Source: a virus. From it: a stretch of DNA of 64,000 nucleotides. Positions 1 to 64,000 of the stretch are shown one piece after another. Positions within the stretch are counted from its first letter, which is position 1. The number at the start of each line of letters is the position of its first letter. The translations under genes were made by a program, and so were the position numbers. The notes beneath the pieces were generated by a model. That model saw only the letters and a program-made list of their open reading frames with translations, was not told where the DNA came from and ran no database searches. The stretch is from the IMG/VR virus record IMGVR_UViG_3300031974_002457, positions 3,436-67,435 of that record, one strand, 5' to 3'.

Positions 1-1
1 T

Positions 2-718
2 ATCATTGCAAAGTTGAAAGATGATACCCATTACTATGGAGACTTTGGTAAGAAGTACTTGAGTAATTCTGATATTAGTACGTTATTAACTAACCCTCTA
101 GCATTAGGACAACCAAGTAAACCTTCATCAGCATTTTTAGTAGGTGGTTATTTCCATACAGCAATACTTGAGCCAGATAAACTCAAAAAGTATAAGGTTA
201 TACCGTCAACAACTAGAAATACAAAGATGTACAAAGAAATGTCGGGTGGTGAATTATGCTTGTTACAACATGAAGTTGATCACATTGAACTGATGACTGA
301 GAAAATGATGAACAACGATGTTTGTAGAAGTTTAATTCAAGCTGACAAGTGTGAATATGAATTACCAGGTGTAGATAAGGTAGGTAAATATATGTGGAAA
401 GGTAAGGCAGATATTGTAAATCACACAGATAAGTTAGTAGTAGATATTAAAACTACCGCGGACATACTAAAATTTAAAAACAGTGCTTATCGTTATAATT
501 ACGATTCACAAGCTTACATATACCAGACATTGTTTGGTTATGATATGGTGTTTATCGTAATAGATAAAACAACACATCAACTCGGTGTGTTTGACTGTTC
601 ACCTGAGTTTATATCTTCAGGTAAAGACAAAGTTGATAGAGCAGAAGATGCTTATGAGCTGTTCTATAAAACTAAGGATTTTAATCCAAAACAATATTTC
701 ATAAGCAAAACACTTTAA
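2..718 (+). CDS. PD-(D/E)XK exonuclease, RecE/exonuclease VIII-like (5' truncated)
   Basis: Frame open from the window edge; motifs LSNSDI, GGYFHTAILEP, KGKADIV, VDIKTT, YDSQAYIY. Confidence 0.75.
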   Translation: MIAKLKDDTHYYGDFGKKYLSNSDISTLLTNPLALGQPSKPSSAFLVGGYFHTAILEPDKLKKYKVIPSTTRNTKMYKEMSGGELCLLQHEVDHIELMTEKMMNNDVCRSLIQADKCEYELPGVDKVGKYMWKGKADIVNHTDKLVVDIKTTADILKFKNSAYRYNYDSQAYIYQTLFGYDMVFIVIDKTTHQLGVFDCSPEFISSGKDKVDRAEDAYELFYKTKDFNPKQYFISKTL

Positions 719-727
719 TTTAATAAT

Positions 728-895
728 ATGGCAAGAACAAGAAAAAGAACGTGCACCGTATCAGGTGTTACAACAAGTACAAACAATTTTTACACAAATC
801 AAAATCATGTAAAAGCTGTGGATAACTTAAGAAGAACGTCTGGTGCTACTAAAGCTCAGATGACTAGAATGTTTAACCAATTACAAACTTATTAA
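728..895 (+). CDS. small hypothetical protein, 55 aa (MARTRKRTCTVSG...)
   Basis: ATG 728 to TAA 895 read from the sequence; fills the intergenic gap; A-rich upstream. Confidence 0.6.
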   Translation: MARTRKRTCTVSGVTTSTNNFYTNQNHVKAVDNLRRTSGATKAQMTRMFNQLQTY

Positions 896-897
896 TT

Positions 898-1215
898 ATG
901 GCGAGTATAATAGCTACAAGTATTAATCTTTCAGGAATACCCAAAGATAAAATTATCGAAGGTAAGAAAGGTAAATACTTACCTTTAACAATTACTATTA
1001 ATGATGAGGTAGATCAGTTTGGTAATCAAGGTCCTGTAGTCGTTCAACAAACGAAAGAGGAAAGAGATGCTAAAGTTGAAAAGACTTATCTTGGTAATGT
1101 TAAAGTAGTATGGACTAACGGTGATAATGTAGCCGTTGCTCCAAGACAAGATCAGCCAGTTGCACAAGCAGCACCAGCTGCGGCAGCTGCACCAGTAGAT
1201 GATTTACCATTTTAA
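898..1215 (+). CDS. single-stranded DNA-binding protein (Bacteroidota phage type)
   Basis: Small beta-rich core, Ala/Pro linker, acidic C-terminal DDLPF; lies next to the primase-helicase. Confidence 0.7.
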   Translation: MASIIATSINLSGIPKDKIIEGKKGKYLPLTITINDEVDQFGNQGPVVVQQTKEERDAKVEKTYLGNVKVVWTNGDNVAVAPRQDQPVAQAAPAAAAAPVDDLPF

Positions 1216-1224
1216 ATATTATAG

Positions 1225-2952
1225 ATGCAAGTAGAAAATAAAGAGATCAATGGGTTTATGATTGACGAGTTCAATCAATACGGTCTTGATGTGGGTAAGA
1301 CACAGGGGATTTGTCCTCTGTGTTCTCACACCAGGAAGCCTGATAATAAGAAGAAAAAATGTGCTTCTTATGATTGGGAACGTGGTCTCGGTACTTGTCA
1401 CAACTGTGATTCAACTTTTCAACTACATACTTACGAGCGTAAGGGTGCTAGCGATCGTGAATACGTTCGTCCGAGTTTCTCTACAAAAACTCACAAAGCA
1501 CCGAGTAGTAAAGTTGTAGAATGGTTTAAGTCAAGAGGAATATCTCAGGGTACTTTAGAAGCGTTAAATGTTTCTGAAGGCCCTGAGTTTATGCCTCAGA
1601 CTGGCAAAGAAGAGAACACGATTAAGTTTAATTACTTTATGGGTAATCAACTTATCAATATTAAATATCGTGATGGTCGCAAGAATTTTAAATTATACAA
1701 AGGCGCTGAAAAAGTATTTTATAATATTAACAGTATAGTTAATAATGATACTTGCGTTATTGTAGAAGGAGAGATCGATGCATTATCATTACATGAGGCA
1801 GGTGTGCCTAACGTAGTCTCAGTGCCTAACGGCGCAACGTTAAATCACAACAACTTAGATTATCTTGATAATTGTATAGATTATTTTGAAGATAAAACTA
1901 AAATAATTCTAGCAGTAGATGCTGACGAACCTGGTACTATGTTAAAACAAGAGTTTATACGTAGGCTTGGTGCAGAGAACTGTTATATAGTAGACTTCTT
2001 AGATTGTAAAGATGCAAACGAGTTTTTAATTAAATACGGTGCAGACGATCTACGCAGTGCTATACACATGGCTCAGCAAGTACCACTAGAAAATGTAACA
2101 ACTCTAAAAAATATAGAAGGTGAACTTAAGGACTTTGTTAAACACGGTTTTAAACCAGGCTTTCAAATTGGTTTACAAAACTTTGACGAAATATTCAGTA
2201 CATACACTGGTCAGTTCATTACTGTTACTGGTATACCTAGTAGCGGTAAGTCTGATTTTGTTGACCAAATGGTTGTAGGCTATAATAAGATGTATGGTTG
2301 GAAAACAGCCTTTGCATCGCCTGAAAATCAACCTATATATTTACATGCGCATAAGTTAATGCGTAAAACTTGGGGTGATATGCCATCGCCAGGTGATATT
2401 GGCGGTAGTAAATGGAAGGAAGTATCAGATCACGTTAATGACAACTATTACTTTATAGACATGGATAAATATAGTTTAGAATCTGTGTTGCGTAAAGGCG
2501 CTGAGCTTGTTAAACGTAAAGGTATTAAATGCCTTGTGATAGATCCTTATAATAAGATCAGAGATGTAAATGCAGTATCAGATGATGTTAATAGATATAC
2601 TATGGATTATCTATCAAAGATAGAATCATTTTGTAAAAAGTATGACGTTTTAACGTTTATTGTAGCACATCCTACTAAAATGCAACGAGATCAAAACGGT
2701 AAGATACAAGAACCAACTATGTATAACATTAAAGGTGGTGGTGAATGGTACGATGCTAGTTATCATGGCTTGTTAGTACATAGAGATTACGAAGCTAAAA
2801 ATACTAAAGTTAAAGTATTAAAAGTTAAATTTCAAAACCTCGGTGAAAACGGTGCTGAATCGTTTTTTACTTGGGAACCTAAGTCAGGTTCTTTTATACC
2901 GCAGGTTAATGTATTAGACGAGAAGAAAGATGAGTCCTTACCGTGGGAATAA
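1225..2952 (+). CDS. DNA primase-helicase (T7 gp4/Twinkle-like)
   Basis: Zn finger CPLC...CHNC, TOPRIM EGEIDALS and DADEPG, Walker A GIPSSGKS, IDPYN, VAHPTK. Confidence 0.93.
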   Translation: MQVENKEINGFMIDEFNQYGLDVGKTQGICPLCSHTRKPDNKKKKCASYDWERGLGTCHNCDSTFQLHTYERKGASDREYVRPSFSTKTHKAPSSKVVEWFKSRGISQGTLEALNVSEGPEFMPQTGKEENTIKFNYFMGNQLINIKYRDGRKNFKLYKGAEKVFYNINSIVNNDTCVIVEGEIDALSLHEAGVPNVVSVPNGATLNHNNLDYLDNCIDYFEDKTKIILAVDADEPGTMLKQEFIRRLGAENCYIVDFLDCKDANEFLIKYGADDLRSAIHMAQQVPLENVTTLKNIEGELKDFVKHGFKPGFQIGLQNFDEIFSTYTGQFITVTGIPSSGKSDFVDQMVVGYNKMYGWKTAFASPENQPIYLHAHKLMRKTWGDMPSPGDIGGSKWKEVSDHVNDNYYFIDMDKYSLESVLRKGAELVKRKGIKCLVIDPYNKIRDVNAVSDDVNRYTMDYLSKIESFCKKYDVLTFIVAHPTKMQRDQNGKIQEPTMYNIKGGGEWYDASYHGLLVHRDYEAKNTKVKVLKVKFQNLGENGAESFFTWEPKSGSFIPQVNVLDEKKDESLPWE

Positions 2953-2962
2953 AAAGCTTACA

Positions 2963-3205
2963 ATGGGTGAATACACCCGAAATGATGAAGAAGAAGCAGC
3001 AAGATTATGGTGTTTTTACAACGATATAGTTATAACACCTCGTCAAGCTAAATGGGGCGAACCTATTTGGTATATAGATATTGAGAAAGGTAAATATCCT
3101 AATCGTACAAAGTTAGGTACAGATCCTCATGTTTATGGACCAGGTAGAATATGGCAAAAAATAAGCGAGTATCAATTATATTATTATAAGAAATATGGAA
3201 AATAG
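2963..3205 (+). CDS. hypothetical protein
   Basis: ORF track 2930..3205; internal ATG 2963 avoids overlap with the primase. Confidence 0.55.
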   Translation: MGEYTRNDEEEAARLWCFYNDIVITPRQAKWGEPIWYIDIEKGKYPNRTKLGTDPHVYGPGRIWQKISEYQLYYYKKYGK

Positions 3206-3836
3206 ATTTTATAACGCTAATCATGCATACAATTACTTGTGGGATTATATAAGAAAAGAAGGTGTAGACTTTGATAATACAAAAGCTATATTCAACTGTG
3301 GTTTTTATATAAAGTTTCCATTAGAAAATTATATAACAAACGAGCATCGTAATTGGAAGCCTGATTATGCTGAGGCTGAATGGCAATGGTATTTGTCTGG
3401 CGACAACAGTATCGCAAAGCTTGGTACTATATATGGCAAGATACCACCAATATGGGTACGAATGGCTAATAGACAGGGTTTAGTTAATAGTAATTATGGT
3501 TGGCAATGGCAACGTGAAAATCAATTAGAATACGTTATCAAAAAGCTAAAGAAAAATAAAGAAACTAGACACGCTGCAATTAGTATATACGATTGTAAAG
3601 AGCATGACAATTACAAGAAAGATACCCCTTGTACGTATGCTGTTCAATTTACAATTATTAATGACAAACTTAATATGTCTGTTTATATGCGATCTAATGA
3701 TCTCTGGTACGGTTTCTGTAATGACCAATACTGTTTTAGTAAGTTACAGGAATTAGTTGCAGAGAGATTAAATATGGAGGTCGGATGGTATTATCATCAT
3801 GCACATAACATGCATATTTATAATGACAAACTATGA
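3195..3836 (+). CDS. thymidylate synthase-fold enzyme, dCMP hydroxymethylase (T4 gp42)-like
   Basis: VNSNYGW, catalytic PC, and MRSNDLWYGFCND with Asp at the position equivalent to ThyA Asn177. Confidence 0.8.
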   Translation: MENRFYNANHAYNYLWDYIRKEGVDFDNTKAIFNCGFYIKFPLENYITNEHRNWKPDYAEAEWQWYLSGDNSIAKLGTIYGKIPPIWVRMANRQGLVNSNYGWQWQRENQLEYVIKKLKKNKETRHAAISIYDCKEHDNYKKDTPCTYAVQFTIINDKLNMSVYMRSNDLWYGFCNDQYCFSKLQELVAERLNMEVGWYYHHAHNMHIYNDKL

Positions 3837-4624
3837 TGTATTATATTTATCATATTCCAGGTAAAAAAATAGGTGTTACCTGTGATCTTAATAACCGGGT
3901 CACAGTTCAACAAGGATACTCACCTGGAGAGTATGACATATTAGATAGCTCTGAAGATATAGATTATATATCTAGTAAAGAGATAGAATTACAACGTGAA
4001 TGGGGTTACCGAGTAGATATGGTACCTTATAGAAACTTAAATAAAAATAAGAATATGACTTTTAATGTGACTGAACAAACTACAACTTTTCCTTGTCCAG
4101 TAGATAAACTTAAAGGCAGATTATTTGATATGATCGGCTATAAGTGGACAACGGATCACGGCGATTTTGCAATTACTCCACGTACAATAGACTGGATAAT
4201 GAAAAATGTAAAAACGTCTATGTTTAATAACGACAGATCTTATGTATATAATAAAGCCTTCTCTGTGTTTGTAGAGAATAATGATATTGTAGACATAACA
4301 AAACCTGTTAAATGCTCTAAGAAACCTTTAAAAATGTTTGAAAACATTAGACAATGGGCTAATGATAGAGGCATATACGACAAAGGTGATACAAAAACAC
4401 AATTAATCAAATTACAAGAGGAAATGGGTGAGCTAGCTAAAGCTACACTAGAAAAAGACCAAAAAGAAGTTATTGATGCTATTGGTGATATGGTGGTAGT
4501 ACTAACTAACTTAGCACATTTAAACAACGTGAACATAGAAACGTGTATAGCAACAGCGTACAACGTAATATCAAAACGTACAGGTAAAATGGTTAACGGA
4601 ACATTTGTTAAAGATGCAGATTAA
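3833..4624 (+). CDS. MazG-like NTP pyrophosphohydrolase with an N-terminal GIY-YIG-like region
   Basis: C-terminal KLQEEMGEL...DAIGDMVVVLTNLA; N-terminal YYIYHIPGKKIGVT. Confidence 0.75.
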   Translation: MMYYIYHIPGKKIGVTCDLNNRVTVQQGYSPGEYDILDSSEDIDYISSKEIELQREWGYRVDMVPYRNLNKNKNMTFNVTEQTTTFPCPVDKLKGRLFDMIGYKWTTDHGDFAITPRTIDWIMKNVKTSMFNNDRSYVYNKAFSVFVENNDIVDITKPVKCSKKPLKMFENIRQWANDRGIYDKGDTKTQLIKLQEEMGELAKATLEKDQKEVIDAIGDMVVVLTNLAHLNNVNIETCIATAYNVISKRTGKMVNGTFVKDAD

Positions 4625-4838
4625 AACAAAAGATAAGATAGTACAAGCAGTACTAAGGAAGATGGACAATCGTAGTATTGTAGGCCAAAAGAAATATGGT
4701 CAAACAATGCAAGACGAAATAGAAACTGGCAAGAAAAATTTATACGACTTTTTAGTTGATGTGCAAGAAGAGATAATGGATGCGTTGTTGTATATTGAAG
4801 CAGCTAAAAAATGTATTGAAGATGAGAAGAAAGATTAG
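4614..4838 (+). CDS. small all-alpha NTP pyrophosphatase-like protein
   Basis: GQKKYG...QEEIMDALLY motif. Confidence 0.5.
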   Translation: MQIKTKDKIVQAVLRKMDNRSIVGQKKYGQTMQDEIETGKKNLYDFLVDVQEEIMDALLYIEAAKKCIEDEKKD

Positions 4839-5277
4839 AAGAAAGAAAGGACCTGTCAGAAGTAACAAAGTTACTTTTGATGGGATAACCTTTGCGTCAG
4901 GGCTAGAAAAATATATGCACATTGCTCTTAAAAAAGCTAAGATACAAGCTGTTTATGAAGGACATACTTACGAGATATTTCCAGCGTATCAATTTGAGTC
5001 TTCAGCTTTTGAGAGATGTGCTAATGGTAAAGGTGAATATAAAGATCGTGGACATAAAAAGATATTAAATATATCTTATACACCAGACTTTATGGGTAAA
5101 GGCTTTATTATTGAATGTAAAGGTAGAGCAAACGAAAGTTTTCCTTTACGTTGGAAAATGTTTAAGAAATATGTTCAAGAACATTTGCCTAATGTGATAT
5201 TATATAAACCACAAAATCAAAAAGAATGCGACGAAACGGTAAGACTAATTTTAAAGAACAACAGAACAAACAAATAG
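4822..5277 (+). CDS. endonuclease I-like Holliday junction resolvase
   Basis: FASGLE, YTPDF, IIECKG (T7 gp3-like PD-(D/E)XK); ATG at 4822. Confidence 0.75.
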   Translation: MRRKIRRKKGPVRSNKVTFDGITFASGLEKYMHIALKKAKIQAVYEGHTYEIFPAYQFESSAFERCANGKGEYKDRGHKKILNISYTPDFMGKGFIIECKGRANESFPLRWKMFKKYVQEHLPNVILYKPQNQKECDETVRLILKNNRTNK

Positions 5278-5402
5278 CAAGACGTATGTACGCGTTAAGA
5301 AAAATTGATACATTTATCAAGTGGACAATAACACAAAGAGGTTATTTAAAGTGGAAACATTTAAAAGAACAATACGAAAAATATAATTTACCATGGCAAT
5401 AA
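5226..5402 (+). CDS. small basic hypothetical protein, 58 aa
   Basis: ATG 5226 to TAA 5402 read from the sequence; below the ORF track cutoff. Confidence 0.45.
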   Translation: MRRNGKTNFKEQQNKQIARRMYALRKIDTFIKWTITQRGYLKWKHLKEQYEKYNLPWQ

Positions 5403-5530
5403 GAACATTATCAGCATACAGGTTTAAAGCTAAAAAGAAAAGACCTGGTGTGCATAGTAAAAATAGAAACACAAAACAAAAAACAGGTAAGTATTACGCA
5501 GGTACTCCTTACCGAGGACAAGGAAGATAA
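5393..5530 (+). CDS. small basic protein ending YRGQGR, 45 aa
   Basis: MAIRTLSAYRFKAKKKRPGVHSKNRNTKQKTGKYYAGTPYRGQGR; C-terminal motif recalled from other small phage proteins. Confidence 0.65.
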   Translation: MAIRTLSAYRFKAKKKRPGVHSKNRNTKQKTGKYYAGTPYRGQGR

Positions 5531-5531
5531 T

Positions 5532-5672
5532 ATGAAAAGTTGGGAATTAAGTTTTGGCCTGTTTACAGGTGTTTTGTTTGGATATAGATCGTATCCAGAT
5601 GTAGAAAACAATAAGATAGATCACGTATTTTATGTATTTATATTCGACATTTGTTTAACCTTACAATATTAA
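5532..5672 (+). CDS. small hydrophobic hypothetical protein, 46 aa
   Basis: ATG directly after the previous stop; internal start of track ORF 5448..5672. Confidence 0.55.
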   Translation: MKSWELSFGLFTGVLFGYRSYPDVENNKIDHVFYVFIFDICLTLQY

Positions 5673-5675
5673 TAT

Positions 5676-6644
5676 ATGGGATTATTTGATAATAGAATAG
5701 CATATAAACCTTTTGAGTACCCTGAGTATTACACTGAGGGTTGGTTGAAACAAGCTCAAGCATTTTGGTTACACACAGAAATACCTATGTCAGGTGATGT
5801 AAAAGACTGGAACGAAAAATTAACAGAAGCAGAAAAAAACTTAGTAGGTAATATATTGCTAGGTTTTGCTCAAACTGAATGTGCGGTATCAGATTACTGG
5901 ACACAGAAGGTAGTATCATGGTTTCCAAAACACGAAATACAGCAAATGGCCATGATGTTTGGTAGTCAAGAGACAATACATGCTGTAGCTTATAGTTATT
6001 TAAATGAAACATTGGGACTTGAAGACTTTGAAGCGTTTTTACATGAGCCAGCTACTGCTGAGCGTTTTGATAATCTCGTTGCATATGATGGCTCCGACCC
6101 TGTTGATATTGGTAGATCACTGGCTATTTTTAGTGCTTTCGCTGAAGGAGTTTCTTTATATAGTGCTTTTGCAGTACTTTATTCTTTTCAGTTACGTAAT
6201 CTACTTAAAGGTATCGGGCAACAAATGAAATGGTCTGTAAGAGACGAAAGTCTACACTCGCGTATGGGTTGTAGATTGTATAGACATATGTGTGAAGAAA
6301 AAGACTTTTTAAAAGAGACTTGTAAACCACATATTGTAGACGCAGCACATATTATGCATGATGCTGAAATGAAGTATATAGATAAGATGTTTGAGGCAGG
6401 AGATATTGAAGGGTTGAAATCTTATGATTTAAAACAATTTATAAAGAAAAGATTAAATGAAAAACTTGTGGAGCTCGGATACAACGAACTCGCAAAAGAA
6501 TTTGACTACGACAAAGAAGCCGCGAAAAACTTGGATTGGTTTTATCATCTTACTGGTGGGCATACTCATACCGATTTTTTTGCTATCAGGCCAACAGACT
6601 ACAGCAAAGCGAACGAAGGAGAAGATTTTGAAAATATTTGGTAA
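5676..6644 (+). CDS. nrdB: ribonucleotide reductase class I beta subunit
   Basis: Di-iron ligands ETIHAVAYS, EGVSLYSAF, RDESLH; C-terminal HTDFFA. Confidence 0.95.
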   Translation: MGLFDNRIAYKPFEYPEYYTEGWLKQAQAFWLHTEIPMSGDVKDWNEKLTEAEKNLVGNILLGFAQTECAVSDYWTQKVVSWFPKHEIQQMAMMFGSQETIHAVAYSYLNETLGLEDFEAFLHEPATAERFDNLVAYDGSDPVDIGRSLAIFSAFAEGVSLYSAFAVLYSFQLRNLLKGIGQQMKWSVRDESLHSRMGCRLYRHMCEEKDFLKETCKPHIVDAAHIMHDAEMKYIDKMFEAGDIEGLKSYDLKQFIKKRLNEKLVELGYNELAKEFDYDKEAAKNLDWFYHLTGGHTHTDFFAIRPTDYSKANEGEDFENIW

Positions 6645-6649
6645 ATAAT

Positions 6650-8371
6650 ATGTGGAGTAACAGATGGAAAAAAGGCGTTGATTACCCAGAGTGGGCAGAC
6701 GCCGAGGTATACAAAAAAACTATAACAGGAGGTTATCTTTATAATGGAGAAACACCTCGTGAGGCTTATATGCGAGTTGCAAAGACAGTCGCTATGAGAC
6801 TTAAAAAGCCAGATATGGCTGATACATTTTTTGATTACATATGGAAAGGCTGGTTATGTCTAGCCTCTCCTGTGTTATCAAATACAGGTACTGATAGAGG
6901 ATTACCAATATCATGCTTTGGTATTGATGTTGCTGATAGTATTTATGACATAGGGCAGAAAAACCTAGAGATGATGTTATTAGCTAAACATGGAGGAGGA
7001 GTTGGTATTGGTATAAATATGATCAGACCTTCAGGTGCAGAGATTACAATGAACGGTACATCAGATGGTGTTGTACCATTTTGTAAGTTGTATGACTCTA
7101 GTATATTAGCTACTAATCAAGGAGCTGTACGTAGAGGTGCTGCGTCAGTTAATTTAAACATTGATCACAAAGACTGGGAAGACTGGTTAGAAATTAGAGA
7201 ACCTAAAGGTGATGTTAATAGACAATCATTAAACCTACATCAATGTACTATTATCGGTGATAAGTTTATGCGTAAGCTTAGAGACGGTGATAAAGTTGCA
7301 AGGCGTAAATGGGGTAAATTACTTCAGAAACGTAAAGCAACTGGTGAACCTTATATTATGTTTAAAGGTAACGTTAATAAACAAAACCCAAGCATGTATA
7401 AGGATAATGCTCTGAAAGTGTTTATGACAAACATATGTTCAGAGATAGTATTACACACGGATGAAAACCATAGCTTTGTATGTTGCTTATCTAGTTTAAA
7501 TCTAGCTAAGTATCATGAGTGGAAAGACTCAAACTTAATATACGATAGCATATGGTTTTTAGACGGTGTATTAGAGGAATTTATACAAAAAGCAAAAAAC
7601 AGGAGAGGCTTTGAAAATGCTGTAAGATCTGCTGAAAAAGGTAGAGCACTTGGTTTAGGTGTTTTAGGTTGGCATACATATCTACAGCAAAAAGGCTTTC
7701 CATTTGAAGGATTATTAGCACAATATGAAACAAGAAGAATTTTTAGTCAAATTAAAATCGAGTCTGAAAGAGCTTCAATGGCTCTTGCTGAAACTTTTGG
7801 AGAACCTCTTTGGTGTGTCGGTACTGGCTTTCGCAATACCCATTTACGCGCTATTGCTCCCACTGTATCTAATAGCAAGCTTGCTGGGAATATCTCTGCC
7901 GGGATTGAACCATGGGCAGCTAACATCTTTACAGACCAAAGTGCAAAGGGAACTTTCATCAGAAAAAACCCTACACTTGTAGAAGAACTAGAGAAACACA
8001 ATTTAAATACAGATAAAATATGGGAACAAATACTAAGAGATGGTGGCTCAATACAAGGCATCAAAGCATTAGACAAAATTACTTGCGGAGAGCACGACAT
8101 ACCAATCAAAGACGTATACAAAACATTTAAGGAAATAAATCAGTTGGAATTAGTTAATCAAGCTGGTATACGACAGCAATACATAGATCAAGCTGTTAGT
8201 TTGAATTTAGCTTTTCCATCTGAAGCAGATCCTAAATGGATTAATAAAGTGCATTTAGAAGCACATAAGAAAGGTATAAAAACTTTATACTACATGAGAA
8301 CTGAGTCTGTATTGAGAGGTGATATTGCCGCTCAAGCTATGGACCCTAATTGTTTAAGTTGCGATGGATAG
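6650..8371 (+). CDS. nrdA: ribonucleotide reductase class I alpha subunit (no ATP cone)
   Basis: PISCF, TNICSEI, CCLSSLNL, APTVSNS, KTLYY, C-terminal CLSC. Confidence 0.95.
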   Translation: MWSNRWKKGVDYPEWADAEVYKKTITGGYLYNGETPREAYMRVAKTVAMRLKKPDMADTFFDYIWKGWLCLASPVLSNTGTDRGLPISCFGIDVADSIYDIGQKNLEMMLLAKHGGGVGIGINMIRPSGAEITMNGTSDGVVPFCKLYDSSILATNQGAVRRGAASVNLNIDHKDWEDWLEIREPKGDVNRQSLNLHQCTIIGDKFMRKLRDGDKVARRKWGKLLQKRKATGEPYIMFKGNVNKQNPSMYKDNALKVFMTNICSEIVLHTDENHSFVCCLSSLNLAKYHEWKDSNLIYDSIWFLDGVLEEFIQKAKNRRGFENAVRSAEKGRALGLGVLGWHTYLQQKGFPFEGLLAQYETRRIFSQIKIESERASMALAETFGEPLWCVGTGFRNTHLRAIAPTVSNSKLAGNISAGIEPWAANIFTDQSAKGTFIRKNPTLVEELEKHNLNTDKIWEQILRDGGSIQGIKALDKITCGEHDIPIKDVYKTFKEINQLELVNQAGIRQQYIDQAVSLNLAFPSEADPKWINKVHLEAHKKGIKTLYYMRTESVLRGDIAAQAMDPNCLSCDG

Positions 8372-9164
8372 AATAACAATAGAACAAATACTAGACCCAA
8401 TAACACCAAGAAAGTTTTTTAAAGAATATTGGAATAAAAAACATTTAGTTATAAGAAGGAATAGTTTTAAAAATCTATATACTTGGAATCATTTTAGCAA
8501 TTATTTAAATCAATATCCTAAGATAAATAATCTTCAGATAATAGATTATAATGATAAAAATGATAGATGGTGTTTAGATAAAATTAGAAAAGGTGAATTA
8601 AAAGCACCGATGATAAGTAAACAAAAGGTTTATGATCTGTTTAAAAACAAAAACAAAACAATTGTAATACCATTTGCTGAATATCAAAATAAAGCTTTAG
8701 TTGATGTTTGTTTTACGCTTGAAAGATTTTTTGGTTCAGGTCAATCAAATGTTTATATTTCACCATCTGCTAAATCAAAATCATTTCCAGCTCACGCTGA
8801 TAGTACTGAAAACTTTTTGTTTCATACTGAAGGTAGAGTTAAATGGAAAATATATGAAGAGTTTGCGCCTGGTAAACCTAAAAATGTTATAGATGAGTTT
8901 ATACTAGAAGCAGGTGATTTATTATATATACCACAGTTTCAGTTTCATGAAGTAGAAACTATTGGACCAAGAATACTTGTTAGTTGTCATTTTAAAAACA
9001 AAGAAAGGCAATCAATAAATAATTTTAAAGTAACTCAAATAGAGGATAGCAAAAGAAACAAATGGTACAATTGGAAACCAGAGCTTTATATTAATGATAA
9101 AATTAACCCCGACTTTGCTTATAATTTTAGGCATACAGGTGGTTGGAAAAAGAAATATTTATGA
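8364..9164 (+). CDS. JmjC/cupin 2OG-Fe(II) oxygenase, YcfD/RoxA-like
   Basis: FFKEYWNKKHL, HAD...EGRVKWKIY, LEAGDLLYIP..FHEV (H-x-D...H triad). Confidence 0.75.
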   Translation: MDRITIEQILDPITPRKFFKEYWNKKHLVIRRNSFKNLYTWNHFSNYLNQYPKINNLQIIDYNDKNDRWCLDKIRKGELKAPMISKQKVYDLFKNKNKTIVIPFAEYQNKALVDVCFTLERFFGSGQSNVYISPSAKSKSFPAHADSTENFLFHTEGRVKWKIYEEFAPGKPKNVIDEFILEAGDLLYIPQFQFHEVETIGPRILVSCHFKNKERQSINNFKVTQIEDSKRNKWYNWKPELYINDKINPDFAYNFRHTGGWKKKYL

Positions 9165-9505
9165 AAGCAGGAAAAATATGGGGTAAAACAGAAATGATCC
9201 ATAAAAACGGCGTCATGGAGTTTCACCGAATAGAATTTAATAAAGGATTTAAATGCTCTGAACATGAGCATAGATTTAAGTGGAACGGATTTTTTGTAGA
9301 GTCCGGTAAAATGCTTGTCAGAGTTTGGCAAGAAGATCAAGGTCTTGTTGATGAAACAATACTTGAAGCAGGTGATTTTACTATGGTTAAACCTGGTAAG
9401 GTACATCAGTTTGAAGGTATTGAAGATGGTGTTGCTTTTGAATTATATTGGGCTGAGTTTAATCACGATGATATAATCAGAAGAACAGCTGGAACTAAGA
9501 TATGA
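9161..9505 (+). CDS. cupin protein (sugar isomerase-like)
   Basis: KIWG, CSEHEH...GFFVESG, PGKVHQF; ATG at 9161. Confidence 0.7.
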   Translation: MKAGKIWGKTEMIHKNGVMEFHRIEFNKGFKCSEHEHRFKWNGFFVESGKMLVRVWQEDQGLVDETILEAGDFTMVKPGKVHQFEGIEDGVAFELYWAEFNHDDIIRRTAGTKI

Positions 9506-10158
9506 AAAACATAGCTGTAGTTATACCAGCAAGACTTAATAGTACTAGAATCAAACACAAAATGTTAAAGAAGTTTGGTGACGAACCTCTAATACGTCTT
9601 GTGTTTGATAAAGTACGTATGATGGGCTTTGATACATTTGTTGCTACTGATAGCAAACGTATTGCAAAGCATATACCACCTAAATGGTGTGTCATTACTG
9701 GTAAAGCCAATAACGGTACACATAGGTTGTCTAAGCGCGTTGTATTAGATTTAACAAATAGCTATGACTATATATTAAACATACAAGGTGATATGATAGA
9801 TATAAATTTAGATACTATAAACCCAATTAGAAAAGCTTTAAATGATAATGACTATAGTTGTTTAACCGCTTATACTAAAGGAGCTAAAGCAGATGATGTA
9901 AAGGTTATACATCAAAATGGTAAAGCTATGTGGTTTACAAGATCTGATATAGGATATGGTGATAGGCATTTAGGAATATATGCTTATAAACCTAGTGTAT
10001 TAAAAAGTTACAGAACACTAAAAGATAAATATCCAATAGAAAACCTAGAACAAAATAGAATACTAGGTATATACGATTTAAATGTAATTGAAACTAAATA
10101 TGAAGGATACGAAATCAACACAGAAGAAGATATTAATAGCAGGTCCTTGCTCTCTTGA
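9502..10158 (+). CDS. kdsB: CMP-Kdo synthetase (3-deoxy-manno-octulosonate cytidylyltransferase)
   Basis: VIPARLNSTR, VATD, NGTHR, NIQGD, HLGIYAY, ENLEQNR. Confidence 0.88.
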   Translation: MKNIAVVIPARLNSTRIKHKMLKKFGDEPLIRLVFDKVRMMGFDTFVATDSKRIAKHIPPKWCVITGKANNGTHRLSKRVVLDLTNSYDYILNIQGDMIDINLDTINPIRKALNDNDYSCLTAYTKGAKADDVKVIHQNGKAMWFTRSDIGYGDRHLGIYAYKPSVLKSYRTLKDKYPIENLEQNRILGIYDLNVIETKYEGYEINTEEDINSRSLLS

Positions 10159-10867
10159 AAGTGAGTTACAAGCTATTGCATTAGCTAGTGATTTACAAGA
10201 ACTAGCTGATAAATATAATTTTGATTATATATTCAAAGCTTCTTTTGATAAAGCAAACAGAACTAATTTGCATTCACCTAGAGGACTAGGATTAAAAAAA
10301 GGTATAAAGATATTCGAAAGAATAAAAAATACAATAGGTTGTAAAATTACAACCGATATACATGAACCTTGGCAAGCGGCAGAGCTATTAGATGTTGTTG
10401 ACATTGTACAGATACCTGCTTATCTATGCAGACAAACAGATTTATTAATTGCTGCTGGTAGATCTTTTTTAGGTGTTAATATAAAGAAAGGTCAGTTTAT
10501 ACAAGGTTCTAATATGATTAATGCGGTTAATAAAGTTAAAAGTACAGGTAATAGTAATATTATGCTAACTGAACGAGGTAGTATGTTTGGTATGGGTGAT
10601 CTTGTTGTAGATTTTAGACAAATCGTCGATATGAAAGAATTAGGCGTACCAGTTATAATAGACTGTACACACTCAACTCAAAGACCAAACTCAGGTAAAA
10701 CAACCGATGGTCAACCGCGCTATGCTATACACCTTGCAAAAGCTGCTAACGCTATAGGCGTTGATGGTTTCTTTTTTGAAGTACATCACGATCCTAGCAT
10801 GGCAATAAGTGATGGATCGAATATGATAAAGTTTAGTAACTTTGAGAATATATTAAAACAATTATGA
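10100..10867 (+). CDS. kdsA: Kdo-8-phosphate synthase
   Basis: IAGPC, KASFDKANRT, QIPAYLCRQTDL, NIKKGQF, TERG, DCTHSTQ. Confidence 0.93.
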   Translation: MKDTKSTQKKILIAGPCSLESELQAIALASDLQELADKYNFDYIFKASFDKANRTNLHSPRGLGLKKGIKIFERIKNTIGCKITTDIHEPWQAAELLDVVDIVQIPAYLCRQTDLLIAAGRSFLGVNIKKGQFIQGSNMINAVNKVKSTGNSNIMLTERGSMFGMGDLVVDFRQIVDMKELGVPVIIDCTHSTQRPNSGKTTDGQPRYAIHLAKAANAIGVDGFFFEVHHDPSMAISDGSNMIKFSNFENILKQL

Positions 10868-11295
10868 AAAGTAAAAGATCTTGTGACGGGTGTACTGTAT
10901 GCTGCGATGGTAGATTACTACTACATATACATGGTAACGAATGGGTAGGTAGACCCTGCCAGTTTGTAAAAGAAGGTGTAGGATGTGGTATATATAAAGA
11001 TAGACCTAAAAATCCTTGTGCTGTTTTTCAGTGTTCTTGGTTAAAGGATGAAAATTATCTTTATCCAGAGTGGCTAAAGCCAGACAAATCAAATCTATTA
11101 ATTATGGACTGGAAAAAAACTAAAACAGGTATACCATATGTTATAGCTGTTGGCGGTAGAGATGGTTACGACAAAGAATCAATGTTGTGGTTAATAGAAC
11201 ACTGTAATAAAAGAAATTTAAACTTAGAACTTATACTACAAGGTTCTAAGCATTATATAGGTAGTAAAGAATTTAGAAAATTTTTTAAAAAATGA
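10864..11295 (+). CDS. YkgJ-like cysteine-cluster protein
   Basis: CDGCTVCC...C.F....GCGIYKDRP..C..F.C.W. Confidence 0.65.
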   Translation: MKSKRSCDGCTVCCDGRLLLHIHGNEWVGRPCQFVKEGVGCGIYKDRPKNPCAVFQCSWLKDENYLYPEWLKPDKSNLLIMDWKKTKTGIPYVIAVGGRDGYDKESMLWLIEHCNKRNLNLELILQGSKHYIGSKEFRKFFKK

Positions 11296-11936
11296 GAATA
11301 TTTATAGGACACGATAGTAAATATCCGTTGGCTACTAAAGTATGTAGAAAGTCAATGGAGCTACATAATGATAATTTAGATATAACTTATGTAGATAAAG
11401 AGCATTTAAAAAGAATTAACTTTTATGGTAGAGAAGATTTGCCTGGTGAATCAACTGAGTTTTCATTTACCAGGTTTTATATACCAATGATATGTAATTA
11501 TAGTGGTATAGCTATATTTTGTGATAATGATTTTTTATGGAAGTGTGATCCGCTTGAAGTAGAAAAGTACTTAGGTGATAATGATATAGCTGTTGTAAAA
11601 CATGAAGATTACGAAGCACAATCAAACAAAATGAATGGTATAAAAAATAAATCATATCCAAGAAAAAACTGGTCTAGCCTTATTGTTTTTAATTGTTCTA
11701 AATTAAAACATTTAAGTAAAGAATATTTAGACAACGCGTCTGCTTCAGATTTACATGAATTAAAATGGGCAGACAAAATAGGTGAGATACCTAAGTCGTA
11801 TAATCATTTAGTAGGTATATACAAACCTCATAGTAAAATAAAAGCTTTACATTACACCAACGGTGGACCTTGGTTTAATGAGTATAAAAATGGAGAAAAA
11901 TCATTAGATTGGTGGACAGTATACGAAGCCTTGTAA
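11292..11936 (+). CDS. GT-A fold glycosyltransferase (GT8-like)
   Basis: IFIGHD, STEFSFTRF, DxD motif (CDND), YPRKNWSS, LHYTNGGPW. Confidence 0.8.
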   Translation: MRIFIGHDSKYPLATKVCRKSMELHNDNLDITYVDKEHLKRINFYGREDLPGESTEFSFTRFYIPMICNYSGIAIFCDNDFLWKCDPLEVEKYLGDNDIAVVKHEDYEAQSNKMNGIKNKSYPRKNWSSLIVFNCSKLKHLSKEYLDNASASDLHELKWADKIGEIPKSYNHLVGIYKPHSKIKALHYTNGGPWFNEYKNGEKSLDWWTVYEAL

Positions 11937-12709
11937 AAGATAAATCAATAATATTCGTTGGCAACTCTGTAGAGATCATGCATCATAAACATGCTGACTT
12001 TATAGATAGCCACGATATTGTTGTTAGGTTTGGTAGAGCTATAGAGGCTACACCTAAACAAGAAGAATCTATAGGTCGTAGATGTGATATATGGGTGACT
12101 GGTCAATTTAGAGCACCTATATTTAGAGAGAAAAGAAAAATGTTTGATACTAAATGGAAAGATACTAAGATATTAGTTAATAGATGTAGAGGTAATTTTC
12201 ATTTAAAAGACTTTGTTTTTGAAGATCGTTTACCAAAAGGTATGCAATATACTCAAATGTATACTGATCAAGAAATAATAGACCGTATGTCTGCTTTTAA
12301 TAAAGATGTTGGTAGTTCTAGAAAAGGTGAGAATAAAAACACATTAAGACCAAGTGCTGGTTTTATAACTATACTTTGGTTTATAGAAAAAATTAGAACA
12401 TACAAAAGTATATCGTTAATAGGCTTTGATTTTTTTGCTAAGTCTATTAATGAAAGAAGAACAGATAAAGATGGTATTACAAGTAGATGTAATCCTCATA
12501 GTTGGCATATGCCTGTTTATATGTTAGAGCACTCAGCTCATGATATGGATTTAGAACAAGAATATATGTCGTTCTTAGAAAGGAAGGGATTGTTTACTTG
12601 GCACGTGTTGAGTGATTTATCTAAAAATGATATTAAATATACCGAATGGCTTGACGGTTTAAAAAGAATAAAGTCAATTCCTAAAAGATCTAAAATATCA
12701 AAGATCTAA
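11909..12709 (+). CDS. GT29/sialyltransferase-like glycosyltransferase
   Basis: Sialylmotif-like VGNS...IDSHDIVVRF, PSAG, LIGFDFF, H....E. Confidence 0.65.
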   Translation: MVDSIRSLVKDKSIIFVGNSVEIMHHKHADFIDSHDIVVRFGRAIEATPKQEESIGRRCDIWVTGQFRAPIFREKRKMFDTKWKDTKILVNRCRGNFHLKDFVFEDRLPKGMQYTQMYTDQEIIDRMSAFNKDVGSSRKGENKNTLRPSAGFITILWFIEKIRTYKSISLIGFDFFAKSINERRTDKDGITSRCNPHSWHMPVYMLEHSAHDMDLEQEYMSFLERKGLFTWHVLSDLSKNDIKYTEWLDGLKRIKSIPKRSKISKI

Positions 12710-13267
12710 AATCTTATCTCTTTTCATACCTAAAAATTCTACATGACCAAGAGTCGCTTTAATATCATGAAGAGTAAAATAACGTTCAAACCTATTTAAC
12801 CACCAATGAGGTTGCTCTACTATAGTATGTAAATTTTTAGGCTTTTCATCTTTCATAGTCGATCTAAAATTATTTGAAGCTGGCCTTGTACATATTTTAT
12901 GGTATGTCCAATTATTAGTTTTATCGTATATAAACTGTAAAGTATTATCAAGATATTCCGGCTCAATGTGCTCCATTACGTCTGCTGAAAAACTAGCATC
13001 ACATACTGGTGGGTTTATCCACTCATCAAAAGCTGGATTACCTGGATCATATGGTATTATCTTATAATAATCCTCATAATTACTCATAAATATTTCTTGC
13101 TGTCGAGATAAAACACCTTTACCCGCACCAAAATCTAAAAGAGTTTTAGATTTAGTTAATAGCATATATTTATGTATCATCTCTTCGTAGCCTTTGCAGG
13201 CTCCACCCCAATGTCCCTTATGATGATCTCGTATAAGGGCGAGGTATTCATCGCTATATAATTTCAT
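12698..13267 (-). CDS. class I SAM-dependent methyltransferase
   Basis: LLDFGAGKG, YDPG, DVMEHI. Confidence 0.8.
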   Translation of the reverse strand: MKLYSDEYLALIRDHHKGHWGGACKGYEEMIHKYMLLTKSKTLLDFGAGKGVLSRQQEIFMSNYEDYYKIIPYDPGNPAFDEWINPPVCDASFSADVMEHIEPEYLDNTLQFIYDKTNNWTYHKICTRPASNNFRSTMKDEKPKNLHTIVEQPHWWLNRFERYFTLHDIKATLGHVEFLGMKRDKILDL

Positions 13268-13294
13268 ATTAATTTAATATTTATGTCTTGTAGA

Positions 13295-13666
13295 TTATTC
13301 TCCACATTTTTTACTGGGGTCATCTACTCTTCTCCAGTCTTCTTTTTGAAACCAGTCACGCAATGTAGCACCTTTTTTTCTAGCACCACTTACATTTGTT
13401 TTAGATGATCTTCTATATTTTCCACTAGCGCCTGAAGATCTTTTAGCGCTAACTAATTCTTTTTTCTTATCAGCTGACAAGCTATCTATTTTAGCTTTAG
13501 GCAGACAAGTCTTAGTTGTACCTCCACCTTTTTGTTTTTTCATAGGTGAAGATTTTTTACAACTACCTTTTGCACCTTGTGCAGTACCCGGTACTCTTTC
13601 ATAGCCTTTCCAACACTTCATGGGTGATGCAAGATTAGGACTTATATGTTTGTACGGGTGTGCCAT
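13295..13666 (-). CDS. small basic putative head-internal protein
   Basis: CWKGY, CLPKAK and LRDWF..EDW motifs; two SPMK copies. Confidence 0.6.
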   Translation of the reverse strand: MAHPYKHISPNLASPMKCWKGYERVPGTAQGAKGSCKKSSPMKKQKGGGTTKTCLPKAKIDSLSADKKKELVSAKRSSGASGKYRRSSKTNVSGARKKGATLRDWFQKEDWRRVDDPSKKCGE

Positions 13667-14136
13667 TATACTTTACCTTGTGTACATCTAACACCCCAAC
13701 CAGAGGCGTAAGCGCTAGGCCACACTTTAAATTTCTTTTTAGCTCTTGCTTTACATGAAGCAGAGATCTTACTCATTAAAGGTGATTTAGGTTTTAATTT
13801 AAAAGGTGATGCCATACCTCCTCTAGGTTCATGAACATATTGCTTACCACCATACATCTGTTTTTCAGTCATTTTAGCTTTATGAGCAAACTCAGCTTCT
13901 TGTTTTTTCTTTTTATAATCTTCCATCTGCTTTCTCTCTTTATCAATATATGATAACATTTGTTTTTGTCTTTGACCAGATTCAGTGACTCTTTTTAACC
14001 CATCACCTTCAGGTCTTTGTGGATTTCTGACATCTTCCTTAGTTTTTCTGCTGAATCCAAGCTTAGCAGGAGATTTTTTCTTTTCAGCCATACTCGCATG
14101 AGCGGCTTTTTGTTGTTCGTAATTTTTATATCCCAT
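13666..14136 (-). CDS. small basic putative head-internal protein
   Basis: C-terminal KFKVWPSAYASG motif; SPAK, SPFK, SPLM. Confidence 0.6.
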   Translation of the reverse strand: MGYKNYEQQKAAHASMAEKKKSPAKLGFSRKTKEDVRNPQRPEGDGLKRVTESGQRQKQMLSYIDKERKQMEDYKKKKQEAEFAHKAKMTEKQMYGGKQYVHEPRGGMASPFKLKPKSPLMSKISASCKARAKKKFKVWPSAYASGWGVRCTQGKV

Positions 14137-14147
14137 GATTTATATAT

Positions 14148-14516
14148 TTAACAGTTCCATCTACGTCTAGCAGCTCGACCTCTTTCACCGGTCCAGCCTT
14201 TTGATCTAGCGCAAAACGATTTTCTTCTTTTAGCAGCTTTACTACCAGGTTTAAGCTTTGATGGCTTAGTTGTTACTGCTGTTTTTAATTTACTACCTGG
14301 ATTATTTCTTTTGTACTCATCAACTCCTTTTTGTGTCATACCACCACCTGCATCAGCACCAGTGCCAGTTGGATTAGCTTTATTAAAGTTTTTACCTGGT
14401 CCTATTGTTCTACGTGGATCTGCTTTTTTTAAAGGAGACTCACCACCATCTTGCATAAACGTTCTACGTCTACCGCAGCTAGTTACTTTAAAAGGGTTAT
14501 TTTTTTGTACGTACAT
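14148..14516 (-). CDS. small basic conserved phage protein (DUF6321-like)
   Basis: GGMTQKG...NPGSKLK...RRKSFCAR...WNC; leader MYVQKNNPF. Confidence 0.65.
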   Translation of the reverse strand: MYVQKNNPFKVTSCGRRRTFMQDGGESPLKKADPRRTIGPGKNFNKANPTGTGADAGGGMTQKGVDEYKRNNPGSKLKTAVTTKPSKLKPGSKAAKRRKSFCARSKGWTGERGRAARRRWNC

Positions 14517-14517
14517 A

Positions 14518-15528
14518 TTATATATCTATTATAGTTGTAGTTTGTTTTATCAATTCATCTCCTATTAATCCACCATCCCATGTTCCTTGTAAAACATCTC
14601 CATTAAAAACTAAATTTCCTGCAGCATCTTTTTTTGGTATAAATTTTCCTTTACCTAGTTGATCAAAGTTTTTCATACCATAACCATCAAACCAATTACC
14701 ATATTTACCTCCTTTTTCGTGTTTAAACCAGTGACCAGCTGTTCCTCTTTGACCAGTTGGGGTAATATGGTGAACTTTATCCATAACAGGATAGTTAATA
14801 CCTTGTGAAGTAACTTTATATTTTTTACCAGTTGCCTCATCAACCCAGTCTATTGATTTTCCTCCACCACCAGTTGATCTTATAAAAGATACTTTTTGTC
14901 CATTATCTATAGTAGCTTCCATTACAGATCTATTTGATACATCACCGGCATATTTTAGATTAAGGGTTTTAGTATTATTAAAATTTTTTGCATTATCAAT
15001 TAATTTATTTCCAGCAACCACACTATTTCTTACACCTTCTTTGTTAGTTTGATTCCAATAACCCGTAACATTTCCATTAGGTGCATAAGGAGTACCGTGC
15101 GATTCAACATGCTTTAGCATATCGTCTTCACCCATGTTAAATTTTCCTTTTGTTGTTTTACTAACATTTTTAACATCCTTTGCTTTATCACTAAAACCTA
15201 AAACTCTTTTAAGTTTACCCATGTGTTTAGCTATTTTAGTCCCACCAGCTGCCCAACCAGCACCTGGAATCATAGCTGCACCAGATAAAGCAGCATCACC
15301 ATATTTTCCTTGTTTTGCATACCAAGAAGCATTTATTCCATCTGCTACCTCACCAATACCTGGAATCATACCTAAAACATCTAATGCTAAATGTCCTGTA
15401 TCACTTGCTGTCCACTTTTCATCTTTTATATTTTTCTCTTCAGGATTTATTTTTTTCTCTGGTTTTTTACCACCGGTCATTTTAAGAGGTCCTTTTTTTT
15501 GAAAAGGATTATTTTTTTGTACGTACAT
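14518..15528 (-). CDS. pre-toxin-TG domain protein (polymorphic toxin-like), C-terminal domain unknown
   Basis: LDVLGMIPGIGEVADGINASWY..G.Y.DAALSGAAMIPGAG; leader MYVQKNNPF. Confidence 0.6.
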   Translation of the reverse strand: MYVQKNNPFQKKGPLKMTGGKKPEKKINPEEKNIKDEKWTASDTGHLALDVLGMIPGIGEVADGINASWYAKQGKYGDAALSGAAMIPGAGWAAGGTKIAKHMGKLKRVLGFSDKAKDVKNVSKTTKGKFNMGEDDMLKHVESHGTPYAPNGNVTGYWNQTNKEGVRNSVVAGNKLIDNAKNFNNTKTLNLKYAGDVSNRSVMEATIDNGQKVSFIRSTGGGGKSIDWVDEATGKKYKVTSQGINYPVMDKVHHITPTGQRGTAGHWFKHEKGGKYGNWFDGYGMKNFDQLGKGKFIPKKDAAGNLVFNGDVLQGTWDGGLIGDELIKQTTTIIDI

Positions 15529-15989
15529 TATATTACCATGTATTTCGTTTTACCGTCTTCACGATAAGCTTTTAAGCATCTTTTTCTATTTTCACCTGGG
15601 TTAGTATAACTTACATGTACCCAGTCAGGATTTTGATCTGTACCAAACTCCCATATCATTTGATCGAAGTCTAAATTAGCTTTAATCCAATCATACATAG
15701 CAGCATTAGAAGCATGTCCATAAGTATCATCAATATCAATTGCTTGCCCGTGGCAATGCTGTGATTTTGCAGATCCGCCAATAGCTTTGTTAAGTTCAGG
15801 TCCACGATAGAACGAATTGATCTTTATAGGACCTCCTACGTGTATTCTAAGAGGTTCAAATACTTTTTCTGCTAAAAGCTTCATGTTTTGTAAATGAGTG
15901 TCTGTAGGATCATTTTTTAAACCTAGCCTTAAAGCTGTTATACTGTGTACACCTTCTTTGTAACTTATGTGTTTACTTATTCTATCCAT
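15528..15989 (-). CDS. peptidase M15 family endolysin
   Basis: SFYR...N..IGG...SQH..GQAID...WVHVSY zinc ligands. Confidence 0.85.
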   Translation of the reverse strand: MDRISKHISYKEGVHSITALRLGLKNDPTDTHLQNMKLLAEKVFEPLRIHVGGPIKINSFYRGPELNKAIGGSAKSQHCHGQAIDIDDTYGHASNAAMYDWIKANLDFDQMIWEFGTDQNPDWVHVSYTNPGENRKRCLKAYREDGKTKYMVI

Positions 15990-16536
15990 TTATTTTATCT
16001 TTTACATAGTTAAACATATCATTACCAATTTTTTCACCAAGATCAGAGTCGGATTTAAAATGTGCTCTACCAACCCTTCTACTCATTGATATATCTTTAC
16101 CTTCTTTTTCAAACTCAGCTTTGTGTTGTGGGTATAGTTTACCTAATGCTTTACCTATTAAAACCCCCTGTACTGAATGACCTGAAGGATATGATGGTGT
16201 TTTCATTGAATCCATTTCAATATCATCAAGCTTCATACCAAAACTACCAGCTAAATGCTTAGGTCTAGGTCTTTTAAAATGATTTTTTAATTTTAAAACT
16301 TTAGGAGCACTTTCATCTATTAAAGCTTTTACTAGTTCTTTAGGATAAGGTAAACCTTTAGCTTTTGTTATTTTTTTAAAAGCAAACTCTTGATTATCTT
16401 TTTCTTTAACAAAACTAGGATCTTTACGCATCCCGTTTATTTCTTTTAGTTCTTTTAATGTTGTTAAGGAATTATCTTTTGGCGGTTTAATATTTTTATA
16501 TTTTTCAATATCAAAACCAGATAAAATTCCTTTCAT
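15982..16536 (-). CDS. PAP2/haloperoxidase-superfamily phosphatase
   Basis: K....RPRP, SYPSGH, SR.....HF.SD. Confidence 0.8.
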   Translation of the reverse strand: MKGILSGFDIEKYKNIKPPKDNSLTTLKELKEINGMRKDPSFVKEKDNQEFAFKKITKAKGLPYPKELVKALIDESAPKVLKLKNHFKRPRPKHLAGSFGMKLDDIEMDSMKTPSYPSGHSVQGVLIGKALGKLYPQHKAEFEKEGKDISMSRRVGRAHFKSDSDLGEKIGNDMFNYVKDKING

Positions 16537-16676
16537 TATTTTTTTATTATTTTCTTAATAGCTTTAGCTTTAGATTTTATTTCTTCAGCTTTAGCAATAA
16601 TAATATCATCAACAGTAGTTTTACTCCAAAGTAAAGTCCACACGTCAATCCAATATTGTTTAGTTAATTTCCACAT
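16536..16676 (-). CDS. small amphipathic protein, 46 aa (MWKLTKQYWIDVWTLLWSK...)
   Basis: Read from the sequence; TAATG coupling to the next gene. Confidence 0.6.
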   Translation of the reverse strand: MWKLTKQYWIDVWTLLWSKTTVDDIIIAKAEEIKSKAKAIKKIIKK

Positions 16677-16687
16677 AATTTATTTAT

Positions 16688-16729
16688 TTAGCATCCGCAA
16701 CAAAACGGACAGTTAGGTATTCCACACAT
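16688..16729 (-). CDS. 13-aa cysteine-rich peptide MCGIPNCPFCCGC
   Basis: ATG four nt after the thioredoxin-like stop; fills the gap; GC-richer than the surrounding spacers. Confidence 0.5.
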   Translation of the reverse strand: MCGIPNCPFCCGC

Positions 16730-16733
16730 AATT

Positions 16734-17141
16734 TTAAAATTTACTTGCTTGGTTAATTTCGTTTACAGTTTCTTGTATTTCTTGTAAGTCAGTTGGTAAA
16801 GCTAAATCCAAACCAGCTTTGAAACTAGCTTCTCTTATGCCATCTTTAAATATTAATATGGTCGGCGCCATACGTATTTTATATTTTTTCTTAGCATTTG
16901 GAGCTTTTGCAATATCAACCCTGTAATAAACTGCGTTCTGTATCTTGTCCCATTCGGCAAAGCAGTTGTCTTTATTAAATTCAGCCCAAAACTCAACAAC
17001 AACGGGTTTATCATTGTTATCACCAAAAGCGCTGTTATTATTAATTTTTTCTTCAAAGTCTGAATCATTGATCCAGTATTTAGTTGGTACATCTGATTGG
17101 CTAAATGATATAAATGTTATTAAAATTGGTAAGTATTTCAT
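16734..17141 (-). CDS. secreted thioredoxin-fold protein lacking CXXC
   Basis: Short hydrophobic N-terminus; PVVVEFWAEFN, cis-Pro loop IRMAPTILIFKDG. Confidence 0.7.
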   Translation of the reverse strand: MKYLPILITFISFSQSDVPTKYWINDSDFEEKINNNSAFGDNNDKPVVVEFWAEFNKDNCFAEWDKIQNAVYYRVDIAKAPNAKKKYKIRMAPTILIFKDGIREASFKAGLDLALPTDLQEIQETVNEINQASKF

Positions 17142-17425
17142 TATCTTCGTTGTTGTAGTTCATATAATCTTTGATCAATTTTATCTAGCTGTTCCTGTAT
17201 TGCCTCAACATCATCTTGTGTATCTAAAATTGTCTGACGTATCAACTCGTCTTTAAGATCATATTCTACACGATCGATAACAGGTTTAGGTAGTTCTTTA
17301 GCGAGTGCTATATCAGCCTGTAGCGTAAACCACATTGCTGCTAAGCTAAACACTCCTGCCCCAGCTAAACCTATAGTTTTTAAGTCTATTGTAACTTTAG
17401 TTTCTTCACTAATTTGCTTTGCCAT
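17141..17425 (-). CDS. single-TM coiled-coil membrane protein
   Basis: N-terminal TM segment, C-terminal heptads; N-terminus resembles 17409..17729. Confidence 0.55.
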   Translation of the reverse strand: MAKQISEETKVTIDLKTIGLAGAGVFSLAAMWFTLQADIALAKELPKPVIDRVEYDLKDELIRQTILDTQDDVEAIQEQLDKIDQRLYELQQRR

Positions 17426-17729
17426 TATATTGATCTTCTAATTCTTTAATTAAATCTTGTAATTTTTCTACATCTTTCTGTAGATATTCAATTCTTAAAT
17501 CTTGTTTAGCGTCATCTGGTAATGCACCCATTTCACCGCGTGGCCATTTAATTCTAAACTCATCGTTTAGTGTTTGATTATACTCAAGCCTCATTATTGA
17601 AGATTCAATAACACTTATTTTACCTGTTAAATCAAACCATATGCCAGCTATAGATACAATACCTACCACTATACCTATTAATGTTTTTATGTCGAGTTTT
17701 ACTTGTGATTTTTCTGATAGTTCTTCCAT
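17409..17729 (-). CDS. single-TM coiled-coil membrane protein
   Basis: LDIKTLIGIVVGIVSIAGIW TM segment, then coiled coil. Confidence 0.55.
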   Translation of the reverse strand: MEELSEKSQVKLDIKTLIGIVVGIVSIAGIWFDLTGKISVIESSIMRLEYNQTLNDEFRIKWPRGEMGALPDDAKQDLRIEYLQKDVEKLQDLIKELEDQYNGKAN

Positions 17730-18901
17730 TATCTAAAGGTGTAATTTATACCAAAGTTTGTTCCATATATTTCGCTGTCCCAAAACTTGGTATACTCACC
17801 CTCTACAAATACACCCAAAGCTTTACTTACTTTCCAACCAAACATTAAACCTGCTTGATAGTCAGACCATTGTTCACCGTTAAGTAAATCATTATGACCT
17901 CCTTTGCCCCAACTATTTCTATGTAAATAGCTAAAGTCTTCATTACCTTTAACATATTTATGATAAGGTAATATCCAGCTACCGTAAGCATGTAGCCAAA
18001 AATTATTTTTATAGTGATAAAAATCAAAACCGACGATAGGCGCAACTTCAGCAAAAGGATCTAGTTCAGCCCAACGCTCTTGATTATATCTATTTAATAA
18101 ACCAGGCATTATATCATCTCTAAAGTCTCTATCAGTGTAAGCTACTATAACACCGTTTTCATCTCTCCAAAACCAATCATAATAATAATCACCTGTTACC
18201 CAGTCTATCATTTGATAGTATATATCTTCATAACCATATTCATGACCTAGTTCATACCAGTAGTTAACTATACCACCATTTTCATCTGTTTCATTTAACC
18301 ATATTTCTACAGGATTATATCCGTAAGGTCTTTGGTGTGTTCTATATATTGCGCCTGCAGATATACTAAATTTCTTGCCAATAGGTAACCTGGCTCTTAA
18401 TTCACCAGATGTATATTTAAAACCTACATTACCTGATTCTCTGTTTTCAAATTTAGCAATATGATAATTACCAGTGTGTCTAATAAATAATCTTTTATTG
18501 TTAAATTCGTCACCATTATGTCTTTGTTTTTCCCAATGTAATAAATACTCTAAACCTTGCACCGCTGCTGAAGGAGCTGATAATGCTACGTTGCTTTCTT
18601 TACCATTATAAAAGTTTTGACCTTTTATTTCATAATCAAATCTAGCTAGCTTTCTAATACCAAGACCATATCTATAATCAAATGGATGATATACGGTTTG
18701 ATCAACTACGTCTGGTATTGCATATAGGTTTTCTGGATCTGTACGTATGAAATATTTAGGCTGCTCTTCTTTAGCATTACCTATATTTCCTGCTGCATAG
18801 AACGTGCCGTACTTTAAAAAGTCTTTGTATAACTCTTGTAGGAATTGTCCTTGCGCATTGCTAGATATTAGCAACGCTAAGATTAATAATAGTTTTTTCA
18901 T
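17729..18901 (-). CDS. putative outer-membrane beta-barrel protein
   Basis: Sec signal MKKLLLILALLISSNAQG; aromatic alternating strands; C-terminal FGINYTFR. Confidence 0.6.
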   Translation of the reverse strand: MKKLLLILALLISSNAQGQFLQELYKDFLKYGTFYAAGNIGNAKEEQPKYFIRTDPENLYAIPDVVDQTVYHPFDYRYGLGIRKLARFDYEIKGQNFYNGKESNVALSAPSAAVQGLEYLLHWEKQRHNGDEFNNKRLFIRHTGNYHIAKFENRESGNVGFKYTSGELRARLPIGKKFSISAGAIYRTHQRPYGYNPVEIWLNETDENGGIVNYWYELGHEYGYEDIYYQMIDWVTGDYYYDWFWRDENGVIVAYTDRDFRDDIMPGLLNRYNQERWAELDPFAEVAPIVGFDFYHYKNNFWLHAYGSWILPYHKYVKGNEDFSYLHRNSWGKGGHNDLLNGEQWSDYQAGLMFGWKVSKALGVFVEGEYTKFWDSEIYGTNFGINYTFR

Positions 18902-18937
18902 AGTAAAGTCGGTTTATTCTTTTAGTATTACTTGTTT

Positions 18938-21900
18938 TTAGTTTTTCTTAACTCTTTGTACTCTTTTTCTACTCTTTTTTTGTTGTGTTGTTTTGCTTTC
19001 GTAAGGATCAATACCCACATCCCAAGTGTTCCAACCCAACGTCATTGCTATTCTTTGCCAAGCTTCATTTTCACTATCAGAAGCCTCTTTTATGTTATTT
19101 AATATCATAACAGCTCTATCTAAAGGTATATTTGCTGTTGCTGATAACACATTACCAATAGCTAATAAACCAGGGTTATCTAAACTAAACCCTGCATCTT
19201 TCATTTCGTCAGCATCAAACTTGTATGATTGTAAAGCATTATATAATTTTCTTGCTTTAGATCCAACTGGTGGTGATAGATTTAAACCCTCTATCATTAC
19301 GTATGTATAATCTGGGTTTCTACCTTTATTAGCTTCATATGAAAATCTCATTATCATATTCTTTATAGTAGAAACGATAGCGCCATAAACACCAGAACCT
19401 CTTAAAACGGTATCTGTCATGTTATTAACAACTCTAGTCTTTTTATTATCCCAATTAACTTCTTCTTCATCGTCAAATAATATACCAAACATAGCGTTTG
19501 ATAGTGTAGCAAATATTAAGTTTTGTATTGCTGCGTAATAAGCTATTTTAGAAACGTTTGTTTTCCAATCACCTCTTTTGTTTTTAAGATCAAGAAAAGC
19601 TTTCTTAGTTAATCTCATATACTGCATTGGTGTATTTTGAAAAGCTAATATTAATCTACCTAGTGGACTTGCTTGTTGTTGCGAGATCATATCAGGTCTA
19701 GCTGACTGCTGTGCTTTTTCAGAAGCCTCAGCAAAATCTTCAAAAGCTTTAGTTTCTGCTTGCTCTTGTGTTAAACCTTGTTTTAAGTATGTATTTAATC
19801 TATTTCTATAGAACGTAGCACCACCAGAAGCAATAGCAAAACTATCAGCCATTTGCGTAGGTATAAAACCTTTTTGTAATAAATATCTTAATATAGCGGC
19901 TGGCTTGTTATTAGATGTATTCATTGCTTGTGCTATTTCAGCTTCATTAACATCTGTTTGTAAACCTCTTCTTCTTTGCTTTAACATGTCTGAGTTAAAT
20001 ATCGTAGCAAAGTCTTTAGCATATTGCTTTGTGTTTAGTATAGCTTTACCAAACTTAACTGGATTATTATCTGACCAGTTAATAAAGTTAAATAAAGATA
20101 TTGTTTGTAAAGTCGCCGATCTAAAGTTAAAGAACATGATAGCACCAACAGAGTTGTTAACCCAATTTAAAAACGAGTTTGTAAGCTTATTGTTACCACT
20201 TTGTCTATTAGTACCGTTTTCCATACGGTATAATATATCTTCTAACGCGCTTCTAAAATCATCACCATATGTAGCTTGGATTTTATTTAAGTTATCTTTA
20301 CTGAATATTTCGTTTTTGTTTTCTATAAAGTCACCTAAATATTTTTTTCTACCAACTCTTTGAGTTATATCATTTATATCAGATACGATAGTACCTATAA
20401 CCCAGTTTTCACTTGGCTCAGGGAAGTTTTTCTTACCAGTAATATTATTTAATACCTCAGCATAGCTTTTTAAATCAGCATCAGCTGCTACTATTTCTGA
20501 TAATCTTTTTTGATCAGTCTTTGATATACCAGGTATTTTATAATTTAATTTATCCCATAAATAAACTCTAATAGCAGCATCATATGTAAAGTCGTTATAA
20601 GCTGTTTTTCTTGACAATAGTTTTTTAACTTGAGGATAAAACTTACCAAGCTCCCTATAGTTTTTAGCATAAGCTTCTTTAGCGCTGTTTATTTCCTGTA
20701 TACCTCTAGTAAAAGGTTTTATTAAGTTATCTTCAAAGAATTTTAATTGAGTTTCACCTTGTTTACCTTTACCTAAAAAGCTGTATATAAGACCAACAAA
20801 GTCTTCAGCTGAAGGTGGTAAAAAGAAAGTAAACTTATCAGCACCTCGACCTCTTGATTTTGCCGCAGCATCAGAAAATACTTTTTGTGCTTCAATACCT
20901 TTTGTTTGCTCCAATATATTATTAAATCCTTCACTTAAGCTAAACTGTATCTTAGCTTGTTGTACATCAGATTTAACATCTATTTGATTTAAAACATCTT
21001 GTACTGCTTTTACATTTTTATAAGCATCATCAGCGAAATAAAAATTATTATAACCTTCAGCTGCTTTGTCTATAATCCAGTCAGCTTTTGCTTGTGGTGT
21101 ACCATTTTCTAAGCCAGTTATATTTTCTATAGGTATTTCTAATCCTATACCTTTTAAAAAAGCGTGTATCGCGTAAGCTGCTTCTTGTGGTCTTGCTGTT
21201 AATACAAATATGTCTTTGCTAGTAAACTTATCTTGTCTTCTTAGTGCTAGTTCAAATAAAGGACCTTTCTTACCATCAATAACTTTATTGAACTCACTAA
21301 AATCAAATGTAGCGCCTATGGATTCAAAGCCTTCAGCATCTTTTGCAAATTCAGTTGCGTTTATTTTTGTTGTAGCTTCGCTAGTCAATTTAACCTTTCC
21401 ATCAGCCCATGTTTCATAACCATATTGTTTACCAGCTACTATATATGGTGGGTTGTTAACTATAACTTGACTGTTTGTTTGAGCTAAAGTGTCATCAAAG
21501 TCAAATACACTAATACCTTTTTCAGGTTTGTTTTTTAATCTACCTTGCTGTTTAGCTTCTAATATTTTACTGTTTTTATTAACCTCATTTATAGATAATT
21601 GTAACTGAGATGATATTTTTAAACCTTGGTTGTTTATATTAAAGTCTTCTAAAAATGATTTACCTGTTTCTGCATTTATTAAGTTTTCTGTACCTACAAA
21701 TCCTAACGCAGCCATTGTTTCATTAAAATATCTTTCAAACCAGTTGTTATCAAACACGTTCCATTCACCCGTAAGATCCATATTGTTTTTTAAATCACTT
21801 TGATCTAGCTTTTTATTATCAGCGTAGCTTATACCAATAAGTTTATAGTTATTTTTTAAAGCAGCTAATGTAGACTGAAAGTTTTGATTAGAATCCATTA

Positions 21901-24900
21901 TAGAATCTATTAACGTAACGTAAGCGTTTACATTTTGTAGAGCATGCTCTAAATAAACTTTACCAGTATTAGTTTGATCATAGTATGTAAACTCAGCGCC
22001 ACCTCTATGCATGTGTGTTTTAGAGTTTACAGCGTTTTCTAAAAACTGTAAAACAACACCAAGAGCTTCTGGATTTTTAGTTAATATTTCATTTATGTTA
22101 TTCCAAAAGGCGTCAAAGTTTATACCAGCCTGTTTATTATATTCAGGTATTTTTGATTTATTTTTTTGTATATCTTTTACTGTTTTACCAACGTATGTAG
22201 CAAAATCTCTTTTAGGATAATTACCTCTTACAAATTTTATATTATTTAACTTCTCTCTCAAATATATTTTTACTGGTTTATAATTTCTTAAATTAAGACC
22301 GTTTACAAATTCACCAGCTGTTAATAAACCTGGGTGGTTTTTTGCAAATACAGGATATATATAATTTAAAACACCACTTACATAAGCGTCTACAGCCATA
22401 AATCCATCATCTATACTTTTTCTTGAGTTTCCAGTTACATCAGGATATGTATTAAGTAAATCATATTTACTAGCTAAGTCTATACTTGTTTTACTAAATT
22501 GTATTTCTTGAGTACCAGCTGCTACATCTTGAATAATGTTAGCAGATGCTCCTTGCTCTTTTAGTTTTTGCCTAACTATGGTGTTTGTTATTAATTTGTC
22601 ACCTAAATTTAATAAAGCTTTTTGTACTTGTGCTTCGGCTGATCTAGGTGATAGACCTTCAACTGGATTACCATTTTTATCTATACCAGCTTTTTCTAAA
22701 AATTGAGTATCATTTAATTTATCTAAAGCATGTGGGTATAAGTTATCTGCTCTATCTTGTTTAGTGTAATAAGCGTTTAATAAAGATTTTTGAACACCAG
22801 TTGATGTGCCTATTAATTTATCCGATGCAGCCTCTAGAACAGCACCTTTTGGCATAAGTTTTCTAAATAATGTTTTAGATTCAAATATAAACTTAGATGC
22901 TTTTATTAAATCAGCTTTACTAAAGTTGTTAGCTGGTTTTAATTTACTAACTGGTATACCAACAGCTTCAGCTATAATAGCTTCGCCCTGTCCTTTTACG
23001 TTTTTAAAACTTACATTATCAGTATCTATATTATCCAAAGTAACAGTTTCGTTATAAGCTTTTTTAAACTTAGGTTTAACTATATCTCTAGGATCTATCT
23101 TTGTAACTGGTTTGGTCTTTTTTGTTTCTACAGGTTGATCTGCTATTTGTTGAGTTGTATCATCTATACTTGTTGTAAACTGACTACCTTCGTCTTTACC
23201 TAAAATTCTATCAGCAATTTCAACATATCTTTTAAAACCTGTTTTTGTAGAAAAAGCATTATTTAAATAACCGGATAATGGTGCAGGTTCTTTACCTTGT
23301 AATTGTTGTTTCTTAACATACTCAGGATAACTTCTTATAACATCTAACATACCTCTTTCACCTGTTTGTATTTCGTCTACAAGTATATCTGCAAACTCAG
23401 AATAATTAGGTCTTTGTTCATATCTACGAGCTATACCTTGAGCTGTAGGCCTTAATACATTTAACATTTCAAAAGCACTAAGATCTGTTATACCTTGCTC
23501 TCTATATATGTCATTTACTAACTGTGAATCTACAGCATTTAAAGAAAATTGTGCTTCTGAAAGCGTAGCCTGTTCAGCTGTTATTGGTCCTATTTCATCT
23601 AACAAAGCTTGAGATATTTGACCTTCTTTAACACTATCTGTGTACTCTTGCATAAACTTTAACACGTCTTCTGCTTTATTAAAATCTATGTTTTTATAAC
23701 CAAACTTTCTAAGTATGTTTATAATAAATTGTTTTACGTTACCTACAAATCCTTTATCTTTAAATAAACTTTTTACTTGCATAGCGGCTGCAGATGTATC
23801 ACTTGGGTTTAGCATGTCTGACATGACTGTAAGATATTCTTGATGCTGTTTGCCTCTTTTATAACCCCTATCCTGCATCCTTTTTATAATAGCTGCATTG
23901 ATATTATCTGGTAATATTCTTTGCATATCATTCATTAAAGCCTTTTGGTTTTTGACTTTAGAATTAAGGATGCCGTGTAGCAATTCATGCGCACCAACGT
24001 TTAGCTGTAAAGTATTAGCTGCGGCCTCTTTATTTATATATATTACGCCATCTTGAATAAAGCCACCTACACGATTTAATTGAGATTTTTGTTTATTTGT
24101 TAATTTTATTTTATTGTCTTTTATTGCTTTATTAAAGCCTTTTGTAGTGTTTTCTATTACAGTTTTTAAACCAAGTTTTTTAGCACCTGTTTCAGCAAAT
24201 CTAGCGGTTTCCTCTGTTTTTCTTTTTGCAATAGCATCTGCAACTCTTGATCTATCTGCTTCATTTTGTAAAGTAGCTTTTGACTTTCTACCTTTCCTTG
24301 AGTACTTAGAATTTATGTCTTTTATTTGACTTTGTATATCAGCTAATTGAGCTTTAGCAAAAGATGAATCCTTACCTATAAATTTTAAAGCTCTTCTTTC
24401 TAATTCAAATAAAGCATCTCTATCTGTTTTATTTGTAATTCTTGGATCTATATTTGATTTTAATTGCGTTTCTTGTTGTATCTTACTTACGTATTGCGCT
24501 AGCTCATTGTCATTTTTAATAACAATATCCATAGCTGTTATCTCCTCGTTTGTAGCTGTATCAATAATATCTTGCATTTGTTGAGGCGTAACATCTTTAC
24601 CATCGATAGAATATTTAGTGCCTTTTCTAACGTTTGATAATAAACTCACAGCTCCAGTAACAGGAGCACCACCTAGTCCTATAACGCCTTCGTTAATTAT
24701 TTCACCAGCATCTAGTTCTTTACCTTGTATTGTTAAACCAACAGCTTCACCAGTCATACCACCAACAACTTCTGACGCGCCAACTACACCACTTGCTTTT
24801 ATAGTACTAGCTTTTGGTATAAACCTTGAGCTTCTAACTACAGCTGTTTTTGCAGAGCTTGATATTATTTTTGAAGCGCCAGCACCTCCAGCAAGAGTAA

Positions 24901-25942
24901 ATACAGATTCAATAACACCTATACCTATACCTCTTGCGGCAGCTTGGTTACGTGCTTTATCATAAAAATCTTCATCTTGAAATAATACTCTTAAATTCTG
25001 TACATTTCTTGCTAAACCTCTTTCTGCTAGCTCTTCATCTAACGACTGTTTAAAACTCATTAAAGCATCGTTATAAGCATTAATACCTCCCCAAATACCA
25101 GCAACTCCACCAACAGTAGCCCCTTTTGGTCCACCAACTAAAAAACCACCTGCAGCACCACCAGCTCCAGCACCAAGACCAGCTTTAACACTTTCAAGGT
25201 TAATCATACCTCCCATACTAGCTAAAAATTGTTCTGTCATGAAAGAAGCACCACCAGTAGCTGACGTTGCTCTCATCCAAGCAACAACACCATTTGTGCC
25301 TTTTTGTTTTTCTTCTTCATATACTTTTTGCCAAAGCTTAGTTGCTCTACTAGGCCCACCATTTTCTTCTAGTTCTTCTGCTGCAGCTATAAATTTAGCT
25401 ATATCTTCATCTGTCACACCTTCAGGATTAAACTTCATAACATTAGCTATATCATCAGCTGAAAAAGCTCTATATTTACCCTGATAGTATCCACCCACAA
25501 CAGCATCAACAAAACCATCCCAAGAACTAGCATAGTCACTTTCTATAGTGTTATTAGTATAAGATCCATCAGCTGCATAATCACCATAATACTCAGGTGC
25601 TTCTGTAAAGAACTGCTCATTAAAAGCATCATAGCCTTTAGTGTATATTCTTTGCTCTTCTAAATAATTATGTAATTTTTGTCTACTTCCTTCGTCGTGA
25701 AATTGTTCTGTGAATTTATCAAACGGTTTAGTGTATATACCGTTTTCAACTAAATGTTTGTATAGTTTAGGTAGGCTTTTTTTAGTTTTTTCAAGATGTA
25801 ATCTTCTTTCTTGTTCTGCTATCCTTTCTTGTTCTTCAAGATACTTATCGTAATCGTCTTGTGCTTCTTGATGTTTATCAGTAATGTTGTAGCTAGCGCC
25901 AGCAATGTTATACTGGCTAGTCATAAACTTAGCATCACTCAT
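18938..25942 (-). CDS. giant (2334 aa) putative internal virion/ejection protein with zincin and HAD-like domains
   Basis: Follows the tail genes; Gly/Ala-rich hydrophobic segment; HELLH; DFDDT...LTARP...FADD. Confidence 0.65.
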   Translation of the reverse strand: MSDAKFMTSQYNIAGASYNITDKHQEAQDDYDKYLEEQERIAEQERRLHLEKTKKSLPKLYKHLVENGIYTKPFDKFTEQFHDEGSRQKLHNYLEEQRIYTKGYDAFNEQFFTEAPEYYGDYAADGSYTNNTIESDYASSWDGFVDAVVGGYYQGKYRAFSADDIANVMKFNPEGVTDEDIAKFIAAAEELEENGGPSRATKLWQKVYEEEKQKGTNGVVAWMRATSATGGASFMTEQFLASMGGMINLESVKAGLGAGAGGAAGGFLVGGPKGATVGGVAGIWGGINAYNDALMSFKQSLDEELAERGLARNVQNLRVLFQDEDFYDKARNQAAARGIGIGVIESVFTLAGGAGASKIISSSAKTAVVRSSRFIPKASTIKASGVVGASEVVGGMTGEAVGLTIQGKELDAGEIINEGVIGLGGAPVTGAVSLLSNVRKGTKYSIDGKDVTPQQMQDIIDTATNEEITAMDIVIKNDNELAQYVSKIQQETQLKSNIDPRITNKTDRDALFELERRALKFIGKDSSFAKAQLADIQSQIKDINSKYSRKGRKSKATLQNEADRSRVADAIAKRKTEETARFAETGAKKLGLKTVIENTTKGFNKAIKDNKIKLTNKQKSQLNRVGGFIQDGVIYINKEAAANTLQLNVGAHELLHGILNSKVKNQKALMNDMQRILPDNINAAIIKRMQDRGYKRGKQHQEYLTVMSDMLNPSDTSAAAMQVKSLFKDKGFVGNVKQFIINILRKFGYKNIDFNKAEDVLKFMQEYTDSVKEGQISQALLDEIGPITAEQATLSEAQFSLNAVDSQLVNDIYREQGITDLSAFEMLNVLRPTAQGIARRYEQRPNYSEFADILVDEIQTGERGMLDVIRSYPEYVKKQQLQGKEPAPLSGYLNNAFSTKTGFKRYVEIADRILGKDEGSQFTTSIDDTTQQIADQPVETKKTKPVTKIDPRDIVKPKFKKAYNETVTLDNIDTDNVSFKNVKGQGEAIIAEAVGIPVSKLKPANNFSKADLIKASKFIFESKTLFRKLMPKGAVLEAASDKLIGTSTGVQKSLLNAYYTKQDRADNLYPHALDKLNDTQFLEKAGIDKNGNPVEGLSPRSAEAQVQKALLNLGDKLITNTIVRQKLKEQGASANIIQDVAAGTQEIQFSKTSIDLASKYDLLNTYPDVTGNSRKSIDDGFMAVDAYVSGVLNYIYPVFAKNHPGLLTAGEFVNGLNLRNYKPVKIYLREKLNNIKFVRGNYPKRDFATYVGKTVKDIQKNKSKIPEYNKQAGINFDAFWNNINEILTKNPEALGVVLQFLENAVNSKTHMHRGGAEFTYYDQTNTGKVYLEHALQNVNAYVTLIDSIMDSNQNFQSTLAALKNNYKLIGISYADNKKLDQSDLKNNMDLTGEWNVFDNNWFERYFNETMAALGFVGTENLINAETGKSFLEDFNINNQGLKISSQLQLSINEVNKNSKILEAKQQGRLKNKPEKGISVFDFDDTLAQTNSQVIVNNPPYIVAGKQYGYETWADGKVKLTSEATTKINATEFAKDAEGFESIGATFDFSEFNKVIDGKKGPLFELALRRQDKFTSKDIFVLTARPQEAAYAIHAFLKGIGLEIPIENITGLENGTPQAKADWIIDKAAEGYNNFYFADDAYKNVKAVQDVLNQIDVKSDVQQAKIQFSLSEGFNNILEQTKGIEAQKVFSDAAAKSRGRGADKFTFFLPPSAEDFVGLIYSFLGKGKQGETQLKFFEDNLIKPFTRGIQEINSAKEAYAKNYRELGKFYPQVKKLLSRKTAYNDFTYDAAIRVYLWDKLNYKIPGISKTDQKRLSEIVAADADLKSYAEVLNNITGKKNFPEPSENWVIGTIVSDINDITQRVGRKKYLGDFIENKNEIFSKDNLNKIQATYGDDFRSALEDILYRMENGTNRQSGNNKLTNSFLNWVNNSVGAIMFFNFRSATLQTISLFNFINWSDNNPVKFGKAILNTKQYAKDFATIFNSDMLKQRRRGLQTDVNEAEIAQAMNTSNNKPAAILRYLLQKGFIPTQMADSFAIASGGATFYRNRLNTYLKQGLTQEQAETKAFEDFAEASEKAQQSARPDMISQQQASPLGRLILAFQNTPMQYMRLTKKAFLDLKNKRGDWKTNVSKIAYYAAIQNLIFATLSNAMFGILFDDEEEVNWDNKKTRVVNNMTDTVLRGSGVYGAIVSTIKNMIMRFSYEANKGRNPDYTYVMIEGLNLSPPVGSKARKLYNALQSYKFDADEMKDAGFSLDNPGLLAIGNVLSATANIPLDRAVMILNNIKEASDSENEAWQRIAMTLGWNTWDVGIDPYESKTTQQKKSRKRVQRVKKN

Positions 25943-25953
25943 ATTTTTTTTGT

Positions 25954-27222
25954 TTAAAAGTTATCAGCAGCACCAACGTTTGAATTAGTTTGCTCGTTTG
26001 TTTCTTCTGTATTCTCTTCTTGTGTAAGCTGTGGCCAATATATAGGATCAATTTTAGCATATCTTAAAATATCAAGAAAAGATTTTGGATCGCCAAGATC
26101 TATAATTTTACCGTCTATATAGAATACACCATCGTCTTCCTGTATTTCGATGTTTGTAGGTAAATAAAGCTCTATGTCATTTATATTTTTATTATTAAAC
26201 GCATCAATAAGTTTATTTACTTTGTTTTGATTTTTAATATCTGTAGCTGTAGGTTTGTTTGTTCTACTAGTTGTTCTTGTGTTTGTTGATTTAGGCCTTT
26301 TACTAACACCAGTTTGTGATTGTTTAATTAACACTTTCATAAAATTATCTACAGTAGCATCTCTAAGTTGATCAAAACCTATAGATCCGTTTCTAAAACC
26401 TTCTATCATTTTCTGCATTATAGGATCTTCAGCCATAACTATATCACCAACTAATCCGTCATATAACATAGACATAATAGTATTTTTACCTCCTTGATCT
26501 ATTAATCTTTTTAAAGTATTTTGATATTGATGGTACATTATACTATCAGGAGTTAAAGTAACACCACTTTTATAACCATTTTGATAAACTTGACTACCCA
26601 TGGTCATCATTTTTTCTGCGGTTTCATAGTCTTTAATACCATAATCAGGTAAATCGTTTAAAGATATTTTACCATCTTCACCTATAAAAAATAAATTACC
26701 AGTGTCGTCTATTTCTAACTCATATTCTTCGTTAAATATACCTCTAAGTAAATTTACACTTTCTTGATTTTCGCCATATAATGATATTGTTTGACCCTCT
26801 ATATCATCTATAATTTCTTTTTTGTTTTGGCCATAAAGCTTAAATTGTTTATCTAGATTTTCAAAAGCAGATTTTACATTATTCATTTTGCTTACAGTTT
26901 GCATATAATCGTCTGATCCAACAACTAACTCATCAAGTATATTAGCAGCTCTAACGTATTCATTTTTTTGTTTAGATAAATAATTAGATAATGTATTTCT
27001 GTATTTATCTGGTATTTGTGACAAATCAATATCAGCAGGTAATTGCTTTAAATAATTTCTTAGCTTCTGCTCATATAAATTTTTAACAGACTTAGTTTTA
27101 TTTTTAGAAGCAATACCATTAGCATATGCCTCTTGATAACCAGCATCAAAAGCGTTTGTTGCGTTTACAAATCTACGTGTTCCATATATCGCGCTGTAAT
27201 CTACATTTGTATATCTAGCCAT
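25954..27222 (-). CDS. putative internal virion/ejection protein
   Basis: Helical composition; lies between two ejection-like genes; ATG 27222. Confidence 0.5.
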   Translation of the reverse strand: MARYTNVDYSAIYGTRRFVNATNAFDAGYQEAYANGIASKNKTKSVKNLYEQKLRNYLKQLPADIDLSQIPDKYRNTLSNYLSKQKNEYVRAANILDELVVGSDDYMQTVSKMNNVKSAFENLDKQFKLYGQNKKEIIDDIEGQTISLYGENQESVNLLRGIFNEEYELEIDDTGNLFFIGEDGKISLNDLPDYGIKDYETAEKMMTMGSQVYQNGYKSGVTLTPDSIMYHQYQNTLKRLIDQGGKNTIMSMLYDGLVGDIVMAEDPIMQKMIEGFRNGSIGFDQLRDATVDNFMKVLIKQSQTGVSKRPKSTNTRTTSRTNKPTATDIKNQNKVNKLIDAFNNKNINDIELYLPTNIEIQEDDGVFYIDGKIIDLGDPKSFLDILRYAKIDPIYWPQLTQEENTEETNEQTNSNVGAADNF

Positions 27223-27232
27223 AATTTTTATT

Positions 27233-27862
27233 TTATAAAGGAGTAGTACCTCCAAGAAGTGAACCAGCCATATCGCCTACACCTGATATAGCCATATTAT
27301 CATGCATAGCTTTTTCAGCTTGTGCTTTTTGAAGATCTTGACCTGTTAAATTCATCATACTTTCTATTTTAGAAAACTCAGCTTGTCTTTGCATTATATC
27401 ACCTTGTATTTTTGAATCTTGTATTCTACCAGCTTCACCCATAGCAAGTCTTTGATTAGCTTGTTCTTGCTGACCAATACTAGCAGCCGCTTGTTGAGCG
27501 TTTTGTGATTGTTGCTGTGACATAGCTTGAGCTAAAGCAGCAATACCAGAACCACCAGCCGCAGCACCAAATTGATCCATCATATTAGCTTGTGACTGCA
27601 TTTGCTGTTGTTTTATCATATCAGCTTGCTGTGTATTAACTGTAGCATCCTCATATACGTTTTCCATAGTAGCATATGGATTAGAGGTGTCCATGTTTTC
27701 AAATCTTTGTTTTTGCATATCATATGCGCCTTGAGCTCTAGCTAAAGCTCTTTTTCTTTTACCTCCACCTATTAAACCTATCGCAGCTTTTGCAAGCCCA
27801 GGGGCTACTGCCGCGGCTATAGGCGCCAATTTTAAGGGTGATTCTCCTTGATATTTTTTCAT
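27233..27862 (-). CDS. putative small ejection (pilot) protein
   Basis: Ala/Gly hydrophobic ends, Gln-rich coil, N-terminal ESPLK. Confidence 0.55.
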   Translation of the reverse strand: MKKYQGESPLKLAPIAAAVAPGLAKAAIGLIGGGKRKRALARAQGAYDMQKQRFENMDTSNPYATMENVYEDATVNTQQADMIKQQQMQSQANMMDQFGAAAGGSGIAALAQAMSQQQSQNAQQAAASIGQQEQANQRLAMGEAGRIQDSKIQGDIMQRQAEFSKIESMMNLTGQDLQKAQAEKAMHDNMAISGVGDMAGSLLGGTTPL

Positions 27863-27890
27863 TATAAGTTATTTATATTATTATTACACA

Positions 27891-28259
27891 TTATTTGCTA
27901 GATTCAAATATTTCTGAACCAGCGCTATATAATTCTGCTTTATCTGTAGAGTTATTAGTAAACTCAACCTCGGCATAATAACCGAGTAAACTAGCCATAT
28001 TGGCTCTATTATCTTTACTAAACAAAAAGAAGCTAGTACCTGTTGGTAAAGCTGTACTGTTTTGTATATCAGCAACTATTGTATTAGTTGCGTAGTTTAC
28101 AGTTGTTATTTCTCCAACCTCTATTATACCATCATTGTTAAACGGTATTACGTCACCACCTTGTAATGTATCGTTAGTTGGATTAACATAATGTAATGTA
28201 TCTCCTAATTGTACTGATTCGTTTAAATCGAAACTAAATGTTACTGTTATATTTGGCAT
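27891..28259 (-). CDS. tail-associated structural protein
   Basis: Position in the tail block; beta-rich composition. Confidence 0.5.
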   Translation of the reverse strand: MPNITVTFSFDLNESVQLGDTLHYVNPTNDTLQGGDVIPFNNDGIIEVGEITTVNYATNTIVADIQNSTALPTGTSFFLFSKDNRANMASLLGYYAEVEFTNNSTDKAELYSAGSEIFESSK

Positions 28260-28269
28260 CTTATATATT

Positions 28270-30051
28270 TTAGCATGTTATACCATTTTGTTCATTTTCA
28301 GCATCAACTCTGCTATTGTAATACGTGTCATCTAGCGAATATGCTGTGGCACTAAATGTAGTTGTTGATCCTTTTACTTGACCTACCATTTCAGTACTAC
28401 TACAACCACCAGCTATAGAAACTAATCTTATCCATTTGTTTTCTATATTAGCAAAATTTAAACAAGTTACAGCTGTGCTACCACCACTACACCCAGTCGT
28501 TAAATGAACATAATGTTGTCCACTTAGGAAACCTCCTGAATTATATATATCAACTTTATAAGCTAATATAGTTCCACCACCACCACCACTACCACTAGGT
28601 AGATCACAAAAGTCATCAACATCAAAATTTATTACAGTATCAGCTGTACCCATTTGATTTGTATACCAATTAGTACCTGTTATTGTTAGTAAATGGTGAT
28701 TGTTTCCACCTCTTGTGGCAGTTATTGTACCAGCGTTTGTACTTGCTCTAGTTATGTCATTAGGCGTTATAGTGAAATCGTTACTATCTAAAATTATTGA
28801 AGTAGCCGAACCATTTGGTGATTTAAACTGAAATGATTCGTTGTCCTCGATACTTACAGTAAAATTAAATTCAGAATTCGTTTCTGATCCATCTAATTCA
28901 ATACCCGCTTGATTATACGTTGCATTGACCCCATTACTTTGATTTATAGTAGTTCCAACATAATTAGTATAAGCTACAGTTTTACTTGTAAATGTACCTC
29001 TTGATACGGATGTAGCATCAACGGTAATGCTTTTAAAACCTTTTCTATCTATTGTAAAAGGGTTTGGTTGTGAGCTGTTTAAACTCAACGTTGTTGGTGA
29101 CACAGCTGCTATTGTAAACGTATATGTTACATCAGCTGTAACAACAGGTAAATCAATTAACGTGCTTTGTTGACCATTACTAGCTATTGTTAACGTGCCA
29201 GAGTTTGTGCTAGCACTAGTAAAATCTTTTGTGCTAAAATCATAAGTGTGACTATCACCAGTTCTTGTTATGTTTATAGTATATGTAGCTCCAACAGCAC
29301 CATAAACTATAAGACCTCTTTTAGTTAAAGCATATGGAGCGTCTTCAGTGTTTATAGAATATGCTGTTATATTGTTTGGTGGAGCGGGAACAGTTTTAAC
29401 ATCGTTTGCTGTTATAAAAATCGTATCGCTTGTATCAGTCTCTAAAGGTATTATACCGTCTACATCAAAAACAACGCTATTTAAATTATTATCATTATCA
29501 TATCCTAGTGTTTTTGTTACAGAATAATTATTAACATCGCCTACAGATATTTTAAGTGAAGGTTCTGTTGCAAAATAATAACCAGCACTAGTGGTTACGG
29601 TTTGAGAAAATAAATCTACAGTTGTACCAGTTGATCCCGTACCAGAATAAGCAACATTGGATACAGCACCACTTAAAGGCGTCATGTTAGCACTTGCTGC
29701 AGTAACGCTATATCTACCAGATAAAGTTTTAGGCACGTCTTTTTCTAATATAGCTTTACCATCAATGTCTATTGTTATTGTTTGATTTGTAGTACCTGGG
29801 TTAAATGAATCATCAAGATCTACAGTAACTAAAATAGTATTATCTTCAGCATAAGCAACACCACTATCAGACAATGTAATACTAGTAACACCTGTTAAAG
29901 TGCCACTGTTATTGGTAAATAACGAAGCTGCAACTCTATAACCAGTGTTTGGTGTTATAGTTAATACTTGATTAGCAACTCCACTACCTAATGCTTGTGA
30001 TGGTGTTACCAAAACAGATGATGAATTTATAGTACAATTAGTTAATGCCAT
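28270..30051 (-). CDS. beta-rich tail appendage/structural protein
   Basis: Thr/Ser/Gly-rich Ig-like segments; Cys-containing C-terminal domain. Confidence 0.55.
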   Translation of the reverse strand: MALTNCTINSSSVLVTPSQALGSGVANQVLTITPNTGYRVAASLFTNNSGTLTGVTSITLSDSGVAYAEDNTILVTVDLDDSFNPGTTNQTITIDIDGKAILEKDVPKTLSGRYSVTAASANMTPLSGAVSNVAYSGTGSTGTTVDLFSQTVTTSAGYYFATEPSLKISVGDVNNYSVTKTLGYDNDNNLNSVVFDVDGIIPLETDTSDTIFITANDVKTVPAPPNNITAYSINTEDAPYALTKRGLIVYGAVGATYTINITRTGDSHTYDFSTKDFTSASTNSGTLTIASNGQQSTLIDLPVVTADVTYTFTIAAVSPTTLSLNSSQPNPFTIDRKGFKSITVDATSVSRGTFTSKTVAYTNYVGTTINQSNGVNATYNQAGIELDGSETNSEFNFTVSIEDNESFQFKSPNGSATSIILDSNDFTITPNDITRASTNAGTITATRGGNNHHLLTITGTNWYTNQMGTADTVINFDVDDFCDLPSGSGGGGGTILAYKVDIYNSGGFLSGQHYVHLTTGCSGGSTAVTCLNFANIENKWIRLVSIAGGCSSTEMVGQVKGSTTTFSATAYSLDDTYYNSRVDAENEQNGITC

Positions 30052-33000
30052 TAGTCGTTGTTTTCGTTTACTGTTATTGTTACACCGTAAGAATAATCAT
30101 TACTAGCTGCTACAGATGCGTTACCTAATCCTTGAACACTAAATTCGCTAGTATCTATATTAGTTGATGTTGGTGCAGTTCCTTTTATAAAATTAAACCA
30201 CTTACCTTCTTTTTCTTCAAAATTTAATACCTGTCCACTTTGCTTATCAGATTCTATAGAATTTGACCACCAACCTGCTTTTTCAAATTTATTTGGAAAA
30301 TAGTTGTCTGTATCAGCGCTACCGCTATTATCTTGAAATATTCTAGCTTGTGATCCTTCGTAATTTAATGTCTTAAATTGTTTAACAGAACCAGGAGCAT
30401 CGTTGAATATAAACTTAATACTTGAATTATATTGAGTGCCATAAAAACTGTTTCTTGTTTGATTATCGTGAGACCAAAGTTGACCATCTTTAAATGTGTA
30501 ATATATATTATTTAAACTAACACCTTCTTCTTGTAAAAAGCTTTTTCTACTCGTCCAAGCGTTTGTATCTTCTTTAAAACTAACAGTATCAAAGTTTAAA
30601 GTAACATTATATTCTTTTTTATAAGTATCATAGCTACCTATCACAGTCGTAGAAGCCGCTAGATGGTCCTTAAAGTAATCTTCTAGTCCATAACGTGATA
30701 TAGGCTCAAGTCCATCAGCAGAGAGCCTTAGAATCACTCCTCTGGCTTTGTCTGAAAAATACGCTCTATAGCCATATTGCGTATAAGACTCAGGGTTTTT
30801 ACTAATACCAAACTCACCTGTGTAAGGATTTGGTGTTCCTAATACGTTTGATGATACTGAAACTTGTTTACTACCATCAGCTGTAAATAATATATCTTTA
30901 TTTGTAGGTATTTTAAAACATTTATCTTCACATAAAACATCTAAACCTCCGTGTCTATGTCTCATTAATTGTATTGAGCCATAAACAGGATTTATTGATT
31001 TAGTTATTTGATCTGCTTGTATAAATTGATTAGTATTATTAGTACCACTAGTAGAGTTGTATAAACCAGAAAATATAACCTGGTTTGATTTTCTTTCTTC
31101 TGCATAAGGTATATCTAATACTGTACTAGCTTTTATACCTTTTGTTATTTGAGCAGCGTTAAAATCATCTCTAATTCTATTTGACTCAACACCATTACCA
31201 AAACTAAAACAGTTAGAATAATCTAACGTTTGTTCATTACCATGTACACTATCATCGTATGCTTGGCTTGCTTCATAAAAAAGATTTAAATCAGCAACTT
31301 CTTTTGGTTCTGTTTCAAATATAGCTGGATTATTACTAGTAAAACCATCACCGTCAATATATGTATTTACAAATTCCATTCGAGTAGCTGTAGCTTTAGT
31401 TGTATGGCCATTATCTCCTGGTGCCCAATCTATAGCTTTATCTAATTTTAAAGTCCAGCATATCATTCTTTCACTACCATATCTACCTTTTCTATTATTA
31501 CCACCTCTTCTATAAGGTATCCAATGTGTTCTTCTATATGATTTTATAGTATATATAGTTTGATCTGGATCATCTTCAAATCTAAACTTTGAATTTCTTT
31601 GTTGAAAAAATCCTACAATTTTTCTATATTGTGGTTTAAAATCTCTTTCAAATCTATACCAAAAAGGCTCTCCATTTCTCCAAGCGTCTCTATCATCTCC
31701 ACCCCACCAATGATAAGCTATTTCTATTATATCACTACCTGAAACAACGCCATTACCAGCTGTACTTATAGCCGTATCTGGGTTTGAAAATTGACCTCTA
31801 ATATGACCACCACCAGAAGCTGACGTGTCAAAACTACCACCAGCATCTGATATTCTGTATAAGCCAGATTGTTTATTTATAAACCACTCCGCTTGTCTGC
31901 TATTTTCATTACTACCCGGATAAGTACCTTTTTCTGCACCTTGCCAAAAACTTTGAGAAGAACCATAGTTAGCTAGATCATATGTTTGTATTGAGGCGGC
32001 TATTTTATAATCATCTATATTTTCTTGCCTTAATATATTTTCTTCAAGAACACCATCTCTTTCTATTTTAGCAAAAAACCTACCTTCAAACTCAGGTTTT
32101 AATTTTATTTGCTTTTGCGCTATTTCCATTGAAACACTATCATCACTTTGTAAATAAGCAGAAGCATCGCTGTTTCTAGCAAATCTCACGTCATCTTCCT
32201 CAAATTTTTCTTCTATTTCAACTCTATAATAAGCTGTAGCTGAATTACCTGTGTCAAAATACTGTATATTAGCTATGTCATACCACTGCGATATACCACC
32301 ATTACCTATAATTCTTAGTACTAAATCTGATAGTTGATGTACTGGTATTTGATATACGTTGCTATCATTATCATTAGGACTACCACCACCAAAAACTTTT
32401 TCCCATGTAGATTTTAAAACAGAAACGTGACCAAAGTCTGCTTCTGGAAAATGACCATCGCCTTTAAATATATTTGTCCCAGAAGTGTCTGTGTTTGCTG
32501 ATGATAAAACACCTTTCGAAACTTTGTCTTCTTTTAAAAATGTAGGCGCTTCGTTTGAAACTGCAATTACTTTATATCTAGCTTCGTCAGCAACAAAATC
32601 ATTAGCATCGTGTCTCTTTTTTAATATTAAGAAACTTTCATCTGTTATTTTATTTCTTTCAGACGATGCAAAAGCTATCCACACATTACCATCTTCAGCT
32701 TCATAATGTCTATCCATAGCCAAATTATAATACTCATCAGATGATTCTTTTATATAGTATTTATATGATTCAGCCCAATGTGGTATTGCGCTTGTTATTC
32801 TTACTTTTATAACATTGTAATTTATAGCAGCAGATTTATCTAACGTAAATGAACCAGACGGATCTGTAAATACAGGTGTTTCTCTACCGTACTTATCTCT
32901 ATAAACTACACCAACTTGATATGTTCTTATAGATTTTATAGATGGTTTTGGTTCAGCTGGAACAACGTTTAAATTATCGTTTTGAACTATTGACACTTCA

Positions 33001-34376
33001 AACTTAACACTTATATCAGCACCAGAAGCGTCTTCAATATTAAAGTTTTCTAAATAATTACCATACATTATTCTATTAGCAGACAACGCTTGTGCTTTAG
33101 CTTTTCTAGGTACGTTATCAAAAGGTCTTAATGATTGTATAGATGGTAAAACTTTAAATATAACATCAGACGTTATTTCAATCTCACCGTTAGTACCAGC
33201 TATATATTCAGGATCTGTAGTTTTTATACTTTGTACAACGTATATATTATTATTAGAGCTTTCTTTATATAGTATATCTATTTCTTTAACACCATCAGGT
33301 GCGTTACTTGTAAATCCACCAATTTTTAAAGATCTTAAATTATTAACCATACCTTTATTATAACCGTTTTTTGGATCATAATTAAAATTGTCTGGTAAAA
33401 AAGCAACTGGGCTATAAGGTCCTATCGATGAATATTCGTTATCATTAAACTTATATCTATATGAAAATTGAGGAAACTTAAACTCAAACATTGGTTTTTC
33501 TTCAATTAACTCTACTTTCCAGTTTTGTAAATTTTCTGCAATATCCTCTGGCACAACATCAAGGTTAACATTATATGTAGTTGAGCTTATTACTTGAGTC
33601 ACACTTAATATAACTTCAATATCTGCTGAGTCGCCAATTTCTTCTAATAATGTTAATTTTAATTTATCACCCACTAAATAGTTTACAGCATTAGAAAATG
33701 TTACATTGCCATAATCTCCAGTGTCTAATAAATCAAAAGGTGAAGTTGTTTCTGTAAAAGACTTTTGTATTAATGAAGTTTCAACAACGCCAGTTCTCTT
33801 AGTTGCTGACATTGTAATGGTTGGAGGACTTAGTGGTGATTTTTTAATTACTGTTATTTGATCTTCAGTAAAATCAGCACTATTTATTTGTGTGTGAGTA
33901 TAACTTGTGTTAGAACTGTTATAGCCTTTCCAAGTTTTTATATTTATCTTTTTAGGCTCAGTTTGATCGTCTGTCCAAAACAACAAATCATCTATTATAT
34001 TTATACCAGTTATTAAATAAAACGTAGAAAAGTTTAATATATTATTTACGTCTACTAATACAGGTGAAACAACATTATTTGTTTGATCATATTCTAATAT
34101 TATTGATTTAGTATCACTTGCTATAAACCAATATATCATTTCTGTTTTAGAGTTTACGTAAGCACCTATACAAACAGGGTTGTTACCAAGGTTAGCCAAC
34201 GCATTACCATAAGGTCTTCTATTACCTAATATATTTTGTACAGCTCCAACGTCACTAGCTTCAGAACTAGATACTTGTATGTTCAAAGCATCTCTATACT
34301 GACCGTTAGGAAGTATTCTTTCGTCGAGGTCCTTATTCATAGCACCACCGCCGAACTGTCTCTTTACTTCTCGCAT
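30051..34376 (-). CDS. tail stabilisation/nozzle protein (P22 gp10/crAss muzzle-like)
   Basis: MNKDLDER..PNGQYRDALNI, LFWTD...EPKKIN, GNGVESNRIRDDFNA, FGISKNPES. Confidence 0.75.
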   Translation of the reverse strand: MREVKRQFGGGAMNKDLDERILPNGQYRDALNIQVSSSEASDVGAVQNILGNRRPYGNALANLGNNPVCIGAYVNSKTEMIYWFIASDTKSIILEYDQTNNVVSPVLVDVNNILNFSTFYLITGINIIDDLLFWTDDQTEPKKINIKTWKGYNSSNTSYTHTQINSADFTEDQITVIKKSPLSPPTITMSATKRTGVVETSLIQKSFTETTSPFDLLDTGDYGNVTFSNAVNYLVGDKLKLTLLEEIGDSADIEVILSVTQVISSTTYNVNLDVVPEDIAENLQNWKVELIEEKPMFEFKFPQFSYRYKFNDNEYSSIGPYSPVAFLPDNFNYDPKNGYNKGMVNNLRSLKIGGFTSNAPDGVKEIDILYKESSNNNIYVVQSIKTTDPEYIAGTNGEIEITSDVIFKVLPSIQSLRPFDNVPRKAKAQALSANRIMYGNYLENFNIEDASGADISVKFEVSIVQNDNLNVVPAEPKPSIKSIRTYQVGVVYRDKYGRETPVFTDPSGSFTLDKSAAINYNVIKVRITSAIPHWAESYKYYIKESSDEYYNLAMDRHYEAEDGNVWIAFASSERNKITDESFLILKKRHDANDFVADEARYKVIAVSNEAPTFLKEDKVSKGVLSSANTDTSGTNIFKGDGHFPEADFGHVSVLKSTWEKVFGGGSPNDNDSNVYQIPVHQLSDLVLRIIGNGGISQWYDIANIQYFDTGNSATAYYRVEIEEKFEEDDVRFARNSDASAYLQSDDSVSMEIAQKQIKLKPEFEGRFFAKIERDGVLEENILRQENIDDYKIAASIQTYDLANYGSSQSFWQGAEKGTYPGSNENSRQAEWFINKQSGLYRISDAGGSFDTSASGGGHIRGQFSNPDTAISTAGNGVVSGSDIIEIAYHWWGGDDRDAWRNGEPFWYRFERDFKPQYRKIVGFFQQRNSKFRFEDDPDQTIYTIKSYRRTHWIPYRRGGNNRKGRYGSERMICWTLKLDKAIDWAPGDNGHTTKATATRMEFVNTYIDGDGFTSNNPAIFETEPKEVADLNLFYEASQAYDDSVHGNEQTLDYSNCFSFGNGVESNRIRDDFNAAQITKGIKASTVLDIPYAEERKSNQVIFSGLYNSTSGTNNTNQFIQADQITKSINPVYGSIQLMRHRHGGLDVLCEDKCFKIPTNKDILFTADGSKQVSVSSNVLGTPNPYTGEFGISKNPESYTQYGYRAYFSDKARGVILRLSADGLEPISRYGLEDYFKDHLAASTTVIGSYDTYKKEYNVTLNFDTVSFKEDTNAWTSRKSFLQEEGVSLNNIYYTFKDGQLWSHDNQTRNSFYGTQYNSSIKFIFNDAPGSVKQFKTLNYEGSQARIFQDNSGSADTDNYFPNKFEKAGWWSNSIESDKQSGQVLNFEEKEGKWFNFIKGTAPTSTNIDTSEFSVQGLGNASVAASNDYSYGVTITVNENND

Positions 34377-34377
34377 A

Positions 34378-35466
34378 TTAGTGTTTTATATGTTTTGATT
34401 TGTTTTTCATTATCAAGTTAAGCTCTTCTATTTTTAAATTAGATAATCTTAGCTTAGCTTGTCTAACAGCTGCAAATCTTTCTTTTTTAAATCTTGCTAT
34501 TATATATTCTGGTGTGTTAACTCTAGACGCTAATATAGCGTGAGCAACCCATTTATAAACAGCTTCCTCAGCTAGTTTATGTACTCTTATTTCATCTTCA
34601 GTTCCTAAACTATCACTTATGTATTTTAAAGTTATGTTTTTATTTGCTAGTCCTGAGCTAAAAAATATATAACCAGTTCTATTATCTATCATAAATAAAC
34701 CATTAAACTGTGCGTGCTCAGGATTTAAACCAAATCTTCTACCTTCAGCCAATGTAGCATCAACGTCAGGACCACTGACTTCTTCAACTGTATTTGTTGG
34801 ACCATTAGCGCTTTGAAAAGTATCTAGTGTATATGAATTTAAACTATCAAGTAATGAACCATCTTCATTATATAAATAGTCATAACCTTCATTTTGTAAT
34901 ATCGCTTTTGGATTACTAGATTTTCTAGCTGGATATATAACTCTTTCAACACCACCATTATCTGTCCATGATAATTTAACATAGTTGACGTAGTCATGAG
35001 GTAATCTCATACGCAATGTTGGTGGTATATCTATTTCTTGTGTTTTTTCTGATCTAAAAGTATCGTAGCTTAATTCAGCTATTGCTCTCTGCACATGAAA
35101 AGATATTTCAGGTAGTTTTACTTTTTTAATTATCTTATCTTCGCCAACGTAGTTAACTTGAAAGTTAGCTATTAAATCGTCAATGCCAACGTACTGATAA
35201 CCTCCTAGTTCTTCTACATTTGTAATCTGTCTAGCTGTAACTTCTGTGCCACTAGCTAAAGCTGTACCTAGTGTTATAACACCAGTCCCAGCATTATAAG
35301 TATATGTGTTAGTGTTTATTTGACTACCAGCAACATATAATTCAAACTCACCTTCATTAGCTGGTAAAGGACTAAACGCTAAAGCAGGTAATGTAGTTGT
35401 ACCATCACTAACAAGTATCTGTTCGTTTTCGTAATATTGTCTTTCTGTTATGTTAAATAATGGCAT
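34378..35466 (-). CDS. tail ring/connector structural protein
   Basis: LPHDYVNYVKL motif; position downstream of the MCP. Confidence 0.6.
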   Translation of the reverse strand: MPLFNITERQYYENEQILVSDGTTTLPALAFSPLPANEGEFELYVAGSQINTNTYTYNAGTGVITLGTALASGTEVTARQITNVEELGGYQYVGIDDLIANFQVNYVGEDKIIKKVKLPEISFHVQRAIAELSYDTFRSEKTQEIDIPPTLRMRLPHDYVNYVKLSWTDNGGVERVIYPARKSSNPKAILQNEGYDYLYNEDGSLLDSLNSYTLDTFQSANGPTNTVEEVSGPDVDATLAEGRRFGLNPEHAQFNGLFMIDNRTGYIFFSSGLANKNITLKYISDSLGTEDEIRVHKLAEEAVYKWVAHAILASRVNTPEYIIARFKKERFAAVRQAKLRLSNLKIEELNLIMKNKSKHIKH

Positions 35467-35469
35467 GGC

Positions 35470-36207
35470 TTATTGTTTTTCTTGTTGAATTTGTTTAACT
35501 TCTTCTTGAGCTGCTTGTTGATACAACAGTGGATCTTTTATAACAATACCAGCTAAAGCTAATATTTTAAATACTAAATCGGTTTCTTCTGACTCGTGTA
35601 ATTCAAAATGTGTTGTATATGAAGCATTAGCATTATACAACGCTTTATCATTAACAATAGTGTAACCCCATCTTACAGTTGAAGGTCTTGCTATGTAGTT
35701 GCAGGAAACATCTGCTTCGATTGTTATAGGATAGATTTGTATTCTTTGCTCTCTGTTTTGTTGATTATCACCAGCGGTTGAATATCTAACGTATATTGGT
35801 CTTGTGAGCGTTGGAGCAGTTAAAGGTGAGCTTAGATATATGTGATGTTCGTTTTGTTCAACGTTTTCTATTTCGTAGTATCTACCATTTTTCTTATAAT
35901 ATAAAGCACCCATGCGATAATAATCAGGTAGTATACCTACACCACCTCCATTACTCATGTCTACAGCTGCTCTAAATTTTTCAAAATGATCTATTTTTTC
36001 TTGTAAAATGTCTACAGTATCTGTATATATAGTTTCATTTATGCTTTGTATTCTATGAAATTGATTTAAATCATAGAAGTATTGCTCAAATATATCCATC
36101 TGAGCTTGGTTGGCAAGTATATTAAACTCTTGTGGAGTTATATACCCTCGTTGCTCTTTATTAGCAATGGTTAATACTCTTTGATATACTGTATTTATAT
36201 TGACCAT
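35470..36207 (-). CDS. tail ring/adaptor protein
   Basis: NKEQRGYITPQEFN..ANQAQ, LPDYY, YIARP..V.W. Confidence 0.65.
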   Translation of the reverse strand: MVNINTVYQRVLTIANKEQRGYITPQEFNILANQAQMDIFEQYFYDLNQFHRIQSINETIYTDTVDILQEKIDHFEKFRAAVDMSNGGGVGILPDYYRMGALYYKKNGRYYEIENVEQNEHHIYLSSPLTAPTLTRPIYVRYSTAGDNQQNREQRIQIYPITIEADVSCNYIARPSTVRWGYTIVNDKALYNANASYTTHFELHESEETDLVFKILALAGIVIKDPLLYQQAAQEEVKQIQQEKQ

Positions 36208-36265
36208 ATTTTTCTTTTTATAGTAGTAGTCACCCCATAGAGTGACTACCCTATAAAGTGATTAA

Positions 36266-36997
36266 TTATTTTAATCTTTTTTCTAAATTTTTATAAACTT
36301 CCATACCTTCGTCAGTTTTAAACCATACAGCTAAAGCTGAATAAGGATGTTCGTCCATAGGAACTTCAAATAGTTTTCTACCATTTGATGCCCACTTAAA
36401 TGTTCTTTGGTCTTGTGTTAACTCAATTATTTTTGCTTCAACACACTTAATACCAAAGTTTCTTAAAGGAACATTATCATCTTGAACTAAATCTAAAAAC
36501 AACTTAGGTTGTCTTTGTGCCATTATGATAAGATCTCTTCTTATTTCTTTTGTAGTCATTTTATTGACTTCACTACCAATCTCAACTCTTAGTATAGCTT
36601 CAGCCATATCTATTTCCATTTCTTTAGCATACTTCATAGATTCAACTTGAAACTCAAGATAATCTAATTCATTTTCAGCAATAGCTTGTTTATTGTGTTC
36701 TCTAAAAAGCTTACCATTTAATGGGTGTATTGCTAAAAACTTTTGTAAGTTTTGATCTTTAGCTTCAACAAAAAGTTTACCATTTCTAAAAACAATGTGA
36801 CCTAAAGTTGCTGGTCCACTTTGCTCATCAACAAATGGTGATTTTTGATTTGTAGCGTATCTTAACTCTCTTTGATAACCTTTTTCTGCATCAAAATAAA
36901 GTAAAGGTGTTTTTCTACTATGTCTTGCAGGTATCCTGTTTATTAAAGGTTGTTTATTACCTATCAATTCATATAATTTATTTGTGTATTTTTCCAT
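36266..36997 (-). CDS. conserved hypothetical protein downstream of the MCP
   Basis: 243-aa ORF; RELRYATNQKSPF. Confidence 0.6.
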   Translation of the reverse strand: MEKYTNKLYELIGNKQPLINRIPARHSRKTPLLYFDAEKGYQRELRYATNQKSPFVDEQSGPATLGHIVFRNGKLFVEAKDQNLQKFLAIHPLNGKLFREHNKQAIAENELDYLEFQVESMKYAKEMEIDMAEAILRVEIGSEVNKMTTKEIRRDLIIMAQRQPKLFLDLVQDDNVPLRNFGIKCVEAKIIELTQDQRTFKWASNGRKLFEVPMDEHPYSALAVWFKTDEGMEVYKNLEKRLK

Positions 36998-37020
36998 GAT
37001 ATAATATAATTAAAAAGTTT

Positions 37021-37063
37021 AAAAATAAGGTATTGGGCGCCGAAGCGCCCTTACCTTAAAAAA
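37021..37063 (-). terminator. Rho-independent terminator after the major capsid gene
   Basis: Minus strand AAGGTAAGGGCGC-TTCG-GCGCCCAATACCTT followed by ATTTTT. Confidence 0.8.
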
Positions 37064-37073
37064 TATTAAGTAA

Positions 37074-38546
37074 TTAGTTCTTAAATAATACGAAGTTGTT
37101 TGCTGCTTGAACGCATAAACATCTTTCAGATAAGAAGTTAACTACCATCTCATCAGCGTCAGAAGTATAGTTTCCACCAACAGATCCAGTGATCCATGAT
37201 TTCATTTTTCTATCATCAGCTTCAGAAGCTCTATATCTAACGTGTAAGAACGGTCTAGAGATATTTTTACCCATAGACTGATCATATACAGTAGATGTAC
37301 CAGCTGGTACTAACAATCCTTGAATATCAACTAAATTACCTCTAGTTGTAGAATCGTTTAAGTATTTCCAGTCAGATTTGTAGAAGTCATAAGAACCTCT
37401 TCTGAAACCAGAGAAACCTAAGTTTAACGCCATATCTTCTGCGTTGTTGAATACTCCATAAGAAGCACCACCAGCTAAAGCAGAGTTTACAGACGCTAGC
37501 ATATTATCGATTTCTAAAGAAGTTGCTCTATCTAAGAACATCATGTTCTCTTCAATAGCACCTTGCTTATCTAGTTCTTGAAGAATAGTATCAAACTCAG
37601 CTAAACCAGCGTTTATTACATAAGCAGTAGAAACACCAGCAGAGTTGTATCCAGTTTGTACATCAAAGTCAGTTCCAGTAAATACTAAACCTCTGTTTTC
37701 GATTGCATCAAATAAACCTTGAGAACCTTGAACAGCTGTAATAGCAGAACCTGAATTAACTTCTTCAGCTTCTAACATAGACATTTCTAAATAGTCTTCA
37801 AATCTTAATCTTGCTTCGTGCTCAGATTTAAGATACCATAGGTAACCAGAAGCTCCGTTTTCAGTAGTAACTTCAACCCAACCGATCTGTGCAGTATCAG
37901 AACCATTAACTTGGTATCTGTCTCTTAAGATGATTGGTCTGTTGCTAAACTGAGTGAAAGAAGCATCGATAGAACCAGTGATTCCAGATGATCCTTTTGG
38001 ATACTCATTACCATATACAAATACTTTAATATCGTCACCGTCTTGGAAAGTAACATCACCTAAAGCAGCTTGTGCATAAGGTTGAGCAGTTACAGTCTGT
38101 CCGTTAACATTAGATACAAAACACTTTAATGTGTTGTTTAATCTAGCTGTTTCGTTGTTGACAACGATAATAGTATCGTTAATTTGTACTAAGTGATTAG
38201 CAGGTAACGTAATTGTGTTTGCACTACCGTCTAATATTTGTACTGTGTCAGCTCCTGATTCTAATGAATCATAAGCGATGTGTAATCTTCCTTGTTCAGA
38301 CCAAATAACTTGATCAGAAGCAAGAGGCATTTCAGCTCCTACCATTTTAAGGAAACCAGATACAGTTCTTTTTCCATATCTTTCTACTTCCTTTTCATAA
38401 ATTTCTGGTAGAAATTGTTGCGCAAAAGTACCACCGCCAGAATTAGAGTCGAAGCTTAAATAGTTGTCACCCCACAACGTCTGAGTTGGACGAGGAGTCA
38501 ACGTGTTTAAATTTGCCAATGTGCTTGGCGAACTCGAAAAAGGCAT
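37074..38546 (-). CDS. major capsid protein
   Basis: 490 aa after the scaffold and before a strong terminator; WSEQGRLH, LGFSGFRRGSYDF; biased codon usage. Confidence 0.85.
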   Translation of the reverse strand: MPFSSSPSTLANLNTLTPRPTQTLWGDNYLSFDSNSGGGTFAQQFLPEIYEKEVERYGKRTVSGFLKMVGAEMPLASDQVIWSEQGRLHIAYDSLESGADTVQILDGSANTITLPANHLVQINDTIIVVNNETARLNNTLKCFVSNVNGQTVTAQPYAQAALGDVTFQDGDDIKVFVYGNEYPKGSSGITGSIDASFTQFSNRPIILRDRYQVNGSDTAQIGWVEVTTENGASGYLWYLKSEHEARLRFEDYLEMSMLEAEEVNSGSAITAVQGSQGLFDAIENRGLVFTGTDFDVQTGYNSAGVSTAYVINAGLAEFDTILQELDKQGAIEENMMFLDRATSLEIDNMLASVNSALAGGASYGVFNNAEDMALNLGFSGFRRGSYDFYKSDWKYLNDSTTRGNLVDIQGLLVPAGTSTVYDQSMGKNISRPFLHVRYRASEADDRKMKSWITGSVGGNYTSDADEMVVNFLSERCLCVQAANNFVLFKN

Positions 38547-38565
38547 AACTTTTAATTTTTAATGT

Positions 38566-39837
38566 TTAACTTATTTTATTTGGATTTCTCCTAATCTTTA
38601 CTTTAAAGTCGTTAGATGAATCACCAGATATAGCTCTTACTTTCATACCGCCAGTTTGAATAACATTACTGTTAGTTTGTCTAGCAGACATATCAACATT
38701 TTTAGCACTTGCCATACTTTCTTTTATAGCATCTGCTTTACCTTGTTGATAAAAATGATTTGCAACTAAATCAGGGTTCATTGCTGTAAAAATTGATTTA
38801 TGATAACCTTTAGCATCTTCAACCGCTTGAGTATCTTTATTAGTAAATCTACTCACGAAATTGTTAATGTTCATTTGGTTACTTTTAACCTTGTTAGGAT
38901 CTTTGATGTTAAGTCTGAAACGTTTTTCACCAATTTTATATTCAAAACCTTTGAATTCATCGTTAAAAACTTCATTTGACTTTTTCTCAAAAATCGACTT
39001 GTTTTTTTCAACAGCCTTAGCGTCTTCATTGTATCGATTAAAGAAGTCAACAGCTTTTTGTTGTTCAGGACTCAATCTTGAACCAGCTTTGACTTCAGCA
39101 TAGTATTTGGACTTTTGCCCGTCCAAGTGGCTTTTGGCATTCGCAACTTGCTCTTTTAATGCCAGTTTTTTTCTTTTAATGTCTTTAGGGTCATCTTCTT
39201 CTTCATTATAAGAATAAAGATCTTCCATAACAAACAACCTTTCTTCATCTGTTAAATGTGGTTTTGTTTGTTTAAAATACTCGTTTAATAACTCGTTATC
39301 TTCCATGTCATCATAATTCTGATTTAATCTAACATAGTCACTTAGAGTACCACCCGTTTCATTAATGAACTCTACTACCTTTTGTATGTTTTCAGGTAAA
39401 GGTTCACCAGTTTCTTGAGCTTCAGCAACAGCTTCTTCAACTTCTTCTTGCAGCTCTTCAACTTTTTCTTCAACCTCTATTTCAGTAATTTCTTCAACAA
39501 CTGGTGGTTCTTCAACACCATCCTCAACAGTTTCTTCAACTTTTTCTTCAACAACAGGTGTATCTTCTACCTCCGTTTGTTCTTCAGGGGTAACTTCTTT
39601 TACTTCTTCTTTTGGTTGTTCTTCTTTTTGTTTAGATAAATCAACTTTAGCTACATCAGTATCTTCTTTTTTCTGATTAACTTTAGCCCATTTATCTAAA
39701 TCTACTTTTATAGTACCATCTTCTTTAATCTCATTAGGATTAGACGGTTCTTCAACCTTTTGTTCTTCAACAATTGGTTGTTCTTCTTTTTGTTCAACGA
39801 TCTCTTCGACCGCCTCAGCTTTCTTTTTTCTAGCCAT
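38566..39837 (-). CDS. capsid scaffolding protein
   Basis: Very acidic Glu/Val/Pro N-terminal half; between portal and MCP; HFYQQGKADA. Confidence 0.7.
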   Translation of the reverse strand: MARKKKAEAVEEIVEQKEEQPIVEEQKVEEPSNPNEIKEDGTIKVDLDKWAKVNQKKEDTDVAKVDLSKQKEEQPKEEVKEVTPEEQTEVEDTPVVEEKVEETVEDGVEEPPVVEEITEIEVEEKVEELQEEVEEAVAEAQETGEPLPENIQKVVEFINETGGTLSDYVRLNQNYDDMEDNELLNEYFKQTKPHLTDEERLFVMEDLYSYNEEEDDPKDIKRKKLALKEQVANAKSHLDGQKSKYYAEVKAGSRLSPEQQKAVDFFNRYNEDAKAVEKNKSIFEKKSNEVFNDEFKGFEYKIGEKRFRLNIKDPNKVKSNQMNINNFVSRFTNKDTQAVEDAKGYHKSIFTAMNPDLVANHFYQQGKADAIKESMASAKNVDMSARQTNSNVIQTGGMKVRAISGDSSNDFKVKIRRNPNKIS

Positions 39838-39863
39838 AATATAATATTATAAAATTAAACAAA

Positions 39864-42290
39864 TTATCTTGGTTCAAAGGCATTCATGCCGAACCCACCA
39901 CCCATTATATCATTACCTGAAGATTCAAAGTTTTTAGGTGGTTTATTACTTTTTCTTTGATCTATTAATTCAGATTGTTGACTCGCTTGGATTTTTGTTC
40001 TTTCGTCCTTACGATCTTCTTTATTATTTTCATTTTGTTTTGCAGTTTCAGCTTTCATTTGCTCTATCTGCATATTTAATTTAAACTCATGATTCATGAG
40101 CTCTTTCTTTAACATAGCCTCTTGCTGCATCTTTTCTATTTCTAGTTTAGATTTAGCTTGCTCTAATTGCATATTGCTTTGTGTTATAGCTTGGTTTTTT
40201 TGTACTTCAGCTTGCGCTGCAACCTGTTGAGCTTGAGCATTAGCTTGAGCTTGAGCCTGTATATTTTGCTGCTGAATCATTTGATCTTCTTCAGCTTTTC
40301 TTTTTCTTTTTAACTTTAAAAGTTGGTTTGCTAGTTTTACATTTTTAATCTCTCTAATATCAATAGCATCTTCAAGATTAATACCTTGCTGCTGCAATGC
40401 TTGTTGTATATTATTTTCTAGCATAGCTTTTTCTTCTTCATCTGGTGCTAACTCAATAAATATACCAAAATCATATAGATGCAAGTTGCCCATTTCTTCT
40501 AGTGTAGCAACGTTATGTCTACCTAGTTTCTGAACAAAAGCATCTCTTGTTGGTGAGTATTCTATAACATCAGATATTCTTAATGATAAACACTCTGCAA
40601 GTTCTGTTGTAATAAATAAACCAGCTTGCAATATATGTCTTGTAGCCGTGTTACTATTAGCAGCTGCAAGTTTTTGAACACCAACTAAAGTCTTAGCATC
40701 AGGCATACTACCGTCACGCGCCTCGTTTAATCCGGTGACATCTCTGATCATTTGTAAGTAGTAGTTATATGTTTGTATAAGAGAAGCTAATTTAGCACCT
40801 CCTGCGCCACTTTGTATTTCTTGTATTGGCACTTTACCTGGGTTCATATCACCGTCAGATGTAAAAGATCTACCAATAATACTACCAGTTTGGAAAAACA
40901 TATTTAATGCTTCTTGTGGGTTATAGTTAGTACCGTTACCTAAATCAACTTCAGCTAAACCATCAGCATCTAAATAAACACCATCAGGTACCATACGTGA
41001 CATTACCTGTTGTATTTTTAAATGTGTTAATTGTATCATGTCAGCAAAAGTAGTTATTCTACTTACTAATGATTCAATTTTACCTTTATACATACGCGGT
41101 GCACATAAGTTATAATTCATTTTAACTTTTGTGTAATCACTTTTAGGTCTCATCATGTTAGGAGCTAATTCCCATTTTAGTAGTTGATTACTACCTAAAA
41201 CCATAGCACCTTCAAATAATACTTCTATTTGTTTTGATAATTTACCAAATCTTTCTTCTAATAAATCTGTTGGAGGATTAAACTGATCATCTTTAACTAT
41301 AACTTTATGAGCACCTGTAGAAGTTTCTTTTGTTTTATAAACCTGGTTCATATACGTTTTATAATTAAAATAAAGTATTTGAATTTGGTTTTTATCAACA
41401 TTAGTTGATTCTGCTAAACTTCTATTATAAAAACCTGTAGTTTGATGACTAGCATTTTTTAATTGCTTCAAGTCCTCTTCTGTTAAACCAGGAAACTCTT
41501 TTACTATTTCGTTAATAGGTAAAGTTTTTATTTCACCAAAATAATATATATCTTCAAAATATGGATCTTCTGTATATGAGTAAACTATATTAGCAGGATC
41601 AACATACTCTACTGTAACTCCTTTTGATTTATTAAAACTATTTTTTACGCAACCAATACCTAATACAGTTAAATCGTAATTTACTTTTTTACGTATAAGT
41701 TCATATCTATTACCTTCTAATAATACATTTAACGCTTGTTCTTCAGCTATTTCAACTGCTTGCTTATAGTTAAGTTGCATGTGTAATTGTAACTCTTCTT
41801 CGTTTGAAGGTAACGTTTCAAGTTCACTAGACTGTAGATTTATACCAAAAGCTTGAGCAGCATACTCATTTAAATCTTGAGACTTCATATCTGCCAATAT
41901 TCTTTCCATGTATTTGGTTCTTTTATCTACACCGTATGGATCTTGTGAATATGCTTTTATATCAAATGTTCTTTCTGATATACCATTAACTACTATATCT
42001 ACAAATTTAGGTATAATAGGTACTGGTTTCCAGTCTAAATTAAGATATGATAAATCACCATTAATAGATAATTCATCTTTATATTTTTGAATAGCTTGTT
42101 CTCCCCTAGCATAAAGTCTAAGTTTGTGGAAGTTATTTTGATTACTAGCAAATCTATTTGTGCCAGAGTCTCTTTTAAACCACTCGCTCTCAATAGCTCT
42201 ACCTATTTTTAGCCCGTAATCTGGTGATAACTTCTCTACGTCACTAACTACTTGACTAGGAAAATTTGTGCTCATGTAAGACTCAGCCAT
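39864..42290 (-). CDS. portal protein
   Basis: 808 aa after TerL; PIIPKFVDIVVNG, IRDVTGLNEARDG, Gln-rich C-terminal coil. Confidence 0.85.
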   Translation of the reverse strand: MAESYMSTNFPSQVVSDVEKLSPDYGLKIGRAIESEWFKRDSGTNRFASNQNNFHKLRLYARGEQAIQKYKDELSINGDLSYLNLDWKPVPIIPKFVDIVVNGISERTFDIKAYSQDPYGVDKRTKYMERILADMKSQDLNEYAAQAFGINLQSSELETLPSNEEELQLHMQLNYKQAVEIAEEQALNVLLEGNRYELIRKKVNYDLTVLGIGCVKNSFNKSKGVTVEYVDPANIVYSYTEDPYFEDIYYFGEIKTLPINEIVKEFPGLTEEDLKQLKNASHQTTGFYNRSLAESTNVDKNQIQILYFNYKTYMNQVYKTKETSTGAHKVIVKDDQFNPPTDLLEERFGKLSKQIEVLFEGAMVLGSNQLLKWELAPNMMRPKSDYTKVKMNYNLCAPRMYKGKIESLVSRITTFADMIQLTHLKIQQVMSRMVPDGVYLDADGLAEVDLGNGTNYNPQEALNMFFQTGSIIGRSFTSDGDMNPGKVPIQEIQSGAGGAKLASLIQTYNYYLQMIRDVTGLNEARDGSMPDAKTLVGVQKLAAANSNTATRHILQAGLFITTELAECLSLRISDVIEYSPTRDAFVQKLGRHNVATLEEMGNLHLYDFGIFIELAPDEEEKAMLENNIQQALQQQGINLEDAIDIREIKNVKLANQLLKLKRKRKAEEDQMIQQQNIQAQAQANAQAQQVAAQAEVQKNQAITQSNMQLEQAKSKLEIEKMQQEAMLKKELMNHEFKLNMQIEQMKAETAKQNENNKEDRKDERTKIQASQQSELIDQRKSNKPPKNFESSGNDIMGGGFGMNAFEPR

Positions 42291-42291
42291 A

Positions 42292-44502
42292 TTATTGTTT
42301 TATTAATTTTGATTGCATGCCTTTGTTTTTATATTTAGCTATGCTTAAATTTATTTTTTGTTTTTCAACATTTGCTCTAGGTGAGTATAAATGCCTATTG
42401 CAAGCCATAATAGCTAAACCGCTACTAATCGTTGCATCAAATTTAGTTCTTCTTGTTATATCAAAGCCAGCCCAATCATTTAACGTGTTGTTAAAAACCA
42501 TGCTACCAACACTACCGTCTTCCTTCATACCAACATGATCATTGATATACATTTCAATTGCGGCAGCGTGTGCCTGTTTAATATCTTCACTAGAGTTTGG
42601 CATACCACCTACTTCTCTTTCAGCAACTGATAATTTATTCCAAACTTTATCAGGTCTATTCATTGAATAACCTCTATATCCTCTTCTTTTTAAATAATAT
42701 AATAATCTAGGTTTGTTGTTTTCTGCGAGTAAAGGCATGCCATAAAAAACCAGTGCCATTAAAACATCCTCAAAAAACATTTCAGCTGTTTGCGGTCTAG
42801 CTATATACTCTAAGAAAAACTCACTAGCAGGTGCGTCTTCCATACTAAATTTAGTTAAACCGTGTAAAGCACCTTTAGATCCTTTACCATCAACAGTACC
42901 TGATATATCATAACTATCACATCCAAAAGCACCCATATGCTCGTTACCTGGATATTTTATACCATTTTTTACTATTTGCTTGTTTTGTAAATGTCTTGGT
43001 GGCACCCAACCTATGTTAAATCTACCCTGTTGATTTGGTAAAAACATAACAGTTGTGTCTTTTATACCATTAGCCCATTGAAAATTACCTTTAGTATAAT
43101 TAACACCACCTTCATTAACATCTATTTGCTCGTATATTTTTACTAGATTAAATATACTATTTTTAGTTTCATCTCTGAAAGCATGTTCTTCAGTTCTTGG
43201 AAACTGTCTATAAAATTCGTTTAAAGCATCTTGATCATTTCTTAAACCATCTGCTTCGTTTTGCCAATGATCTATAACACCTATATCTATATAATCACCA
43301 TAGTGATCTAATATTTCTTCTTCAGGCGTTTCAAAAACAGGTCTACCATATTGATCCATAAAACCCTCATAATTCCACTCCATTGGAATAAACAAAGAAT
43401 AAAGACCAGAACTAGTTTGACCATTTCTGTTTCGTTTTGTAACATCAGAGTCGTAATATAGTTTTTTAAATTCGTTTCCACCTTTATCCAAAGCGTTTGA
43501 TGTTGACCCCATCATACACTTGCCTATAATTTTACTACCTAATCTTAATGTCGTCTTTGTGACCCTCCAGTTGTTGAGGATATTATTGGGTTTTTCCCAT
43601 TTCCCGGATTCGTCATGGACGAGGAGTTTGAGTTTTTCTCCATCGTACGAGTTGTCCCCGGTGTTTTTCCAATCGATTGTGGTATCAAGTCCCGTGAGCT
43701 CCTCGGGCCTTTCACTCGTACTCGTGATATTCCTTCTTGTGAGCTTTGATGCGGGTACCCTATATGCCAGCTCGGTCTTGGGTCTATCCATACCGTCCTG
43801 TATTGGTTTAAAAAAGAACGGGTAATTGACCGATATTGGTACCACTTTATCTGTGAACATTTTCTTAGCATCGGGCCCAGATTTGGACAATATGCCGAAT
43901 CGTGCATCGGAACTAATTGTAGCTGAATTAACCACTTCTCCACTGGCCATAAAGCTAAATCCCGATCTACGGTTTTTGAGATAGCACATTCCGTAACAAC
44001 GTCTGTCTGCTTTACAAGCTTCCCAGAATATGTAGAAGAGTCTGTTAGCTTCTCTGAAGTCTGGGTTACCAACATCAATTTTGGACCACTGCAAGTACAT
44101 ATAATGAGTGCCAGTAATATAAGTAGCAATACCCTTGTTATAAAACCAGAAACCATTTTCTCTTTTTCTAAACTCATCTTCTATATAGTCAATATATTTA
44201 CTTTTAAAATCTTGCGGATATTCACGCCAATCAAATATTGTTTTTATCCTATTAAGCTCTTTTGGATACGGTGTTACTTGCCATTTGTCATGCTCAAACT
44301 TCTTAACTACTTTTGGCGTTTTTGGCAAAGCTATTTTTAAATTCTGTATGCTATACACATCGCCAATCGTACCATCTTTGCTAATAACTACAACGTCATG
44401 TTCTTTGTTATAGCCATATTCCCAAGCCTTTCTTTTATTAAGCCTTTTAATTGTGTTTAATTTTATAGGCTTAATAATTTCGTATAAATTTTGCTTGTAC
44501 AT
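42292..44502 (-). CDS. terminase large subunit
   Basis: KNRRSGFS (Walker A variant), LLVHDESGK (Walker B), GST, nuclease GCDSYD. Confidence 0.9.
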   Translation of the reverse strand: MYKQNLYEIIKPIKLNTIKRLNKRKAWEYGYNKEHDVVVISKDGTIGDVYSIQNLKIALPKTPKVVKKFEHDKWQVTPYPKELNRIKTIFDWREYPQDFKSKYIDYIEDEFRKRENGFWFYNKGIATYITGTHYMYLQWSKIDVGNPDFREANRLFYIFWEACKADRRCYGMCYLKNRRSGFSFMASGEVVNSATISSDARFGILSKSGPDAKKMFTDKVVPISVNYPFFFKPIQDGMDRPKTELAYRVPASKLTRRNITSTSERPEELTGLDTTIDWKNTGDNSYDGEKLKLLVHDESGKWEKPNNILNNWRVTKTTLRLGSKIIGKCMMGSTSNALDKGGNEFKKLYYDSDVTKRNRNGQTSSGLYSLFIPMEWNYEGFMDQYGRPVFETPEEEILDHYGDYIDIGVIDHWQNEADGLRNDQDALNEFYRQFPRTEEHAFRDETKNSIFNLVKIYEQIDVNEGGVNYTKGNFQWANGIKDTTVMFLPNQQGRFNIGWVPPRHLQNKQIVKNGIKYPGNEHMGAFGCDSYDISGTVDGKGSKGALHGLTKFSMEDAPASEFFLEYIARPQTAEMFFEDVLMALVFYGMPLLAENNKPRLLYYLKRRGYRGYSMNRPDKVWNKLSVAEREVGGMPNSSEDIKQAHAAAIEMYINDHVGMKEDGSVGSMVFNNTLNDWAGFDITRRTKFDATISSGLAIMACNRHLYSPRANVEKQKINLSIAKYKNKGMQSKLIKQ
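43545..44156 (-). CDS. candidate overlapping lipoprotein-like gene nested in terL (+1 frame)
   Basis: More than 200 stop-free codons; MVSGFITRVLLLILLALIIC signal; terL uses CTC/GTC/TCC codons here. Confidence 0.4.
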   Translation of the reverse strand: MVSGFITRVLLLILLALIICTCSGPKLMLVTQTSEKLTDSSTYSGKLVKQTDVVTECAISKTVDRDLALWPVEKWLIQLQLVPMHDSAYCPNLGPMLRKCSQIKWYQYRSITRSFLNQYRTVWIDPRPSWHIGYPHQSSQEGISRVRVKGPRSSRDLIPQSIGKTPGTTRTMEKNSNSSSMTNPGNGKNPIISSTTGGSQRRH

Positions 44503-44777
44503 TATTTAGATCTTCTTTCAGCAAAACCAGAAAAAGACTCTTGCTTAACTTCTTCTTTTACATTACCGTCAAGCATGTCTTGCTCGTCTTGTATTTTATT
44601 TAATATTTCAAATGCATCAAATATAGCTAGCTTCTTTGTTGCTGCAGCATTTTTTAATCTATCAGCAGATACATCATCTTCTGTTTCTACAATTTTTTCT
44701 TTAGCAACTTTAATTAATTCATCAACAGCTTTATACCCAGCTTGGATTATATTCTTCTTCTTTTCCTTGATATTCAT
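44502..44777 (-). CDS. putative terminase small subunit
   Basis: Small helical protein coupled (TAATG) to terL; call rests on position only. Confidence 0.45.
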   Translation of the reverse strand: MNIKEKKKNIIQAGYKAVDELIKVAKEKIVETEDDVSADRLKNAAATKKLAIFDAFEILNKIQDEQDMLDGNVKEEVKQESFSGFAERRSK

Positions 44778-45327
44778 ATTTAATTGTCATTGCTTTAGTT
44801 AATACTCTATATAGCCTTTCACCATTTATTATAAATTCATATTCACTTCTAGGTGTAAAACCTACAAGATCACCAACTTTTAATTGCTTTAGTTCATCAC
44901 TATTATTAGAATATTTCAAAACACCAACGCAAGGAGTTTCTTTATCTAAACTGAATATATCATTTGAATAAATTGGCTTTACAAAACAATAATCATCTAT
45001 TGATTTCCAAACACCATTTTGTTTATAAAGATACATTTGATCTAATTGAACAAAATATTGATCTTCTTTAAAATAGCTCTTACTGTTTTGCTCTACACCT
45101 CTAACATCTTTCCATCTTCTAAAAACATTATGGTGCACTATTACTTCATCACCTGGTTTTACATCAGTTTTAATACCTAATGGCACAGATAAAACAATAG
45201 CGCTTCTATTAACGTTTTGATGTGTAAAGTTTTCTGTATTTGTAATAAGCGATTTATCACCTATTTTTTTAACATTGTTGTATCTAGAACCTATTGGTTT
45301 AACAACAAAGTAATATAAACCTCTCAT
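44731..45327 (-). CDS. tandem GroES-like domain protein
   Basis: Two repeats of VKP...G/A.V....VK.GD.V. Confidence 0.55.
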   Translation of the reverse strand: MRGLYYFVVKPIGSRYNNVKKIGDKSLITNTENFTHQNVNRSAIVLSVPLGIKTDVKPGDEVIVHHNVFRRWKDVRGVEQNSKSYFKEDQYFVQLDQMYLYKQNGVWKSIDDYCFVKPIYSNDIFSLDKETPCVGVLKYSNNSDELKQLKVGDLVGFTPRSEYEFIINGERLYRVLTKAMTIKYEYQGKEEEYNPSWV

Positions 45328-45548
45328 TAATATTCTAGGTTGTATTCTACAGCTATAGCCATATTTTTATTAAAATCTTTCCAAGGTAAAATCTCATCTT
45401 GTTTCTTAATAAAAATACGATACTTGTCTTTTTCTTCTATTATACAATCGATAGTATGCCCTCCGTAGACCTCTTGGCCTACAGAGTAGTGCATAGCTTC
45501 GTTTTTATAATCTTTACCAATACTAATTTTTCTTATTAAGTGATCCAT
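45327..45548 (-). CDS. conserved hypothetical protein
   Basis: IRKISIGKDYKNEAMHYSVGQEVYGGH. Confidence 0.6.
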   Translation of the reverse strand: MDHLIRKISIGKDYKNEAMHYSVGQEVYGGHTIDCIIEEKDKYRIFIKKQDEILPWKDFNKNMAIAVEYNLEY

Positions 45549-45786
45549 CTTTGTTCTCCTTAATTATACCGGTTTCTAAGTTTACAGTAGCGTCACCGTA
45601 TTTCTTTTGTAATTCTTGTTGAATTACATTTAACTCAGCTTGATTAGCATTTAATAATTGTATGGCTGAGGCTTTTTGAACCTCCAAACCACCTATATTC
45701 ATTTGTAGAGAATTAATAGCTTTTACCTTATTCTGTATATTCTCTAGCTCTTTTTTTGAAATTTTTAAATCTTTACTTTTACTCAT
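45523..45786 (-). CDS. small coiled-coil protein
   Basis: Heptads; LQKKYGDATVNLETG. Confidence 0.55.
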   Translation of the reverse strand: MSKSKDLKISKKELENIQNKVKAINSLQMNIGGLEVQKASAIQLLNANQAELNVIQQELQKKYGDATVNLETGIIKENKDGSLNKKN

Positions 45787-45837
45787 TTTATTCTATTTAA
45801 TTACTTATTTTATATTATTACGCAATTGTCACTGTTT

Positions 45838-46743
45838 TTACTTCTTTTTAGGATTATCGGCAATAAACCAGTCTTTATACAAATGTCTCTTTCTAGATAT
45901 GTAATCCATATACCTATCAACTTTATGTCTCCAATCTTCATCTAACCAAGGATTTATAATACCTGATTTATAATTTGAAAAAGACTTGTTAATAAATTCT
46001 CTCTTATCACCAACGTGAGCAAATAAATAGTTATTTATAGTATAAAAACTACCCATTTGTATATTGTTCCAAACGTCAATAGGTTCTATTTTTTTACCTA
46101 AAACACAAGCATAAACAGCGCTTTCACTTATATGCGTGGTGTAAATTGTTTTAGCTTTTTGCATGTAATAATACATGTCAATATCTCTAGGTAATATACA
46201 CTGCTCACCAAAGAAATCTTTTAGTTCACCAATAATCTGATGTGTTGTTATTGGATGAGGTTTAAAATAAATATTATCACCATGTTTTCTTTTAATATGT
46301 CTTAACCTGTTTAAACAAACATTTGTTTTTACCTTGTTTGATCCAGGTAAAACTACTAAGTAATCTTTAGGTGGATATTTATCAAAATCTTGTTTTCTAT
46401 CCATGTACTTGTTAGCAATATTTTTCTGTATATTTTCAACTAAATAACTAGAATAATCTAGCGTTTTACATTTAGTGCACCCATCATTCCAGGCATCTGC
46501 TAACTGTTCGTTTCTTAACTTAAAGTTTAAAGGTTGCATATAAAAACTTGTTGCAAACTCTGTATAACCTATAGTTTTAAAATATGGCATTTCTTCAGCT
46601 AACACATCATAGCTTGATTCTAAACCATATTCACTACACTTTCTAATAACATAACCTTCTATGTTTTCTAGCTCGTATAGCTTTTTTTCTTTTTTTAAAG
46701 GACCTATTCTATTATCTAGCTCCTTTTTATTAAACATTTCCAT
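45838..46743 (-). CDS. KpsC/KpsS (GT107, Capsule_synth)-like glycosyltransferase
   Basis: YFKPHP and IYTTHISESAVYACVLGKKI resemble the K.HP and V.T..S....A...GK.V motifs. Confidence 0.55.
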   Translation of the reverse strand: MEMFNKKELDNRIGPLKKEKKLYELENIEGYVIRKCSEYGLESSYDVLAEEMPYFKTIGYTEFATSFYMQPLNFKLRNEQLADAWNDGCTKCKTLDYSSYLVENIQKNIANKYMDRKQDFDKYPPKDYLVVLPGSNKVKTNVCLNRLRHIKRKHGDNIYFKPHPITTHQIIGELKDFFGEQCILPRDIDMYYYMQKAKTIYTTHISESAVYACVLGKKIEPIDVWNNIQMGSFYTINNYLFAHVGDKREFINKSFSNYKSGIINPWLDEDWRHKVDRYMDYISRKRHLYKDWFIADNPKKK

Positions 46744-46799
46744 ATAATTAAATTTAATTGTTAGTATTATAATAGTTACATATAATTACACTTTTCTAC

Positions 46800-48641
46800 C
46801 TATAAACCAGTCCTACTAATATATACCGTATTACCTGGATGTCTAGCTAGTGATTTAGTAGGATTTACAAACCAGTTTGTTATAAACGTAGTAGTAGTAC
46901 TAGTGTTATAAACAGTTGTTGTGTTAGTGCTTGTATTATATGTGGTTGTTGTTGTTTTGCTAGTATTAAAAGTCGTAGTAGTTGTCGTACTAGTATTAAA
47001 TACTGTTATTGTTGTTTTACTCGTTATTGTACTAGTGTTAAAAAATGTCGTATAAACAGTTGTTGTATCTGTTTGTGTATTATATACAGTTGTAGTACTA
47101 GTATTAAACGTTGTAACATATGTTGTTGTAGTAGCAGTACTCGTGTTAAATACTGTTGTTGTACCTTTACTTGTTATTGTACTAGTGTTATACTCTGTGG
47201 TCACCGTGGTAAACCAATTTGTTATTGTTATTGTCTGTGTTGTTCTACTAGTGTTCCAAAACGTAGTATACGTAGTTGTCGTATCTTTTTGTGTCTCATA
47301 AGCAGTAGTTGTAGACTTACTTGTATTGTAAGTCGTTGTAGTATCTCTACTTGTAGACACAACAGTTGTTCTGTTAGTTATAAATATAGTAGTTCTACTA
47401 GTGTTCCAAGTTGTTGTTGTGTTCCTACTTGTTGATACAGTTGTTGTTCTGCTTGTTGATGTTGATCTACTAGTATTAAAAGTAGTTAAAGTATTATAAA
47501 CCGTAAATGTACCAAATGTTGTAGTGGTAGTCGTACTAGTATTAAACGTGGTAGTTGTTGACTTACTTGTGCTAACAGTTGTAGTTCTACTGGTATTATA
47601 TATAGTTACTGTAGATGTATTAAATGTAGTAGTTGTTGACTTAGACGTATTAAACGTAGTGGTCGTTGATCTACTTGTTGATACTGTAGTAGTTCTACTA
47701 GTCGACGTGCTTCTACTAGTTTCAAATGTTGTTAGCGTGTTGTAAAAAGTGAACGTACCAAAAACAGTAGTAGTTGTTTTACTAGTGTTAAATATTGTTG
47801 TAGTACTCTTTGTTGTTAGCTTAGACGTTGTTCTACTGGTAGATGTGTTTCTAGTTGTAAGGAATGTTGTCGTTCTACTTGTAGCTGTTAACCTTGTAGT
47901 GTTGTAAGTAGTTGTCGTGCTTCTTGTTGTTGCCCACGTAGTTGTCGTGCTTCTAGTTGTAGAAACAGTTGTAACTCTACTTGTACTAGTTGATCTAGAC
48001 GTACTAAATGTTGTTAAAGTACTATATTGCGTAAAAGTATTAAATACGGTTGTGGTTGTTTTAGTCGTTGCCCACGTTGTAGTTGTGCTTTTGGTGGTTA
48101 ACTTAGATGTAGTTCTACTTGTAGCAGTTGCTCTACTGGTATTATATGTTGTTGTTGTACTTTTACTAGTAGATATAACAGTTTTTCGAGTTGTAGCTGT
48201 GGACCTAGTAGTATTAAACGTAGTTGTCGTGTTAAATGTAGTAGTCCAATATGTAGTATATATTGTTAATGTACTTCTACTAGTGCTAAAAGTAGTTAAA
48301 GTACTATACTGAGTAAAAGTATTAAACGTAGTTGTTGTAGTCTTACTAGTATTAAAAGTAGTTGTAGTAGATCTTGATGTCGTGGTAGATCTAGTTGTTG
48401 ATGTACTTCTACTTTCAGTTGTATTTCTACTTTCAGTTGTATTTCTTGATGTAGCCCATGTTGTCGTAGTAGATCTAGTAGTAGATCTAGTTGTAGTTCT
48501 ACTTGTATTAAACACGGTTATTGTATTATATACAGTAGTTGTACTCGTATTAAACGTAGTCGTTGTGTTTTTTGTCGTACCTCTTTTAGTTATGGTCGAC
48601 GTATTATATATTGTTGTTGTGGATCTACTAGTTAACGGCAT
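46800..48641 (-). CDS. Thr-rich repeat protein (613 aa)
   Basis: Almost entirely TTTT[FYW]NTS[RK][ST]-type repeats with diversified codons. Confidence 0.7.
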   Translation of the reverse strand: MPLTSRSTTTIYNTSTITKRGTTKNTTTTFNTSTTTVYNTITVFNTSRTTTRSTTRSTTTTWATSRNTTESRNTTESRSTSTTRSTTTSRSTTTTFNTSKTTTTTFNTFTQYSTLTTFSTSRSTLTIYTTYWTTTFNTTTTFNTTRSTATTRKTVISTSKSTTTTYNTSRATATSRTTSKLTTKSTTTTWATTKTTTTVFNTFTQYSTLTTFSTSRSTSTSRVTTVSTTRSTTTTWATTRSTTTTYNTTRLTATSRTTTFLTTRNTSTSRTTSKLTTKSTTTIFNTSKTTTTVFGTFTFYNTLTTFETSRSTSTSRTTTVSTSRSTTTTFNTSKSTTTTFNTSTVTIYNTSRTTTVSTSKSTTTTFNTSTTTTTTFGTFTVYNTLTTFNTSRSTSTSRTTTVSTSRNTTTTWNTSRTTIFITNRTTVVSTSRDTTTTYNTSKSTTTAYETQKDTTTTYTTFWNTSRTTQTITITNWFTTVTTEYNTSTITSKGTTTVFNTSTATTTTYVTTFNTSTTTVYNTQTDTTTVYTTFFNTSTITSKTTITVFNTSTTTTTTFNTSKTTTTTYNTSTNTTTVYNTSTTTTFITNWFVNPTKSLARHPGNTVYISRTGL

Positions 48642-48643
48642 GA

Positions 48644-49201
48644 CTACGGTATTTTAATATATGAATTAGGCATTATAGGATAATATATCCTACCATTATT
48701 ATTAATATGTGGCTCATAATGCTCATTTAAACTATCTCTTTGTTCTACAGTAATTTGATTATCCCACCATAAGTCAGCAATAATCAAGTCATACATTTTA
48801 TCAGGCGTATACGTATATGCGTCTGCGTTTATAACGTTAATTGAATTATCAATAAAATCAACGTAATCAATAAGCTCTTGGTTATTATCTATAACATCGA
48901 TAACTTGTACAAAGCTTTTATTTTCTTTTATATATTGTGGTAATAAACCTAAACCTAACCCTAACACTAACACATTAGGATAGTCTGGTATACCTTCAAA
49001 TATTCTTTTATGTTGAATACTACCTAAATAGTAAAAATTATCTGGATCAACTTGAGGACCATCACCCATAAATATTTCACCATAGGCACTTATGTTGTCT
49101 ATAATATCTCCACTAGAAAACGTAAGTCTAGATACACCGTTTACTTTCGTAACTGAAAAACTTGTTCCCGAATATTCTGTTATTAAATTCTCTTGTATCA
49201 T
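48644..49201 (-). CDS. SAM-dependent methyltransferase, spermidine-synthase-like fold
   Basis: VLVLGLGLG, IDVID, INADAY, YDLIIADLW. Confidence 0.7.
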   Translation of the reverse strand: MIQENLITEYSGTSFSVTKVNGVSRLTFSSGDIIDNISAYGEIFMGDGPQVDPDNFYYLGSIQHKRIFEGIPDYPNVLVLGLGLGLLPQYIKENKSFVQVIDVIDNNQELIDYVDFIDNSINVINADAYTYTPDKMYDLIIADLWWDNQITVEQRDSLNEHYEPHINNNGRIYYPIMPNSYIKIP

Positions 49202-51465
49202 GATATTCTTTTAAATTCTACGTCAACTTTACTATAATCAACAAATAAATCATTGTTAAATTCAATTGATGCTAAAGGAACTTCATCAGCCATGACACCT
49301 TGGTAAACACCTTTTTTCATAACATCATCTATATATTCAAAACTGTATATATTTATACCACTTTCTGATACACCTATTAGCTTAATATTTTTCTTATATT
49401 TTCTATCTGAACAACTAAATGTATTTGTTATTAATCCACCCGCACCTATAGTTATAACTTTATCTGGAGAGAAACCGTTATTAAAGTTTATACCATAGTT
49501 AGCTGATCCTAAAGGACTAGAACAAGCACTGTTTGTGTAAACATAACTACCAACACCCATAAAACCATAGGTTGTTGGACTATACGCAATAATACTTGTT
49601 GATCCACTACACTCAAAAGCAGGTTTACTATTACTACCACTTGTTCTATAAAAATCATAACATTGAACAGTGTTATATGTTGTTGTTGTAGATCTACTAG
49701 TATTTCTTAATATAGTGCTATATTGAGTTAATAAAGCCTCGCTAGTTGTTCTACTTGTGCTTCTTAAAACTGTACTTCTACTAGTCGATGTTGATCTAAT
49801 TGTTTGATAAGTTGTAGTAAAAGTAGTAGTAAACGTAGTAGTTGTCGTTGTGCTAGTATTAAAAGCTGTATTTGTAATATAACTAGTAGACGTAGTATAC
49901 GTTGTTGTTGTGTTAAACGTAGTTGTAGTTGTAAACGCAGTAGTAGTTGCTCTACTAGTTGCCCAAGTTGTAGTAGTGCTTCTAGTTGTTGATGTAGCTC
50001 TTTTCTCTTGCGTAGTCGTATTAGTGTTATATGTTGTTGTAGTATTTCTTGACGTTGCTCTACTTGTTTGTCTAGATGTTGCTGTTGCTCTAGTTGTATT
50101 AAATGTAGTGGTAGTATTAAACGTAGTCGTTGTGCTAGTGTTAAAAGTTGTAGTTGTACTTTTAGATGTATTATACGTAGTGGTTGTATTAAAAGTTGTT
50201 GTCCAAGACGTAGTATACTGCGTAACTGTAGTCGTAGACGTATTAAACGTTGTGGTCGTATTTCTACTAGTTGATGTAGCTCTCTTTTCTAGCGTAGTAG
50301 TATTTGTATTATACGTTGTAGTAGTGTTAAACGTAGTTGTAGTACTAGTATTGAAAGTAGTTATTGTAGCTGTACTTGTATTAAATGTTGTCGTAGTACT
50401 TTTACTTGTATTAAATATTGTTAAAGTATTAAACGTGGTTGTTCTACTAGTGTTAAACGTAGTTATTGTAAGAAACGTTGTGGTCCAAGATGTTGTATAT
50501 TGTGTGGTCGTAGTTGTTGACGTGTTAAATGTCGTTGTTGTATTTCTACTAGTCGACGTAAACCTTTTTTCTGTCGTTGTTGTATTAGTATTGTATGTTG
50601 TTGTTGTATTAAATACAGTAACGGTTGACGTATTAAATGTAGTCGTAGTAGATTTACTAGTATTATATGTTGTTGTGGTAGATCTTGACGTGGCCCAAGT
50701 TGTAGCTCTAGTAGTATTATACGTAGTCGTAGTTGACGTATTATATACAGTAGTTGTACTTTTTGTTGTAGCCCAAGTTGTTGTTGTTGATCTTGATGTT
50801 TGAGTTTGTCTTTTTTCGCTAGTAGTTGTATTTGTATTATACGTTGTTGTGGTATTAAATACAGTTGTAGTAGATGTGTTAAATGTTGTTGTAGTAGTTT
50901 TACTAGTTTGAAATATAGTTGTTCTACTTGTTTCATACGTTGTCAACGTACTAGTGTTAAAAGTTGTCGTAGTTGTTTTACTAGTGTTATACGTAGTTGT
51001 AGTGGTAGTGGATGTATTATATACGGTTATAGTTGTTCTACTTGTTATTTTACTAGTCTGAAAAGTAGTTGTATATACAGTTGTTGTATTAGTTGAAAAA
51101 GCCTTTTTTGTAGCTGTACTAGTGTTGTACGTAGTCGTATAAACCGTAGATGTTATTTTATTTGTAGACACTACAGTGTTAGTAGACTTAGATGTAACTC
51201 TAGATTCTGCAAAAGTAGTTACTTTACTTGTACTGTAATATGTTATTGTGATTGTGTTTGTAGTTCTAGAAGTTTCTACAGTTGTTGTGTATACTGTAGT
51301 TGTGTCTTTAGATGTAGACCAACTGGTTGTTGTAGACTTTTGAGTATTATATGTAGTAGTCGTGCTTTTACTAGTATTAAACGTAGTAGTCGTGTTCTTA
51401 CTAGTCGATACGCTAGTATTCTTGGTTGTATTCCAGAAATCTATTCTTGACCAAAACCACTTCAT
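49198..51465 (-). CDS. Thr-rich repeat fibre protein with C-terminal peptidase S74 chaperone domain
   Basis: About 600 aa of TTTT[FY]NT[ST] repeats, a Cys-containing domain, then SDRKYKKNI...IYSFEY...GVMADEV...VDYS. Confidence 0.75.
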   Translation of the reverse strand: MKWFWSRIDFWNTTKNTSVSTSKNTTTTFNTSKSTTTTYNTQKSTTTSWSTSKDTTTVYTTTVETSRTTNTITITYYSTSKVTTFAESRVTSKSTNTVVSTNKITSTVYTTTYNTSTATKKAFSTNTTTVYTTTFQTSKITSRTTITVYNTSTTTTTTYNTSKTTTTTFNTSTLTTYETSRTTIFQTSKTTTTTFNTSTTTVFNTTTTYNTNTTTSEKRQTQTSRSTTTTWATTKSTTTVYNTSTTTTYNTTRATTWATSRSTTTTYNTSKSTTTTFNTSTVTVFNTTTTYNTNTTTTEKRFTSTSRNTTTTFNTSTTTTTQYTTSWTTTFLTITTFNTSRTTTFNTLTIFNTSKSTTTTFNTSTATITTFNTSTTTTFNTTTTYNTNTTTLEKRATSTSRNTTTTFNTSTTTVTQYTTSWTTTFNTTTTYNTSKSTTTTFNTSTTTTFNTTTTFNTTRATATSRQTSRATSRNTTTTYNTNTTTQEKRATSTTRSTTTTWATSRATTTAFTTTTTFNTTTTYTTSTSYITNTAFNTSTTTTTTFTTTFTTTYQTIRSTSTSRSTVLRSTSRTTSEALLTQYSTILRNTSRSTTTTYNTVQCYDFYRTSGSNSKPAFECSGSTSIIAYSPTTYGFMGVGSYVYTNSACSSPLGSANYGINFNNGFSPDKVITIGAGGLITNTFSCSDRKYKKNIKLIGVSESGINIYSFEYIDDVMKKGVYQGVMADEVPLASIEFNNDLFVDYSKVDVEFKRIS

Positions 51466-51477
51466 ATTCTATTTAAA

Positions 51478-51849
51478 TTAAGCAAATAGTCCAATATAAT
51501 TCACTAATACTTGATCACTCGCATTTACATAGTAAGATAAACAATGAACGTTGTTTGCTAATGTATTATAACTTATTGATGAGCCACCGGGTATTTTAAT
51601 ATAACTTTCAGTACCACCAACAGTTACAGTAAAACTTAAACTAGTTGAAGTACTTGGATTAGTTATTATTATATTTCCAGCTTGACCAACGACATCACCA
51701 GCTTCATCTAACTGTATAGTTGTAGCTTGATTAGAGGGATTTACTTTAAAGTTATTATTTTGAGTTAATTTTAAAGCGTGAGTCCCACTGTTGTTAGTAG
51801 CTGTTAAAGGCGCTGCCGGAACGGCATGACTTAAAAAAGGTATACCCAT
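51478..51849 (-). CDS. small fibre-associated structural protein
   Basis: N-terminus MGIPFLSH resembles MAIPVLNH of the upstream fibre. Confidence 0.55.
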   Translation of the reverse strand: MGIPFLSHAVPAAPLTATNNSGTHALKLTQNNNFKVNPSNQATTIQLDEAGDVVGQAGNIIITNPSTSTSLSFTVTVGGTESYIKIPGGSSISYNTLANNVHCLSYYVNASDQVLVNYIGLFA

Positions 51850-51864
51850 ATTATTATATTTAAA

Positions 51865-51896
51865 ATTAATACAGACGGTACCGAAGTACCGCCTAT
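51865..51896 (-). terminator. hairpin/terminator after the tail fibre gene
   Basis: Minus strand ATAGGCGGTAC-TTCG-GTACCGTCTGT followed by an AT-rich tract. Confidence 0.65.
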
Positions 51897-51909
51897 ATTT
51901 ATTGTTTTA

Positions 51910-54279
51910 TTAAGATATTGCAGGGAATTTAGATATAAGAACTAAATAATCCTGTGATGTTGAAGGTGCAGCCGCGAATATTAAATCAACAGAGTTATCA
52001 TCGTTTCTCTGTACCTCAACTTGTACAACATCGTAACTAGCTCCAGTACCATTATCACCATAATCAAGAACTTGAACCATAACTATTGGCGTACCAAAGT
52101 TATGAACGATATTGTATGTAGTAGCACTACCATCACCAGATAACTTTTTAGTTAACTTATTAGCGGTAGCTTCTTTAGCATCTAATTGAGTTTGTATATT
52201 AGAAGTTACACCATCACTGTAGTTAAGTTCTGCAGCAGTTGCCGTAACACCGTCTAAAATGTTTAGCTCAGATGTTGTAGCAGTTACTCCATCTAAAATG
52301 TTTATCTCACTTGCGGTAGCAGTTACTCCATCTAAAATGTTTAATTCATTAGTGGTAGCTGTAACACCATCAAGTAAGTTAAGCTCTAAAACAGTTGCTG
52401 TTATACCATCTAATACATTGAACTCGGTAGTAGTAACACCTGTTGCTCTTAGATCTTTAGCATAGTTTAAATCAGCAACAACACCAGTGAAACCATCTAG
52501 TTTGTTTATTTCAGCAGCTGTAGAAGTTACTCCATCTAAGATATTAAGTTCAGCTGTAGTAGAAGTAACACCATCAAGAATGTTAATTTCTGAAGCAGTC
52601 GCTGTAACACCGTCAAGTATATTTAGCTCAGCTGCAGTTGAAGTAACAGCTGTACCACCTAATGTTAAAGATGCAGCTATAATACCATCAACTTGTAAGT
52701 CTTCATAATTTGTTCCAAGTTTTAATTCAAACTTAGGGCCAGTAGTGTTATATGTAAACGTTGCATCATCACCACTACCACCTTCAATTGTAATACCAGC
52801 GCCATTAACAACAGCTGCTGTATTGTTACCGCTATCAAGTACTATGTTATGATCATTAAGATTAACTGTAGTTGAGTTAACTGTAGTTGTAGTACCTGAA
52901 ACAACAAGATCACCAGCTATAGTAACTTGAACGTCATTAGCATCACCAATTGTTACGTTTTCAGTAATGTTTCCTAATTCTGTATTTAGGTTAGCTTGAC
53001 CTGTTTTATCATCAACATACGCTTTAATAGACTGCTGTGTAGCTAAATGCGTAGCTGAATTAGAAGACATATTATCTTCATCTTTAATAGATGTACCTTC
53101 AATAGCACCACTTGATGATATTGCTAAAGGAACACTAGCAGAAGCTGTAGTACTACCAGGATATAAATGTAATTTATTACCAGTACTAAATGAAATAGCT
53201 CTAGTAAAAGTACCACCTAAAAGGCCAGGTTCAGTAGCGTTAGTACCAAAGAATATACCTTGCGCAGCATTATCGCTTCTTAGTGGGAATAATCGTAATG
53301 AACCAATTTGGCTGTTATCACCTCTAAATCTACCAACTTCTTTACCATCACATAAAAATCCCATTTTTGTAGTGGTCGCTTCATTATTAAAGTCAGCAGA
53401 TATTGTTAGTGATCCAGCGCTACTATCAGCACTTATTCTAGCATCAGCGTTTGTAGTTGTATCTGTAAGTACTATTTCTGGAACAGCACTTGATATAGTA
53501 ATATCATCACCAAATGTTTTGTTTGTTAGTGTTTGTGTACCTGCTTCTGTTACGAGAGTACCAGTAACACCATCTAACAAGTTAAGTTCTGTTGCTGTTG
53601 AAGTAACACCATCTAATATGTTAAGTTCAGATGTAGTTGCAGTGACGCCGTCTAATATATTAAGTTCTGACGCTGTTGCTGTAACTCCGTCTAAAATATT
53701 AAGTTCTGCAGTTGTAGAGGTTATGCCATCTAAAACGTTTAGTTCAGCTCCAGTAGCTGTTATACCTAATGACGCTATAGCTGTGTCTCCACTTTCATAA
53801 GCGAAAGCACCAGCGCCTGTTGCTACTATAAATTGACCATCTGAAGCAGGAGCTCCTAATGAGTCTAAATCTTCTAATACTCCATCAACAGCTACTGTTA
53901 TAGATCCACCAAGTGATACAGAACCTAAAGTTCCCATACCTGCGCCTTGAGTAAGAGTTATTGATGAGTTTGCTAATTTATCATTAGCGATGTTTGATAG
54001 TCCTAATGTGATAGTACCTGAGCCTGTTATAGGAGAACCTGAGTCAACGTCAATACCATCAGTACCTGCTATTGCAACAGAAGTTACTGATCCACCTGAC
54101 GTACCAAGTTCTAACCATTCAGTAGTTGATGATTTATAATATTTGATAACTCCACTATCATATATTATCTGACCATCACCTGGGCTAGTTACATCACCTG
54201 ATCCTGTCTTGTGAAGGATTACGTTTCTGATCTCGGCGCTTTTGCCAAAATCCATGTGATTTAATACTGGTATTGCCAT
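51910..54279 (-). CDS. tail fibre protein with 13-aa ELNILDGVTATxx repeats
   Basis: Two repeat clusters; Gly/Thr-rich; ATQQSIKAYVD fibre motif. Confidence 0.75.
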   Translation of the reverse strand: MAIPVLNHMDFGKSAEIRNVILHKTGSGDVTSPGDGQIIYDSGVIKYYKSSTTEWLELGTSGGSVTSVAIAGTDGIDVDSGSPITGSGTITLGLSNIANDKLANSSITLTQGAGMGTLGSVSLGGSITVAVDGVLEDLDSLGAPASDGQFIVATGAGAFAYESGDTAIASLGITATGAELNVLDGITSTTAELNILDGVTATASELNILDGVTATTSELNILDGVTSTATELNLLDGVTGTLVTEAGTQTLTNKTFGDDITISSAVPEIVLTDTTTNADARISADSSAGSLTISADFNNEATTTKMGFLCDGKEVGRFRGDNSQIGSLRLFPLRSDNAAQGIFFGTNATEPGLLGGTFTRAISFSTGNKLHLYPGSTTASASVPLAISSSGAIEGTSIKDEDNMSSNSATHLATQQSIKAYVDDKTGQANLNTELGNITENVTIGDANDVQVTIAGDLVVSGTTTTVNSTTVNLNDHNIVLDSGNNTAAVVNGAGITIEGGSGDDATFTYNTTGPKFELKLGTNYEDLQVDGIIAASLTLGGTAVTSTAAELNILDGVTATASEINILDGVTSTTAELNILDGVTSTAAEINKLDGFTGVVADLNYAKDLRATGVTTTEFNVLDGITATVLELNLLDGVTATTNELNILDGVTATASEINILDGVTATTSELNILDGVTATAAELNYSDGVTSNIQTQLDAKEATANKLTKKLSGDGSATTYNIVHNFGTPIVMVQVLDYGDNGTGASYDVVQVEVQRNDDNSVDLIFAAAPSTSQDYLVLISKFPAIS
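52190..52640 (-). repeat. 39-bp-unit coding repeat cluster (distal)
   Basis: E[LI]N[ILV]LDG[VI]T[AS]T units; boundaries approximate. Confidence 0.7.
53565..53760 (-). repeat. 39-bp-unit coding repeat cluster (proximal, five units)
   Basis: Five ELNxLDGxT units; boundaries approximate. Confidence 0.7.
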
Positions 54280-54305
54280 TTTTGTTTTAGTTTAAGTTTT
54301 TGTTA

Positions 54306-54656
54306 TTATTTTTTTATGTAAGCATATCCGCTTTTAGCGTCTATAAAATTTATAGTTAATTGATTTTCGTTTACGTAAGTAACAATGCCCATAGCTTGAA
54401 CATTGTTAAACGTTGCACCACCTGATAACTTTATGTTAACATGCGGTAAATAATCTTCTAGATCTAAGTTGTGTGTTATTGTCCAGGTAGCAGAAGCACT
54501 ATTTTGATTATGCTTATATACACCAGAATTTTCAGCAAAGAAATTAGATAAGTCTGATATTTTAAAGTTCTTAGTGTTTCCAGCCTCATCTGATCCTAGT
54601 AACTTATCGTCATCCGTTATACTTGTGTCGTTCTGTATTCTACTAATTCTGGGCAT
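54306..54656 (-). CDS. small structural protein
   Basis: WTITHNL motif, related to the YNIVHNF at the fibre C-terminus. Confidence 0.55.
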   Translation of the reverse strand: MPRISRIQNDTSITDDDKLLGSDEAGNTKNFKISDLSNFFAENSGVYKHNQNSASATWTITHNLDLEDYLPHVNIKLSGGATFNNVQAMGIVTYVNENQLTINFIDAKSGYAYIKK

Positions 54657-55066
54657 TATTTTCCGTTTTTAAATTTATTGTATTTTTCAACACTTCGTCC
54701 GCCGAAATAGGCCCCAATAACAGTGATCAACACGAGCTGAAGTAAATCTACCCATTTGCTATCAACGTTAAAGTTTATAGAGCCACTATCAATGAAAACC
54801 ATTAACACAGTGCTTAATATTAAAAAAACAAGGACTAAAGGTCTTACTGATCTAGTAAGCCAGTTACCGTGTTCTAGGTCTGCTTTCCATCTTTCGGTTA
54901 CGTTTTTTTGCATAGCGGCTTCCGCGTCAATAAATATCTGCGTCATTTCTTTTTCAAACGCAGCCTTCTCTTCTTTTGTATGTACAAATTTATCAACAAC
55001 ACCGCTAAGTTTTTCGACGATACCACCTCCAGCATCGCCAAAAAGTTTAGCTAGTATTTTAGACAT
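54656..55066 (-). CDS. holin (GTA 3TM holin-like)
   Basis: RW.AD...WL.RSVRPL, two TM helices, AYFGGRS.EK. Confidence 0.7.
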   Translation of the reverse strand: MSKILAKLFGDAGGGIVEKLSGVVDKFVHTKEEKAAFEKEMTQIFIDAEAAMQKNVTERWKADLEHGNWLTRSVRPLVLVFLILSTVLMVFIDSGSINFNVDSKWVDLLQLVLITVIGAYFGGRSVEKYNKFKNGK

Positions 55067-55069
55067 TTA

Positions 55070-55864
55070 TTACTTCTTTTTATATAATTTAGCCGCTGAT
55101 CCTTTTTTCTTTAAAATCTTGTCTTGAACTCCTTTTGGAAGTTTGTCAAAACCTTTATTTAATTTATTTGGAGATTTAGCCATTTTAGCAGGTGACTTTT
55201 TCATTTTAGCTGCGCTATCATCTTCTTTTTTCTTACCAATATTCTTGATTTTATTCTTAGCGCCTCTTAAAAAGTTACCAACTTTTGTTCCACCTTCTTT
55301 TTTAATTCTATCAGCTCTCTTTTGTTGTCTCTCAGCTCTTTTAGCTTGTCTCTTCTCTTTGTTAGAAGCAGCAACCTCTTTTCTAGTGTTTTTTACTACA
55401 TTAGTTTTTTCAACTTTAGCCTCTTCAGTTTTTGGAGGATCAGTTTTTGGAGCGTTGTTTTTATTCTTAACGTTTTCCGCTAATTGCTTTTTTGAAATAT
55501 TCTGCTTTTTAGCTTCAGAAGTAGGATTTTCAGTATCATACTTCTTTTTATTATAAGACTTAGCAGCTTTTTCAAACTCTTCATAAGTTTTATACTTTGT
55601 CTTATCAGCATCAGCATAAGCATCTTTATAAGATACAGCTTTACCAGCTTTTCTTGCTTCAGCATTTTTCTTTTTTTGTGCGTCGTCACCACTAGAATAA
55701 CCTTTGCCACGACCCACAGGAGAATTTACAATTTTTGATGATCCACCTCTTTTAAGCGGTGACTCTATGCCAACACCTTTGATAACTGGCTTTTGTGATG
55801 GTACTCCGTCAGGATTACCTAATCCAGCCGATTTTAATTTTTGATAAATGTTACTTGCTTTCAT
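55070..55864 (-). CDS. Lys-rich protein with multiple SPxK/SAAK motifs
   Basis: SPLK, SAAK, SPAK, SPNK. Confidence 0.6.
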   Translation of the reverse strand: MKASNIYQKLKSAGLGNPDGVPSQKPVIKGVGIESPLKRGGSSKIVNSPVGRGKGYSSGDDAQKKKNAEARKAGKAVSYKDAYADADKTKYKTYEEFEKAAKSYNKKKYDTENPTSEAKKQNISKKQLAENVKNKNNAPKTDPPKTEEAKVEKTNVVKNTRKEVAASNKEKRQAKRAERQQKRADRIKKEGGTKVGNFLRGAKNKIKNIGKKKEDDSAAKMKKSPAKMAKSPNKLNKGFDKLPKGVQDKILKKKGSAAKLYKKK

Positions 55865-55885
55865 TTTTGTTTATTTAGTCCTTGT

Positions 55886-57229
55886 TTAATATTTGTTAAA
55901 ACCGCTAAAACCTTTCATTTTAAACGGTGCTTTACTTTTATTTTTTAAATTCATTGAATTAGAGCTGTTATTTTTTACATAGCTTTCAGCGTTTTCTTGA
56001 ACACCCATATTTTGTGTTGATTCTGATCCCTCAGTACCTTCTTTACCAATTCTAGTTTTACCAACTGGTATATTATAATCAGCACCGTAACTGTCAGCAA
56101 CGTATTTTAAATAAGCGTCTTTACTTTCAAAGCTTTTACCAGTTGATGGATCAATAGCTCCTTTTCTGTCAAACTTTTTACCTTCTCTATTTAATATTCT
56201 ACCGAGTTTTTTTCTACCTCTATTTCTAACACCAGCTCCCCATTTGGTGTCCATAGATTCATAATAACCCATATTATATTTATCAGGTGTCCCAGGTGTT
56301 CCTGGTTCTTTTACTGTTTCTGTTCTAGGTGTAAAAGAATGTGATGTATCTACAGTAGTTTCTGATCTAACACCATCTTTAACTTCTCTTTCTAGTCTTT
56401 TTTTCTTTTGCTCTGGAGTTTCATTTGCTAAATATTCTTTCCATTTTTCATTAGACATTTTATCCTTATAACCTCCACCAATAACTTCACCTGGTTTAGT
56501 TACTGTTGTTTCAGTTACATCACCAAAAGCATCATCAGTACCATCGTCGTCAGTATCGTAGTTTACACCTTTAATTTCTTTAGTAGCAGTTGTCTCTGCA
56601 TGTAAAGGTGATGATTTCGCCTTAAGTGTAATTGGATTAGCTTTCATTTTCATAGCCGACTTATCTTTGTTTTTCAAGTTCATTTGTCCACCTGACTCTT
56701 CAAGGTTTTCTTTCTTTTGATCATTAGGATTTGTATTTTTCTTCATGAAACCTTCAAAACCTTCAATTTGACTAGTAACTTTACCAACAGCGTCACCAAT
56801 AGCTTTATGCTTATCAGCTTTTGCGCGTAGTTGATCACTTAAAATAGCTGCGTTTTGTCCTAATGTTGTATTACTTAGTCCAAAGTTTAATTTGTTTGGG
56901 GATGATTTTTTCATATTTTTTGTTTTTTGATAAGCTTCTGCCTCCCATGGTAGTTTTTTAGATCCTTCGTTCATATCGTCACGATCATATTTTTTACCTT
57001 TCCAGTAGACATTATTATCGTCATAGTTTAAATCACCTCTAGCCATTTGATCCATATGCACCATTTCGTGTGCTATAGCTTCTTTAGCTAAAGGACTGTC
57101 ATTTTTGACATCTTTATCTAAATATATAGTTCCGTCGTTGTTTGCTTCTGCTATAACACCGTCGTCTAACTCTTTTTTAATTACAGGTATTTTGCCTGTT
57201 TTTACTTTATTTGTAATAGGATTTGCCAT
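55886..57229 (-). CDS. HEXXH metallopeptidase-domain protein with SPxK-punctuated C-terminal region
   Basis: AIAHEMVHMDQ...LPWEAEAY; ATG 57229. Confidence 0.65.
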   Translation of the reverse strand: MANPITNKVKTGKIPVIKKELDDGVIAEANNDGTIYLDKDVKNDSPLAKEAIAHEMVHMDQMARGDLNYDDNNVYWKGKKYDRDDMNEGSKKLPWEAEAYQKTKNMKKSSPNKLNFGLSNTTLGQNAAILSDQLRAKADKHKAIGDAVGKVTSQIEGFEGFMKKNTNPNDQKKENLEESGGQMNLKNKDKSAMKMKANPITLKAKSSPLHAETTATKEIKGVNYDTDDDGTDDAFGDVTETTVTKPGEVIGGGYKDKMSNEKWKEYLANETPEQKKKRLEREVKDGVRSETTVDTSHSFTPRTETVKEPGTPGTPDKYNMGYYESMDTKWGAGVRNRGRKKLGRILNREGKKFDRKGAIDPSTGKSFESKDAYLKYVADSYGADYNIPVGKTRIGKEGTEGSESTQNMGVQENAESYVKNNSSNSMNLKNKSKAPFKMKGFSGFNKY

Positions 57230-57230
57230 A

Positions 57231-57671
57231 TTATCTGTCTTTGTCTTTAAACATGTCATCTATAGCTTTATTAAAGACCTTATCGGTGTAAGACACGTTT
57301 TTAAAAAATACATTACGTTCTGACATAGGTAAGTCCTCCTCTGCTAATAGGATTCTATATATTCTTGTGATTAATTGTGAGCATTTAAATGAAGTCTTAA
57401 AAATGCTATATTTGATTGAAGTGCGGTTGCGATGTCTCCATGTCTCTATCCAGCCTTCACGCCTTAAACGTTCCCAGCGGTTTTTATCCCAAGACATAGT
57501 GTAAACACCGTCTATAAATTCTTGACGTGTAAATTTACCTTTACAGTCTAAATATATTAATAATTCTAGATCGGCATCTTTTAAGTTATAAGTTTTACAG
57601 GCCCATTTTCTAACGAGCCTGTAGTACTTAAATAATTGTATTTCTCTTAAATCAGATGCACTTAATTTCAT
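57231..57671 (-). CDS. conserved hypothetical protein (possible winged helix)
   Basis: 146-aa ORF coupled to groES; DLELLIYL...FT...RLRREGWI. Confidence 0.5.
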   Translation of the reverse strand: MKLSASDLREIQLFKYYRLVRKWACKTYNLKDADLELLIYLDCKGKFTRQEFIDGVYTMSWDKNRWERLRREGWIETWRHRNRTSIKYSIFKTSFKCSQLITRIYRILLAEEDLPMSERNVFFKNVSYTDKVFNKAIDDMFKDKDR

Positions 57672-57934
57672 TCTACCAAAACTACATCTTTTATTGTCAT
57701 GATGTAGTATTCTTTATCTTTATAAGTAATTGAGTGGCCTGAGTGTTTATCATAATATATAATATCACCTTCTTTTATTATGTTATCAGGTGGACACAGA
57801 TCTCCTTTACTTATAATTTTACCTTTTAGGTATCTATTGTCACTATCGATACTATCCGATATTTCAAGACCACCTATTTTTTTAGGTGCTAACTTGATAT
57901 TTTCAACTACTATATAATAACTAACTGCTCGCAT
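57668..57934 (-). CDS. groES: co-chaperonin GroES
   Basis: Mobile loop KKIGGL, GKIISKG, IKEGDIIYY; adjacent to groEL. Confidence 0.8.
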   Translation of the reverse strand: MRAVSYYIVVENIKLAPKKIGGLEISDSIDSDNRYLKGKIISKGDLCPPDNIIKEGDIIYYDKHSGHSITYKDKEYYIMTIKDVVLVE

Positions 57935-59480
57935 TTTCTACTCTTATATTATTAATTACACAATCTGCAGAAAATATAGTAGTTGCAACGCTAACTGCAT
58001 TTTTTAGCGCTGTCTTTGTAACTAAGACGGGGTCTACGATACCAGAATCGACCATTTTTACTAGTTTACCGGTTGTTACGTCGTATCCAACACCTATTTC
58101 GCTAGGCGTATCGTAGTTTTCAATACCAGCGTTCTCCATGATGGTTATGAACGGTGCTTTTATAGACTTTGCTAGTATTTCTTCCCCAATACCTTCAAAT
58201 TTTATGCTATTTGCAGCATTTAAAAGCGCAATACCGCCACCTGGGACAATACCTTCTTTCAAAGCTGCTTTAACTGCGTAAATAGCATCCTCAACTCTGT
58301 CTTTTTTCTCTTTTAACTCAACTTGTGAGTTAGCTCCGACTCTAATTATACCAACAGAACCGTTTAACATAGCTAATCTTTGCTCTAATCTACGCTTAAT
58401 ATATTGATTTTTTTCTTTTTTAATGCTTTTTGTAATGTCTTTTATTCTGCCTGACAAATCTTCGCCTAAATCGTATGTTGTAAGCACTGTATTTTTGTCA
58501 TCAGTAACACAAAGTCTAGCTTCACCAAGCACATCTGGCTCAATTAAGTCTAAATCATCGCCTAATTCTTCATTTATTACTTTAGCACCCGTTAAAAACG
58601 CAAGATCATCAACTGTATCTCGCTTAGTTGGGCCAAAACCAGGTGTATTTATGATATTTACCTTGATATTACCCTTAACTTTGTTCATTAATAGCGCTGA
58701 TTTTACTTGTTGTGATACTTCAGCTACTATTAATAATGCTCTATTTTTCTTTATTACGTGTTCTAGCACGTTTTGTATCTTTCTAACGTTAGGTATTTCG
58801 CCAGAAACGATTAAAACATATGGATTATCAAGTTCACATGTGCTTCTTTCATTATCTGTAGCAAAATATGGTGATGTTAAGCCACTTTCAAGCTGTACAC
58901 CTTCAACGATGTCAGTGTAAGTTTCATCAGTTTCGCTCTCTTCCATTAAAACTACACCATCTTTACCTACTTTATTGTAAGCATCAGCAATAATACTGCC
59001 AAGAACTGTATCGTTATTACAAGATATGCTAGATACATATTCGAGATTTTTGCCAGATACTGCTTCTGATTGTTCAGATAAGTAATCCAGTACTTTTTTA
59101 CAACCAGAATTAATGCCTTCTTTAATTTTTCGTACATCTGTATTAGATTCTAGTGTTTTTAAAAGTGATTCAGCAAGTACGATAGCCGTAGTGGTACCGT
59201 CACCTGCCTCTTTCACTGTGTTTTTAGCTGCTTCTTTGATAAGTGTTGCACCTATATTTTCGACCGGATCATATAAGACAACCGATTCTGCTACGGTTAC
59301 ACCGTCTTTTGTTATCACCGGCCTACCCATTGCGTCTTCATATATAACGCACTTTCCTGAAGCACCTAATGTAGACTTAACTGCTTTCGCTAGTTGATCT
59401 ACGCCACTCATTATTTTGTCATTAGCATCAGAACCAAAGTTAAGATGCTTTACCAACTGACTTGGGTTATTATATTCCAT
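57921..59480 (-). CDS. groEL: chaperonin GroEL
   Basis: ITKDGVTVA, AGDGTTT, PGFG, EKKDRVEDA, GIVPGGG, GIVDP. Confidence 0.95.
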   Translation of the reverse strand: MEYNNPSQLVKHLNFGSDANDKIMSGVDQLAKAVKSTLGASGKCVIYEDAMGRPVITKDGVTVAESVVLYDPVENIGATLIKEAAKNTVKEAGDGTTTAIVLAESLLKTLESNTDVRKIKEGINSGCKKVLDYLSEQSEAVSGKNLEYVSSISCNNDTVLGSIIADAYNKVGKDGVVLMEESETDETYTDIVEGVQLESGLTSPYFATDNERSTCELDNPYVLIVSGEIPNVRKIQNVLEHVIKKNRALLIVAEVSQQVKSALLMNKVKGNIKVNIINTPGFGPTKRDTVDDLAFLTGAKVINEELGDDLDLIEPDVLGEARLCVTDDKNTVLTTYDLGEDLSGRIKDITKSIKKEKNQYIKRRLEQRLAMLNGSVGIIRVGANSQVELKEKKDRVEDAIYAVKAALKEGIVPGGGIALLNAANSIKFEGIGEEILAKSIKAPFITIMENAGIENYDTPSEIGVGYDVTTGKLVKMVDSGIVDPVLVTKTALKNAVSVATTIFSADCVINNIRVENASS

Positions 59481-59502
59481 TAAATTAAATTTTAGTTTAT
59501 TG

Positions 59503-59790
59503 TTATTTAAATGTTTTTACAACTTTAGGTCCTTTTGTGAACTCTAGCTTTTTGTTGTAATGCTCGATGCTACCATCAATTGCGGCTTCTGCGCCATCAA
59601 CTGTTTCTCTTCTTGTAACATCCACCCAGTTTTTATCTAAATCTAGGTATTCGGTTTGATAAAAGCCATTTGGTAACTGAACTATTCTCCAGTTTTTCTT
59701 AGTAGCTAAATGTTTCCACCAAGAAATGGTTTCATCGGTTATTTGCGGTTGACTAGACCACGAATTAGTCTTGTAATAAAAATACGTCAT
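59503..59790 (-). CDS. conserved hypothetical protein
   Basis: NWRIVQLPNGFYQTE...DVTRRET; ATG 59790. Confidence 0.6.
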   Translation of the reverse strand: MTYFYYKTNSWSSQPQITDETISWWKHLATKKNWRIVQLPNGFYQTEYLDLDKNWVDVTRRETVDGAEAAIDGSIEHYNKKLEFTKGPKVVKTFK

Positions 59791-59901
59791 TGTTTTTGGT
59801 TTTAGGTTATTTTTTATTTTTCCAATAGTTTTCATACACTATCAAGTGGAACACTATGCTGAGGACAATAATGGTTGGTATTAAAAGTACTGCTGTCTTA
59901 A

Positions 59902-60123
59902 TCATACCTCACCTCTACTATGTGTTGCTCTGTTATAAGCTACACTGGTTCTACGCACAGCACCGCTTGGTGTATGATGCAAGTCGGATCCTGGTTTTTG
60001 ACCTATCCTTTGGTTCTCAGCTTTTCTAGCTCTACGCTTGGGTGTCTTAGCTGCTGCTAGATCCCTTGCTCGTTTTGCTCGTAATGCTGTAGGACTAAGT
60101 CCTTGTGAATTCGCTCTTGCCAT
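59902..60123 (-). CDS. small basic protein, possible HNH-like remnant
   Basis: Arg/Lys-rich; DLHH...NR. Confidence 0.45.
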   Translation of the reverse strand: MARANSQGLSPTALRAKRARDLAAAKTPKRRARKAENQRIGQKPGSDLHHTPSGAVRRTSVAYNRATHSRGEV

Positions 60124-60320
60124 AACAATATAATTACATAGTTAAAATGAAATTTAATAAGAGTGTGACACTTGCCTATTACTAAGGATATATTTAAAGG
60201 CTATTGTCATATAAAAAAGTTGTCAGATATATTGGGGTAAAGTGTTGCTCCCCTCCCCTCCCCACCTTGCCTTCATAGGAAAACGCCTTTCTATAAGCTA
60301 GCCCCACCTGCTTATATTCT

Positions 60321-60353
60321 TATTATCCTAAGTTTTTCGTATTTTCCTTGTAA
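60321..60353 (-). promoter_or_regulatory. 33-bp promoter-like motif, leftward copy
   Basis: Minus strand TTACAAG-N5-TACGA-N8-GGATAATA. Confidence 0.65.
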
Positions 60354-60423
60354 TACATGTTAACTATTATACTCACTTCATTTATTTATTTATTTATATT
60401 TTATAAAAACATTTCACATATTG

Positions 60424-60456
60424 TTACAAACTCACTACAATGTATTATGGATAATA
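60424..60456 (+). promoter_or_regulatory. 33-bp promoter-like motif
   Basis: TTACAAA-N5-TACAA-N8-GGATAATA. Confidence 0.7.
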
Positions 60457-60561
60457 ATAATGTAAGTAAAAAGTAAACAATATGAATTTAAAAATTAGAA
60501 GTTGTGAGAGTGTGCGGAATACTACTAACATTAAAACTACTAATAAACAAATAAACTACTT

Positions 60562-60594
60562 TTACAAATACAATACAAGACAACTTGGATAATA
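60562..60594 (+). promoter_or_regulatory. 33-bp promoter-like motif
   Basis: TTACAAA-N5-TACAA-N8-GGATAATA. Confidence 0.7.
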
Positions 60595-60631
60595 TAAATG
60601 TAACTAATAATAACAATTAAATATAATAACT

Positions 60632-60859
60632 ATGAGTAACTTAATCACTAAAAGATTTGTCGTAAGACAATCACTAATCGGTAAAAATGTAACATTCGAA
60701 TTCACTAACAAAAAAGGTGACAAGATAACTTACAATCACGACAAAGTATTTTCAATAATGAAAGATACACTAACTAACTTGCCATGCTGGCTAAAGTACA
60801 AAAGCTATACTGCTACTAACAATATACCTTTAGTACTAAGAGATAAAGAGTTAGTATAA
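60632..60859 (+). CDS. early hypothetical protein
   Basis: 75-aa ORF with ATAACTATG start context. Confidence 0.7.
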   Translation: MSNLITKRFVVRQSLIGKNVTFEFTNKKGDKITYNHDKVFSIMKDTLTNLPCWLKYKSYTATNNIPLVLRDKELV

Positions 60860-60873
60860 TCTAGCTCTTTCTC
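60840..60873 (+). terminator. hairpin overlapping the stop of the first early gene
   Basis: AAAGAGTTAG-TATAAT-CTAGCTCTTT; weak U tract. Confidence 0.4.
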
Positions 60874-60920
60874 ACTCGGCGTTAAATTGTTCTCTCGAGT
60901 ATAAATACAGTTGAACCATA

Positions 60921-60967
60921 ACTAGTCTTGGAGCAGAGGTGGGTTTCGATTACACACACTAGTACTA
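60921..60967 (+). ncRNA. degenerate tRNA-like minihelix (acceptor stem plus T arm)
   Basis: ACTAGT...ACTAGT-ACTA enclosing TGGGT-TTCGATT-ACACA. Confidence 0.35.
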
Positions 60968-60988
60968 ACAATTAATATATAAATAACT

Positions 60989-61132
60989 ATGAGAAAATTC
61001 ACTCACATCGCACTTGACGTAGTAATCAAACTAGTAATCGGTGCACTTGGAACACTAGCGTTCACTGGAATACTATTTATGATTTACGCTATGATTTTTG
61101 AAGGTGCAACTGCAAACATACTAATAAGATGA
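60989..61132 (+). CDS. small membrane protein, 47 aa
   Basis: MRKFTHIALDVVIKLVIGALGTLAFTGILFMIYAMIF...; ATAACTATG start. Confidence 0.65.
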   Translation: MRKFTHIALDVVIKLVIGALGTLAFTGILFMIYAMIFEGATANILIR

Positions 61133-61221
61133 AAATAAAAGAAATAATTGAAAGTGTGTTGTTTTTAGTATTACTATTCGGCACACTATATGTATCACTA
61201 TGGGTATTTTGCCCATGCTAA
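61129..61221 (+). CDS. small membrane peptide, 30 aa, ending CPC
   Basis: ATGA overlap with the previous gene; MKIKEIIESVLFLVLLFGTLYVSLWVFCPC. Confidence 0.55.
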   Translation: MKIKEIIESVLFLVLLFGTLYVSLWVFCPC

Positions 61222-61232
61222 AATAAATAACT

Positions 61233-61391
61233 ATGATTTTAATTAATAAAGAAAAAAATATATGGGAAACTTACGATGGTAAGTGGACTAACAACGTTAA
61301 AGTAATTGACGAAATGGTTTACGACAATGAAGTCGGTAAGTGGATTCACATTGATGAATATGGTAAAGACATATTTCCAATACAAATATAA
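61233..61391 (+). CDS. small early protein, 52 aa
   Basis: ATAACTATG start; open to TAA 61391. Confidence 0.6.
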   Translation: MILINKEKNIWETYDGKWTNNVKVIDEMVYDNEVGKWIHIDEYGKDIFPIQI

Positions 61392-61412
61392 TACAATAAA
61401 AGTTGGATAATA
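61380..61412 (+). promoter_or_regulatory. 33-bp promoter-like motif
   Basis: ATACAAA-N5-TACAA-N8-GGATAATA. Confidence 0.7.
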
Positions 61413-61417
61413 AATAT

Positions 61418-61603
61418 ATGAATAAGATAAAATTTACAAACTATAATGTATTTGGTCAGCCACAAAACGCTATACTAAGATACAACGACGGCGAAACAGT
61501 CGTACTCGATAAAATAACAACCAGTAGTTACTACGATAGTGTTGACAAATCTTGTCGCTCTTATCCTAAATTCTACAAAATAAATAATATACTATATGCA
61601 TAA
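61418..61603 (+). CDS. early hypothetical protein
   Basis: Track ORF 61403..61603; ATG 61418. Confidence 0.55.
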   Translation: MNKIKFTNYNVFGQPQNAILRYNDGETVVLDKITTSSYYDSVDKSCRSYPKFYKINNILYA

Positions 61604-61841
61604 TAAACCTCTATACTTTGAAGATTTAACACTCGAGCAAATGTTTGAGTGCTTTGACCACACTTATATGATGGCAGACGACAGTAGAAGCTATGAAAAT
61701 GGCAGACGTCAGCGTCAAATTATGAACGCTAAACTTGAAGAACAAGGTGGTTGGACAAGAGAATTGGTAGATTTATATAATAAATATGCACCAAAAGAAG
61801 ATCTCTTTCAACTTGACTATGAATTTTTAAAAAATAAATAA
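61596..61841 (+). CDS. early hypothetical protein
   Basis: 81-aa ORF; DHTYMMADD. Confidence 0.6.
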   Translation: MHNKPLYFEDLTLEQMFECFDHTYMMADDSRSYENGRRQRQIMNAKLEEQGGWTRELVDLYNKYAPKEDLFQLDYEFLKNK

Positions 61842-61843
61842 CT

Positions 61844-62278
61844 ATGACTGGATTAGAATGGAAACAAGAGCAAGAGGCGTTAGAAAACGCTTTTGTGAGA
61901 CAATTGCTCATTAAATATAATATTAAAGAAGTAACTACGCAAAGACAAGCGATCAATGGTACAAGAGAATTTGAATTTCCTGTGCCTGCTAGACAAAGAT
62001 ACTACAATGGTAAGTTACAATATTCAAAAGATAGACTAAGATTAGCTATATATAAAAGCGGTTATGTAAGAAACTGTAACTCAGCTTCATCTAACTATCA
62101 ACTAAACAAACAATATAAGCAAGAACAAAGAAACACATGGCTAATCAATGGTAAACTAGAAACTAGAAGCTATATGGGTTATGCTAGAGCTAAAATATGG
62201 TCAGGTCTTGCTAGATTAAACTATATGTTGGAATACTACTTAAAGAATTACAAACACAATACAAACAAAGTTGGATAA
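61844..62278 (+). CDS. early hypothetical protein
   Basis: 144-aa ORF; ATAACTATG start. Confidence 0.65.
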   Translation: MTGLEWKQEQEALENAFVRQLLIKYNIKEVTTQRQAINGTREFEFPVPARQRYYNGKLQYSKDRLRLAIYKSGYVRNCNSASSNYQLNKQYKQEQRNTWLINGKLETRSYMGYARAKIWSGLARLNYMLEYYLKNYKHNTNKVG

Positions 62279-62280
62279 TA
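62248..62280 (+). promoter_or_regulatory. 33-bp promoter-like motif
   Basis: TTACAAA-N5-TACAA-N8-GGATAATA. Confidence 0.7.
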
Positions 62281-62287
62281 TATTTGT

Positions 62288-62500
62288 ATGACGAAATGTA
62301 AATGTAAAAATATAATACCACCGCAGCGCCTCGCATTAGGTTACACCTCTTGCGTCGACTGTAGCACAGTACAACCTTATGGTTGCATAAGCCTTACGTA
62401 CCATAAAACCGGTAATACTATCCAGATTATGCCGAAAGAACAGGCGAAACGTGTAAGAAAGCTTGGCGCTAGACGTGGTTATGGAACATGTTTAAGATAA
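62288..62500 (+). CDS. DksA/TraR-type C4 zinc-finger protein
   Basis: CKC...IPPQRL....TSCVDC. Confidence 0.6.
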   Translation: MTKCKCKNIIPPQRLALGYTSCVDCSTVQPYGCISLTYHKTGNTIQIMPKEQAKRVRKLGARRGYGTCLR

Positions 62501-62504
62501 TATT

Positions 62505-62723
62505 ATGGCAGCAATAAAACAAATGAACATAGTAGCTGAAGAAATCAGCGAGGATATAATAAAAGAAATATACAAGCAATGTGATTGGCAGGTCGGCAAG
62601 TTCTTATCAGACACTGACGAGGGAAATACAATCAACGAAGCTCATAGTTATCTCATGAGACTTGTCGCTCGCCACATTGCTAATAAACTAGATGTAACTA
62701 CAAACCAATACTACGATGAGTGA
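62505..62723 (+). CDS. early hypothetical protein
   Basis: 72-aa ORF in a contiguous operon. Confidence 0.55.
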   Translation: MAAIKQMNIVAEEISEDIIKEIYKQCDWQVGKFLSDTDEGNTINEAHSYLMRLVARHIANKLDVTTNQYYDE

Positions 62724-62958
62724 TTCAGTAAAAGCATGGCATGAAATGCAAGACGAAGAAAGATTAGAGGCGATAAAAAACTCTGATGCAAGAAAATACT
62801 TGTGGGTACTAGACTTTGAATTAGGTAGAGTATTCATGTATAATATTAGACGAGCAGATCTTCAACATGAAGACTATGAAGACTTAATGATTCTTAAAGG
62901 ACATAAGCCTACTAACTGTGAGTGGATGGTTTGTAAGTCAGATAAAATATATAATTAA
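62716..62958 (+). CDS. early hypothetical protein
   Basis: 80-aa ORF; VLDF..G.V...GH...NCEWM. Confidence 0.6.
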   Translation: MSDSVKAWHEMQDEERLEAIKNSDARKYLWVLDFELGRVFMYNIRRADLQHEDYEDLMILKGHKPTNCEWMVCKSDKIYN

Positions 62959-63003
62959 CTCTCGGGAAACACAGTAGGCCTTGTGATGAAAACAAGAGAG
63001 TAT

Positions 63004-63094
63004 GGGCGTGATATGGTAAGCGAGACAGTATCTTAGCCGATATACGGGCAAGACAGTATCTCAAACGCAGGTTCGACTCCTGCCACGTCCACTA
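63004..63094 (+). ncRNA. tRNA-like RNA with alanine identity, resembling the tRNA-like domain of tmRNA
   Basis: Acceptor GGGCGTG/CACGTCC-A (G3.U70, A73); T arm GCAGG-TTCGACT-CCTGC; no D stem; one long irregular hairpin. Confidence 0.65.
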
Positions 63095-63173
63095 AACCGG
63101 CTTAACAATAAATCGACGCCTTGGCTTCCTTGAGGTATCAGTTGTACAAAGCCAGTCGTAGTGACAGCCGGTT
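63095..63173 (+). ncRNA. candidate structured RNA
   Basis: AACCGGCT/AGCCGGTT closing CGAC/GTCG and TGGCTT/AAGCCA stems. Confidence 0.4.
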
Positions 63174-63204
63174 ACAATATAAATACGACAATAGTCGGAT
63201 AATA
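63172..63204 (+). promoter_or_regulatory. 33-bp promoter-like motif
   Basis: TTACAAT-N5-TACGA-N8-GGATAATA. Confidence 0.65.
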
Positions 63205-63229
63205 CAATAAACAATTAAATATAATAACG

Positions 63230-63475
63230 ATGAGTAAAATGAAATCTATTTATGACTTATTGCAACCTAAAATTAAATCAGAGTTGCAAGCTAGTGCTAA
63301 AAAATATGACAGCGCTAAAAGACTAAAGTATAAGCTCATGAGTTCTACATTATGGCATGACCTATCAGTATCTGATATTAGTTCCCTATTGTCTTACTCA
63401 GGTCTTTATACAAGTGATGTAACTGCCAAAGATGTAATGTATGGCACAGATAAATTCTTAACAGAAAAATACTAA
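63230..63475 (+). CDS. early hypothetical protein
   Basis: 81-aa ORF after the promoter motif. Confidence 0.65.
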   Translation: MSKMKSIYDLLQPKIKSELQASAKKYDSAKRLKYKLMSSTLWHDLSVSDISSLLSYSGLYTSDVTAKDVMYGTDKFLTEKY

Positions 63476-63939
63476 TGGCAGAGTTATTAACAGATGATAT
63501 AATATACGAAGCTATTGAAGCTGACGGTATTATGCGGGAACCAGATGCCACCTGGCTGGTCGAGTATATCGAATCAGAATATGGCGGAAACCTAGACAAT
63601 GATAGTTCATGGTCTAATAGTAAGCACGGTTTAAAAATATATAGCGAATCAACAGCTGATGGCTATGATATGTACTGGTGTACTTATGATGAGAAACCTT
63701 ATGTATCTCAAGATGGTTATCAGTATGAAGATCACCCGGCTTGGTCAGAACAAGCTATTGAAGGCTTAACTGATGGTTGTAATGTGTGGATAGAACCACA
63801 TATATGGGATGATATGGAGTGGGAGTTTAATCACGCACTAGAGCAATGGTGGTCTGATGTATATGACGATAAGTTCAACGATAAAAAAGATGAGTTATTA
63901 GACTCAGGTGATTATTATGAAGACATTAATGAAAAATAA
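63475..63939 (+). CDS. highly acidic hypothetical protein
   Basis: 154 aa; Asp/Glu/Trp/Tyr-rich. Confidence 0.65.
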   Translation: MAELLTDDIIYEAIEADGIMREPDATWLVEYIESEYGGNLDNDSSWSNSKHGLKIYSESTADGYDMYWCTYDEKPYVSQDGYQYEDHPAWSEQAIEGLTDGCNVWIEPHIWDDMEWEFNHALEQWWSDVYDDKFNDKKDELLDSGDYYEDINEK

Positions 63940-64000
63940 ACAAGAGAAACCTAAATGGTTTAAAGGCGCTTGGTATAAAACAGGTGATATTGTAGAAAAT
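63929..64000 (+). CDS. hypothetical protein (3' truncated)
   Basis: ATG 63929, MKNKQEKPKWFKGAWY..., open to the window edge. Confidence 0.5.
   Translation, partial: MKNKQEKPKWFKGAWYKTGDIVEN

Follow-up and report, generated by a model that had tools for sequence, protein, structure and literature searches.

The question raised by this locus is what a four-residue motif, Ser-Pro-x-Lys, does in otherwise unrelated proteins of a single phage. The window, that is, the whole stretch of DNA analyzed here, covers 64 kb of the 67.4-kb (67,435-bp) genome of a marine podophage of the Flavobacteriia-phage type, which encodes a crass-type muzzle domain and has a G+C content of 31–37%. A preliminary description had listed SPxK and looser strings in seven dispersed late proteins and had proposed a tag for capsid loading or maturation cleavage, served by a metalloprotease encoded in the same window, with histone-like DNA binding as the alternative. 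All of its strings, including HEMVH, were found at the genes named. The features concerned are the following.

13295..13666, minus strand: 123-residue basic protein with a leader and two SPMK copies (13616-13627 and 13538-13549) flanking a small Cys module
13295-13381, minus strand: C-terminal 'RDWF' mini-domain of the 13295 protein
13666..14136, minus strand: 156-residue basic protein with SPAK (14062-14073), SPFK (13798-13809) and SPLM (13774-13785)
13669-13773, minus strand: very conserved 35-residue C-terminal domain of the 13666 protein, directly after SPLM
14148..14516, minus strand: 122-residue protein with an NPFK leader (14487-14498), a CGRRR module, an SPLK joint (14427-14438), then DUF6321
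14518..15528, minus strand: 336-residue protein with GPLK (15481-15492)
27233..27862, minus strand: 209-residue protein with an 11-residue leader ending in SPLK (27830-27841)
54656..55066, minus strand: 136-residue GTA_holin_3TM-like membrane protein lacking the motif, conserved partner of the metallopeptidase gene
55070..55864, minus strand: 264-residue protein, 24% Lys, with SPLK (55751-55762), SPAK (55184-55195), SPNK (55163-55174) and two SAAK
55886..57229, minus strand: 447-residue HEXXH protein, whose orthologues begin at Met 57229, not 57259
56909-57229, minus strand: N-terminal minimal zincin domain of the HEXXH protein, with HEMVH at 57056-57070
Within the HEXXH-protein extension, minus strand: SPNK (56891-56902), SAMK (56648-56659), SPLH (56600-56611) and APFK (55919-55930)

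Enrichment of the Motif in the Window

Motif frequencies were assessed in 70 chosen ORFs of the window (20,556 residues) against within-protein shuffles that keep composition. SPxK occurs 11 times where about 3.4–3.6 copies are expected (shuffle mean 3.56), a count reached by 2 of 2000 shuffles in one run and by 0 of 1000 in a second; the earlier observation holds. The excess grows as the third position is restricted: SP[LFMAIVY]K is found 8 times versus 1.24 expected and SP[LFM]K 6 times versus 0.44, neither count being equaled in 1000 shuffles. In 8 of the 11 copies, a hydrophobic residue (L, F, M or A) occupies the third position. Ten of the 11 fall in six Lys-rich proteins among the seven originally named; the eleventh, SPDK in a tail-fibre-like protein (49198-51465), looks like a chance occurrence. 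That the motif is shared is confirmed for these six proteins, but the seventh was included for the GPLK of the 14518 protein, which is unsupported as a motif copy since GPxK is near chance in the window (5 versus 4.0 expected).

Other relaxed forms, assessed by shuffling in the same 70 ORFs, behave similarly. TPxK (3 versus 3.2 expected), APxK (3 versus 3.7) and the reversed K.PS (3 versus 3.4) are at chance, and NPxK (6 versus 3.7), SAxK (8 versus 6.9) and SPxR (2 versus 1.5) are not enriched. The looser variants put forward earlier (GPLK, NPFK, SAAK, APFK) therefore occur at chance frequency in the window, although two such sites, SAMK and APFK of the HEXXH protein, are conserved positions in orthologues. 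Moreover, SPxK ranks only 26th among the 5,764 a-b-x-c patterns observed in the window (Poisson p 8e-4), so that the window alone fails multiple testing and the case depends on homologues. The codons of the motif vary synonymously, which places the signal in the protein rather than the DNA and points to selection on the peptide.

Placement at Leaders and Module Joints

The motif lies either at the end of a 7–24-residue N-terminal leader or at a joint between modules. The fuller leader consensus reads Met-Ala-Phe/Tyr-Lys-x-Lys, a few residues, and then Ser-Pro-hydrophobic-Lys; ORFs in the loci begin with 'MAFK' more often than with any other four residues (94 of 1,945 distinct ORFs, against 42 for the runner-up), and members of at least five families unrelated to one another have this start. 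SP-hydrophobic-[KNQ] lies upstream of the small domains, three in all, in 21/67, 30/73 and 16/50 ORFs; downstream, it is present in 0/67, 0/73 and 0/50. The holin-like cassette partner, used as a negative control, has it in 0/60. The motif is conserved while its surroundings diverge to 36–63% identity, the SP[LM]K joint stays fixed as upstream modules are exchanged, and shorter homologues begin right where the motif ends. The earlier impression that it often precedes discrete domains thus holds, with the motif on the N-terminal side only.

The individual small proteins, all of which carry a net charge of +21 to +45 when they bear the motif, illustrate this arrangement. Both SPMK positions of the 13295 protein are kept in its orthologues at loci L143, L149 and L150, and shorter homologues begin just past the second copy. 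In the 13666 family, for which Pfam yields only a weak DUF5872-like match, on a homologue, [ST]P-hydrophobic-x occurs within 8 residues before the C-terminal domain in 47 of 67 distinct ORFs, and other members begin at the domain itself. DUF6321 (PF19846) was identified by Pfam in residues 55–111 of the 14148 protein (E 3e-11; 44.2 bits, gathering cut-off 28.5); the joint ahead of it is kept in genomes G002–G005 while the upstream modules are swapped, and SPLK is duplicated in tandem at locus L172. The 14518 protein, encoded by the adjacent gene, has the same first nine residues as the 14148 protein, the first 27 nucleotides of the two leaders matching at 26/27 positions; its body matched no known family.

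The most informative family is that of the 27233 protein, in which SPLK is followed directly by a Gly/Ala-rich hydrophobic segment and the net charge is 0. This protein is the positional counterpart, with weak sequence similarity, of phi38:1 gp99 (BLASTP E 4e-4, 29% over 80 residues) and elemo gp20, which are labeled virion structural proteins in the record annotations of these two isolates; among the motif bearers, only this family has homologues so annotated. In 8/8 members compared (window, G001–G005, L081 and L082), the leader has its SP[LF]K no farther in than residue 17, with differing flanks. Among the best 150 of 837 representative clusters (50% clustering), 21 representatives have a leader of 7–24 residues whose last four, [ST]P-hydrophobic-[KHQ], abut the hydrophobic segment, 58 start at that segment itself, and the remaining 71 are other forms or fragments. 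The 21 leaders differ in length and sequence yet share their four terminal residues. Over the N-terminal 30 residues, the family has 25 motifs per 4,500 residues, compared to 15 per 36,001 elsewhere, a 13-fold N-terminal enrichment.

A Putative Minimal Metallopeptidase and Its Neighborhood

The HEXXH protein probably has a zincin-type metallopeptidase fold, of the gluzincin type, and is a predicted peptidase. H54, E55 and H58 are invariant in 35/35 rows of alignment A1 and sit on helix 46–64 of the predicted model, which a Ser-Pro begins. E96 and E98, both invariant in the same alignment, lie on helix 94–108, and either could be the third metal ligand. The HEXXH and downstream Glu noted at the outset are thus present in a zincin-like model (pLDDT 76, three N-terminal strands). 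The top VIA-align rows consist almost entirely of zincins, with modest scores (Z 4.2–6.2), including PprI (6.2), SPRTN (5.2), abylysin (5.0), selecase (4.9) and ArdC (4.8), and Wss1 is also a structural neighbor (3.6); the top Foldseek matches, selecase and abylysin, are weak (E 0.09 or higher). A Pfam scan of the protein gave no match, and none of 406 homologues of the domain is listed with a functional name or Pfam domain. The extension of about 330 residues is modeled with low confidence, and the SPNK that follows the zincin domain is placed exactly where pLDDT falls below 50. Elsewhere, the gene mostly encodes a stand-alone protein of about 102 residues. The reported lack of a canonical prohead protease was also substantiated: searched across its full 67,435 bp, the genome contained no match to Peptidase_S78, S77 or ClpP profiles, and no head-protease family was matched by Pfam among the 36 window proteins scanned.

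The metallopeptidase gene is linked by neighborhood to genes for small basic proteins. On many marine contigs, the two occur with the holin-like gene as a conserved cassette; in the window, the holin-like product matches GTA_holin_3TM (PF11351) at 26.8 bits (Pfam gathering cut-off 24.8). At L143, L149 and L150, both window clusters are united in one cassette. The motif is found in the ORF directly upstream of a stand-alone metallopeptidase gene at 20/66 loci, compared to 3/54, 5/57 and 5/60 for ORFs farther upstream and at most 7/68 downstream. ORFs of 42–44 residues adjoining the gene contain three motif copies each, an arrangement that fits repeated DNA-binding turns better than cutting.

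Across genomes, leader and metallopeptidase correlate imperfectly. All leader-bearing genomes at least 92% complete (window, G001–G005 and G009) encode the metallopeptidase, as does G010 at 73%, giving 8/8. Three complete relatives, phi38:1, MW202828 and elemo, lack it; their counterpart proteins have no leader, and the parts examined contain SPxK once versus 2.0–2.7 expected and SP[LFM]K 0 times. The contrast of 8/8 versus 7/13 (Fisher one-sided p 0.03) rests largely on six close relatives. Eight of ten leader-bearing records tested gave no metallopeptidase, these being 40–76% complete fragments. Conversely, the metallopeptidase is present in 7/10 related phage records whose 27233-family protein is leaderless, and it lies within 4 kb in 19/79 13666-family loci, where most small proteins are motif-less; its occurrence is thus not motif-specific. 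The placement of the motif ahead of interchangeable modules agrees with the tag reading, in which the HEXXH protein would be a candidate enzyme.

Discussion

The Ser-Pro-hydrophobic-Lys leader on unrelated proteins of this phage and its uncultured relatives looks like an undescribed, putative sorting or cutting tag. Judged from sequence, the leader motif may quite possibly be a capsid-targeting-sequence-like tag or a cleavage site, a reading that we prefer tentatively. Ser-Pro-(Leu/Phe/Met/Ala)-Lys forms the conserved terminus of a leader or junction peptide that is short and rich in Lys and is placed ahead of three small basic Cys-containing domains, the Lys-rich protein, the metallopeptidase extension and a putative ejection-type virion protein. 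By analogy with the capsid targeting sequence (CTS) of T4 internal proteins, it would act as a shared handling signal, marking late proteins for a common step, either head loading or endoproteolytic release just after the Lys. The co-encoded 100-residue zincin would be the only candidate enzyme, a role suggested by its neighborhood only. We infer cleavage as such, the bond at which it would occur, the presence of the small proteins in virions and the protease responsible. A more ambitious version appears unlikely as a whole: that uncultured marine phages share an undescribed cargo system in which the leader directs small basic and ejection proteins into the capsid and the zincin then clips it after the Lys, serving as a new head-maturation or cargo-processing protease where canonical ones are lacking.

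The T4 CTS is a short conserved N-terminal leader on diverse, exchangeable internal proteins (PMC3012670). The present leader likewise occurs on unrelated modules of one phage, two genes share leader DNA, and the family of at least one bearer has a virion-protein annotation. In contrast, the sequence differs, the motif is also found internally at module joints, and the present leader belongs to a podophage encoding a crass-type muzzle domain. The T4 CTS is removed by the prohead protease gp21, whereas S77 (gp21-type), S78 and ClpP proteases are lacking here; packaging and cleavage are putative in this phage.

The strongest competitor, somewhat unlikely for the motif as a whole, is a histone-H1-like (S/T)PxK turn of the SPKK type, which would stay uncut and serve in binding the AT-rich DNA of the phage, or that of the host, so as to condense or shield it. 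SPKK units reportedly bind the minor groove at A/T-rich DNA, and the genome is rich in A+T. For the Lys-rich 55070 family, such DNA binding is viable: the window protein is H1-like in composition, the family has 23–25% Lys with 4–7 motif copies variable in number and position, and the four-residue form is the same as in H1, within Lys/Ala-rich low-complexity sequence. The triple copies in the 42–44-residue ORFs and the high charge of the small proteins fit as well, as do the structural annotations of two small Lys-rich proteins in phi38:1 (gp69 and gp80). The zincin may then degrade DNA-bound proteins, like its structural neighbors SPRTN and Wss1, which are DNA-dependent proteases, or be unrelated. 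The internal proteins of T4 touch DNA phosphates through their lysines (PMC3012670). However, the third residue is mostly hydrophobic rather than basic as in SPKK, Thr is unused, SPxR is not enriched, and the 27233 family has a single copy before a non-basic segment. Placement on the N-terminal side only, at the starts of shorter homologues, is also unexpected for a generic DNA-binding turn. An S/T-P followed by two basic residues and repeated in a basic tail is not the pattern seen here; tail repeats occur only in the 55070 family.

A passive structural linker, in which Ser caps a helix, Pro takes its first position and the Lys-rich motif has no recognition function, is quite improbable as the full explanation. 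Such linkers would have spread by recombination of whole leader-plus-module units among marine phages. Common ancestry of leaders is compatible with the 'MAFK' start on at least five unrelated families, and the near-identical leader DNA of the 14148 and 14518 genes indicates recombination or duplication. The Ser-Pro before HEMVH does begin a helix, and many stand-alone ORFs, 13666-family members included, retain S/T-P-L-Y at their very N-terminus, two to five residues in. A cut there would serve no purpose, which hints at a partly structural role for Ser-Pro. Against a mere linker stand the retention of four residues amid low identity, the synonymous codon variation, and the 21 varied 27233-family leaders with the same four residues before the hydrophobic segment. 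Helix N-termini seldom have Lys in fourth place. Finally, a chance product of Ser/Pro/Lys-rich composition, to which the modest window rank and the chance-level relaxed variants would lend themselves, is highly improbable, being contradicted by the shuffles, the conserved positions and N-terminal enrichment in the independently sampled 27233 family, and the one-sided placement at modules.

A second system resembles the tag reading in its protease. Polyvalent proteins of phages and conjugative elements combine a zincin-like MPTase domain with strings of modules that are thought to be codelivered with DNA and possibly released autoproteolytically (Iyer, Burroughs, Anand, de Souza and Aravind 2017, PMC5512222). 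Here, too, a zincin-like HEXXH domain is associated with small modules, and PHROG 727 (450 residues) joins domains of the 13666 and 14148 types in one protein. Polyvalent proteins contain two to fifteen effector domains, often with the MPTase; the small proteins of this phage hold two or three mini-modules, and its HEXXH protein has the low-confidence extension. In contrast to polyvalent proteins, the modules here are mostly separate genes of 45–160 residues, and the peptidase mostly stands alone. No linker motif was found mentioned in the main text of that paper, where 'linker' has 0 occurrences. As for the HEXXH domain of about 100 residues, its best structural neighbors are minigluzincins (selecase, proabylysin, projannalysin), IrrE/PprI, SPRTN and ArdC; unlike these minimal zincins, it has no sequence-level family, and all scores are modest (Foldseek E at least 0.09, Z at most 6.2).

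If the motif is a sorting or cutting tag, it would provide a sequence rule for predicting capsid-carried, host-entering proteins of abundant uncultured marine phages. The rule would cover small basic proteins by the hundreds that are now labeled 'hypothetical', DUF6321 and DUF5872-like ones among them, and suggest a role for a widespread, unnamed metallopeptidase family. Virion proteomics based on trypsin cannot see a cut after Lys, and such processing could therefore have been missed. If the motif is an H1-like turn instead, it would point to histone-like packaging proteins in phage heads, which are also little explored. DUF6321, DUF5872-like and other small basic proteins are also seen in pelagiphage and cyanophage genomes.

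Genomic Setting of the Motif-Bearing Proteins

The source virus record spans 67,435 bp, of which the window covers bases 3436-67435. Between about 12.7 and 60.1 kb, the minus strand holds nearly all genes, and this long block contains all seven proteins that the preliminary description had singled out for a shared SPxK motif, together with the following landmarks:

57921-59480, minus strand: GroEL (PHROG 5725, E 1e-135)
57668-57934, minus strand: GroES (Cpn10)
42292-44502, minus strand: large terminase
39864-42290, minus strand: portal
37074-38546, minus strand: capsid-type structural protein
30051-34376, minus strand: 1441-aa protein with a crassvirus muzzle C-terminal domain
Same block, minus strand: 2334-aa protein
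15528-15989, minus strand: M15 endolysin

The earlier designation of the seven proteins as late is a reasonable inference in this setting. By portal and capsid protein, the nearest isolates are the uncultured podovirus record MW202828 (55% and 49% identity, respectively), the Flavobacterium "elemo" phages, Cellulophaga phage phi38:1, and, in the portal search only, Maribacter phage Panino. GroEL and GroES are encoded two genes upstream of the gene for the HEXXH metallopeptidase (55886-57229), an arrangement also present in five relatives (G001-G005). Across 46-52 kb the GC skew becomes positive, yet the genes remain on the minus strand.

Enrichment of SPxK in the Window

All strings listed in the preliminary description are present in the window, and its central observation holds. 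SPxK is more frequent than composition predicts: 11 copies were counted in 70 ORFs, compared to 3.4-3.6 in within-protein shuffles, a count reached in 2 of 2000 shuffles in one run and in 0 of 1000 in a second. The sharper pattern SP[LFM]K occurs six times, with 0.44 expected. Six Lys-rich proteins carry ten of the SPxK copies; their Lys content is 14-24%, apart from the 27233 protein with 6% (proteins are named by the start coordinate of their gene). The looser variants originally grouped with the motif lack statistical support, because TPxK, APxK, GPxK, NPxK, SAxK, SPxR, and the reversed pattern all occur in the window about as often as the shuffles predict. A signal at the DNA level was ruled out, since the motif codons vary synonymously, which places the signal at the protein level.

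SPxK ranks only 26th among all a-b-x-c patterns, and the window alone is therefore weak evidence. The patterns ahead of it come from Thr/Ser/Asn-rich repeats of two tail-fibre-like proteins. Two large Thr/Ser/Asn-rich proteins with internal repeats are encoded at 46800-48641 and 49198-51465 (613 and 755 aa; Pro at most 1%; net charges of +47 and +37). The tripeptides with the strongest enrichment in the proteome stem from these repeats (TSR, 39 versus 6.3 expected; FNT, 37 versus 5.6).

A Motif-Ending Leader at Module Starts

The cleanest case for a leader that ends in the motif is the 27233 family. In the window protein, an 11-residue leader ending in SPLK is followed directly by a Gly/Ala-rich hydrophobic segment, and a leader of variable sequence and length ending in SP[LF]K was found in 8 of 8 relatives (window, G001-G005, L081, L082). 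The positional counterparts phi38:1 gp99, MW202828 (302 aa), and elemo gp20 begin directly with the hydrophobic segment; gp99 and elemo gp20 are labelled "(virion) structural protein" in their record annotation. Virion proteomics of Cellulophaga phages was reportedly the work of Holmfeldt et al. in 2013. Direct similarity between the 27233 protein and gp99 is weak (E 4e-4), and a tblastn search at E 1e-3 gave no match among isolate phages; the leader was seen in none of the isolates of the searched collection. A full HMMER search returned 837 representative clusters. Among the best 150 of these, 21 carry a 7-24-residue leader with the motif right before the hydrophobic segment, 58 begin at that segment, and the remaining 71 comprise fusions, fragments, and other forms; motif density in these 150 is 13 times higher in the first 30 residues than elsewhere. 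Many leaders of the family also start with Met-Ala-x-Gly-x-Tyr-Lys-Met-Lys.

A comparable placement is seen in the small proteins. The 13666 family has an extremely conserved 35-residue C-terminal domain, found in 80 fetched loci; in 47 of 67 distinct ORFs, S/T-Pro-hydrophobic-x lies no more than 8 residues before this domain, and other ORFs begin at the domain itself. Both motif copies of the 13295 protein, which flank a small Cys module, are kept in its orthologues in loci L143, L149, and L150, and shorter homologues start a few residues past the second copy. In the 14148 family, an SP[LM]K joint followed by the DUF6321 region is fixed, while the module upstream is CGRRR-type in the window and G001 and Cys-rich in G002-G005; one relative carries a tandem duplication of the joint. 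SP-hydrophobic-[KNQ] was found upstream of three small domains in 21/67, 30/73, and 16/50 distinct ORFs and never downstream, counts in which the ORFs are non-independent and the domains, usually ending the ORF, leave little downstream sequence. The holin-like cassette partner has this pattern in 0 of 60. In these families, modules carry the motif on their N-terminal side.

The leader itself recurs across families. The adjacent genes 14518-15528 and 14148-14516 have leaders identical at 26 of 27 nt, encoding the same first nine residues, after which they diverge completely. "MAFK" is the commonest N-terminal tetrapeptide in the fetched loci (94 of 1,945 distinct ORFs) and opens proteins of at least five unrelated families, the stand-alone metallopeptidase included.

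Elsewhere, pelagiphages HTVC028P and HTVC023P encode DUF6321 as a small gene of its own that lacks the motif. Cyanomyophage P-TIM68 has it as the last module of a 427-aa protein of several modules, encoded beside the terminase gene; the N-terminus of this protein is similar to the mini-domain that ends the 13295 protein. A relationship between DUF6321 and gp80, a Lys-rich structural protein of phi38:1, was dismissed (BLASTP E 7). The 336-aa product of 14518 has a Gly/Ile/Pro-rich region that we take to resemble pre-toxin TG domains. Assignment as a pre-toxin-TG or toxin protein was not adopted and is no more than a lead: PT-TG and Ntox50 atlas clusters scored 0.80-0.82, below trust level. No Pfam match was obtained for this product even at E 5, and the sole relative found was a 100% identical contig fragment (L087).

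A Minimal Zincin-Like Domain

The first ~107 residues of the HEXXH protein correspond to a family of mostly stand-alone ~102-aa proteins. IMG/VR yielded 166 stretches with the family, and a large protein collection yielded 406 proteins; none of these 406 homologues is listed with a functional name or Pfam domain. The H, E, and H, together with two Glu of the next helix, are invariant. The predicted domain structure (pLDDT 76) comprises three strands and both helices expected of a zincin, and its structural neighbours include PprI/IrrE, SPRTN, abylysin, selecase, the VgrG2b effector domain, CapP, lugdulysin, ArdC, and lethal factor, all with modest scores (Z 4.7-6.2; Foldseek E at least 0.09). 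On this model we accept the domain as a putative minimal zincin-like metallopeptidase, placed in no named family.

A model of residues 1-200, in which docking of SPNK (residues 110-113) into the active site was sought, is confident to about residue 107 and has pLDDT below 50 from 108, with nothing but low-confidence coil and helix beyond that point. Complex prediction of the zincin domain with the motif-bearing tail and domain of the 13666 family and zinc gave scores of 0.02, 0.44, and 0.01 (median 0.02; mark 0.32) and carries no weight either way. Across its orthologues the protein is divergent (36-50% identity), with three conserved islands: a motif copy just after the catalytic domain, a SAMK-type site, and a C-terminal APFK-type site. 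Its C-terminus repeats the kind of leader that opens other ORFs. The longest ORF starts at 57259, overlapping the upstream gene; the Met at 57229, from which every orthologue aligns, is the more probable start. No match to the whole protein was found among isolate phages, and the domain alone matches five isolate-phage records (Xanthomonas, Caulobacter, and Ochrobactrum phages; 28-46% identity).

Association of the Metallopeptidase with Small Basic Proteins

In the window and G001-G005, six near-complete relatives (estimated 92-100% complete), the genes follow one common order: GroEL, GroES, a 146-aa gene, the HEXXH protein, the Lys-rich protein (55070), and the holin-like gene. The Lys-rich orthologues have 203-336 aa, 23-25% Lys, and 4-7 motif copies. 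Among 95 metallopeptidase loci, which are redundant and some of which were chosen via a small domain, the holin-like gene is at most five genes away in 80, one of the three small domains is present in 35, and an ORF with at least 17% Lys is directly adjacent in 69 (background, 499 of 2,364 ORFs). Of 66 loci, 20 have the motif in the ORF just upstream of the metallopeptidase gene, compared with 3/54, 5/57, and 5/60 at positions farther upstream. In L143, L149, and L150, the two separate clusters of the window are joined in one cassette. All eight reasonably complete leader-bearing genomes have the metallopeptidase gene, and three complete relatives without it (phi38:1, MW202828, elemo) show neither leader nor motif enrichment. 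However, metallopeptidase cassettes often carry motif-less small proteins, and of 10 records with a leaderless 27233-family protein, 7 contain the gene.

Weighing these data, we group the peptidase functionally with the small basic proteins. Of the proposal that the HEXXH protein is the protease of the motif, the zincin-like fold and the small-basic-protein neighbourhood are supported, and the leaderless records count against motif specificity. Action of the enzyme at the motif is a hypothesis, and cutting by the zincin is rather unlikely.

In many marine contigs, the ORF immediately upstream of the stand-alone metallopeptidase gene is a conserved one of 48-57 aa (for example, L143:4858-5004, L149:2917-3063, and L119:3614-3781). 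Its product starts with Gly-Leu-Gly-Asp and contains a Cys-Gly-Cys pair; no Pfam match was found for it.

Possible Roles of the Motif

The preferred reading, which we hold tentatively at a little under even chances, is that the motif is a tag or cleavage site. A short leader common to exchangeable modules, and shared at the DNA level by two adjacent genes, would serve this role, and at least one leader bearer belongs to a family annotated as a virion protein. No canonical head protease was found in the genome. The closest parallel is the T4 capsid targeting sequence, likewise a shared short leader on exchangeable modules (PMC3012670), and polyvalent proteins with MPTase domains are also compatible with the idea (PMC5512222). 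According to the crAss001 structure paper, related crass-type virions contain several megadaltons of stored cargo protein, which makes space for cargo plausible; its main text does not mention proteolysis, cleavage, protease, or scaffold (PMC10172136).

The main rival, somewhat unlikely, is that the motif forms an H1-like (S/T)PxK turn in DNA-binding proteins, which would better account for the Lys-rich repeats and tiny three-copy ORFs but worse for the hydrophobic third residue, the single copy preceding a hydrophobic segment, and the module-start rule. Tag and turn are compatible, as a DNA-dependent zincin could also act on a basic protein that is bound to DNA. A passive helix cap or linker that spreads through module shuffling is improbable, and chance is scarcely credible.

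The concept of leader-tagged, protease-processed head cargo is already known; what is new is the motif, together with the candidate enzyme class and the phage group. Literature searches, covering main texts, found no description of the motif, leader, or peptidase family, and none on DUF6321 or on SPKK with bacteriophage and capsid.

Neighbouring Genes

The three small basic-protein genes are followed immediately downstream, on the same strand, by a methyltransferase-like gene (12698-13267; PHROG 24759, E 1e-16), which may modify either DNA or the Lys-rich proteins. Beside the M15 endolysin, 15982-17141 encodes a PAP2-like protein just below the Pfam cut-off (24.1 versus 27.2 bits) and a thioredoxin-fold protein with a hydrophobic N-terminus. 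Two transmembrane coiled-coil proteins follow at 17141-17729; in L143 and L149, homologues of these lie ahead of the small-protein cassette.
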